Shown here piece after piece: positions 1-64,000 of a DNA stretch of 64,000 nt. The translations under genes and the position numbers were made by a program. The notes under the pieces are model-generated. The model did not search any database, was not told the DNA's origin, and saw only the letters and a program-made list of their open reading frames with translations. This DNA comes from the human T2T-CHM13v2.0 reference genome, Homo sapiens: positions 7,232,001 through 7,296,000 of the forward strand of contig CP068257.2 of NCBI GenBank assembly GCA_009914755.4, read 5' to 3'. How positions within the stretch are numbered: the first letter of the stretch is position 1; each line of letters starts with the position of its first letter.

Positions 1-1654
1 TCAAACCGAATTAAATGGAGTGGAATGGAATGGAACGGAATCAACCCGAGTGGAATGGAATTGAATGGAATGGAATGGAATGGAATGGAATGGAATGGAC
101 AAGAATTGAATGGAATGGAAACACCCCGAGTGGAATGGAACGCAATGGAATGGAATGGAATGGAAAGTAATGGAATTCAACGGAATGGAACTAACTCGAG
201 TGGAATGGAATGGAATGGAATGGAATGGAATGGAATGGAAACAAACTCAACGGAATGCAATCAAACAGAATGGAATGGAATGGAATGGAATGGAATGGGA
301 TGGAATGGAATAGAATGGAATGGAATCAACCCGAATGAAATGAAATGGAATGGAATGGAATGGAATCAACCTGAGTGGAATGGAATGGAATGGAATGGAA
401 AGGAATGGAATGTAATCAACCAGACTGGAATGGAAAGGAATGTAAAGGAATGAATGGAATTGAATGGAATGGAATGGTATGAACACAACCCGAGTGGAAT
501 AGAATGGAATGGAATGGAATGAAATAGAATGGAATGGAACGGAATCAACCCGAGAGGAATGGAATGGAATGAAATGGAAACAACCAGACTGGAATGGAAC
601 GGAACGGAATGCAATGGAATAGAACGGAATGGAATGGAACGGAACGAAATGGAATGGAATGGAATGGAATCAACCCGACTAGAATGGAATGGAACGGAAT
701 GAAATGAAGTGGAATGGAATGTAACGGAACGGAATTGAAATGAATGGAATGGAATGAAACCGAATGGAATGGACTGGAATGGATTGGAAGGGAATGCAAT
801 GCAATGGAATCAACCCGAATGGAATGCAGTGGAAAGGAATGGAGTGGAATTTTATGGAATGGAATGGAATGGAATGGAATGGAATGGAATGGAATGGAAT
901 GGAATGGAATGGAATAAACCCGAGCGGAATGGAATTGAATGGAAGGCAATGGAATGGAATGGAATGGAATGGAATGGAATGCATTGGAATCAACTGGAAT
1001 GGAATGGAATGGAATGGAATGGAATGGAATTGAATCAATCCGGGTTTAATGGAATGGAATGGAATGGAGTCAAATGTAACGCAATGGAGTGGAATTGAAT
1101 GGAATGGAATCAACCCGAATGGAATGGATTAGATTGGAATGCAATGGAATCAACCTGAGTGGAAAAGAATGGAATTGAATAGAATGGAATGGAATGGAAT
1201 GGAATCAAGCGGAATGGAAAGGAAAGGAATGGAATGGAATGGAATGGAATGGAATGGAATGGAATGGAATGGAATGGAATGGAGTGAAATGGAATGGAAT
1301 CAACACGATTGGAATGGAATGGAATGGAATGGAAGGGAATTGAATGGAATGGAATCAAACCGAGTGGAATGGAATGGAATGGAATGGAAAGGAATTGAAA
1401 GGAATGGAAAGGAAAGGAATATACTGGTGTGGAATCAACAGTAGAGGAATGGAATGGAACGGAATGCAATGGAATGGAACAGAATGGAATGGAAAGGAAT
1501 GGAATGGAATCAACCCGAATTAAATGGAGTGGAATGGAATGGAATGGAATCAACCCGAGTGGAATGGAATTGATTGGAATGGAATGGAATGGAATGGAAT
1601 GGAATGGAATGGAATGAAATGGGATGGAATGGAATGGGATGGAATGGAATGGAA
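1..1654. repeat. Copy 1 of a 1644-bp near-identical tandem duplication (truncated by window start)
   Basis: Bases 1-75 (tcaaaccgaattaaatggagtggaatggaatggaacggaatcaacccgagtgg...) recur at 1655 and again at 3299. ORFs 25..453, 110..313, 247..486 and 366..614 are amino-acid-identical to ORFs at +1644 (1669..2097, 1754..1957, 1891..2130, 2010..2258). Confidence 0.9.
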
Positions 1655-3298
1655 TCAAACCGAATTAAATGGAGTGGAATGGAATGGAACGGAATCAACC
1701 CGAGTGGAATGGAATTGAATGGAATGGAATGGAATGGAATGGACAAGAATTGAATGGAATGGAAACACCCCGAGTGGAATGGAACGCAATGGAATGGAAT
1801 GGAATGGAAAGTAATGGAATTCAACGGAATGGAACTAACTCGAGTGGAATGGAATGGAATGGAATGGAATGGAATGGAATGGAAACAAACTCAACGGAAT
1901 GCAATCAAACAGAATGGAATGGAATGGAATGGAATGGAATGGGATGGAATGGAATAGAATGGAATGGAATCAACCCGAATGAAATGAAATGGAATGGAAT
2001 GGAATGGAATCAACCTGAGTGGAATGGAATGGAATGGAATGGAAAGGAATGGAATGTAATCAACCAGACTGGAATGGAAAGGAATGTAAAGGAATGAATG
2101 GAATTGAATGGAATGGAATGGTATGAACACAACCCGAGTGGAATAGAATGGAATGGAATGGAATGAAATAGAATGGAATGGAACGGAATCAACCCGAGAG
2201 GAATGGAATGGAATGAAATGGAAACAACCAGACTGGAATGGAACGGAACGGAATGCAATGGAATAGAACGGAATGGAATGGAACGGAACGAAATGGAATG
2301 GAATGGAATGGAATCAACCCGACTAGAATGGAATGGAACGGAATGAAATGAAGTGGAATGGAATGTAACGGAACGGAATTGAAATGAATGGAATGGAATG
2401 AAACCGAATGGAATGGATTGGAATGGATTGGAAGGGAATGCAATGCAATGGAATCAACCCGAATGGAATGCAGTGGAAAGGAATGGAGTGGAATTTTATG
2501 GAATGGAATGGAATGGAATGGAATGGAATGGAATGGAATGGAATAAACCCGAGCGGAATGGAATTGAATGGAAGGCAATGGAATGGAATGGAATGGAATG
2601 GAATGCATTGGAATCAACTGGAATGGAATGGAATGGAATGGAATGGAATGGAATGGAATTGAATCAATCCGGGTTTAATGGAATGGAATGGAATGGAGTC
2701 AAATGTAACGCAACGGAGTGGAATTGAATGGAATGGAATCAACCCGAATGGAATGGATTAGATTGGAATGCAATGGAATCAACCTGAGTGGAAAAGAATG
2801 GAATTGAATAGAATGGAATGGAATGGAATGGAATCAAGCGGAATGGAAAGGAAAGGAATGGAATGGAATGGAATGGAATGGAATGGAATGGAATGGAGTG
2901 AAATGGAATGGAATCAACACGATTGGAATGGAATGGAATGGAATGGAAGGGAATTGAATGGAATGGAATCAAACCGAGTGGAATGGAATGGAAAGGAATT
3001 GAAAGGAATGGAAAGGAAAGGAATATACTGGTGTGGAATCAACAGTAGAGGAATGGAATGGAACGGAATGCAATGGAATGGAACAGAATGGAATGGAAAG
3101 GAATGGAATGGAATCAACCCGAATTAAATGGAGTGGAATGGAATGGAATGGAATCAACCCGAATTAAATGGAGTGGAATGGAATGGAATGGAATCAACCC
3201 GAGTGGAATGGAATTGATTGGAATGGAATGGAATGGAATGGAATGGAATGGAATGGAATGGAATGGGATGGAATGGAATGGGATGGAATGGAATGGAA
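1655..3298. repeat. Copy 2 of the 1644-bp tandem duplication. A third unit begins at 3299 but keeps only about 75 bp of similarity
   Basis: Same landmarks at offset 1644. Copy 2 differs from copy 1 by a 15-bp (3-pentamer) deletion in the GGAAT run after tttat (12 units at 856-915 versus 9 at 2500-2545), a second pentamer-multiple indel near 2880, and an extra 40-bp duplication at 3121-3200. Confidence 0.88.
3121..3200. repeat. Exact 40-bp tandem duplication (gaattaaatggagtggaatggaatggaatggaatcaaccc x2) private to copy 2 of the 1644-bp unit
   Basis: 3121-3160 equals 3161-3200 base for base. The homologous site in copy 1 (about 1517-1556) has a single copy. Confidence 0.9.
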
Positions 3299-4842
3299 TC
3301 AAACCGAATTAAATGGAGTGGAATGGAATGGAACGGAATCAACCCGAGTGGAATGGAATTGAATGGAATGGAATGGAATGGAATGGAATGGAATGGAATG
3401 GAATGGAATGGAATGGAATGGAATGGAATCAACCCGAGAGGAATGGAATGGATTGGAATGGAACAGAATGGAATGGAATGGAATGGAATGGAAATAACTC
3501 AACCCGAGTGTAATGGAATGGAGTGCAATGGAATGGAATGGAACGGTATGGAATGGAATTGAATGGAATGGAATCAACTAGAGGGTAAAGGAATGCAATG
3601 GAATGGATAGGAATGAAATGCAATGGAATGCAGTGGTATGGAATGGAGTCAAACCGAGAGGAAAGTAATGGAATGAAATTGAATGGAATGGAATGGAATG
3701 CAATGGAATGGAATTGAATGGAATAAACCCCAGAGGAACGGAATTGAATGGAATGGAATGGAATGGATAGTAATGGAATGGAATGAATTGGAATGGAATG
3801 GAATGGAATGAAATCAAACAGAGTGGAATGGAACTGAAAGAAATGGAATGGAATGGAATTTATTGGAATGGATTCAACTGGAATGGAATGAATTGGAATG
3901 GAATGGAATGGAATGGAATGGAATGCAATGGAATGGAATGGAAACAACCCGACTGGAATGGAATGCAATGGAATGCTATGGAATGGAATGGAATGGAATT
4001 CAATGTAATGGAAACAAACCGAGTGGAATGAAATGGAACGGAAAGGACTGACATGTAATGGAATGGATTGGAATCAACAGGATTCCAATGCAACGGAATG
4101 GAATGGAATGGAATGGAATGGAATGGAATGGAATGGAATGCAATGGAATGGAATGGAAGGGAATGGAATGGAATACAAAGGAATGGAATGTACAGGAATG
4201 GAATGGAATAGAATGGAATATAATTGAAAGGAATGGAATGGAATGGAATGGAATGAACCCGAGTGGAGTGGAATGGAATGGAATGGAAATGAATGGAATG
4301 CAATGGAATTAAATGGAAAGGAACGGAATGGAATCAACACGAGTGGAATGGAATGGAATGGAATGGAATGGAATCAACCCGAGTGGAATGGAATGGAATG
4401 GAGTTTAATGGAATGAAATAGAATAGATTGGTATTTAATCAACCTGAGAGGAATGGTATGGAATGGAATGGAATGGAATAAAATGGAATGGAATGGAATG
4501 GAATCAACCCGAGTGGAAGGGAATGGAATGGAATGGAATCAACCGGATTGGAATGGAATGGAATGGAATGGAGTGGAATGGAATGGAATGCAATGAAATG
4601 GAAAGGAATGCTATGGAATCAACCCGAGTGAAATGGAAATGAATGGAATGGAATGGAATGGAATGGAATGGAATCGAATGGAGTCAAGCCAAGTGCAATG
4701 GAATGGAATAGAATGCCACGGAATCAGCGCGAGTGGAATGGAATAGAAAGGCATGCAATGGAATGGGTTGGAAAGCAATGGAATGGAATCAACCCGACTG
4801 GAATGGAATGGAATGGAAAGGAATGAAGGGAATGGAATGGAA

Positions 4843-4962
4843 TGGAAAGGTATGGAATCAACCCGAGTGGAATGGAATGGAAAGAAATGAAATGGAATGG
4901 AATGGAAAGGTATGGAATCAACCCGAGTGGAATGGAATGGAATGGAATGAAATGGAATGGAA
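4843..4962. repeat. 60-bp local tandem duplication (ggaaaggtatggaatcaacccgagtggaatggaatgg...aatgaaatggaatggaat x2)
   Basis: Two adjacent 60-bp units differ by only a few bases. This yields the repeated peptide NGKVWNQPEWNGME in ORF 4733..5122. Confidence 0.8.
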
Positions 4963-7900
4963 TGGAGTGGAATGGAAGGTAAGGCAATGGAATGGAATGG
5001 AATGGAATGGAACGGAACGGAATGGAATTGAATGGCATGGAATGAACCTGAACGGAATGGATTGGAATGGAATGGAATGGAATGGAATGGAATCGAATCA
5101 GCTCGAGTGGAATGAAATGTAATGGAATGCAGTGGAATGGAATGGAATTGAATGGAATGGAATGGAATGCAATGGAATGGAATGGAATGGAATCAAACGG
5201 ATTGGAATGGAATGGAATGGAATGGAATGGAATGGAATGGAATGGCATGGAATCAAACCGAGTGAAATGGAATGGAATGGTATGGAATCAACCCGAGTGG
5301 AATATTATCGAATGGAATGGAATTGAACGGAATGCATTGGAATAAAATGGAATGAAATGGAATGGAATCAACCAGAGTGGAATGGAATGGAATGGAGTGG
5401 AATGGAATATAATGGAATGGAACAGAATTAAATGGAAAGGAACGGAATGGAATCAACACGAGTGGAATGGAATGGGATGGAATGGAATGGAATCAACCCG
5501 AGTTGAATGGAATGGAATGGAATGCAATGGAATGAAACGGAATATAATGGAATGGAATGGAAACATCCCAAGAGGAAAGGAATGGTATGGAATGCAATGG
5601 AACGGAATGGAACAGAACGGAATGGAATGGAATGGAATAGATTGAATCAGAGAAGAATTGAGTGGAGAGGAATGGATTGGAATGGAATGTAATGCATTCA
5701 CCCCTAGTTGAATGTAATGGATTGGAAAGGAATGGAATGGAATGGAATGGCGTGGAATGGAATAGAATCAACTCGAGTGGAATGGAATGTAATGGAATGG
5801 AGTGGAATCGAATGGAATGGAATGGAGTCAACCCGAGTGGAATATTATCGAATGGAATGGAATGGAACGGAATGGAATAAAGGAATGGAATAAAATATAA
5901 TGGAATGGAATGGAATCAACCGGAGTGGAATGGAATGGAATGGAGTGGAATGGAATAAAATGGAATGGAATGGAACTAAATGGAAAGGATCAGAATGGAA
6001 TCAACACGAGTGGAATGGAATGGAATGGAATGGAATGGAATGGAATGGAATCAACCCGAGTGGAATGGAATGGAATGGAATGCAATGGAATGAAACAGAA
6101 TAAAGTGGAATGGAATGGAAACATCCCGAGTGGAATGGAATGGTATGGAATGCAATGGAACGGAATGGAACAGAACAGAATGGAATGGAATGGAATAGAT
6201 TGAATCAGAGAGGAATTGAAGGGAGAGGAATGGATTGGAATGGAATGGAATGGATTCAACCCTAGTTGAATGTCACGGATTGGAAAGGAATGGAATAGAA
6301 TGGAATGGAATGGAGTGGAATGGAATGGAGTGGAATCAACAAGAGTGGAATGGAACGGAATGGAATGGAATGGAATGGAATGGAATGGAATGGAATGGAA
6401 ACAACACGAATAGAATATAACGGAATGGAATATAATGCTGTGGAATGGAATGGAATGGAATGAAATAAACACGAATAGAATGGAACGGAATGGAATGGAA
6501 AGGAATGGAATGGAATGGAATGGAATAGAATGGAGTGAAATGGAAAGGAACGGACTGGAATTAATCCGAGTGGAATTGAATGGAATGTAATGCAATGGAA
6601 TGGAGCGGAATCAACCTGAGTGGAATGGAATGGAATGGAATGGAATGGAATGGAATGGAGTGGAATGGAATTGAATGGAATGCAATGGAATGGAATGGAA
6701 TGGGATCAACCCGAATGGAAGGGAACGGAATGGAATGGAAAGGAATGGAATGGAATGGAATGGAATAGAATGGAATTGAATAGATTGAATCAGAGAGGAA
6801 TTGAATGGAGAGGAATGGATTGGAATGGAATGCAATGGATTCAAATCTAGTTGAATGGAATGGAATGGAATGGAATGGAATGGAGTGGAATGGAATGGAG
6901 TGGAATCAACTGGAATGGAATGGAATGGAATGGAATGGAATGGAAACAACACGAATAGAATGGAACGGAATGGAATGGAATGCTGTGGAATGGAAAGGAG
7001 TGGAATGAAATAAACACGAACAGAGTGGAACGGAATGGAATGGAATGGAATGGAATGAAATGGAATGGAATGGAATGGAATGGAGTGAAATGGAAATGAA
7101 CGGAAAGGAACTAAACCGAGTGGAACTGAATGGAATGGAAAGGAATCAACCCGAGTGGAATGAAATGGAATGTAATGCAACGGAATGGAGCGGAATCAAC
7201 CTGAGTGGAATGTCATGGAATGGAATGGAATGGAATGGAATGAAATGAAATGGAATGGAACGGAATGGAAATAACCCGAGTGGAATGGAATGGAATGGAA
7301 AGGAATCAACCCGAGTGGAATGAAATGGAATGTAATGCAATGGAAAAGAGCGGAATCAACCCGAGTCGAATGAAATGGAATGGAATGGAAAGGAGTGGAA
7401 TGGAATGGAATGCAATGGAATTGAATGGAATGGGATGCAATGGAATGGAATGGAATCCAATGGAATCAACTGGAATGGAATAGCATAGAATGGAATGGAA
7501 TGGAATGGAATCAATCCGGGTGGAATGGAATGGAATGTATTGAGTGGAATGGAATGGAATGGAATGCAGTGGAATTTAATGGAATGGAATCAACCCGAAT
7601 GGAATGGAACGGAATGGAATGGAAAGGAATGGAATGGAATGGAATGGAATGGAATGGAATCAACCCGAATGGTATGGAATAGAATGGAATGGATTGGAAT
7701 GGAATGCAATGGAATGCTATGGAATCAATCCGAGTGTAAGGGAAATGCATGGAATGGAATGGAATGGACTGGAATTAACCCAATTGCAATGGAATGGAAT
7801 GGAATGCAACGGAATCAACCCAAGTGGAATGGAATGGAAAGGAATGGAATGAAATGGAATGGAAAGGAATAGAATGGAATCAACCTGAATGGAATGAATT

Positions 7901-10900
7901 GGAATGGAAAGGAATGAATGTAATGTAATGGAATGGAATGGAATGGAATGGAATGGAATGGGATGGAATCAACCCGAGTGGAATGGAATGGACAGGAATG
8001 GAATAGAATTGAATGGAATGGAATGGAATGGAATGGAATGGAATGGAATGGAATGCAATGGAATGGAATGGAATGGAACGGAATGGAATGGAATGGAACG
8101 GAATGGAAACGAATGAACCCGAGTGGAGTGAAATGGAATGTAATGCAATGGAATGGAGCGGAATCAACCTGATTGGAATTGAATGGAATGGAATGGAATG
8201 GAATGCAATGGAATGGAATTAAATCAACCCGAATGGAATGGAACGCAATGGAAAGGAAAGGAATGGAAAAGAATGGAATGGAAAGGAATGGAAAGGAATG
8301 GAATGGAATGGAATGGAATGGAATGGAATGGAATCATCCCTAGTGGAATGGAATGGTATGGAATGCAATGGAATGGAATGGAGCAGAACGGAATGGAGTG
8401 GAATGGAATAGATTGAATCCGAGAGGAATTGACTTGAGTGGAATGGATTGGAATGGAATGCAAGGGATTCAACCCATTTGAATGTCATGGATTGGAAAGG
8501 AGTGGAATGGATTGGAATGGAAAGGAGTGGAATGTAATGGAATAGAATCAACACGAATGGAATGGAACAGAATGGAATGGAATGGAAACAACACGAATGG
8601 AATGGAACGGAACGGAATGGAATGGAATGCTGTGGAATGGAAAGAATTGGAACGAAATAAACACGAATAGAATGGAACGGAATGGAATGGAAAGGAATGG
8701 AATGGAATGGAATGGAATGGAATGGAATGGAATGGAATGGAATGAAATGGAAAGGAACGGAATGGAATTAACCCGAGTGGAACGGAATGGAATGGAAAGG
8801 AATCAACCCGAGTGGAATGAAATGGAATGTAATGCAATGGAATGGAATGGAATGGAATGGTATGGAATCAACCCGAGTGGAATATTATCGAATGGAATGG
8901 AATGGAACGGAATGGAATGGAATAAAATGTAATGTAATGGAATGGAATCAACAGGAGTGCAATGGAATGGAATGGAGTGGAATGGAATATAATGGAATGG
9001 AATGGAATTAAATGGAAAGGAAAGGAATGGAAGCAACACGAGTGGAATGGAATCAACCCGAGTGGAATGGAATGGAATGCAATGCAATGGAATGAAACGG
9101 AATATAATGGAATAGAATGGAAACATCCTGAGTGGAATGGAATGGTACGGATTGCAATGGAACGGAATGGAAAAGAACGGAATGGAATGGAACGGAATAG
9201 ATTGAATCAGAGAGGAATTGATTGGAGAGGAATGGATTGGAATGGAATGCAATGGATTCAACGCTAGTTGAATATCATGGATTGGAAAGGAATGGAATGG
9301 AATGGAATGGAGTGGAGTGGAATGGAATAGAATCAACTCGATTGGAATGTAATGTAATGGAATGGAGTGGAATGGAATGGAATTGAATGGAATGGATGGA
9401 ATGGAATGGAATGGAATGGAATGGAATGGAATGGGGTGGAATGGAATGGAAAGCAATGAAATGGAAAGGAATGCTATGGAATCAACCCGAGTGTAATGGA
9501 AATGAATGGAATGGAATGGAATGGATTGGAATGGAATGGAATGGAATCAAGCCAAGTGCAATGGAATGGAATAGAATGCAACGGAATCAACACGAGTGGA
9601 ATGGAATAGAAAGGCATGCAATGGAATGGAATGGAAAGCAATGGAATGGAATCAACCCGACTGGAATGGAATGGAGTGGAAAGGAATGAATGGAATGGAA
9701 TGCAATGGAAAGGTATGGAATCAACCCGACTGGAATGGAATGGAATGGAATGGAATGGAATGGAATGGAATGGAGTGGAATGGAAGGCAATGCAATGGAA
9801 TGGAACGGAATGCAATGGAACGGAACGGAATGGAATTGAATGGCAGGGAATGAACCCGAATGGAATGGAATGGAATGGAATGGAATGGAATATAATCAAC
9901 TCGAGTGGAATGGAGTGTAATGGAATGGAGTGGAATGGAATGGAAATGAATGGAATGGAATGGAATGGAATGGAACGGAATGGAATGGAATGGAATCAAC
10001 ACGACAGGAAAGGAATGGAATGGAAAGGAATGGAATGGAATCAACCAGAGTGGAATGGAATGGAATGGAATGAAATGGAATTGAACGGAATACAATGGAA
10101 TTCAATGGAGTCACCCCGAGTGGAATGGCATGGTATGGAATGCAATGGAATGGAATGGAACAGAACGGAATGGAATGGAATCAATAGATTGAATCCGAGT
10201 GGAATTGAATGGAATGGAATGGATTCGAATTTAATGGAATGGATTGGAATGTAAAGCAATTATTTCAAACCGATTGGAATGTCATGGATTGGAATGGAGT
10301 GCAATGGAATGGAATGGAATGGAAAGGAATGGAGTGAAATGGAGTAAACACCAGTGGAATGAAATGGAATGGAATGAAATACAATGGAATGGAATGGAAT
10401 GGAATGAACCCGAATGGAATGGAATGGAATGAAATCAACCAGAGTGGAATGGAATGGTATGGAATGGAATCGAATGGAATGGAAAGGAATGGAATCAACT
10501 CTAATGGAAAAAAATGGAATGGAATGGAATGGAAACAACACGAATGGAATGGAACGGAACGGAATGGAATGGAATGCTGTGGAATGGAAAAAATTGGAAC
10601 GAAATAAACACGAATAGAATGGAACAGAATGGAATGGAAAGGAATGGAATGGAATGGAATGGAATGGAATGGAATGGAATCGAATGAAATGGAAAGGAAC
10701 GGAATGGAATTAACCCAAGTGGAATGGAATGGAAAGGAATCAACCCGAGTGGAATGAAATGGAATGTAATGCAATGGAATGGAGCGGAATCAACCTGAGT
10801 CGAATGCAATGGAATGGAATGGAAAGGAGTGGAATGGAATGGAATGGAATGGAATGGAATGGGATGCAATGGAACGGAATAGAATCCAATGGAATCAACT

Positions 10901-13349
10901 CGAATGGAGTAGCATAGAATGGAATGGAATGGAATGGAATCAATCCGGGTGGAATGGAATGGAATGTATGGAGTGGACTGGAATGGAATGGAGTGGAATG
11001 GAATGGAATGGAATGCAGTGGAATTTAATGGATTGGAATCAACCCGAATGGAATGGAACGGAGTGGAATGGAAAGGAAAGGAATGGAATGGAATGGAACG
11101 GAACGGAATGGAATGGAATGGAATGGAATGGAATGGAATGGAATGGAATGGAATGCAATGGAATGCTATGGAATCAATCCGAGTGTAAGGGAAATGCATG
11201 GAATGGAATGGAATGGAATGGAATTAACCCAAGTGCAATGGAATGGAATAGAATGCAACGGAATCAACCCAAGTGGAATGTAATGGAAAGGAATGGAATG
11301 AAATGGAATGGAAAGAATGGAATGGATTCAACCCGAATGGAATGAAATGGAATGGAAAGGAATGAATGGAATGGAATGGAATGGAAAGGAATCAACCCGA
11401 GTGGAATGAAATGGAATGTAATGCAATGTAATGGAGTGGAATCAACCTGATTGGAATGGAATGGAATGCAATGGAATGGAATGGAATGAAATCAACCCGA
11501 ATGGAATGGAACGGAATGGAAAGGAAAGGAATGGAATGGAATGGAATGGAAATGAATGGAATGGAATCATCCCGAGTGGAATGGAATGGTATAGAATGCA
11601 ATGGAATGGAATGGAACAGAACGGAATGGCGTGGAATGGAATAGATTGAATCCAAGAGGAATTGACTTGAGTGGAATGGATTGGAATGGAATGCAAGGGA
11701 TTCAACCCAGTTGAATGTCATGGATTGGAAAGGAGTGGAATGAATTGGAATGGAAAGGAGTGGAATGGAATGGAATGGAATCAACACGAATGGAATGGAA
11801 CGGAATGGAATTGAATGGAAACAACACGAATGGAATGGAAGGGAATGGAATGGAATGGAATGCTGTGGAATGGAAAAAATGGGAAAGAAAAAAACACGAA
11901 TTGAATGGAACAGAATGGAATGGAAAGGAATGGAATGGAATGGAATGGAATCGAATGAAATGGAAAGGAACGGAATGGAATTAACCCGAGTGGAACGGAA
12001 TGGAATCGAAAGGAATCAACCCGAGTGGATTGAAATGGAATGTAATGCAATGGAATGGAGCGGAATCAACCTGAGTCAAATGCAATGGAATGTAATGCAA
12101 TGGAATGGAGCGGAATCAACCTGAGTCAAATGCAATGGAATGTAATGGAAAGGAGTGGAATGGAAAGGAATGGAAAGGAATGGAATGAAATGGGATGCAA
12201 TGGAACAGAATGGAATCAAATGGAATCAACTGGAATGGAATAGCATAGAATGGAATGGAATGGAATGGAATCAATCCGGGTGGAATGGAATGGAATGTAA
12301 GGAGTGGAATAGAATGGAATGGAGTGGAATGGAATGGAATGTAATGCAGTGGAATTTAATGGAATGGAATCAACCCGAATGGAATGGAACGGAATTGAAT
12401 GGAATGGAATGGAATGGAATGGAATGGAATGTAATGGAATGCAATGAAATGGAATCAACCCGAATGGGATGGAATGGAATGGAATGCAATGGAATGGAAT
12501 GGAATGGAAAGGAATGCAATGGAATGCTATGGAATGAACCCGAGTGTAAGGGAAAAGCATGGAATGGAATGGAATGGAATGGAATCGAATCAACCCAAGT
12601 GCAATGGAATGGAATGGAATGCAACGGAATCAACCCGAGTGGAATGAAATGCAAAGGAATGGAATGAAATGGAATGGAAAGGAATGGAATGGAATCAACC
12701 CGAATGGAATGGAATAAAAAGGCATGCAATAGAATGGAATGGAAAGCAATGGAATAGAATCAACCCGACTGGAATGGAATGGAATAGAAAGGAATGAATG
12801 TAAAGGAATGGAATGGAAAGGTATGCAATCAACTCCAGTGGAATGGAATGGAATGGAATGGAATGGAATGGAGAAGAATGGAAGGCAAAGCAATGGAATG
12901 GAAAGGAATGGAATGGAATGGAATGGAATGGAATGGAATGGAATGGAATCAACTCGAGTGAAATGGAATGTAATGAAATGGAGTGGAACGGAATGGAATT
13001 GAATGGAAAGGAATGGAACGGAATGGAATGGAATGGAATCGAATGCAATGAACCCAAATGGAATGGAATGGAATGGAATGGAATGGAATGGAATGGAAAG
13101 GAATGGAATGGAATGGAAAAAACCCGACTGGAATGGAATGGAATGGAATGGAATGGAGTGGAATGGAAGGCAATGCAATGGAATGGAATGGAATGGAAAG
13201 GAATGGATCGGAATGGAATTAAATGGCATGGAATGGAATCAACCCGTATCGAATGGAATGGAATGGAATGGAATGGAATGGAATGGAATGGAATGGAATC
13301 AACCCGAATGGAATGGAATGGAATGGAAAGGAATGAATGGAATTGAATG

Positions 13350-16300
13350 CAATGCAATGGAATGGAATGGAATGGGATGGAATCAACCCGAGTGGAATGG
13401 AATGGACTGGAATGGAATAGAATGGAATGGATTGGAATGGAATGCAGTGGCATGGAATTGAATGGAAAGGAACGCAATGGAATGGAATGGAAAGGAATCA
13501 ACCCGAATGGAATGAAATGGAATGTAATGCAATGGAATGGAGCGGAATCAACCTGATTGGAATGGAATGGAATGGAATGGAATGCAATGGAATGGAATGG
13601 AAAGAAATCAACCCGAATGGAATTTAATGGAATGGAAAGGAAAAGAATGGAATGGAATGGAATGGAATCGAATGCAATGGAATGGAATGGAATGGAATGG
13701 AATGGAATGGAATGGAATCATCCCGAGTGGAATGGAATGGTATGGAATGCAATGGAATGGAATGGAACAGAACGGAATGGAGAGGAATGGAATAGATTGA
13801 ATCCGAGAGGAATTGACTTGAGTGGAATGGATTGGAATGGAATGCAAGGGATTTAACCCAGTTGAATGTCATGGATTGGAAAGGAGTGGAATGGAATGGA
13901 ATGGAAAGGAGTGGAATGGAATGGAATGGAATCAACACGAATGGAACGGAACGCAATGGATGGAATGGAAACAACACGAATGGAATGGAACGGAACGGAA
14001 TGGAATGGAATGCTTTGGAATGGAAAGAATTGGAACGAAATAAACACGAATAGAATGGAACAGAATGGAATGGAATGGAATGGAATGGAATGGAATGGAA
14101 TGAAATGGAAAGGAACGGAATGGAATTAACCCGAGTGGAACGGAATGGAATGGAAAGGAATCAATCCGAGTGGAATGAAATGGAATGTAATGCAATGCAA
14201 TGGAGCGGAATCAACCTGAGTCGAATGCAATGGAATGGAATGGAAAGGAGTGGAATGGAATGGAGTGGAATGGAATTGAATGGAATGGAATGCAATGGGA
14301 TGCAATGGAACGGAATGGAATCCAATGGAATCAACTGGAACGGAATAGCATAGAATGGAATGGAATGGAATGGAATCAATCCGGGTGGAATGGAATGGAA
14401 TGTATGGAGTGGAATAGAATGGAATGGAGTGGAATGGAATGGAACGGAATGCAGTGGAATTTAATCGAATGGAATCAACCCGAATGGAATGGAACGGAAT
14501 GGAATGGAAAGGAATGGAATTTAATGGAAAGGAATGGAATGGAATGGAAAGGAATGGAATGGAATCAACACGAATGGGATGGAATGGAATGCTATAGAAT
14601 GAACCCGAGTGTAAGGGAAATGCATGGAATGGAATGGAATGGAATGGAATCAACCCAAGTGCAATGGAATTGCATGGAATACAACGGAAGCAACCCGAGT
14701 GGAATGGAATGGAAAGGAATGGAATGTAATGGAATGTAAAGGAATGGAATGGAATCAACCCGAATTGAATGGAATAGAAAGGCATGCAATGGAATGGAAT
14801 GGAAAGCAATGGAATGGAATCAACCCGACTGGAATGGAATGGATTGGAATGGATTGGAGTGGAATGGAAGGCAATGCAATGGAGTGCAATGGATGTCAAT
14901 GCAATGGAATGGAATGGAATGGAAAGGAATGGAACGGAATGGAATTAAATGGCATGGAATGGAATCAACCCGAATGGAATGGATTGGAATGGAATGGAAT
15001 GGAATGGAATGGAATGGAATGGAATCAACCCGAAAGGAATGGAATGGAATAGAAAGGAATGAATGGAATGGAATGGAATGGAATGGAATGGAATGGGATG
15101 GAATCAACCCGAGTGGAATGGAATGGACTGGAATGGAATAGAATGGAATGGAATGGAATGGAATGCAGTGGAATGGAATGGAAGGGAAGGGAACGCAATG
15201 GAATGGAATGGAAAGTAATCAACCCGAGTGGAATGAAATGGAATGTAATGCAATGGAATGGAGCGGAATCAACCTGATTGGATTGGAATGGAATGGAATG
15301 GAAAGCAATGGAATGGAATGGAATGAAATCAACCCGAATGGAATGGAATGGAATGGAAAGGAAAAGAATGGAATGGAATGGAATGGAAACGAATGCAATG
15401 GAATGGAATGGAATGGAATGGAATGGAATGGAATGGAATCATCCCGAGTGGAATGGAATGGCATGGAATGCAATGGAATGGAATGGAACAGAACGGAATG
15501 GAGAGGAATGGAATAGATTGAATCCGAGAGGAATTTACTTGAGTGGAATGGATTGGAATGGAATGCAAGGGATTCAACCCAGTTGAATGTCATGGATTGG
15601 AAAGGAGTGGAATGGAATGGAATGGAAAGGAGTGGAATGGAATGGAATGGAATCAACACGAATGGAATGGAATGGAATGGAATGGAATGGAAACAATACG
15701 AATGAAATGGAACGGAACGGAATGGAATGGAATGCTGTGGAATGGAACGAATTGGAACGAAATAAACACGAATAGAATGGAACAGAATGGAATGGAATGG
15801 AATGCAATGGAATGGTATGGAATGGAATGGAATGGAATGAAATGGAAAGGATCGGAATGGAATTAACCTGAGTGGAACGGAATGGAATGGAAAGGAATCA
15901 ACCCGAGTGGAATGAAATGGAATGTAATGCAATGCAATGGAGCGGAATCAACCTGAGTCGAATGCAATGGAATGGAATGGAAAGGGGTGGAATGGAATGG
16001 AATGGAATGGAATGCAATGGGATGCAATGGAACGGAATGGAATCCAATGGAATCAACTGGAATGGAATAGCATAGAATGGAATGGAATGGAATGGAATCA
16101 ATCCGGGTGGAATGGAATGGAATGTATGGAGTGGAATAGAATGGAATGGAGTGGAAAGGAATGGAATGGAATGCAGTGGAATTTAATCGAATGCAGTCAA
16201 CCCGAATGGAGTGGAACGGAATGGAATGGAATGGAAAGGAATGGAATGGAATGGAAGGGAATGGAATGGAATCAACACGAATGGGATGGAATGGAATGGA

Positions 16301-16800
16301 ATGGAATGGAATGGAATGGAATGCAATGGAATGCTATGGAATCAACCCGAGTGTAAGGGAAATGCATAGAATGGAATGGAATGGAATGGAATGGAATGGA
16401 ATCAAGCTAAGTGCAATGGAATGGCATGGAATGCAACGGAATCAACACGAGTGGAATGGAATGGAAAGGAATGGAATGAAATGGAATGGAAAGGAATGGA
16501 ATGGAATCAAACCGAATGGAATGGAATAGAAAGGCATGCAATGGAATGGAATGGAAAGCAATGGAATGGAATCAACCCGACTGTAATGGAATGGAATGGA
16601 AAGGAATCAATGGAATGGAATGGAATGGAATGGAAAGGTATGCAATCAACCCGAGTGGAATGGAATGGAATGGAATGGAATGGAGAAGAATGGAAGGCAA
16701 TTCAAAGGAATGGAATGGAAAGGAATGGAATGGAATGGAATGGAATGGAATGGAATCAACACGAGTAGAATGGAATGTAATGGAATGGAGTGGAATGGAA
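13350..16800. repeat. About 1.73-kb tandem duplication (two adjacent copies, about 13.35-15.07 kb and 15.07-16.8 kb)
   Basis: Landmark gagcggaatcaacctgagtcgaatgcaatgg occurs at about 14201 and 15941 (offset 1740). Landmark gttgaatgtcatggattggaaagga occurs at about 13861 and 15581 (offset 1720). ORFs 13347..13556, 13557..13856 and 14075..14353 have near-identical counterparts at 15059..15277, 15278..15586 and 15872..16075. Boundaries are approximate. Confidence 0.7.
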
Positions 16801-18938
16801 TGGAATTGAATGGAATGGAAGGGAACGGAACGGAATGGAATGGAATGGAATGGAATGGAATGGAATGGAATGGAATGAACCCGAATGGAATGGAATGGAA
16901 TGGAATGGAATGGAATGGAATGGAATTGAATGGAATGTAATGGAATGGAATAGAATCAACTCGAGTGGAATGGAATGGAATGGAATGGAGTGGAATGGAA
17001 TGGAATTGAATGGAATGGAATGGAATCAACCCGACTGGAATGGAATGGAATGGAATGGAATGGAATGGAATGGAATGGAACGGCATGGAACGGAATGGAA
17101 TTGAATGGCATGGAATGGAATCAACCCGATTGGAATGGTATGGAATGGAATGGAATGGAATGGCATGAAATCAACCCGAGTGTAATGGAAATGAATGGAA
17201 TTCAATGGAATGGAATGGAATGGAATGGAATAGAATGGAATGGAATCAAGCCAAGTGCAATGGAATGAAATAGAATGCAACGGAATCAACCCGAGTGGAA
17301 TGGAATAGAAAGGCATGCAATGGAATGGAATGGAAAGCAATGGAATGGAATCAACGCGACTGGAATGGAATGGAATGTAAAGGAATGAATGGAATGGAAT
17401 GGAATGGAAAGGTATGGAATAAACCCGAGTGGAATGGAATGGTATGGAATGGAATGGAATGGAATGGAATGGAATGGAATGGAATGGAATGGAATGGAGT
17501 GGAATGGAAGGCAATGAAATGGAATGGAATGGAATGGATTGGAATAGAATGGAATGGAATGGAATGGAACGGAATTGAATTGAATGCCATGGAATGAACC
17601 CGAATGGAATGCAATGGAGTGAAATAGAAACAACTCGAGTGGACTGGAATGTAATGGAATGGAGTGGAATGGAATGGAATGGAATGGAATGGAATGGAAT
17701 GGAATGGAATCAACACAAATGGAATGGAATGGAATGGAATGGAATGGAATGGAATGGAATGGAATCAACCCGAATGGTATGGAATGGAATGGAATAGAAA
17801 GGAATGGAATGGAATAGAATGGAATAGAATGGAATCAACCAGAATGACATGGAATGGAATGGAATAGAATGGAATCAACCAGAGTGGAATGGAATGGAAT
17901 GGAATGCAATGGAATTGAACGGAATACAATGGAATTGAATGGAGTCATCCCGATTGGAATGGCATGGTATGGAATGCAATGGAATGGAATGGAACAGCAT
18001 GGAATGGAATGGAATCAATAGATTGAATCCGAGTGGAATTGAATGGAATGGAATGGATTGGAATGGAATGTAATGGATTGGAATGTAAAGGAATCCTTTC
18101 AAACCGATTGGAATGTCATGGATTGGAATGGAGTGGAATGGAATGGAATGGAATGGAAAGGAATGGAGTGGAGTGGAGTAAACACCAGTGGAATGAAATG
18201 GAATGGAATGAAATAGAATGGAATGGAATGGAATGGAATGAACCCGAATGGAATGGAATGGAATGGAATGGAATGAAATCAACTCGCGTGGAATGGAACG
18301 GAATGGAATGGAATTGAATGGAATGGAAAGGAATGGAATCAACTGCAATGGAATGAAATGGATTGGAATGGAGTGGAATGGAATGGAATGCAATGGAATC
18401 AACCCGAGTTTAATGCAATGGAATGGAATGGAATGGAATGGAATGCAATGGAATGGAATGGAATCAACCCGAGTGGAGTGTAATGAAATTGAATGGAATG
18501 GAATGGAATTAACCCGAGTGGAACGGAATGGAATGGAATGGAATGGAATCAACCCGAGTGGAATAAAATGGAATAGAATGGAATGGAATCAACTCGAGAG
18601 GAACAGAATGTAATGCAATGATATGGAATCAACCCGAGTGGAATGGAATGGAAAGGAATGGAATTGAATTAAATGGAAAGGAATGGAATCAACAGTAATT
18701 GAATGAAATGGAATGGAATGGAACAGAACGGAAAGGATTGGAATGGAATATATTGAATCCGAAAGGAATTGACGGCAGTGGAATGGATTGGAATGGAATG
18801 CAAGGGATTCAACCCAGTTGAATGTCATGGATTGGAAAGGAGTGTAATGGAAATGAATGGAATGGAATGGAATGGAATGGAATCAACCCTAGTGCAATGG
18901 AATGGAATAGAATGCAATGGAATCAACCTGAGTGGAAT

Positions 18939-19206
18939 GGAATAGAAAGGCATGCAATGGAATGGAATGGAAAGAAATGGAATGGAATTAACCCGACTGG
19001 AATGGAAAGGAATGGAAAGGAATGAAGGGAATGGAATGGAATGGAAATGTACGGAATCAACCCGAGTGGAATGGAATAGAAAGGCATGCAATGGAATGGA
19101 ATAGAAAGCAATGGAATGGAATTAACCCGACTGGAATGGAAAGGAATGGAAAGGAATGAAGGGAATGGAATGGAATGGAAATGTATAGAATCAACCCGAG
19201 TGGAAT
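18939..19206. repeat. About 134-bp local tandem duplication beginning ggaatagaaaggcatgcaatgg
   Basis: Unit 18939-19072 is repeated at 19073-19206 with a handful of substitutions (gtacgg versus gtatag; ggaaagaaatgg versus agaaagcaatgg). Confidence 0.8.
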
Positions 19207-22200
19207 GCAATGGAATGGAATGGAATGGAATTGAATGGAGTGGAATGGAAGGCAATGGAATGGAATGGAATGGAATGGAATGGAATGGAATGGAATGGAA
19301 CTGAATGGAACTGAACGGAATGGAATTGAATGGCATGGAATGAACCAGAATGGAATGTAATGGAATATAATGGAATGGAATGGAATGGAATGGAATGGAA
19401 TGGATTAGATTCAACTCGATTGGAATGGAATGTAATGGAATGGAGTGAAATGGAATGGAATTGAATGGAATGGAATGGAATGGAATGGAATGGAATGGAA
19501 TGGAATCAGCTTGAATGGAATGGAATGGAATGGAATGGAATGGAATGGAAGGGCATCGAATCAACACGAGTGGAATGGAATGGAATGGAATTCAATGGAA
19601 TGGAATGGTATGGAATCAACCCGAGTGGAATATTATCGAATGGAATGGAATGGAACGGAATGGAAGGGAATAAAATGTAATTAAATGGAATGGAATCAAC
19701 CGGAGTGGAATGGAATGGAATGGACTGTAATGGTATGTAATGGAATGGAATGGAATTAAACGGAAAGGAACGGAATGGAATCAACACGAGTGGAAGGGAA
19801 TGGAATGGAATGGAATGGAATCAACCCGAGTGGAATGGAATGGAATGGAATGCAATGGAATGAAACGGAGTATAATGGAATGGAATGGAAACATCCCGAG
19901 TGGAATGGAATGGTATGAAATGCAATGGAACGGAATGGAACAGAACGGAATGGAATGGAACGGAATAGATTGAATCAGAGAGGAATTGAATGGAGAGGAA
20001 TGGATTGAAATGGAATGCAATGGATTCAACCCTAGTTGAAAGTCATGGATTGGAAAGGAATGGAACGGAACGGAATGGAACGGAGTGGAATGGAATAGAA
20101 TCAACTCGAGTGGAATGGAATTTAATGGAATAGAGTGGAATGGAATGGAATTGAATGGAATGGAATGGAATGGAATTGAATGGAATGGAATCAAACCTAA
20201 TGGAATGGAATGGAATGGTATGGAATCAACCCGAGTGGAATGCAATGGAATCGAATGCAATGGAATGAAACGGAATATAATGGAATGGAATGGAAACATC
20301 CCGAGTGGAATGGAATGCAATAGAACGGAATGGAACAGAACGGAATGGAATGGAACGGAATAGATTGAATCATAGAGGAATTTAATGGAGAGGAATGGAT
20401 TGGAATGGAATGCAATGGATTCAACCCTAGTTGAATGTCATGGATTGGAAAGGAATGGAATGGAATGGAATGGAATGGAGTGGAATGGAATGGAGTGGAC
20501 TCAACACGAATGGAATGGAACGGAATGGAACGGAATGGAATGGAATGGAATGGAATGGAAACAACACGAATAGAATGGAACGGAGTGGAATGGAATGCTG
20601 TGGAATGGAATGGAATGGAATGAAATAAACACGAATAGAATGGAATGGAATGGAATGGAATGGAATGGAATGGAATGGAATGGAATGGAACGGAACGGAA
20701 TGGAATGGAATGGAATGGAATGGAATGGAATGGAACGGAATGGAATTAACCCAAGTGGAATTGGATGGAATGGAAAGGAATCAACCCGAGTGGAATGAAA
20801 TGGAATGTAATGCAATGGAATGGAGCGGAATCAACCTGAGTGGAATGGAATGGAAGGGAATGGAATGGAATGGAATGGAATGGAATGGAATGCAATCAAC
20901 CCGAATGGAATGGAATGGAATGGAATGGAATGGAATGGAATCAACCCGAGTGGAATGGAATGGAATGGAATTGAATGGAATGGAATGGAATGGAATGGAA
21001 TGGAATGGAATGGAATGGAATCAAACTTAATGGAATGGAATGGAATGCTGTGGAATCAACCCGAGTGGAATGCAATGGAATCGAATCCAATGGAATGGCA
21101 TGGAACAGAACGGTAAGTAATGGAATGCAATAGATTGAATCTGAGAGGAATTGACTGGAGTGGAATGGATTGGAATGGAATGCAAGGGATTCAAATCAGT
21201 TGAATGTCATGGATTGGAAAGGAGTGGAATGGAATGGAATGGAAAGCAGTGGAATGGAATGGAATGATATCAACACGAATGGAATTGTACAGAATGGAAT
21301 GGAATGGAATGGAACGGAATGGAATGGAATGGAAACAACACGAATGGAATGGAACGGAACGGAATGGAATGGAATGCTGTGGAATCCAATGGAATGCAAT
21401 GAAATAAAAACGAATAGAATGGAACGGAATGGAATGGGAAGGAATGGAATGGAATGGATTGGAATGGAATGCAAGGGATTCAACCCAGTTGAATGTCATG
21501 GATTGGAAAGGAGTGGAATGGAATAGAATGGAAAGGAGTGGAATGGAATAGAATGGAATCAACATGGTTGAAATGGAACGGAATGGAATGTAATGGAAAC
21601 AACACGAATGGAATGGAACGGAACGGAATGGAATGGAATGCTGTGGAATGGAAAGAATTGGAACGAAATAAACACGAATAGAATGGAACAGAATGGAATG
21701 GAATGGAATGGAATGGAATGGAATGGAATCAACCCGAATGGAATGGAATGGAATGGAATGGAATGGAATGGAATTGAACGGCATGGAATCAACCCGAGTG
21801 GAATGGAATGGAATGGAATTCAATGGAATGCAATGGAATGGAATGGTATGGAATCAACCCGAGTGGAATATTATTGAATGGAATGGAATGGAACGGATTG
21901 GAATGGAATAAAATGTAATGTAATGGAATGGAATCAACCGGAGTGGAATGGAATGGAATGAAGTGGAATGGAATATAATCGAATGGAATGGAATTAAATA
22001 GAAAGGAACAGAATGGAATCAACACGAGTGGAAGGGAATGTAATGGAATGGAATGGAATCAACCCGAGTGGAATGGAATGGAATGGAATGCAATGGAATG
22101 AAACGGAATATAATGGAATGGAATGGAAATATCCCGAGTGGAATGGAATGGTATGGAAGGCAATGGATCGGAATGGAACAGAACGGAATGGAATGGAACG

Positions 22201-25200
22201 GAATAGATTGAATCAGAGAGGAATTGAAAGGAGAGAAATGGATTGGAATGGAATGCAATGGATTCAACATTAGTTGAATGTCATGGATTGGAAAGGAATG
22301 GAATGGAATGGAATGGAATGGAATGGAGTGGAATCAACACGAATGGAATGGAACGGAATGGAATGGAAAGGAATGGAATGGAAAGGAATGGAATGGAATG
22401 GAAAGGAAACAACACGAATAGAATGGAACGGAATGGGAGGGAATGCTGTGGAATGGAATGGAATGGAATGAAATAAACAGGAATAGAATGGAACGAAATA
22501 AACACGAATAGAATGGAACGGAATGGAATGGAATGGAATGGAATGCAGTGAAAAGGAAAGGAATGGAATGGAATTAACCCGAGGGGAATTGAATGGAATG
22601 GAAAGGAATCAACCCGAGTGGAATGAAATGGAATGTAATTCAATGGAATGGAGCGGAATCAACTTGAGTGGAATGGAATGGAATGGAATGGAATGGAATG
22701 GAATGGAATGGAATGGAAAGGAATGGAATGGAAAGGAATGGAATGGAATGCAATGGAATGGAATGGAATGGAATCAACCTGAATGGAATGGAACGGAATT
22801 TAAAGGAAAGGAATGGAAAGGAATGGAATGGAATGGAAAGGAATGGAATGGAATGGAATGGAATGGAATGGAATGGAATGGAATGGAATGGAATCATCCC
22901 GAGTGGAATGGAATGGTATGGAATGCAATGGAATGGAAAGGAACAGAACGGAAAGGAATGGAATAGAATAGATTGAATCCGAGAGGAATTGAATGGAGTG
23001 GAATGGATTGGAACGGAATGCAAGGGATTCAACCCAGTTGAATGTCCTGTATTGGAAAGGAGTGGAATGGAATGGAATGGAAAGGAGTGGAATGGAACGG
23101 AATGGAATCAACACAAATGGAATGGAACGGAATGGAATGGAATGGAATGGAATGCAAAGGTATGGAATCAACCCGAGTGGAATGGAGTGGAATGGAATGG
23201 AATGGAATGGAATGGAATGGAATGGAGGGCAATGGAATGGAATGGATTGGAATGGAATGGAATGGAATGGAGTGGAGTGGAAGGCAATGAAATGGAATGG
23301 AATGGAATGGAAGGGAACGGAACGGAATGCAATTATATGGCATGGAATGAGCCCGAATGGAATGGAATGGAATCAACCCGAGTGGAATTGAATGGAATGG
23401 AATGCAATGGAATGAAACGGAATATAATGGAATGGAATGGAAACATACCGAGTGGAATGGAATGGTATGGAATGCAATGGAACGGAATGGAACAGAACGG
23501 AATGGAATGGAATGGAATAGATTGAATCAGAGAGGATTTGAATGGAGAGGAATGGATTGGAATGGAATGCAATGGATTCAACCCTAGTTGAATGTCATGG
23601 ATTGGAAAGGAATGGAACGGAATGGAATGGAATGGAGTGTAATGGAATAGAATCAACTCGAGTGGAATGGAATTTAATGGAATAGAGTGGAATGGAAATG
23701 AATTGAATGGAATGGAATGGAATGGAATGGAATGGAATGGAATGGAATCAACCCTAATGGAATGGAATGGAATGGTATGGAATCAAACCGAGTGGAATGC
23801 AATGGATTCGAATGCAATGGAATGAAAGAGAATATAATGGAATGGAATGGAAACATCCCGAGTGGAATGGAATGGTATGGAATGCAATGGAACGGAATGG
23901 AACAGAACGGAATGGAATGGAACGGAATAGATTGAATCAAAGAGGATTTGAATGGAGAGGAATGGATTAGAATGGAATGCAATGAATTCAACCCTAGTTG
24001 AATGTCATGGATTGGAAAGGAATGGAATGGAATGGAATGGAGTGGAATCAACACGAAAGGAATGGAACGGAATGGAACGGAATGGAATGGAATGGAATGG
24101 AATGGAATGGAAACAACACGAATAGAACGGAACGGAATGGAATGGAATGCTGTGGAATGGAATGGAATGGAATGAAATTAACACGAATAGAATGGAACGG
24201 AATGGAATGGAATGGAATGGAATGGAATGGAATGGAATGGAATGGAATGGAATGGGGTGAAATGGAAAGCAACGGAATGGAATTAACCCAAGTGGAATTG
24301 AATGGAATGGAAAAGAATCAACCCGAGTGGCATGAAATGGAATGTAATGCAATGGAATGGAGCGGAATCAACCTGTGTAGAATGGAATGGAATGGGATGG
24401 AATGGAATGCAATGGAATGGAATGAAATGGAATCAACCCGAATGGAATGGAACGGAATGGAATGGAAAAGAATGGAGTGGAAAGGAATGGAATGGAGTGG
24501 AATGGAATGGAATGGAATGGAATGGCATCATCCAGAGTGGAATGGATTGGTATGGAATGCAATGGAATGGAATGGAACAGAACGGAAAGGAATGGAATGG
24601 AATAGATTGAATCCGAGAGGAGTTGACTGGAGTGGAATGTATTGGAACGGAATGCAAGGGATTCAACCCAGTTGAAAGTCAAGGATTAGAAAGGAATGGA
24701 ATGGAATGGAATGGAAAGGAGTGGAATGGAATGCAATGGAATCAACACGAATGGAATGGAACGGAATGGAAACGAATGGAATGGAATGGAATGGAATGGA
24801 ATGGAATGGAATGGAATGGAAACAACACGAATGGAATGGAACGGAACGGAAGGGAATGGAATGCTGTGGAATGGAAAGAATTGTAATGAAATATACACGA
24901 ATAGAATGGAACTTAATTGATTGGAAAGGAATGGAATGGAAAGGAATGGAATGGAATGGAATGGAATGAAACGGAAAGGAACGGAATGGAATTAACCCGA
25001 GTGGAACGGAATGGAATGGAAAGGAATCAACCCGAGTGGAATGAAATGGAATGTAATGCAATGGAATGGAGCGGAATCAACCTGAGTCGAATGCAATGGA
25101 ATGGAATGGAAAGGAGTGGAATGGAATGGAATGGAATGGAAAGAAATGGAATGGAATGGAACGGAATGGAATCCAATGGAATCAAGTGGAATGGAATAGC

Positions 25201-28200
25201 ATAGAATGGAATGGAATAGAATGGAATCAACCAGAACGGAATGTAATTGAAAGGAATGGAATGGAATGGAATGGAATGCTATGGAATCAACCCGAGTGGA
25301 ATGGAATGGAATGGAATGGAATGGAATGGAATGGAGTGGAATGGAATGGAATTGAATGGAGTGGAATGGAATGGAATGGAATGGATTGGATTGGAATAGA
25401 ATGGAGTGGAATCAACACGAATGTAATGAAATGGAATGGAATGGGAAGGTATGGAATCAACCCGAGTGGAATGGAATGGAATGGAATGGAATGGAATGGA
25501 ATGGAATGGAGTTGAATCGAGTTGAATGGAAGGCAATGGTATGGAATGGAAAGGAATGGAATGGAATGGAACTGAACGGAATTGAATTGAATGGCATGGA
25601 ATGAAGCCGAATGGAATGGAATGGAATGGAATGGAAAGGAATGGAATGGAATGGAATGAAATAGAATCAACTCGAGTGGAATGGAATGTAATGGAATGGA
25701 GTGGAATGGAATGGAATGGAGTGGAATGTAATGGAATTGAATGGAATGGAATGGAATGGAATGGAAAGGAATGGAATCAGCCTGAATGAAATGGAATGGA
25801 ATGGAATGGAATGGAATGGAAAGGCCTGGAATCAACCCGAATGGAATGGAACGGAGTGGAATGGAAAGGAATGGAATGGAATGGAATAGTATGGAATCAA
25901 CGAGAATGGAATGGAATGGAATGGAAAGGAATGGAATCATCCCGAGTGGAATGGAATGGTATAGAATGCAATGGAATGGAATGGAACAGAACGGAAAGGA
26001 ATTGAATGGAATAGATTGAATCCGAGAGGAATTGACTGGAGTGGAATGGATTGGAATGGAATGCAAGGGATTCAACTCAGTTGAATGTCATGGATTGGAA
26101 AGGAGTGGAATGGAATGGAATGGAAAAGAGTGGAATGGAATGGAATGGAATCAACACGAATGCAACGGAATGGAATGGAATGGAATGGAATGGAATGGAA
26201 AGGAATGGAAAGGAATGGAATCCAATGGAATCAAGTGGAATGGAATAGCATAGAATGGAATGGAATAGAATGGAATCAACCAGAACGGAATGGAATGGAA
26301 TGGAATGGAATGGAATGGAGTGGAATGGAAGGCAATGGAATGGAATGGAATGGAATGGAATGGAATGGAATGGAACTGAACGGAATGGAATTGAATGGCA
26401 TGGAATGAACCCGAATGGAGTGGAATGGAATAGAATGGAATGGAATGGAATGAAATAGAATCAACTCGAGTGGAATGGAATGTAATGGAATGGAGTGGAA
26501 TGGAATGGAATGGAATGGAATGGAATGGAATGGAATCAGCCTGAATGGAATGGAATGGAATGGAATGGAATTGAAGGGCATGGAATCAACCCGAGTGGAA
26601 TGCAATGGAATGGAATTCAATGGAATGGAATGGAATGGAATGGTATGGAATCAACCCGAGTGGAATATTATCGAATGGAATGGAATGGAACGGAATGGAA
26701 GGGAATAAAATGTAATTGAATGGAATGGAATCAACCGGAGTGGAATGGAATGGAATGGAGTGTAATGGTATGTAATGGAATGGAATGGAATTAAACGGAA
26801 AGGAACGGAATGGAATCAACACGAGTGGAAGGGAATGGAATGGAATGGAATGGAATCAACCCGAGTGGAATGGAATGGAATGGAATGCAATGGAAAGAAA
26901 CGGAGTATAATGGAACGGAATGGAAACATCCCGAGTGGAATGGAATGGTATGGAATGCAATGGAACGGAATGGAACAGAACGGAATGGAATGGAATGGAA
27001 TAGATTGAATCAGAGAGGAATTGAATGGAGTGGAATGGATTGCAATGGAATGCAATGGATTCAACCCTAGTTGAATGTCATGGATTGGAAAGGAATGGAA
27101 CGGAATGGAATGGAATGGAGTGGAATGGAATAGAATCAACACGAGTGGAATGGAATTTAATGGAATAGAGTGGAATGGAATGGAATGGAATGGAATGGAA
27201 TGGAATGGAATTGAATGGAATGGAATGGAATGGAATGGAATGGAATTGAATGGAATGGAATGGAATGGAATGGAATCAAACCTAATGGAATGGAATGGAA
27301 TGTTGTGGAATCAACCCTAGTGGAATGCAATGGAATCGAATGCAATGGAATGGCATGGAACAGAACAGTAAGTAATGGAATGCAATAGATTGACTCTGAG
27401 AGGAATTGACTGGAGTGGAATGGATTGGAATGGAATGCAAGGGATTCAACCCAGTTGAATGTCATGGATTGGAAAGGAGTGGAATGGAATGGTATGGAAA
27501 GCAGTGGAATGGAATGGAATGGTATCAACACGAATGGAATGGAACGGAATGGAATGGAATGGAATGGAATGGAATGGAATTGAATGGAATGGAATGGAAT
27601 GGAATAGAATGGAAACAACACGAATGGAATGGAAGGGAACGGAATGGAATGGAATGCCGTGGAATCCAAAGGAATGGAATGAAATAAAAACAAATAGAAT
27701 GGAACGGAATGGAATGGGAAGGAATGGAATGGAATGGATTGGAATGGAATGCAAGGGATTCAACCCATTTGAATGTCATGGATTGGAAACTAATGGAATG
27801 GAATGGAATGGAAAGGAGTGGAGTGGAATGGAATGGAATGGAATGGAATGGAATGGAATGGAATGGAATGGAATGGAATGGATTCAACCAGAATGGGATG
27901 GAATGGAATGGAATAGAATGGAATCAACCAGAGTGGATTGGAATGGAATGGAATGCAATTGAATTGAACGAAATAAAATGGATTTGAATGGAGTCATCCC
28001 GAGTGGAATGGGATTGTATGGAATGCAGTGGAATGGAATGGAACAGAATGGAAAGGAATGGAATCAATAGATTGAATCCGAGTGGAATTGAATGGAATGG
28101 AATGGATTGGAATGGAATGGAATGGATTAAAATGTAAAGGAATTCTTTCAAACCAATTGGAATGTCATGGATTGGAATGGAGTGGAATGGAATGGAATGG

Positions 28201-30690
28201 AATGGAAAGGAATGGAGTGGAGTGGAGTAAACACCAGTGGAATGAAACGGAATGGAATGAAATAGAATGTAATGGAATGGAATGGAATGAACCCGAATGG
28301 AATGGAATGGAATGGAATGAAATCAACTCGAGTGGAATGGAAAGGAATGGAATGGAATTGAATGGAATGGAAAGGAATGGAATCAACTGCAATGGAATGA
28401 AATGGAATGGAATGGAGTGTAATGGAATGGAATGCAATGGAATCAACCCGAGTTTAATGCAACGTAATGGAATGGAATGGAATGGAATGCAATGGAATGG
28501 AATGGAATCAACCCGAGTGGAGTGGAATAAAATTGAATTGAATGGAATGGAATTAACCCGAGTGGAACGGAATGGAATGGAATGGAATGGAATGGAATCA
28601 ACCCGAATGGAGTGTAATGGAATGGAATGGAATGGAATGGAATGGAATGGAAAGGAATGGAATTGAATTAAATGGAAAGGAATGGAATCATCTGTAATTG
28701 AATGAAATGGAATGGAATGAAATGGAATGGAATGGAATCAACCCGAGTGGAGTGAAATAAAATGGAATGGAATGGAATGGAATCCACCCGAGTGGAACAG
28801 AATGGGATGGATCCGAATGGAATGGAATGGAATGCAATGGCATGGATTGGAATGGAATGGCATGGAATCAACCCGAGTGTAATGGAATGGAATGGACTTC
28901 AATGGAATGGAATGGTATGGAATCAACCCGAGTGCAATATTATCGAATGGAATGGAATGGAATGGAATGGAATGGAAAGGAATGGAATAAAATATAATGG
29001 AATGGAATGGAATTAACCGGAGTGGAATGGAATGGATTGCAGTGGAATGGAATATAACGGAAAAAATGGAATTAAATGGAAAGGAACAGAATGGAATCAA
29101 CACGAGTGGAAGGGAATGTAATGGAATGTAGTGGAATCAACCAAAGTGGAATGGAATGGAATGGAATGCAATGGAATGAAACGGAATATAATGGAAAGGA
29201 ATGGAAACATCCCGAGTGGAATGGAATGGTATGGAATGCAATGGAACGGAATGGAACAGAACGGAATGGAATGGAATGGAATAGATTGAATCAGACAGGA
29301 ATTGAATGGAGAGGAATGGATTGGAATGGAATGCAATGGATTCAAACATAGTTGAATGGAATGGAATGGAATGGAATGGAAAGGAATGGAATGGAATGGA
29401 ATGGAATGGAGTGGAATGGAATGGAGTGGAATCAACACGAATGGAATGGAATGGAATGGAATGGAATGCAATGGAATGGAATGGAATGGAATGGAAACAA
29501 CACAAATAGAATGGAACGGAATGGAATGGAATGCTGTGGAATGGAATGGAATGGAATGAAATAAACACGAATAGAATGGAACGGAATGGAATGGAATGGA
29601 ATGGAGTGAAATGGAAAGGAACTGAATGGAACTAACCCGAGTGGAATTGAATGGAATGGAAAGGAATCAACCCGAGTGGAATGAAATGGAATGTAATGCA
29701 ATGGAATGGAGCGAAATCCACCTTAGTGGAATGGCATGGAATGGAATGGAATGGAATGGAATGGAATGGAATGGAATGCAATGCAATGGAATGGAATGGA
29801 ACAGAACGGAAAGGAATGGAATGGAATAGATTGAATCCGAGAGTAATTGACTGGAGTTGAATGGATTGGAATGGAATGCAAGGGATTCAACTCAGTTGAA
29901 TGTCATGGATTGGAAAGGAGTGGAATGGAATGGAATGGAAAGGAGTGGAATGGAATGGAATGGAATCAACACGAATGGAATGGAACGGAAAGGAATGGAA
30001 TGGAATGGAATGGAAACAACACGAGTGGAATGGAACGGAACGGAATGGAATGGAATGCTGTGGAATGGAATGGAATGGAATGAAATAAACACGAATAGAA
30101 TGGAACGCAATGGAATGGAAAGGAATGGAATGGAATGGAATGGAATGGAATGGAATGGAATGGAACGGAATCAAACCTAATGGAATGGAATGGAATGGAA
30201 TGTTGAGGAATCAACCCGAATGGAATGCAATGGAATCGAATGCAATGGAATGGCATGGAACAGAACGGTAAGTAATGGAATGCAATAGATTGAATCCGAG
30301 AGGAATTGACTGGAGTGGAATGGATTGGAATGGAAAGCAAGGGATTCAACCCAGTTGAATGTCACGGATTGGAAAGGAGTGGAATGGAATGGAATGGAAA
30401 GCAGTGGAATTAAATGGAATGGTATCAACACGAATGGAATGGAACGGAATGGAATGGAATGGAATTGAATTGAATGGAATGGAATGGAATGGAACGTAAT
30501 GGAATGGAATGCTGTGGAATCCAATGGAATGGAATGAAATAAAAACGAATAGAATGGAACGGAATGGAATGGAAAGGAATGGAATGGAATGGATTGGAAT
30601 GGAATGCAAGGGATTCAACCCAGTTGAATGTCATGGATTGCAAAGGAGTGGAATGGAATGGAATGGAAAGGAGTGGAATGGAATGGAATG

Positions 30691-30870
30691 GAATCAACAA
30701 GGTTGGAAAGGAACGGAATGGAATGTAATGGAAACAACACGAACGGAATGGAACGGAACGGAATGGAATGGAATGGAATGGAATCAACAAGGTTGGAAAG
30801 GAACGGAATGGAATGTAATGGAAACAACACGAATGGAATGGAACGGAATGGAATGGAATGGAATGCTGTG
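30691..30870. repeat. 90-bp local tandem duplication (gaatcaacaaggttggaaaggaacggaatggaatgtaatggaaacaacacgaa... x2)
   Basis: 30691-30780 and 30781-30870 are near-identical. This produces the internally repeated ORF 30628..30906 (NGMESTRLERNGMECNGNNTNGMERNGMEWNG twice). Confidence 0.85.
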
Positions 30871-33800
30871 GAATGGAAAGAATTGGAACGAAATAAACAC
30901 GAATAGAATGGAACAGAATGCAATGGAATGGAATGGAATGGAATGGAATGGAATGAAATGGAAAGGAACGGAATGGAATTAACCCGAGTGGAACGGAATG
31001 GAATGGAAAGGAATCAACCCGAGTGAAATGAAATGGAATGTAATGCAATGGAATGGAGCGGAATCAACCTGAGACGAATGCAATGGAATGGAATGGAAAG
31101 GAGTGGAATGGAAAGGAATGGAATGGAATGCAATGGGATGCAATGGAACGGAATGGAATCCAATGGAATCAACTGGAATGGAATAGCATAGAATGGAATG
31201 GAATGGAATGGAATCAATCCGGGAGGAATGGAATGGAATGTATGGAGTGGAATAGAATAGAATGGAGCGGAATGGAATGGAACGGAATGCAGTGGAATTT
31301 AATCAAATGGAATCAACCCGAATGGAATGGAACGGAATGGAATGGAAAGGAATGGAATGAAATGGAAAGGAATGGAATGGAATGGAATGGAATGGAACGG
31401 AATCAACCCGAATGGCATGGAATGGGATGGAATGGAATGGAATGGAATGCAATGGAATGCTCTGGAATCAACCCGAGTGTAAGGGAAATGCATGGAATGG
31501 AATGGAATGGAATGGAATCAACCCAAGTGCAATGGAATGGAATGGAATGCAACGGAATCAACCCGAGTTGAATGGAATGGAAAGGAATGGTATGAAATGG
31601 AATGGAAAGGAATGGAATGGAATCAACCCGAATGGAATGTAATGGAATGGAAAGGAATGAATGGAATGGAATTGAATGGAATGCAATGGAATGGTATGGA
31701 ATCAACCCGAGTGGAATGGAATGGAATGGAATGGAATAGAATGGAATGGAATGGAATGGAATGCAATGGAATAGAATGGCATGGAAACGAACGGAATGGA
31801 ATGGAATGGAATGGAATGGAATGGAATGGAATGGAAAGGAATGGAATGGAATTTAAATGAACCTGAATGGAATGGAATGGAAAGGAATGCAATGGAATAA
31901 AATGGAATGGAATGAACCCGAATGGAATGGAATGGAATGGAATGGAATGGAATGGAATGGAATGGAAACAACACGAATGGAATGGAACGGAAAGGAATGG
32001 ATTGGAAAGCTGTAGAATGGAAAAAATTGGAATGAAATACACACGAATAGACTGGAACGGAATGGAATGGAAAGGAATGGAATGGAGTGGAATGGAATGG
32101 AATGGAATGGAATGGAATGGAATGGAAACAACACGAATAGAATGGAACGGAATGTAATGGAATGCTGTGGAATGGAATGGAATGGAATGAAATAAACACG
32201 AATAGAATGGAACGGAATGGAATGGAATGGAATGGAATGGAATGGAATGGAATGGAGTGAAATGGAAAGGAACGGAATGGAATTAACCCGAGTGGAATTG
32301 AATGGAATTGAAAGGAATCAACCCGAGTGGAATGAAATGGAATGTAATGCAATGGAATGGAGCGGAATCAACCTGAGTGAAATGGAATGGAATGGAATGG
32401 AATGGAATGCAATGGAACGGAATGGAAAGGAATGGAATGGAATCATCCCGAGTGGAATGGAATGGAATGGAATGGAACAGAACGGAAAGGAATGGAATGG
32501 AATAGATTGAATCCGAGAGGAATTGACTGGAGTGGAATGGATACGAACGGAATGCAAGGGATTCAACCCAGTTGAATATCATGGATTGGAAAGGAGTGGA
32601 ATGGAATGGAATGGAAAGGAGTGCAATGGAATGGAATGGAATCAACACGAATGGAATGGAACGGAATGGAATGGAATGGAATGGAATGGAATGGAATGGA
32701 ATGGAATGGAAACAACACGAATGGAATGGAACGGAACGGAATGGAATGGAATGCTGTGGAATGGAAAGAATTGGAATGAAATAAACACGAATAGAATGGA
32801 ACGGAATGGAATGGAAAGGAATGGAATGGAATGGAATAGAAACAACACGAATAGAATGGAACGGAATGTACTGGAATGCTGTGGAATGGAATGGAATGGA
32901 ATGAAATAAACACGAATAGAATGGAACGGAATGGAATGGAATGGAATGAAATGGAATGGAATGGAGTGAAATGGAAAGGAACGGATTGGAATTAACCCGA
33001 GTGGAATTCAATGAAATGGAAAGGAATCAACTCGAGTGGAAAGAAATGGAATGTAATGCAATGGAATGGAGCGGAATCAACCTGAGTGTAATGGAATGGA
33101 ATGGAATGGAATGGAATGGAATGGAATGCAATGGTATGAAATGGAATGCAATGGAATGGAATCAACCCGAATGGAATGGAACGGAATGGAATGGAAAGGA
33201 ATCGAATGGAATGGAATGAAATGGAATGGAATGGAATGGAATGGGAACATCCCGAATGGAATGGAATGGTATGGAATGCAATGGAATGGAATGGAACAGA
33301 ACGGAAAGGAATGGAATGGAATAGATTGAATCCGAGAAGAATTGACTGGAGTGGAATGGATTGGAATGGAATGCAAGGGATTCAACCCAGTTAAACGTCA
33401 TGGATTGGAAAGGAGTGGAATGGAATGGAATGGAAAGGAGTGGAATGGAATGGAATGGAATGGAATCAACACGAATGGAATGGAACGGAATGGAATGAAA
33501 TGGAATGGAATGGAATGGAATGGAACGGAACGCAATGGAAGGGAATGGAATGAAATAAACACGAATAGAATGGAACGGAATGGAAGGGAAAGGAATGGAA
33601 TGGAATGCAATGGAATGGAATGGAAAGAAATGGAGAGGAACGGAATGGAATTAACTTGAGTGGAACGGAATGGAATGGAAAGGAATCAACCCGAGTGGAA
33701 TGAAATGGAATGTAATGCAATGGAATGGAGCAGAATCAACCTGAGACGAATGCAATGGAATGGAATGGAAAGGAGTGGAATGGAATGGAATGGAATGGTA

Positions 33801-36710
33801 TGGAACGGAATGGAATCCAATGGAATCAGCTGGAATGGAATAGCATAGAATGGAATGGAATGGAATGGAATCCATCCGGGTGGAAAGGAATGGAATGTAT
33901 GGAGTGGAATGGAATGGAATGGAGTGGAATGGAATGGAATGGAATGCAGTGGAAATTAATGGAATGGAATGAACCCGAATGGAATGGAACAGAATGGAAT
34001 GGCATGGAATGGAATGGAATGGAATGGAATGGAATGGAATGGAATCAACCAGAATGGGATGGAATGGAATGGAATAGAATGGAATGGAATGGAATGGAAT
34101 CAACCCTAATGGGATGGAATGGAATGGAATGGAATGGAACGCAATTGAATGCAATGGAATGCTATGGAATCAACCAGAGTGTAAGGGAAATGCATGGAAT
34201 GGAATGGAATGGAATGGAATCAACCCAAGTGAAATGGAATGGAATGGAGTGCAACGGAATCAACCCGAGTGGAATCGAATGGAAAGGAATGGAATGAAAT
34301 GGAATGGAAAGGAATGGAATGGAATCAACCCGAATGGAATGTAAAGGAATAGAAAGGTATGAATGGAATGGAATGGAATGGAATGGAATGGAATGGAATG
34401 GAATGGAATGGAATAGTATGGAATCAACCCGAGTGGAATGGATTGGACTGGAATGGAATAGAATGGAATGGAATGGAATGGAACGGAATGGAATGGACTG
34501 GAATGGAATGGAATGAACCCGAAAGGAACGGAATGGAAAGGAATGCAATGGAATAAAATGGAATGGAATCAACCCGCATGGAATGTAACGGAATTGAATG
34601 GAAAGGAATGGAATGGAATGGAATGGAATGGAATGGAATGGAATGGAATGGAATGGAACGGAATGGAATGGAATCATCCCGAGTGGAATGGAATGGTATG
34701 GATTGCAATGGACTGGAATGGAACAGAATGGAAAGGAATGGAATGGAATAGATTGAATCCGAGAGGAATTGACTGGAGTGGAATGGATTGTAATGGAATG
34801 CAAGGGATTCAACCCAGTTGAATGTCATAGATTGGAAAGGAGAGGAATGGAATGGAATGGAAATTAGTGGAATGGAATGGAATGAAACCAACACGAATGG
34901 AATGGAACGGAATGGAATGAAATGGAATGGAATGGAATGGAATGGAAACAAATCGAATGGAATGGAACGGAACGGAATGGAATGGAATGCTGTGGAATGG
35001 AAAGAATTGGAATGAAATAAGCACGAATAGAACGGAACGGAATGGAATGGAAAGGAATGGAATGGAATGGAATGGAAACAACACGAATAGAATGGAACGG
35101 AATGGAATGGAATGCTGTGGAAAGGAATGGAATGGAATGAAATAAACACGAATAGAATGGAACGGAATGGAATGGAATGGAATGGAATGGAATGGAATGG
35201 AGTGAAGTGGAAAGGAATGGCATGGATTTAACCCGAGTGGAATTGAATGGAATGGAAAGGAATCAATCCGAGTGGAATGAAATGGAATGGAATGCAATGG
35301 AATGGAGCGGAATCAACCTGAGTGGAATGGGATGGAATGGAATGGAATGCAATGGAATGGAATGGAATGGAATGGAATGGAATCAACCAGAATGGAATGG
35401 AACGGAATGCAATGGAAAGGAATGGAATGGAATGGAATTGAATGGAATGGACTGGAATGGAATGAAATGGAATAATCCCGAGTGGAACGGAATGGTATAG
35501 AATGCAATGGAATGGAATGGAAGAGAATGGAAAGGAATGGAATGGAATAGATTGAATCCGAGAGGAATTGACTGGAGTGGAATGGATTGGAACGGAATGC
35601 AAGGGATTCCACTGAGTTGAATGTCATGGATTGGAAAGGAGTGGAATGGAATGGAATGGAAAAGACTGGAATGGAATGGAATGGAATCAACACGAATGGA
35701 ATGGAACGGAACGGAATGGAATGGAATGGAATGCAACGGAATGGAATGGAATGGAGTGAAATGGAAAGGAAGGGATTGGAATTAACCCGAGTGGAATTGA
35801 ATGGAATGGAAAGGAATCAACTCGAGTGGAATGAAATGGAATGTAATGCAATGGAATGGAGCAGAATCAACCTGAGTCGAATGCAATGGAATGGAATGGA
35901 AAGGAGTGGAATGGAATGGAATGGAATGGAATGGAATGGAATGGAACGGAATGGAATCCAATGGAATCAGCTGGAATGGAATAGCATAGAATGGAATGGA
36001 ATGGAATGGAATCAATCCGGGTGGAAAGGAAGGGAATGTATGGAGTGGAATGGAATGGAATGGAGTGGAATGGAATGGAATGGAATGCAGTGGAATTTAA
36101 TGGAATGGAATCAACCCGAAAGGAATGGAACACAATGGAATGGAATGGAATGGAATGGAATGGAATGGAATGAACCCGAATAGGATGGAATGGAATGGAA
36201 TGGAATGGAATGGAATGGAATGGAATCAAACCGAATGGGATGGAATGGAATGAAATGTAATGGAATGCAATGGAATGCTATGGAATCAAACCGAGTGTAA
36301 GGGAAATGCATGGAATGGAATGGAATGGAATGGAATCAACCCAAATGCAATGGAATGGAATGGAATGCAACGGAATCACCCCGAGTGGAATGGAATGGAA
36401 AGGAATGGAATGAAATGGAATGGAAAGGAATGGAATGGGATCAACCCGAATGGAATGTAATGGAATGGAAAGATATGAATGGAATGGAAGGGAATGGAAT
36501 GGTATGGAATCAACCTGAGTGGAATGCATTGGACTGGAATGGAATAGAATGGAATGGAATGGAATGCAATGGAATGGAAGGAAATGGAATGGAACGGAAT
36601 GGAATGGAATTGAATGGGATGGAATGAACCCGAAAGGAACGGAATGGAATGGAAAGGAATCAATCCGAGTGGAATGAAATGGAATGTAATGCAATAGAAT
36701 GGAGCGGAAT

Positions 36711-39700
36711 CAACCTGAGTCGAATGCAATGGAATGAAATGGAAAGGAGTGGAATGGAATGGAATGGAATGGAATGGAATGGAATGGAACCGAATGGACT
36801 CCAATGGAATCAACTGGAATGGAATAGCATAGAATGGAATGGAATGTAATGGAATCAATCCGGGTGGAAAGTAATGGAATATATGTAGTGGAATGGAATG
36901 GAATGGAGTGGAATGGAATGGAATGGAATGCAGTGGAATTTAATGGAATGGAATCAACCCGAATGGAACGGAATGGAATGGAATGGAATGGAATGGAATG
37001 GAATGGAATGGAATGGAATCAACCAGAATGGGATGGAATGGAATGGAATGGAATGGAATGCAATGGAATGCTATGGAATCAACCCGAGTGTAAGGGAAAT
37101 GCATGCAACGGAATGGAATGGAATGGAATGGAATGGAATGGAGTGAAATGGAAAGGAACGGAATGGAATTAACCCGAGTGGAATTGAATGGAATGGAAGG
37201 GAATCAACCCGAGTGGAATGAAATGGAATGTAATGCAATGGAATGGAGCGGAATCAACCTGAGTGGAATGGAATAGAATGGAAGGGAATGGAATGCAATG
37301 GAACGGAATGGAATGGAATGGAATGGAATCATCCCGAGTGGAATGGAATGGTATGGAATGCAATGGAATGGAATGGAACAGAACGGAAAGGAATGGAATG
37401 GAATAGATTGAATCCGAGAGGAATTCACTGGAGTGGAATGGATTAGAATGGAATGCAAGGGATTCAACCCAGTTGAATGTCATGGATTGGAAAGCAGTGG
37501 AATGGAATGGAATGGAAAGGAGTGGAATGGAATGGAATGGAATCAACACGAATGGAATGGAACGGAATGGAATGGAACGGAATGGAATGGAATGGAATGG
37601 AATGGAAACAACACGAATGGAATGGAATGGAACGGCAGGGAATGGAATGCTGTGGAATGGAAAGAATTGGAATAAAATAAACACGAATAGAATGGAACCG
37701 AATGGAATGGAAAGGAATGGAATGGAATGGCATGGAATGGAATGGAATGGAATGGAATGGAATGGAAACAACACGAATAGAATGGAACGGAATGGAATGG
37801 AATGCTGTGGAATGGAATGGAATGGAATGAAATAAACACGAATAGAATGGAACGGAATGGAATGGAATGGAATGGAATGGAATGGAGTGAAATGGAAAGG
37901 AACGGATTGGAATTAACCCGAGTGGAATTGAATGGAATGGAATGGAATGGAATGGAATGGAATGGAATGGAATGCAATGGAATGGAATGGAATGGAATGG
38001 AATGCAATGGAATGGAATGGAATGGAATCAACGCGAATGGAATGGAACGGAATGGAATGGAAAGGAATGGAAAGGAATGGAATGGAATGGAATGGAACGG
38101 AATGGACTGGAATGGAATGGAATCATCCCGAGTGGAATGGAATGGAATGGGATGGAACAGAACGGAAAGGAATGGAATGGAATAGATTGAATCCGAGAGG
38201 AATTGACTGCAGTGGAATGGATTGGAATGGAATGCAAGGGATTCAACCCAGTTGAATATCATGGATTGGAAAGGAGTAGAATGGAATGGAATGGGAAGGA
38301 GTGGAATGGAATGGAATGGAATCAACACGAATGGAATGGAACGGAATGGAATGAAATGGAATGGAATGGAATGGTATGGAAACAACACGAATGGAATGGA
38401 ACGGAACGGAATGGAATGGAATGGTATGGAAACAACACGAATGGAATGGAACGGAACGGAATGGAATGGAATGCTGTGGAATGGAATGGAATGGAATGAA
38501 ATAAACACGAATAGAATGCCTCGGAATGGAATGGAAAGGAATGGAGTGGAAAGGAATGGAACGGAATGAAATGGAGAGGTACGGAATGGTATTAACCCGA
38601 GTGGAATGGAATGGAATGGAAAGGAATCAACCCCAGTAGAACGAAATGGAATGTAATGCAATGGAATGGAGCAGAATCAACCTGAGTCGAATGCAATGGA
38701 ATGGAATGGAAAGGAGTGGAATGGAATGGAATGGAATGGAATGGAACGGAATGGAATCCAATGGAATCAGCTGGAATGGAATAGCATAGAATGGAATGGA
38801 ATGGAATGCAATCAATCCGGGTGGATAGGAATGGAATGTATGGATTGGAATGGAATGGAATGGAGTGGAATGGAATGGAATGGAATGGAATACAATGGAA
38901 TGGAATGGAATGGAATGGAATGGAATGGAATGGAAAGGAATAGAATGGAAAGGAATCAACCCGAATGGGATGGAATGGAATGGGATGGAATGGAATGGAA
39001 TGGAATGGAATGCAATGGAATGCTATGGAATCAACCCGAGGGTAAGGGAAATGAATGGAATGGAATGGAATGGAATGGAATAAACCCAAGTGCAATGGAA
39101 TGGAATCAACCCAAGTGCAATGGAATGGAATGGAATGCAACGGAATCAACCCGAGTGGAAAGGAATGGAAAGGAATGGAATGAAATGGAATGGAAAGGAA
39201 TGGAATGGAATCAACCCGAATGGAATGTGATGGAAGGGAAAGGTATAAATGGAATGGAATGGAATAGAATGGAATGGAATGGAATGGTATGGTATGGAAT
39301 CAACGCGAGTGGAATGGAATGGACTGGAATGGAATAGAATGGAATGGAATGGAATGGAATCAACACGAATGGAATGGAACGGAATGGAATGAAATGGAAT
39401 GGAATGGAATGGAATGGAATGAAATGGAAATGAACGGAATGGAATTAACACGAGTGGAACGGAATGGAATGGAAAGGAATCAACCCGAGTGGAATGAAAT
39501 GGAATGTAATGCAATGGAATGGAGCAGAATCAACCTGAGTCGAATGCAATGGAATGGAATGGAAAGGAGTGGAATGGAATGGAATGGAATGGAATGGAAT
39601 GGAACGGAAAGGAATCCAATGGAATCAGCTGGAATGGAATAGCATAGAATGGAATGGAATGGAATGGAATCAATCCAGGTGGAAAGGAATGAAATGTATG

Positions 39701-40350
39701 GACTGGAATGGAATGGAATGGAGTGGAATGGAATCGAAAGGAATGCAGTGGAATGTAATGGAATGGAATCAACCCGAATGGAATGGAACAGAATGGAATG
39801 GAATGGAATGGAATGGAATGGAATGGAATGGAATGGAATGGAATCAACCCGAATGGGATGGAATGGAATGGAATGGAATGGAATGCAATGGAATGCTATG
39901 GAATCAACCCGAGTTTAAGGGAAATGCATGGAATGGAATGGAATGGAATGGAATGGAATGGAATGGAATGGAATCAACCCAAGTGCAATGGAAAGGAATG
40001 GAATGCAACGGAATCAACCCGAGTGGAAGGGAATGGAAAGGAATGGAATGAAATGGAATGGAAAGGAATGGAATGGGATCAACCCGAATGGAATGTAATG
40101 GAATGGAAAGGTATGAATGGAATGGAATGGAATGGAATGCTATGGAATCAACCCGAGTGGAATGGATTAGACTGGAATGGAATAGAATGGAATGGAATGG
40201 AATGGAATGCAATGGAATGGAAGGGAATGGAATGGAACGGAATGGAATGGAATTGAATGGGATGGAATGAACCCGAAAGGAACGGAATGGAATGGAAAGG
40301 AATCAATCCGAGTGGAATGAAATGGAATGTAATGCAATGGAATGGAGCGG
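36711..40350. repeat. HOR copy 1 (about 3640 bp)
   Basis: Bounded by landmark occurrences at about 36711 and 40351. Internal sub-landmarks at 38651 and 39511. Confidence 0.7.
38373..38492. repeat. 60-bp tandem duplication (atggtatggaaacaacacgaatggaatggaacggaacggaatggaatgga x2); the same doublet recurs in later HOR copies near 45850 and 46450
   Basis: Read directly at 38341-38500. The equivalent doublets at 45841-45960 and 46441-46560 show the duplication predates HOR amplification. The middle HOR copy (about 42040) has a single unit. Confidence 0.75.
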
Positions 40351-41040
40351 AATCAACCTGAGTCGAATGCAATGGAATGAAATGGAAAGGAGTGGAATGG
40401 AATGGAATGGAATGGAATGGAATGGAACCGAATGGAATCCAATGGAATCAACTGGAATGGAATAGCATAGAATGGAATGGAATGTAATGGAATCAATCCG
40501 GGTGGAAAGTAATGGAATATATGTAGTGGAATGGAATGGAATGGAGTGGAATGGAATGGAATGGAATGCAGTGGAATTTAATGGAATGGAATCAACCCGA
40601 ATGGAACGGAATGGAATTGAATGGAATGGAATGGAATGGAATGGAATGGAATCAACCAGAATGGGATGGAATGGAATGGAATGGAATGGAATGCAATAGA
40701 ATGCTATGGAATCAACCCGAGTGTAAGGGAAATGCATGCAACGGAATGGAATGGAATGGAATGGAATGGAATGGAATGGAGTGAAATGGAAAGGAACGGA
40801 ATGGAATTAACCCGAGTGGAATTGAATGGAATGGAAGGGAATCAACCCGAGTGGAATGAAATGGAATGTAATGCAATGGAATGGAGCGGAATCAACCTGA
40901 GTGGAATGGAATAGAATGGAAGGGAATGGAATGCAATGGAACGGAATGGAATGGAATGGAATGGAATCATCCCGAGTGGAATGGAATGGTATGGAATGCA
41001 ATGGAATGCAATGGAACAGAACGGAAAGGAATGGAATGGA

Positions 41041-41135
41041 ATAGATTGAATCCGAGAGGAATTCACTGGAGTGGAATGGATTGGAATGGAATGCAAGGGA
41101 TTCAACCCAGTTGAATGTCATGGATTGGAAAGGAG
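41041..41135. repeat. Representative of the recurring ~100-bp non-pentameric block, variant B (atagattgaatccgagaggaattgactggagtggaatggattggaatggaatgcaagggattcaacccagttgaatgtcatggattggaaaggagtgg)
   Basis: Near-identical copies by eye at about 11690, 13850, 15570, 18800, 21180, 21470, 23030, 24650, 26070, 27440, 27760, 29880, 30340, 30610, 32560, 33370, 34800, 35600, 37460, 38240, 41100, 41910, 44910, 45710 and 55110. Confidence 0.75.
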
Positions 41136-42780
41136 TGGAATGGAATGGAATGGAAAGGAGTGGAATGGAATGGAATGGAATCAACACGAATGGAATGGAA
41201 CGGAATGGAATGGAACGGAATGGAATGGAATGGAATGGAATGGAATGGAATGGAATGGAAACAACACGAATGGAATGGAACGGAACGGCAGGGAATGGAA
41301 TGCTGTGGAATGGAAAGAATTGGAATAAAATAAACACGAATAGAATGGAACCGAATGGAATGGAAAGGAATGGAATGGAATGGCATGGAATGGAATGGAA
41401 TGGAATGGAATGGAAACAACACGAATAGAATGGAACGGAATGGAATGGAATGCTGTGGAATGGAATGGAATGGAATGAAATAAACACGAATAGAATGGAA
41501 CGGAATGGAATGGAATGGAATGGAATGGAATGGAATGGAATGGAATGGAGTGAAATGGAAAGGAACGGATTGGAATTAACCCGAGTGGAATTGAATGGAA
41601 TGGAATGGAATGGAATGGAATGCAATGGAATGGAATGGAATGGAATGGAATGGAATGGAATGGAATGGAATGGAATGCAATGGAATGGAATGGAATGGAA
41701 TCAACGCGAATGGAATGGAACGGAATGGAATGGAAAGGAATGGAAAGGAATGGAATGGAATGGAATGGAACGGAATGGACTGGAATGGAATGGAATCATC
41801 CCGAGTGGAATGGAATGGAATGGGATGGAACAGAACGGAAACGAATGGAATGGAATAGATTGAATCCGAGAGGAATTGACTGCAGTGGAATGGATTGGAA
41901 TGGAATGCAAGGGATTCAACCCAGTTGAATATCATGGATTGGAAAGGAGTGGAATGGAATGGAATGGGAAGGAGTGGAATGGAATGGAATGGAATCAACA
42001 CGAATGGAATGGAACGGAATGGGATGAAATGGAATGGAATGGAATGGTATGGAAACAACACGAATGGAATGGAACGGAACGGAATGGAATGGAATGCTGT
42101 GGAATGGAATGGAATGGAATGAAATAAACACGAATAGAATGCCTCGGAATGGAATGGAAAGGAATGGAGTGGAAGGGAATGGAACGGAATGAAATGGAGA
42201 GGTACTGAATGGAACTAACCCGAGTGGAATGGAATGGAATGGAAAGGAATCAACCCGAGTAGAATGAAATGGAATGTAATGCAAAGGAATGGAGCAGAAT
42301 CAACCTGAGTCGAGTGCAATGGAATGGAATGGAAAGGAGTGGAATGGAATGGAATGGAATGGAATGGAATGGAACAGAATGGAATCCAATGGAATCAGCT
42401 GGAATGGAATAGCATAGAATGGAATGGAATGGAATGCAATCAATCCGGGTGGATAGGAATGGAATGTATGGATTGGAATGGAATGGAATGGAGTGGAATG
42501 GAATGGAATGGAATGCAGTGGAAATTAATGGAATGGAATCAACCCGAATGGAATGGAACAGAATGGAATGGAATGGAATGGAATGGAATGGAATGGAATG
42601 GAATACAATGGAATGGAATGGAATGGAATGGAATGGAATGGAATAGAATGGAATGGAATCAACCCGAATGGGATGGAATGGAATGGGATGGAATGGAATG
42701 GAATGGAATGGAATGCAATGGAATGCTATGGAATCAACCCGAGGGTAAGGGAAATGAATGGAATGGAATGGAATGGAATG

Positions 42781-43000
42781 GAATAAACCCAAGTGCAATG
42801 GAATGGAATCCACCCAAGTGCAATGGAATGGAATGGAATGCAACGGAATCAACCCGAGTGGAAAGGAATGGAAAGGAATGGAATGGAATGGAATAAACCC
42901 AAGTGCAATGGAATGGAATCCACCCAAGTGCAATGGAATGGAATGGAATGCAACGGAATCAACCCGAGTGGAAAGGAATGGAAAGGAATGGAATGAAATG
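42781..43000. repeat. 110-bp local tandem duplication (gaataaacccaagtgcaatggaatggaatccacccaagtgcaatgg...caacccgagtggaaaggaatggaaaggaatgg x2), private to HOR copy 2
   Basis: 42781-42890 equals 42891-43000. The homologous position in HOR copy 1 (about 39071-39180) is single-copy. Confidence 0.85.
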
Positions 43001-44150
43001 GAATGGAAAGGAATGGAATGGAATCAACCCGAATGGAATGTGATGGAATGGAAAGGTATAAATGGAATGGAATGGAATAGAATGGAATGGAATGGAATGG
43101 TATGGTATGGAATCAACGCGAGTGGAATGGAATGGACTGGAATGGAATAGAATGGAATGGAATGGAATGGAATCAACACGAATGGAATGGAACGGAATGG
43201 AATGAAATGGAATGGAATGGAATGGAATGGAATGGAATGAAATGGAAATGAATGGAATGGAATTTACACGAGTGGAACGGAATGGAATGGAAAGGAATCA
43301 ACCCGAGTGGAATGAAATGGAATGTAATGCAATGGAATGGAGGAGAATCAACCTGAGTCGAATGCAATGGAATGGAATGGAAAGGAGTGGAATGGAATGG
43401 AATGGAATGGAATGGAATGGAACGGAAAGGAATCCAATGGAATCAGCTGGAATGGAATAGCATAGAATGGAATGGAATGGAATGGAATCAATCCAGGTGG
43501 AAAGGAATGAAATGTATGGAGTGGAATGGAATGGAATGGAGTGGAATGGAATCGAATGGAATGCAGTGGAATGTAATGGAATGGAATCAAGCCGAATGGA
43601 ATGGAACAGAATGGAATGGAATGGAATGGAATGGAATGGAATGGAATGGAATGGAATCAACCCGAATGGGATGGAATGGAATGGAATGGAATGGAATGCA
43701 ATGGAATGCTATGGAATCAACCCGAGTTTAAGGGAAATGCATGGAATGGAATGGAATGGAATGGAATGGAATGAAATGGAATCAACCCAAGTGCAAGGGA
43801 AAGGAATGGAATGCAACGGAATCAACCCGAGTGGAATGGAATGGAAAGGAATGGAATCAAATGGAATGGAAAGGAATGGAATGGGATCAACCCGAATGGA
43901 ATGTAATGGAATGGAAAGGTATGAATGGAATGGAATGGAATGGAATGGTATGGAATCAACCCGAGTGGAATGGATTGGACTGGAATGGAATAGAATGGAA
44001 TGGAATGGAATGGAATGCAATGGAATGGAAGGGAATGGAATGGAACGGAATGGAATGGAATTGAATGGGGTGGAATGAACCCGAAAGGAACGGAATGGAA
44101 TGGAAAGGAATCAATCCGAGTGGAATGAAATGGAATGTAATGCAATGGAA

Positions 44151-47060
44151 TGGAGCAGAATCAACCTGAGTCGAATGCAATGGAATGAAATGGAAAGGAG
44201 TGGAATGGAATGGAATGGAATGGAATGGAATGGAATGGAACCGAATGGAATCCAATGGAATCAACTGGAATGGAATAGCATAGAATGGAATGGAATGTAA
44301 TGGAATCAATCCGGGTGGAAAGGAATGGAATATATGTAGTGGAATGGAATGGAATGGAGTGGAATGGAATGGAATGGAATGCAGTGGAATTTAATGGAAT
44401 GGAATCAACCCAAATGGAACGGAATGGAATGGAATGGAATGCAATGGAATGGAATGGAATGGAATCAACCAGAATGGGATGGAATGGAATGGAATGGAAT
44501 GGAATGCAATAGAATGCTATGGAATCAACCCGAGTGTAAGGGAAATGCATGCAACGGAATGGAATGGAATGGAATGGAATGGAATGGAGTGAAATGGAAA
44601 GGAACGGAATGGAATTAACCCGAGTGGAATTGAATGGAATGGAAGGGAATCAACCCGAGTGGAATGAAATGGAATGTAATGCAATGGAATGGAGCGGAAT
44701 CAACCTGAGTGTAATGGAATAGAATGGAAGGGAATGGAATGCAATGGAACGGAATGGAATGGAATGGAATGGAATGGAATCATCCCGAGTGGAACGGAAT
44801 GGTATGGAATGCAATGGAATGGAATGGAACAGAACGGAAAGGAATGGAATGGAATAGATTGAATCCGAGAGGAATTCACTGGAGTGGAATGGATTGGAAT
44901 GGAATGCAAGGGATTCAACCCAGTTGAATGTTATGGATTGGAAAGGAGTGGAATGGAATGGAATGGAAAGGAGTGGAATGGAATGGAATGGAATCAACAC
45001 GAATGAAATGGAACGGAATGGAATGGAACGGAATGGAATGGAATGGAATGGAATGGAATGGAATGGAATGGAAACAACACGAATGGAATGGAACGGAACG
45101 GCAGGGAATGGAATGCTGTGGAATGGAAAGAATTGGAATAAAATAAACACGAATAGAATGGAACCGAATGGAATGGAAAGGAATGGAATGGAATGGCATG
45201 GAATGGAATGGAATGGAATGGAATGGAATGGAATGGAATGGAAACAACACGAAGAGAATGGAACGGAATGGAATGGAATGCTGTGGAATGGAATGGAATG
45301 GAATGAAATAAACACGAATAGAATGGAACGGAATGGAATGGAATGGAATGGAATGGAATGGAGTGAAATGGAAAGGAACGGATTGGAATTAACCCGAGTG
45401 GAATGGAATGGAATGGAATGGAATGGAATGGAATGGAATGCAATGGAATGGAATGGAATGGAATGGAATGCAATGGAATGGAATGGAATGGAATCAACGC
45501 GAATGGAATGGAACGGAATGGAATGGAAAGGAATGGAAAGGAATGGAATGGAATGGAATGGAATGGAATGGAAAGGAATGCACTGGAATGGAATGGAATC
45601 ATCCCGAGTGGAATGGAATGGAATGGGATGGAACAGAACGGAAAGGAATGGAATGGAATAGATTGAATCCGAGAGGAATTGACTGCAGTGGAATGGATTG
45701 GAATGGAATGCAAGGGATTCAACCCAGTTGAATATCATGGATTGGAAAGGAGTGGAATGGAATGGAATGGGAAGGAGTGGAATGGAATGGAATGGAATCA
45801 ACACGAATGGAATGGAACGGAATGGAATGAAATGGAATGGAATGGAATGGTATGGAAACAACACGAATGGAATGGAACGGAACGGAATGGAGTGGAATGG
45901 TATGGAAACAACACGAATGGAATGGAACGGAACGGAATGGAATGGAATGCTGTGGAATGGAATGGAATGGAATGAAATAAACACGAATAGAATGCCTCGG
46001 AATGGAATGGAAAGGAATGGAGTGGAAAGGAATGGAACGGAATGAAATGGAGAGGTACGGAATGGTATTAACCCGAGTGGAATGGAATGGAATGGAAAGG
46101 AATCAACCCGAGTAGAATGAAATGGAATGTAATGCAATGGAATGGAGCAGAATCAACCTGAGTCGAATGCAATGGAATGGAATGGAAAGGAGTGGAATGG
46201 AATGGAATGGAATGGAATGGAATGGAAAAGAATGGAATCCAATGGAATCAGCTGGAATGGAATAGCATAGAATGGAATGGAATGGAATGCAATCAATCCG
46301 GGTGGATAGGAATGGAATGTATGGATTGGAATGGAATGGAATGGAGTGGAATGGAATGGAATGGAATGCAGTGGAAATTAATGGAATGGAATCAACCCGA
46401 ATGGAATGGAACAGAATGGAATGGAATGGAATGGAATGGAATGGAATGGAATGGTATGGAAACAACACGAATGGAATGGAACGGAACGGAATGGAATGGA
46501 ATGGTATGGAAACAACACGAATGGAATGGAACGGAACGGAATGGAATGGAATGCTGTGGAATGGAATGGAATGGAATGAAATAAACACGAATAGAATGCC
46601 TCGGAATGGAATGGAAAGGAATGGAGTGGAAAGGAATGGAACGGAATGAAATGCAGAGGTACGGAATGGTATTAACCCGAGTGGAGTGGAATGGAATGGA
46701 AAGGAATCAACCCGAGTAGAATGAAATGGAATGTAATGCAATGGAATGGAGCAGAATCAACCTGAGTCGAATGCAATGGAATGGAATGGAAAGGAGTGGA
46801 ATGGAATGGAATGGAACGGAATGGAACGGAATGGAATCCAATGGAATCAGCTGGAATGGAATAGCATAGAATGGAATGGAATGGAATGCAATCAATCCGG
46901 GTGGATAGGAATGGAATGTATGGATTGGAATGGAATGGAATGGAGTGGAATGGAACGGAATGGAATGCAGTGGAAATTAATGGAATGGAATCAACCCGAA
47001 TGGAATGGAACAGAATGGAATGGAATGGAATGGAATGGAATGGAATGGAATACAATGGAA
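44151..47060. repeat. HOR copy 3 (partial) ending in an extra ~610-bp tandem copy (46131-46740 repeated at 46741 to about 47050)
   Basis: Sub-landmarks at 46131 and 46741 (offset 610). ORF 46272..46649 and ORF 46871.. share the MEWNGMQSIRVDRNGMYGLEWNG... opening. Similarity to the HOR ends near 47.06 kb, where the 10.9-kb duplicated segment begins. Confidence 0.65.
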
Positions 47061-47562
47061 TGGAATGGAATGGAATGGAATGGAATGGAATGGAAAGGAA
47101 TAGAATGGAATGGAATCAACCCGAATGGAATGGAATGGAATGGAATGGAATGGAATGGCATGGAATCAACCCGAGTGGAATGGAATGGAAAGGAATTCAA
47201 TGGAATGGAAAGGAATGCAATGGTATGGAATCAACCAGAGTGGAATATTATCGAATACAATGGAATGGAACGGAATGGAATGGAATAAAATGTAATGGAA
47301 TGGAATGGAATCAACCGGAGTGCAATGAAATGGAATGGAATAAAATGGAATGGAAAGGAATTAAATGGAAAGGAACGGAATGGAATCAACACGAGTGGAA
47401 TGGAATGGAATGGAATGGAATCAATCCGAGTGGAATGGAAAGTAATGGAATGCAAAGGAATGAAACGGAATATAATGGAATGGAATGGAAACATCCCGAG
47501 TGGAATGGAATGGTATGGAATGCAATGGAACGGAATGGAACGGAACGGAATGGAATGGAACG

Positions 47563-47670
47563 GAATAGATTGAATCAGAGAGGAATTGAATGGAGAGGAA
47601 TGGAATGGAATGGAATGCAATGGATTCAACTCTAGTTGAATATCATGGATTGGAAAGGAATGGAATGGAA
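47563..47670. repeat. Representative of the same block, variant A (atagattgaatcagagaggaattgaatggagaggaatgga[at]tggaatggaatgcaatggattcaac[ct]ctagttgaatgtcatggattggaaaggaatgg)
   Basis: Copies by eye at about 5640, 6200, 9220, 19970, 20370, 22210, 23520, 23940, 27000, 47560, 50970, 52510, 58490, 61850 and 63480. It differs from variant B at fixed positions: CAGAGAGG versus CCGAGAGG; TGAATGGAGAGG versus TGACTGGAGTGG; CAATGGATTCAACCCTAG versus CAAGGGATTCAACCCAG; AAAGGAATGG versus AAAGGAGTGG. Confidence 0.75.
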
Positions 47671-48599
47671 TGGAATGGAGTGGAGTGGAATAGAATCAAC
47701 TCGAGTGCAATGGAATGTAATGGAATGGAGTGGAATGGAATGGAATGCAATGAAATGGAAAGGAATGCTATGGAATCAACCCGAGTGTAATGGAAATGAA
47801 TGGAATGGAATGGAATAGAAAGGAATGAATGGAAAGGAATGGAATGGAATGGAATGGAATGGAATGGTATGGAATCAACCCGAGTGGAATGGAATGGACT
47901 GGAATGGAATAGAATGGAATGGAATGGAATGGAATGCAACAGAATCAACCCGAGTAGAATGGAATGGAAAGAAATGGAATGAAATGGAATGGAAAGGAAT
48001 GGAATGGAATCAACACGAATGAATGGAATGGAATGGAAAGGAATGAATGAAATGGAATGGAATGGAATGGAATGGTAGGGAATCAACACGAGTGGAATGG
48101 AATGGAATGGAATGGAATGGAATGCTATGCAATCAACAAGAGTGTAATGGAAATGAATGGAATGGAATGGAATGGAATAGAATGGAATAAACCAGAAAGG
48201 AATGGAATGGAATGGATTGGAATGGAATGGAACGGATTGGAATGCTATGCAATCAACAGGAGTGTAATGGAAATGAATGGAATGGAATGGAATGGAATGG
48301 AATAAACCCAAGTGCAATGGAATGGAATAGAATGCAATGGAATAAAAAAAAAGTGGAATGGAATAGAAAGGCATGCAATGGAATGGAATGGAAAGCAAAG
48401 GAATGGAATCAACCCGACTGGAATGGAATGGAATGGAAAGGAATGAAGGGAATGGAATGGAATGGAAAGGTATGGAATCAACTCGAGTGGAATGGAATGG
48501 AATGGAATGGAATGGAATGGAATGGAATGGAATGGAAAGTTATGGAATCAACTCGAGTGGAATGGAATGGAATGGAGTGGAATGGAATGGAATGGAATG

Positions 48600-49300
48600 G
48601 AATGGAATGGAGTGGAATGGAAGGCAATGCCATGGAATGGAACGGAATGGAATGGAATGGAATGGAATGGAACGGAATGGAATTGAATGGCATGGAATGA
48701 ACCCGACTGGAATGGAATGCAATGGAATGGAATGGAATGGAATGGAATGGAATCAACCCGAATGGAATGGAATGGAATGGAATGGAGTGGAATGGAATGG
48801 AATTGAATGGAATGGAATAGAATGGATTGGAAAGGAATCAACCCGAATTGAATGGAATGGAATGGATTGGAATGGAATGGAATCGAATGGAATGGAATGG
48901 AATCAACCCGAGTGGAATGGAATGGAATGGAATGGAATGGAATGGAATGGAATGGAGTGGAATGGAAGGCAATGCCATGGAATGGAATGGAATGGAATGG
49001 AATGGAATGGAATGGAACGGAATGGAATAGAATGGCATGGAATGAACCCGACTGGAATGGAATGCAATGGAATGGAATGGAATGGAATGGAATGGAATGG
49101 AATGGAATGGAATCAACCCGAATGGAATGGAATGGAATGGAATGGAGTGGAATGGAATGGAATTGAATGGAATGGAATAGAATGGAATGGAAAGGAATCA
49201 ACCCGAATTGAATGGAATGGAATGGAATGGAATGGAATCGAATGGAATGGAATGGAATCAACCCGAGTGGAATGGAATGGAATGGAATGGAATGGAATCA
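48600..49300. repeat. Internal ~345-bp tandem doublet inside the duplicated segment (also present at about 59.44-60.13 kb in copy B)
   Basis: aatggaaggcaatgccatggaatgg at about 48615 and 48961, and at about 59470 and 59810. ORFs 48373..49560 and 59303..60430 contain the internal repeat ...GRQCHGMERNGMEWNG...HGMNPTGMECNG...GKESTRIEWNG... twice. Confidence 0.7.
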
Positions 49301-52300
49301 ACCTGAATGGAATGGAATGGAATGGAATGGAAAGGAATGGAATGGAATGGAATGGAATGGAATGGAATGGAATAGAATGGAATCAACAAGAATGGGATGG
49401 AATAGAATGGAATGGAATGGAATGGAAAGGAATCCTATTGAATCAACCCGAGTGTAATGGAAAAGAATGGAATGGAATGGAATGCAATGGAATGGAATCA
49501 AACCAAGTGCAATGGAATGGAATAGAATGCAACGGAACCAACCCGAGTGGAATGGAATAGAAAGGCATGCAATGGAATGGAATGGAAAGCAGTGGAATGG
49601 AATCAACCCGACTGGAATGGAATGGAATGGAAAGGAATGAAGGGAATGGAATGGAATGGGAAGGTATGGAATCAACCCGAGTGGAATGGAATGGAATGGA
49701 ATGGAATGGAATGGAGTGGAATGGAATGGAGTGGAATCGAGTGGAATGGAATGGAATGGAGTGGAATGGAAGACAATGAAATTTTATGGAATGGAATAGA
49801 AAGGAGCGGAACAGAATGGAATTGAATGGCATGGAATGGACACGAATCCAATGGAATGGAATGGAATGGAATGGAATGGAATGGAATCAACCCGAATGGA
49901 ATGGAATGGAATGGAATGGAATGGAATTAAATGGAAAGGAATGGAATGGATTCAACACGAGTGGAATGGAATGGAATGGAGTGGAATGGAATGGAATGGA
50001 ATCAATCCGAGTGGAATGGAATGGAATGGAATGGAATGCAATGGAATGGAATGGAAAGGAATGGAATGGAATGGAATGGAAGGCAAGGCAATGGAATGGA
50101 ATGGAATGGAACGGAATGGAACTCAATGGCATGGAATGAACCAGACTGGAATGGAATGCAATGGAATGGAATGGAATGGAATGGAATGGAATGGAATGGA
50201 ATGGAATGGAATCAACCCGAATGGAATGGAATGGAATGGAATGGAGTGGAATGGAATGGAATTGAATGGAATGGAATGGAATGGAAAGGAATCAACCCGA
50301 ATGGAATAGAATGGAATGGAATGGAATGGAATGGAATGGAATGGAATGGAATGGAATCAACCCGAGTGGAATGGAATGGAATGGAATTCAGTGGAATGGA
50401 ACGGAATGGGATGGTATGGAATCAAGCTGAGTGGAATATTATCGAATGAAATGGAACGGAATGGGACGGTATGGAATCAACCCGAGTGGAATATTATCGA
50501 ATGAAATGGAATGGAACGGAATGGAATGGAATAAAATGTAATGGAATGCAATGGAATCAACCGGAGTGCAATGGAATGGAATCGAATAAAATGGATTGGA
50601 ATGGAATTAAATGGAAAGGAACGGAATGGAATCAACACGAGTGGAATGGAATGGAATGGAATGGAATGGAATAGAATGGAATGGAATGGAATCAACCGGA
50701 GTGCAATGGAATGGAATGGAATAAAATGGAATGGAATGGAATTAAATGGAAAGGAACGGAATGGAATCAACACGAGTGGAATGGAATGGAATGGAATGGA
50801 ATGGAATGGAATGGAATGGAATCAATCCGAGTGGAATGGAATGGAATGGAATGCAATGGAATGAAACGGAATATAATAGAATGGAATGGAAACATCCCGA
50901 GTGGAATGGAATGGTATGGAATGCAATGGAACGGAATGGAACAGAACGGAATGGAATGGAATGGAATAGATTGAATCAGAGAGGAATTGAATGGAGAGGA
51001 ATGGAATGGAATGGAATGCAATGGATTCAACTCTAGTTGAATATCATGGATTGGAAAGGAATGGAATGGAATGGAATGGAATGGAATGGAATGGAATGGA
51101 ATGGAGTGGAATGGAATAGAATCAACTCGAGTGCAATGGAATGTAATGGAATGGAGTGGAATGGAATGGAATGCAATGAAATGGAAAGGAATGCTATGGA
51201 ATCAACCCGAGTGTAATGGAAATGAATGGAATGGAATTGAATAGAAAGGAATGAATGGAATGGAATGGAATGGAATGGAATGGAATGGAATGGTATGGAA
51301 TCAACCCGAGTGGAATGGAAAGGACTGGAATGGAATAGAATGGAATGGAATGGAATGGAATGCAACGGAATCAACCCGAGTAGAATGGAATGGAAAGAAA
51401 CGGAATGAAATGGAATGGAAAGGAGTGGAATGGAATCAACACGAATGGAATGGAATGGAATGGAAAGGAATGAATGCAATGGAATGGAATGGAATGGAAT
51501 GGTAGGGAATCAACCCGAGTGGAATGGAATGGAATGGAATGGAATGGAATGGAATGGAATCCAGCCGAATGGGATGGAATGCAATGCAATGGAATGGAAT
51601 GGAATAGAATCAACCCGAATGGAATGGAACGGAATGGAATGAAAAGGAATGGAATGGAAAGGAATGGAATGGAATAGAATGGAATAAACCAGAATGGAAT
51701 GGAATGGAATGGATTGGAATGGAATGGAATGGAATGGAATGCTATGGAATCAACAGGAGTGTAATGGAAATGAATGGAATGGAATGGAATGGAATGGAAT
51801 AAACCCAAGTGCAATGGAATGGAATAGAATGCAATGGAATCAACCCAAGTGGAATGGAATAGAAAGGCATGCAATGGAATGGAATGGAAAGCAAAGGAAT
51901 GGAATCAACCAGACTGGAATGGAATGGAATGGAAAGGAATGAAGGGAATGGAATGGAATGGAAAGGTATGGAATCAACTCTAGTGGAATGGAATGGAATG
52001 GAATGCAATGGAATGGAATGGAATGGAATGGAATGGAATGGAATGGAATGGAATGGAATCAACCCGAGTGGAATGGAATGGAATGGAATTCAATGGAATG
52101 AAGTGGAATGGGATGGTATGGAATCAACCCGTGTGGAATATTATCGAATGAAATGGAATGGAATGGGATGGTATGGAATCAACCCGAGTGGAATATTATC
52201 GAATTAAATGGAATGGAACTGAATGGAATGGAATAAAATGCAATGGAATGGAATGGAATCAACCAGAGTGGAATGGAATATAATGGAATGGAATGGAATT

Positions 52301-53199
52301 AAATCGAGAGGAACAGAATGGAATCAACACGAGTGGAATGGAATGGAATGGAATGGAATGGAATCAACCCGAGTGGAATGGAATGGAATGGAATGTAATG
52401 GAATGAAGCGGAATATAATGCAATGGAATGGAAACATCCCGAGTGGAATGGAATGGTATGGAATGCAACGGAACGGAATGGAACAGAACGGAATGGAATG
52501 GAACGGAATAGATTGAATCAGAGAGGAATTGAATGCAGAGGAATGGATTGGAATGGAATGCAATGGATTCAACCCTAGTTGAATGTCATGGATTGGAAAG
52601 GAATGGAATGGAACGGAATGGAATGGAATGGAATGGAGTGGAATGAAATGGTGTGGAATCAACACGAATGGAAAGGAACGAAATGGAATGGAATGGAATG
52701 GAATGGACTGGAATGGAATGGAATGGAATGGAAACAACACGAATAGAATGGAACGGAATGGAATGGAATGCTGTGGAATGGAATGGAATGGAAAGGAATC
52801 AACCCGAGTGGAATGAAATGGAATGTAATGCAATGGAATGGAGCGGAATCAACCTGAGTCAAATGCAATGGAATGGAATGGAATGGAGTGGAATGGAATG
52901 GAATGGAATGGAATGGAATGGAATGGAATGGAACGGAATGGAATCCAATGGAATCAACTGGAATGGAATAGCACAGAATGGAATGGAATGGAATGGAATC
53001 AATCCGGGTGGAATGGAATGGAATGTATGGAGTAGAATGGAATGGAATGGAGTGGAATGGAATGGAATGGAATGCAGTGGAATTTAATGGAACGGAATCA
53101 ACCCGAATGGAATGGAACGGAATGGAGTGGAAAGGAATGGAATGGAATGGAATGGAATGGAATGGAATGGAATGGAATGGAATGGAATGGAATCAACCC

Positions 53200-56100
53200 A
53201 AGTGCAATGGAATGGAATGGAATGCAATGGTATCAACCCGAGTGGAATGGAAAGGAAAGGAATGAAATGAAATGGAATGGAAAGGAATGGAATGGAATCA
53301 AACCGAATGGAATGGAATGGAATGGAATGGAAAGTAAAGAATGGAATGGAATGGAATGGATTGGTATGGAATGGTATGGAATCAACCCGAGTGGAATGGA
53401 ATGGACAGGAATGGAATAGAATGGAATGGGATGGAATGGAATGCAATGGAATGGAAAGGAATGGTACGGAATGGAACGGAATGGAATAGAATGAACACGA
53501 ATGGAATGGAATGGAAAGGAATGGATTGGAATGGAATGGAATGGAATCAACCCGAGTGGAACGGAATGTAATGAAATGGAGTGGAATGGAAAGGAATGGA
53601 ATGGAATGGAATGAACACGAATGGAATGGAATGGAATGGAATGGAATGGAATGGTATGGAATCAACCCGAGTGGAATGGAATGGACAGGAATGGAATAGA
53701 ATGGAATGGGATGGAATGGAATGCAATGGAATGGAATGGAATAGAAAGGAATGGTACGGAATGGAACGGAATGGAATAGAATGAACACGAATGGAATGGA
53801 ATGGAAAGGAATGGATTGGAATGGAATGGAATGGAATCAACCCGAGTGGAACGGAATGTAATGGAATGGAGTGGAATGGAATGGAATGGAATGGAATGGA
53901 ATGGAATGGAATGCAATGGAATCAACACGAATGGAATGGAATGGCATGGAATGGAAGGGAATGGAATGAAATGGAATCAACCCTAGTGGAATGGAATGGA
54001 ATGGAGTTTAATGGAATGGAATAGAATAGATTGGTATGGAATCAACCCGAGAGGAATGGTATGGAATGGAATGCAATGGAATGGAATGCAATGCAACAAA
54101 ATGGAATGGAATGGAATGGTATCAACACGAGTGGAAGGGAATGGAATGGAATGGAATCAACCGGAGTGGAATGGAATGGAATGGAGTGGAATGGAATGGA
54201 ATGCAATGAAATGGAAAGGAACGGAATTTAATCACCCCGAGTGGAATGGAATAGAATGGAATGGAAAGGAATGGAATCAACCCGAGTGGAATGGAATGGA
54301 ATGGAATGGAATGGAATGGAATGGAATGGAATGGAATGGAATCAACCTGAGTGGAATGGAATGGAATGGAATGGAATGGAATGGAATGGAATGGAATGAA
54401 CACGAGTGGAATGGAATAGAATGAAATGCAATGGAATGAAATGGAATGCAATGGAATGGAATGGAATGCAAGACATTGGAATCAACTGGAATGGAATGGA
54501 ATGCAATGGAATGGAATGGAATGCAATGGAATCAACCAGAGTGGAAAGGAATAGAATGGAATGGATTATAATGCAATGGAATGGAATCAATCCTGGTGCA
54601 ATGGAACGGAATGGCATGGAGTGGAATGGAACGGAATGGAATGGAATGGAATGGAATGGAAAGGAATCAACCCGAAAGGAATGGAATGGAATGAAATGGA
54701 AAGGAATGGAATGCAATGGATTGGAATGGAATGAAATGGATTCAACCCGAATTGAATGGAATGGAATGGAATGGAATGTTATATAATCAACACGAGTGGA
54801 ATGAAATGAATGGAAAGAAATGGAATGGAATGCAATGGAATGGAATGGAAAGGAATGGAATGGAATCAACCCGAATGGAATTGAATGGAAAGGAATGGAA
54901 TGGAATGGATTAGAATGGAATGGAATGGAATGGAATGGAATGGAATGGAATGGAATGGAGTGGAATGGAATGGAATGGAATCATCCCGAGTGGAATGGAA
55001 TGGTATGGAATGCAATGGAATGGCATGGAACAGAACGGAAAGGAATGGAATGGAATAGATTGAATCTGAGAGGAATTGACTGGAGTGGAATGGATGGAAA
55101 TGGAATGAAAGGGATTCAACCAAGTTGAATGTCATGGATTGGAAAGGAGTGGAATGGAATGGAATGGAAAGGAGTGGAATGGAATGGAATGGAATCAACC
55201 CGAATGGAATGGAACGGAATGGAATGGAAAGGAAAGGAATGGAATGGAATGGAATGGAATGGAATGGAATCAACCTGAATAGGATGGAATGGAATGGAAT
55301 GGAATGGAATACAATGGAATGCTATGGAATAAACCCGAGTGTAATGGAAATGCATGGAATGGAATGGAATGGAATGGAATGGAATGGAATGGAATGGAAT
55401 CAACCCAAGTGCAATGGAATGGAATGGAATGCAACGGAATCAACCCGAGTGGAATGGAATGGACAGGAATGGAATAGAATGGAATGGGATGGAATGGAAT
55501 GCAATGGAATGGAAAGGAATGGTACGGAATGGAACGTAATGGAACGGAATGGAATAGAATGAACACGAAAAGAATGGAATGGAAAGGAATGGATTGGAAT
55601 GGAATAGAATGGAATCAACCCGAGTGGAACGGAATGTAATGGAATGGAGTGGAATGGAATGGAATGGAATGGAATGGAATCAACACGAATGGAATGGAAT
55701 GGCATGGAATGGAATGGAATGGAATGGAATGGAATGGAATGGAATCAACCCTAGTGGAATGGAATCGAATGGAGTTTAATGGAATAGAATAGAATAGATT
55801 GGTATGGAATCAACCCGAGAGGAATGGTATGGAATGGAATGCAATGGAATGGAATGGAATGGAATAAAATGGAACGGAATGGAATGGAATCAACGCGAGT
55901 GGAAGGGAACGGAATGGAATGGAATCAAAAGGAGTGGAATGGAATGGAATGGAGTGGAATGGAATGGAATGCAATGAAATGGAAAGGAACGGAATTTAAT
56001 CAACCCGAGTAGAATGGAATAGAATGGAATGGAAAGGAATGCAATCAACCCGAGAGGAATGGTATGGAATGGGATGCAATGCAATGGAATGGAATGGAAT

Positions 56101-56250
56101 AGAATGGAATGCAATGGAATGGAATCAACCCGAGTGGAAGGGAATGGAATGGAATGGAATCAACCGGATTGGAATGGAATGGAATGGAGTGGAATGGAAT
56201 GAATGCAATGAAATGGAAAGGAATACTATGAAATCAACCCGAGTGTAATG
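53200..56250. repeat. Spacer between the two 10.9-kb copies, organised with its own ~290-bp and ~1.78-kb periodicities and rich in CAACACGAATGG variants
   Basis: ORFs 53511..53699, 53801..53986 and 55579..55779 share MERNGLEWNGMESTRVERNVM[EK]WSGME (offsets 290 and 1778). ORFs 53996..54424 and 55824..56012 share VSTRVEGNGMEWNQ[PK]EWNGMEWSGMEWNAMKWKGTEFN. Minus ORFs 53084..53788 and 55270..55566 share MFILFHSVP..IPFYSIPVHSIPLGLIP. Confidence 0.6.
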
Positions 56251-57919
56251 GAAATGAACGGAATGGAATGGAATGGGATGGAATCAAGCCAAGTGCAATG
56301 GAATGGAATAGAATGCAACAAAATCAACCCGAGTGGAATGGAATAGAAAGGCATGCAATGGAATGGAATGGAAAGCAATGGAATGGAATCAACCGGACTG
56401 GAATGGAATGGAATCGAAAGGAATGAATGGAATGGAATGGAATGGAAAGGTATGGATTCCACCCGAGTGGAATGGAATGGAATGGAATGGAATGCAGTGG
56501 AATGGAAGGCAATGAAATGGAATGGAAAGGAATGGAATGGAATGGAATGGAATGCAACGGAACGGAATGGAATTGAATGGCATGGAATGAACCCGAATGG
56601 AATAGAATGGAATGGAATGGAATGGAATGAAATGGAATGGAATGGAATGGTATGGAATGGAATGGAAACAACACGAATGGAATGGAACGGAAAGGAATGG
56701 AATGGAATGCTGTGGAATGGAATGGAATGGAATGAAATAAACACGAATAGAGTGGAATGGAATGGAATGGAACGGAATGGAATGGAATGGAATGGAATTG
56801 AATGGAATGAAATGGAAAGGAACGGAATGGAATTAACCGAGTGGAACGGGATGGAATGGAAAGGAATCAATCCGAGTGGAATGAAATGGAATGTAATGCA
56901 ATGGAATGGAGCGGAATCAACCTGAGTCGAATGCAATGGAATGGAATGGATTGGAGTGGAATGGAATGGAAGGTAATGGAATGGAATGGAATGGAATGGA
57001 ATGGAATGGAATGGAATGGAATTGAATGGAATGGAATGGAATCCAACGGATTCAACTGGAATGGAATAGCATAGAATGGAATGGAATGGAATGAAATCAA
57101 TCCGGTGGAATGGAATGGAATGTATGGAGTGGAATGGAATGGAATGGAGTGGAATGGAATGGAATGGAATGCAGTGGAATTTAATGGAATGGAATCAACC
57201 CGAATGGAATGGAATGGAATGGAATGGAAAGGAGTGGAATGGAATGGAATGGAATGGAATGGAATGGAATGGAATGGAATCAACCCAAATGGGATGGGAT
57301 GGAATGGAATGGAATGGAATCAACCTGAATGGAATGGAATGGAATGGAATGGAAAGGAATGGAATGGAATGGAATGGAATGGAATGGAATAGAATGGAAT
57401 CAACAAGAATGGGATGGAATAGAATGGAATGGAATGGAATGGAAAGGAATCCTATTGAAACAACTCGAGTGTAATGGAAAAGAAAGGAATGGAATGGAAT
57501 GGAATGGAATGCAATGGAATGGAATCAAACCAAGTGCAATGGAATGGAATAGAATGCAACGGAACCAACCCGAGTGGAATGGAATAGAAAGGCATGCAAT
57601 GGAATGGAATGGAAAGCAGTGGAATGGAATCAACCCGACTGGAATGGAATGGAATGGAAAGGAATGAAGGGAATGGAATGGAATGGGAAGGTATGGAATC
57701 AACCCGAGTGGAATGGAATGGAATGGAATGGAATGGAATGGAGTGGAATGGAATGGAATGGAATGGAATGGAGTGGAATGGAATGGAGTGGAATGGAATG
57801 GAGTGGAATGGAATGGAGTGGAATCGAGTGGAATGGAATGGAATGGAGTGGAATGGAAGGCAATGAAATTTTATGGAATGGAATAGAAAGGAGCGGAACA
57901 GAATGGAATTGAATGGCAT

Positions 57920-60900
57920 GGAATGGACCCGAATGCAATGGAATGGAATGGAATGGAATGGAATGGAATGGAATGGAATGGAATCAACCCAAATGGAATG
58001 GAATGGAATGAAATGGAATGGAATGGCATGGAATCAACCCGAATGGAATGGAATGGAATGGAATGGAATGGAATGGCATGGAATCAACCCGAGTGGAATG
58101 GAATGGAAAGGAATTCAATGGAATGGAAAGGAATGCAATGGTATGGAATCAACCAGAGTGGAATATTATCGAATACAATGGAATGGAACGGAATGGAATG
58201 GAATAAAATGTAATGGAATGGAATGGAATCAACCGGAGTGCAATGAAATGGAATGGAATAAAATGGAATGGAATGGAATTAAATGGAAAGGAACGGAATG
58301 GAATCAACACGAGTGGAATGGAATGGAATGGAATGGAATCAATCCGAGTGGAATGGAAAGTAATGGAATGCAAAGGAATGAAACGGAATATAATGGAATG
58401 GAATGGAAACATCCCGAGTGGAATGGAATGGTATGGAATGCAATGGAACGGAATGGAACGGAACGGAATGGAATGGAATGGAATAGATTGAATCAGAGAG
58501 GAATTGAATGGAGAGGAATGGAATGGAATGGAATGCAATAGATTCAACTCTGGTTGAATATCATGGATTGGAAAGGAATGGAATGGAATGGAATGGAGTG
58601 GAATGGAATAGAATCAACTCGAGTGCAATGGAATGTAATGGAATGGAGTGGAATGGAATGGAATGCAATGAAATGGAAAGGAATGCTATGGAATCAACCC
58701 GAGTGTAATGGAAATGAATGGAATGGAATGGAATAGAAAGGAATGAATGGAAAGGAATGGAATGGAATGGAATGGTATGGAATCAACCCGAGTGGAATGG
58801 AATGGACTGGAATGGAATAGAATGGAATGGAATGGAATGGAATGCAACAGAATCAACCCGAGTAGAATGGAATGGAAAGAAATGGAATGAAATGGAATGG
58901 AAAGGAATGGAATGGAATCAACACGAATGGAATGGAATGGAATGGAAAGGAATGAATGGAATGGAATGGAATGGAATGGAATGGTAGGGAATCAACACGA
59001 GTGGAATGGAATGGAATGGAATGGAATGGAATGCTATGCAATCAACAGGAGTGTAATGGAAATGAATGGAATGGAATGGAATGGAATGGGATGGAATGGA
59101 ATGGAATAGAATGGAATAAACCAGAGAGGAATGGAATGGAATGGATTGGAATGGAATGGAACGGATTGGAATGCTATGCAATCAACAGGAGTGTAATGGA
59201 AATGAATGGAATGGAATGGAATGGAATGGAATAAACCCAAGTGCAATGGAATGGAATAGAATGCAATGGAATAAAAAAAAAAGTGGAATGGAATAGAAAG
59301 GCATGCAATGGAATGGAATGGAAAGCAAAGGAATGGAATCAACCCGACTGGAATGGAATGGAATGGAAAGGAATGAAGGGAATGGAATGGAATGGAAAGG
59401 TATGGAATCAACTCGAGTGGAATGGAATGGAATGGAATGGAATGGAATGGAATGGAATGGAGTGGAATGGAAGGCAATGCCATGGAATGGAACGGAATGG
59501 AATGGAATGGAATGGAATGGAATGGAACGGAATGGAATTGAATGGCATGGAATGAACCCGACTGGAATGGAATGCAATGGAATGGAATGGAATGGAATGG
59601 AATGGAATCAACCCGAATGGAATGGAATGGAATGGAATGGAGTGGAATGGAATGGAATTGAATGGAATGGAATAGAATGGAATGGAAAGGAATCAACCCG
59701 AATTGAATGGAATGGAATGGATTGGAATGGAATGGAATCGAATGGAATGGAATGGAATCAACCCGAGTGGAATGGAATGGAATGGAATGGAATGGAATGG
59801 AGTGGAATGGAAGGCAATGCCATGGAATGGAATGGAATGGAATGGAATGGAATGGAATGGAATGGAACGGAATGGAATAGAATGGCATGGAATGAACCCG
59901 ACTGGAATGGAATGCAATGGAATGGAATGGAATGGAATGGAATGGAATGGAATGGAATGGAATGGAATCAACCCGAATGGAATGGAATGGAATGGAATGG
60001 AGTGGAATGGAATGGAATTGAATGGAATGGAATAGAATGGAATGGAAAGGAATCAACCCGAATTGAATGGAATGGAATGGAATGGAATGGAATCGAATGG
60101 AATGGAATGGAATCAACCCGAGTGGAATGGAATGGAATGGAATGGAATCAACCTGAATGGAATGGAATGGAATGGAATGGAAAGGAATGGAATGGAATGG
60201 AATGGAATGGAATGGAATGGAATGGAATAGAATGGAATCAACAAGAATGGGATGGAATAGAATGGAATGGAATGGAATGGAAAGGAATCCTATTGAATCA
60301 ACCCGAGTGTAATGGAAAAGAATGGAATGGAATGGAATGGAATGGAATGGAATGCAATGGAATGGAATCAAACGAAGTGCAATGGAATGGAATAGAATGC
60401 AACGGAACCAACCCGAGTGGAATGGAATAGAAAGGCATGCAATGGAATGGAATGGAAAGCAGTGGAATGGAATCAACCCGACTGGAATGGAATGGAATGG
60501 AAAGGAATGAAGGGAATGGAATGGAATGGGAAGGTATGGAATCAACCCGAGTGGAATGGAATGGAATGGAATGGAATGGAATGGAGTGGAATGGAATGGA
60601 GTGGAATCGAGTGGAATGGAATGGAATGGAGTGGAATGGAAGACAATGAAATTTTATGGAATGGAATAGAAAGGAGCGGAACAGAATGGAATTGAATGGC
60701 ATGGAATGGACACGAATCCAATGGAATGGAAGGGAATGGAATGGAATGGAATGGAATGGAATCAACCCGAATGGAATGGAATGGAATGGAATGGAATGGA
60801 ATTAAATGGAAAGGAATGGAATGGAATCAACACGAGTGGAATGGAATGGAATGGAATGGAATGGAATGGAATGGAATCAATCCGAGTGGAATGGAATGGA

Positions 60901-63900
60901 ATGGAATGGAATGCAATGGAATGGAATGGAAAGGAATGGAATGGAATGGAATGGAAGGCAAGGCAATGGAATGGAATGGAATGGAACGGAATGGAACTCA
61001 ATGGCATGGAATGAACCAGACTGGAATGGAATGCAATGGAATGGAATGGAATGGAATGGAATGGAATGGAATGGAATGGAATGGAATCAACCCGAATGGA
61101 ATGGAATGGAATGGAATGGAGTGGAATGGAATGGAATTGAATGGAATGGAATGGAATGGAAAGGAATCAACCCGAATGGAATAGAATGGAATGGAATGGA
61201 ATGGAATGGAATGGAATGGAATGGAATCAACCCGAGTGGAATGGAATGGAATGGAATTCAGTGGAATGGAACGGAATGGGATGGTATGGAATCAAGCTGA
61301 GTGGAATATTATCGAATGAAATGGAATGGAATGGGACGGTATGGAATCAACCCGAGTGGAATATTATCGAATGAAATGGAATGGAACGGAATGGAATGGA
61401 ATAAAATGTAATGGAATGCAATGGAATCAACCGGAGTGCAATGGAATGGAATGGAATAAAATGGAATGGAATGGAATTAAATGGAAAGGAACGGAATGGA
61501 ATCAACACGAGTGGAATGGAATGGAATGGAATGGAATGGAATAGAATGGAATGGAATGGAATCAACCGGAGTGCAATGGAATGGAATGGAATAAAATGGA
61601 ATGGAATGGAATTAAATGGAAAGGAACGGAATGGAATCAACACGAGTGGAATGGAATGGAATGGAATGGAATGGAATGGAATGGAATGGAATGGAATCAA
61701 TCCGAGTGGAATGGAATGGAATGGAATGCAATGGAATGAAACGGAATATAATAGAATGGAATGGAAACATCCCGAGTGGAATGGAATGGTATGGAATGCA
61801 ATGGAACGGAATGGAACAGAACGGAATGGAATGGAATGGAATAGATTGAATCAGAGAGGAATTGAATGGAGAGGAATGGAATGGAATGGAATGCAATGGA
61901 TTCAACTCTAGTTGAATATCATGGATTGGAAAGGAATGGAATGGAATGGAATGGAATGGAATGGAATGGAATGGAGTGGAATGGAATAGAATCAACTCGA
62001 GTGCAATGGAATGTAATGGAATGGAGTGGAATGGAATGGAATGCAATGAAATGGAAAGGAATGCTATGGAATCAACCCGAGTGTAATGGAAATGAATGGA
62101 ATGGAATTGAATAGAAAGGAATGAATGGAATGGAATGGAATGGAATGGAATGGAATGAAATGGAATGGTATGGAATCAACCCGAGTGGAATGGAAAGGAC
62201 TGGAATGGAATAGAATGGAATGGAATGGAATGGAATGCAATGGAATCAACCCGAGTAGAATGGAATGGAAAGAAATGGAATGAAATGGAATGGAAAGGAA
62301 TGGAATGGAATCAACACGAATGGAATGGAATGGAATGGAAAGGAATGAATGCAATGGAATGGAATGGAATGGAATGGTAGGGAATCAACCCGAGTGGAAT
62401 GGAATGGAATGGAATGGAATGGAATGGAATGGAATCCAGCCGAATGGGATGGAATGCAATGCAATGGAATGGAATGGAATAGAATCAACCCGAATGGAAT
62501 GGAACGGAATGGAATGAAAAGGAATGGAATGGAAAGGAATGGAATGGAATAGAATGGAATAAACCAGAATGGAATGGAATGGAATGGATTGGAATGGAAT
62601 GGAATGGAATGGAATGCTATGGAATCAACAGGAGTGTAATGGAAATGAATGGAATGGAATGGAATGGAATGGAATAAACCCAAGTGCAATGGAATGGAAT
62701 AGAATGCAATGGAATCAACCCAAGTGGAATGGAATAGAAAGGCATGCAATGGAATGGAATGGAAAGCAAAGGAATGGAATCAACCAGACTGGAATGGAAT
62801 GGAATGGAAAGGAATGAAGGGAATGGAATGGAATGGAAAGGTATGGAATCAACTCGAGTGGAATGGAATGGAATGGAATGGAATGCAATGGAATGGAATA
62901 GAATCAAATCGAATGGAATGGAATGGAATGGAGTGGAATGGAATGGAATTGAATGGAATGGAATGGAATGGAAAGGAATCAACCCGGATGGAATGGAATA
63001 GAATGGAATGGAATGGAATGGAATGGAATGGAATCAACCCGAGTGGAATGGAATGGAGTGGAATTCAATGGAATGAAGTGGAATGGGATGGTATGGAATC
63101 AACCCGTGTGGAATATTATCGAATGAAATGGAATGGAATGGGATGGTATGGAATCAACCCGAGTGGAATATTATCGAATTAAATGGAATGGAACTGAATG
63201 GAATGGAATAAAATGCAATGGAATGGAATGGAATCAACCAGAGTGGAATGGAATATAATGGAATGGAATTAAATCGAGAGGAACAGAATGGAATCAACAC
63301 GAGTGGAATGGAATGGAATGGAATGGAATGGAATCAACCCGAGTGGAATGGAATGGAATGGAATGGAATGGAATGAAGCGGAATATAATGCAATGGAATG
63401 GAAACATCCCGAGTGGAATGGAATGGTATGGAATGCAACGGAACGGAATGGAACAGAACGGAATGGAATGGAACGGAATAGATTGAATCAGAGAGGAATT
63501 GAATGCAGAGGAATGGATTGGAATGGAATGCAATGGATTCAACCCTAGTTGAATGTCATGGATTGGAAAGGAATGGAATGGAACGGAATGGAATGGAATG
63601 GAATGGAGTGGAATGAAATGGTGTGGAATCAACACGAATGGAAAGGAACGAAATGGAATGGAATGGAATGGAATGGACTGGAATGGAACGGAATGGAATG
63701 GAAACAACACGAATAGAATGGAACGGAATGGAATGGAATGCTGTGGAATGGAATGGAATGGAAAGGAATCAAACCGAGTGGAATGAAATGGAATGCAATG
63801 CAATGGAATGGAGCAGAATCAACCTGAGTCAAATGCAATGGAATGGAATGGAATGGAGTGGAATGGAATGGAATGGAATGGAATGGAATGGAATGGAATG

Positions 63901-64000
63901 GAACGGAATGGAATCCAATGGAATCAACTGGAATGGAATAGCACAGAATGGAATGGAATGGAATGGAATCAATCCGGGTGGAATGGAATGGAATGTATGG
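57920..64000. repeat. Copy B of the approximately 10.9-kb segmental duplication (runs off the window end); preceded at about 57.2-57.9 kb by an extra copy of the 49.2-49.83-kb sub-segment
   Basis: As above. The junction at about 57.9 kb joins sequence homologous to about 49.83 kb directly to sequence homologous to about 47.09 kb. ORF 57574..57912 matches 49547..49825 and 60417..60695 but carries an expanded (MEWSG)n run. ORF 57873..58541 then matches 47.1-47.6 kb. Confidence 0.85.

What the first reader, a model, noticed from the sequence alone, without database searches (positions are those of the whole stretch)
5600..64000. Two fixed variants (A and B) of a recurring non-pentameric signature block partition the array into sub-domains
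A ~100-bp block (...AATAGATTGAATC[AC]GAGAGGAATTGA[AC]TGGAG[AT]GG...GCAA[TG]GGATTCAACCC[T]AGTTGAATGTCATGGATTGGAAAGGA[AG]TGG...) recurs about 40 times. It occurs in two states whose diagnostic substitutions are linked. Variant B is the only form in the 33.7-47 kb HOR. Variant A dominates 47-64 kb (a single B at about 55.1 kb), and both interleave across 5.6-33 kb. The first about 5.3 kb has neither. Linked diagnostic substitutions across many copies imply two sub-lineages (sub-subfamilies) that were amplified separately and then juxtaposed or partially homogenised. The window may sit on a boundary between HSat3 subfamily blocks.
Basis: seen in the sequence. Interest (0 to 1): 0.5.

Follow-up and report, generated by a model that had tools for sequence, protein, structure and literature searches.

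The report
Linked block variants in HSat3 satellite

Summary
The window is one uninterrupted, single-orientation (GGAAT)n satellite of the HSat3B type. The ~100-bp block is real: 46 copies, all on the + strand, none in 1-5600, and none expected by chance. The two-state claim holds. Six core sites are tightly linked (r2 0.6-1.0), unsupervised clustering recovers A (17 copies) and B (23 full-length plus 3 truncated) exactly, and 7 independent metagenome contigs carry complete A or complete B haplotypes. Three corrections apply. (1) The block is not non-pentameric: variant A is 20 in-register diverged pentamers containing a mutated CAACCCGAGT decamer. (2) A third, more divergent form C (3 copies) and truncated junction forms exist. 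(3) The "partition into sub-domains" reflects repeated counting of duplicated copies. The B-only zone is a B-B pair copied in 2.2-3.8 kb units. The A-rich zone is a 10.9-kb unit (A,A,A,B) duplicated at 99.6% identity. In 5.6-33.7 kb the A/B order is random, and after collapsing recent duplicates no domain effect remains (p 0.18-0.32, low power). No subfamily boundary is visible. This matches the published "nested tandem repeats expanding hyper-locally" picture of HSat3. It is ordinary and of low novelty.

The parts
1..64000 (+). Continuous (GGAAT)n satellite of the HSat3B-clade type, single orientation, no insertions
   Evidence: TRF reports one 5-bp array at 14-63995. At least 11 GGAAT and at most 1 ATTCC per 200 bp. 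105 copies of AATCAACCCGAGTGGA. No Rfam hits.
1..3371 (+). 1.65-kb tandem duplication (1-1654 ~ 1655-3371) that lacks the block
   Evidence: Rare 24-mer chain. 99.8% identity at aligned bases.
5636..5736 (+). Block, variant A
6194..6294 (+). Block, variant A
6779..6878 (+). Block, variant A, 3' part replaced by plain pentamers
8407..8506 (+). Block, variant B
9196..9296 (+). Block, variant A
10183..10302 (+). Block, third form C (20 bp longer)
11640..11739 (+). Block, variant B
13791..13890 (+). Block, variant B
15512..15611 (+). Block, variant B (copy of 13791 through a 1.7-kb duplication)
18017..18137 (+). Block, third form C
18747..18844 (+). Block, variant B
19964..20064 (+). Block, variant A
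20359..20459 (+). Block, variant A
21129..21228 (+). Block, variant B (first of a B-b pair)
21442..21517 (+). Block, variant B lacking the 5' part (junction form b)
22202..22302 (+). Block, variant A
22967..23066 (+). Block, variant B
23516..23616 (+). Block, variant A
23926..24026 (+). Block, variant A
24601..24700 (+). Block, variant B
26010..26109 (+). Block, variant B
26999..27099 (+). Block, variant A
27384..27483 (+). Block, variant B (first of a B-b pair)
27695..27796 (+). Block, variant B lacking the 5' part (b)
28066..28186 (+). Block, third form C
29280..29379 (+). Block, variant A, 3' part replaced by plain pentamers
29825..29924 (+). Block, variant B
30284..30383 (+). Block, variant B (first of a B-b pair)
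30550..30652 (+). Block, variant B lacking the 5' part (b)
32400..47125 (+). Nested-tandem-repeat zone: five units, each with a B-B pair about 800 bp apart. Unit lengths by spacing between successive B-B pairs are 2.2, 2.7, 3.6 and 3.8 kb. The three youngest units span 36259-46349.
   Evidence: Block spacing. Chains 36259-38398 ~ 39877-42071 ~ 43690-46349. 96.8-98.8% identity between young units, about 94% for older ones, 88% for the control.
32501..32600 (+). Block, variant B
33320..33419 (+). Block, variant B
34747..34845 (+). Block, variant B
35546..35645 (+). Block, variant B
37402..37501 (+). Block, variant B, sub-type B1 (TTCACTGGAG)
38181..38279 (+). Block, variant B, sub-type B2 (TTGACTGCAG, ATATCATGG)
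41040..41139 (+). Block, variant B, sub-type B1
41854..41953 (+). Block, variant B, sub-type B2
44853..44952 (+). Block, variant B, sub-type B1
45657..45756 (+). Block, variant B, sub-type B2
47136..53030 (+). First copy of the duplicated part of a roughly 10.9-kb unit (carries A, A, A)
   Evidence: Chains at lag 10.86-10.98 kb. 99.6% identity to 58054-64000.
47564..47664 (+). Block, variant A
50965..51065 (+). Block, variant A (3.4-kb internal duplicate of the 47564 module)
52507..52607 (+). Block, variant A
55054..55153 (+). Block, variant B, inside the not-yet-repeated part (53-58 kb) of the same 10.9-kb unit
58054..64000 (+). Second copy of the duplicated part of the 10.9-kb unit (runs off the window end)
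58482..58582 (+). Block, variant A (copy of 47564)
61840..61940 (+). Block, variant A (copy of 50965)
63477..63577 (+). Block, variant A (copy of 52507)

Best explanation
The block is a decayed stretch of the satellite itself: 20 diverged GGAAT-type pentamers that include one mutated copy of the HSat3 decamer CAACCCGAGT. It sits in a conserved module of roughly 250-300 bp within an HSat3B-type array. An ancestral module was copied and its copies diverged into three paralogous forms. Form C split first and still keeps the CpG of the decamer. A and B then separated by six fixed differences. Two of these changes lie at the decamer's CpG guanine: G to T in A and loss of that base in B, so B shifts the pentamer phase by one. 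All three forms were then scattered and re-copied by the usual satellite processes: unequal exchange, segmental tandem duplication, and pentamer slippage in the flanks. In 5.6-33.7 kb this produced a random mix of A, B and C. Two very recent local amplifications then created apparent domains. One is a B-B pair copied in 2.2-3.8 kb units across 32.4-47.1 kb. The other is a 10.9-kb unit carrying A,A,A,B, copied about 1.5 times across 47.1-64 kb. Whichever variants were in the segment that got amplified now dominate that zone. No function is implied for the block or for its variants. Shown: the copies, the linkage, the three clades, the duplications and their identities, the random order in the mixed zone, and the uniform background. 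Inferred: the order of events and the recombinational mechanism.
For: Copies and specificity. Linkage of the six sites. Exact A/B recovery by clustering, bimodal distances, and between-class distance equal to within-class distance outside the diagnostic sites. Three clades, with external copies nested in A and B. Pentameric nature and decamer remnant. Phase shift by B only. Conserved module longer than the block and shared upstream flank of A and B. Collinear duplications. Their identities (99.6% for the 10.9-kb duplication, 96.8-98.8% for the 3.6-3.8 kb units, 88% for the control). Random order in 5.6-33.7 kb and loss of the domain signal after collapsing duplicates. Uniform composition and marker-oligonucleotide density. 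[quoted passage not shown]
Against: The collapsed spatial tests have little power (4 and 3 independent copies in the two zones), so a real underlying domain structure cannot be excluded. The choice of which copies count as recent duplicates is mine. The window's subfamily within HSat3B is unresolved. Only the single most common 24-mer per subfamily could be tested, and the full list held here is truncated, so a subtle subfamily transition cannot be ruled out directly. The near-identical 10.9-kb and 1.65-kb duplications could not be checked against reads. The site GAAT[G/A]TCATGG varies within both A and B, which a simple two-founder history does not explain on its own.
Confidence: 0.85

Rival explanations
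1. One reading: A and B are two sub-subfamilies that were amplified in separate arrays and later brought together, and the window straddles a boundary between HSat3 subfamily blocks.
For: The naive domain test is significant: chi-square p=0.003, with 8 of 8 B in 33.7-47 kb and 6 of 7 A in 47-64 kb. The only Table-1 marker with an exact hit (HSat3B1) and the near-matches to the HSat3A4 marker lie only in 5.6-33.7 kb. CAACACGART decamers are absent from 0-3.4 kb.
Against: A and B are intermixed at sub-kb spacing and in random order over 28 kb. Both sit in one 10.9-kb repeat unit. Composition and HSat3B-marker density are uniform across zones. There is no strand switch or insertion. The domain signal disappears when recent duplicates are counted once.
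Confidence: 0.07
2. The block is a functional element kept by selection, for example a protein-binding platform or a transcript motif, and A and B are two functional alleles.
For: The block columns are 95-97% conserved across copies whereas distant flanks are about 75-85%. HSat3 is reported to carry transcription-factor motif platforms (bioRxiv 10.1101/2024.10.22.616524).
Against: The adjacent 100-150 bp of alignable module is just as conserved (0.91-0.97). The drop further out is due to pentamer copy-number change rather than substitutions. Truncated and junction copies persist and are themselves re-copied. There are no Rfam hits. Within-class divergence is 5%, typical for this array.
Confidence: 0.03
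3. The apparent domains are an assembly artefact: mis-joined or falsely duplicated satellite contigs create the B-only and A-rich zones.
For: The 10.9-kb and 1.65-kb duplications are 99.6-99.8% identical, the kind of structure that assemblers can create or collapse.
Against: The duplicated copies differ by many pentamer-scale indels (100-350 gap columns), as expected for real diverging copies. The 3.6-3.8 kb units form a graded age series (94% to 98.8%). The A and B haplotypes are replicated in independent contigs. Reads are not available to test this directly.
Confidence: 0.04

Closest known systems
Human satellite 3, HSat3B clade (Altemose et al. 2014, PMC4022460)
   Same: (GGAAT)n base repeat with the interspersed CAACCCGAGT decamer. 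The Tagarro SAT3 oligonucleotide TCCACTCGGGTTGATT, reported to be confined to the HSat3B clade, occurs 105 times. No HSat2 markers are present.
   Different: The subfamily (B1-B5) could not be assigned. Of the Table-1 marker 24-mers, only the B1 marker has a single exact hit. Species and chromosome are not known from the window itself.
Nested tandem repeats (NTRs) of HSat2 and HSat3 with locally varying periodicity (Altemose et al., bioRxiv 10.1101/2021.07.12.452052)
   Same: Multi-kb repeat units built from a diverged simple repeat. The period changes along the array (1.65 kb, 2.2-3.8 kb, 10.9 kb), with very recent local expansions.
   Different: Nothing substantive. The A, B and C block variants are simply convenient landmarks for seeing this organisation, and I found no paper that names them.
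Alpha-satellite higher-order repeats and HOR haplotypes or layered expansions
   Same: Linked variant positions define sub-lineages of repeat copies, and local amplification homogenises a zone.
   Different: There are no discrete monomers of similar length. Unit length is not fixed (2.2-3.8 kb), so it is not a HOR in the strict sense. No symmetric layering is visible in 64 kb.
DYZ1 (HSat3A6), the 3.56-kb Y-chromosome HSat3 repeat
   Same: The 3.6-3.8 kb period seen in 36-46 kb is similar in length.
   Different: The HSat3A6 marker 24-mer has no match within 1 mismatch. The window carries the HSat3B-clade oligonucleotide throughout. The period is confined to about 10 kb.

Membership tests
HSat3 (human satellite 3) | Base repeat (GGAAT)n / (CATTC)n | tested here: met
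   TRF reports a single 5-bp array at 14-63995 with consensus AATGG. 49-56% of bases lie in perfect GGAAT.
HSat3 (human satellite 3) | Interspersed decamer CAACCCGA(A/G)T | tested here: met
   4.5-6.4 CAACNCGART per kb in every domain. 105 copies of AATCAACCCGAGTGGA.
HSat3 (human satellite 3) | Not HSat2: absence of HSat2 marker sequences | tested here: met
   The SAT2 oligonucleotide TCGAGTCCATTCGATGAT has 0 hits at <=2 mismatches. The three HSat2 top 24-mers have 0 hits at <=2 mismatches.
HSat3 (human satellite 3) | Human (or ape) pericentromeric origin | not testable with these tools
   The window holds no non-satellite sequence. The support is indirect only: related contigs carry Alu-, L1- and beta-satellite-like sequence, identified from my own knowledge of those repeats.
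HSat3B clade | Presence of the Tagarro SAT3 oligonucleotide TCCACTCGGGTTGATT, stated to occur only in the HSat3B clade (Text S1 of PMC4022460; oligonucleotide sequence from bioRxiv 10.1101/554410) | tested here: met
   105 exact matches on the + strand as the reverse complement, at 1.05-2.06 per kb in all five domains.
A specific HSat3B subfamily (B1-B5) | Enrichment of that subfamily's specific 24-mers (Dataset S2 of PMC4022460) | tested here: inconclusive
   Only the top 24-mer per subfamily was available. B1 has 1 exact hit (19187) and 4 at <=1 mismatch. B5 has 1 at <=1 mismatch. B2, B3 and B4 have 0. The stored Dataset S2 is truncated within HSat2.
Nested tandem repeat (NTR) organisation | Multi-kb repeat units composed of diverged simple repeat, with periodicity that can vary along the array | tested here: met
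   Collinear chains at lags of 1.65, 3.6-3.8 and 10.9 kb in different parts of the window. Identities of 96.8-99.8% against an 88% control.
Classical higher-order repeat (alpha-satellite type) | Unit made of a discrete number of monomers of similar length, with a fixed period | tested here: not met
   Successive B-B units measure 2246, 2655, 3638 and 3813 bp. There is no monomer level above the pentamer.
DYZ1 / HSat3A6 | HSat3A6-specific 24-mers and a 3.56-kb unit across the array | tested here: not met
   The top HSat3A6 24-mer has 0 hits at <=1 mismatch. The B-clade oligonucleotide is present throughout. The 3.6-3.8 kb period is limited to 36-46 kb.
Boundary between two HSat3 subfamily arrays | Change in background k-mer composition, marker density, strand or an intervening sequence at the junction | tested here: not met
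   Composition is uniform and marker density is uniform. There is no strand switch or insertion. A and B share one 10.9-kb unit. The full 24-mer test was not possible.

The most novel reading that the evidence does not exclude
The A, B and C block states might be stable, array-wide lineage markers, analogous to alpha-satellite HOR haplotypes. Surveyed across complete genomes, they could reconstruct the order of layered expansions in HSat3B arrays or reveal exchange between chromosomes. More speculatively, the block could be a conserved binding site whose two states differ in function.
Probability: 0.05. Interest if true: 0.35.

Novelty: already known. Interest (0 to 1): 0.1.

Why it matters
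It matters little beyond description. The result is a clean worked example of how local amplification in a satellite array can look like a domain or subfamily boundary when duplicated copies are counted as independent observations. The A, B and C block states could serve as easy landmarks for dissecting HSat3B array structure in complete assemblies. The underlying phenomenon, nested tandem repeats that expand hyper-locally, is already published.

Tried and rejected
1. Whole-window megablast self-comparison timed out on the repeat. I replaced it with chaining of rare 24-mers.

2. Ungapped lag autocorrelation was too noisy because of pentamer indels.

3. nhmmer E-values are meaningless here because the profile matches the pentamer background everywhere (929 hits). 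I used the clean score gap instead: background <=53 bits, copies >=60 bits.

4. The stored Dataset S2 is sorted by subfamily and cut off within HSat2.

5. A full-text search for the block sequence found no paper.

6. The block pattern has no match in genome contigs or viral contigs.

7. DYZ1 was considered because of the 3.6-3.8 kb period and rejected.

8. A foreign or transposon origin of the block was rejected because it aligns in register to pentamers plus the decamer.

9. An alternating A-B ancestral dimer was rejected because runs in the mixed zone equal the random expectation.

10. Embedded RNA genes: none.

Full report
WHAT THE WINDOW IS. All 64 kb form one tandem array of the pentamer GGAAT (AATGG) on the + strand. 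TRF reports a single 5-bp array from 14 to 63995. GC content and skew are flat. Every 200-bp window has at least 11 GGAAT and at most one ATTCC, so there is no insertion and no strand switch. Rfam finds nothing. The decamer CAACCCGAGT is interspersed at 4.5-6.4 per kb. The classical SAT3 oligonucleotide TCCACTCGGGTTGATT (sequence given with citation to Tagarro et al. 1994 in bioRxiv 10.1101/554410) occurs 105 times as its reverse complement, in every part of the window. Altemose et al. 2014 state in Text S1 that this oligonucleotide is found only in the HSat3B clade. The SAT2 oligonucleotide and the HSat2 marker 24-mers are absent. The window is therefore HSat3 of the B clade. The subfamily within that clade could not be resolved: of the 14 Table-1 marker 24-mers only the B1 marker has one exact hit, and the stored full list is truncated within HSat2.

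CHECK OF THE OBSERVATION. Combining a 5' anchor, the 3' anchor and a profile search gives exactly 46 copies. These score 60-105 bits, and the pentamer background stops at 53 bits. No copy lies in 1-5600 or on the minus strand. Unsupervised UPGMA at k=2 separates the 38 full-length copies exactly into A and B, and the pairwise-mismatch histogram is bimodal. The tallies are 17 A (two lacking the 3' part), 23 full-length B, 3 B lacking the 5' part, and 3 copies of a third form. The stated positions hold: only B in 33.7-47 kb (8 of 8), six A and one B (55054) in 47-64 kb, both forms interleaved in 5.6-33.7 kb, and none before 5636.

INDEPENDENT REPLICATION. The block pattern was found in 7 metagenome contigs and in no bacterial-genome or viral contig. 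All seven carry either a complete A haplotype (L002, L003, L004, L006) or a complete B haplotype (L001, L005, L007), and they cluster inside the A and B clades. They match the window at only 75-91% identity, so they are paralogous copies from elsewhere rather than the same locus. Their non-satellite parts contain sequence I recognise, from my own knowledge of the consensus sequences, as Alu-like, L1 ORF2-like and 68-bp beta-satellite-like repeats. That is consistent with a human or ape host origin. Some of these contigs may be chimeric.

CORRECTIONS TO THE OBSERVATION. First, the block is not non-pentameric. Variant A is exactly 100 nt, or 20 pentamers in register. It is 80% identical to (AATGG)12 + AATCAACCCGAGTGG + (AATGG)5, which lies inside the lower part of the background range for identity to the pure pentamer (0.74, against a median of 0.83 and a 5th percentile of 0.67). 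It contains a mutated copy of the HSat3 decamer: CAACCCTAGT in A and CAACCC-AGT in B. B's 1-bp deletion shifts the GGAAT phase by one, while A keeps the phase. Second, there is a third form, C, at 10183, 18017 and 28066. It is 20 bp longer, keeps the CpG (CAAACCGATTGG), and forms the deepest split in the joint tree. Third, the block is only the most conspicuous part of a longer conserved module. Column agreement stays at 0.91-0.97 for about 250-300 bp, and A and B share the upstream flank ...ATCCCGAGTGG...GGTATGGAATGCAATGG...AACAGAACGG. By the stricter measure of shared informative 14-mers, the median extension is 62 bp for A-B pairs, 114 bp for A-A pairs on the left, and 66 bp for B-B pairs on the right.

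WHY THE ARRAY LOOKS PARTITIONED. Chaining of rare 24-mers shows the large-scale duplications. Segment 1-1654 matches 1655-3371. Segments 36259-38398, 39877-42071 and 43690-46349 match each other at lags of 3.6-3.8 kb. Segment 47136-53030 matches 58054-64000 at a lag of about 10.9 kb, with an internal 3.4-kb duplicate (47294-48087 against 50675-51514). Several older duplications lie within 13-31 kb. Identity at aligned bases is 99.8% for the 1.65-kb pair, 99.6% for the 10.9-kb pair, 96.8-98.8% among the three young 3.6-3.8 kb units, and about 94% for older units. Arbitrary satellite segments aligned the same way give 88%. Each unit of the B-only zone carries a B-B pair about 800 bp apart. The pairs start at 32501, 34747, 37402, 41040 and 44853, so unit length grows from 2.2 to 3.8 kb, and position-specific sub-types B1 and B2 are visible in the young units. 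In the A-rich zone the three A copies at 58-64 kb are simply the duplicates of those at 47-53 kb. The single B at 55054 lies in the part of the same unit whose next copy would fall beyond the window end. That unit therefore reads A,A,A,B, and A and B belong to one repeat unit.

STATISTICS OF THE PARTITION. With all A and B copies counted, the runs test gives 17 runs against 21.6 expected (P=0.095), and the three-zone contingency test gives p=0.003. Within 5.6-33.7 kb there are 14 runs against 14.4 expected, which is a random order: neither clustered nor alternating. After keeping one copy per recent duplication family, the runs test gives P=0.32 and the zone test p=0.18. These collapsed tests have low power, with 4 and 3 independent copies in the two zones. 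They do show, however, that the evidence for domains rests entirely on two recent amplification events.

NO SUBFAMILY BOUNDARY SEEN. The perfect-pentamer fraction (0.49-0.56), decamer density, 12-mer spectra (cosine >=0.96) and density of the HSat3B marker oligonucleotide (1.05-2.06 per kb) are similar in all zones, including the block-free first 5.6 kb. Rare 24-mers from 4-6 kb and 19-23 kb recur in 47-63 kb. A and B copies lie as close as 385 bp to each other.

HISTORY INFERRED. Outside the six diagnostic columns, the between-class distance (0.052) equals the within-class distances (0.050 and 0.054). This is what is expected if two founder copies differing at six sites each gave rise to many descendants that then accumulated independent changes. 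Single-site exceptions (for example 22967, 26999, 24601 and 18747) are consistent with point mutation, often toward the consensus pentamer. One site, GAAT[G/A]TCATGG, varies in both A and B and in the external contig L004, so it needs recurrent mutation or short-tract conversion. The three 5'-truncated B copies each follow, at 270-315 bp, a B copy with the unusual prefix TAAGTAATGGAATGC. They begin with the motif AATAAA[AC]ACGAATAGAATGGAACGG that normally lies downstream of B blocks. They therefore look like one deletion or unequal-exchange junction that was later copied three times, and the pairs are 86-91% identical.

COMPARISON WITH WHAT IS KNOWN. Altemose et al. (bioRxiv 10.1101/2021.07.12.452052) describe HSat2 and HSat3 arrays as built from multi-kb nested tandem repeats. 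They distinguish these from higher-order repeats because the units are not made of discrete monomers. [quoted passage not shown] That is what this window shows. It is not a strict HOR, because unit length is variable and there is no monomer tier. It is not DYZ1 either: the HSat3A6 marker is absent and the B-clade oligonucleotide is present throughout. I found no paper containing the block sequence, so the A, B and C labels are new names for ordinary variants. They should not be confused with the HSat3A and HSat3B clades.

VERDICT. The descriptive core of the finding (a recurrent block with two linked states at the stated places) is correct and far beyond chance. The block is a decayed piece of the satellite rather than a foreign or non-pentameric element. 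There are three forms rather than two. The sub-domains are the footprint of two very recent local amplifications inside one HSat3B-type array, not a subfamily boundary. This is already-described satellite behaviour, so interest is low.

Noticed in passing
window 10183-10302, 18017-18137, 28066-28186: A third, more divergent form (C) of the block. It is 20 bp longer, retains the CpG of the decamer remnant (CAAACCGATTGG), and forms the deepest split in the joint tree.
   Followed up: yes
window 21129-21517, 27384-27796, 30284-30652: Three B-b pairs. Each is a B block with the unusual prefix TAAGTAATGGAATGC, followed 270-315 bp later by a B block that lacks its 5' 25-40 nt. The truncated copy is joined to a motif that normally lies downstream of B blocks. 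This looks like one deletion or unequal-exchange junction that was later copied three times (86-91% identical).
   Followed up: partly
window 6779-6878 and 29280-29379: Two A blocks whose 3' part, after CTAGTTGAATGG, is replaced by plain pentamers. Both share CAAA-type changes in the decamer remnant, so they are probably related copies.
   Followed up: no
block position GAAT[G/A]TCATGG, e.g. window 9274, 32578, 38258, 47642: This G/A site is polymorphic within both A (9196, 47564, 50965, 58482, 61840 and external L004) and B (32501, 38181, 41854, 45657). It is not linked to the A/B split and is not a CpG site. It implies recurrent mutation or short-tract conversion.
   Followed up: partly
window 1-3371: A 1.65-kb tandem duplication at 99.8% identity (with about 100 gap columns) in the block-free start of the window. 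CAACACGART-type decamers are absent from 0-3.4 kb although they occur elsewhere at 0.9-2.1 per kb.
   Followed up: partly
whole window: The GGAAT reading phase changes 98 times, about once per 650 bp. B blocks each contribute a shift of one base through their 1-bp deletion, while A blocks keep the phase.
   Followed up: partly
L006 1-~560; L001 ~90-560; L005 ~2480-4439 (oriented with GGAAT on +): The metagenome contigs that carry the block also contain sequences resembling ~68-bp beta-satellite repeats (L006), an Alu followed by a (GAAA)n tract (L001), and Alu 3' ends embedded in diverged HSat3 plus an L1 ORF2-like segment and unique sequence (L005). I identified these from memory of the consensus sequences, and the contigs may be chimeric assemblies.
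   Followed up: no
window 19187-19210: The single exact match to the most common HSat3B1-specific 24-mer of Altemose 2014 lies here. All 4 matches at <=1 mismatch are in 19-33.7 kb. HSat3B1 is reported to be specific to a 280-kb array on chr17 in T2T-CHM13. This is far too sparse to assign the window.
   Followed up: partly
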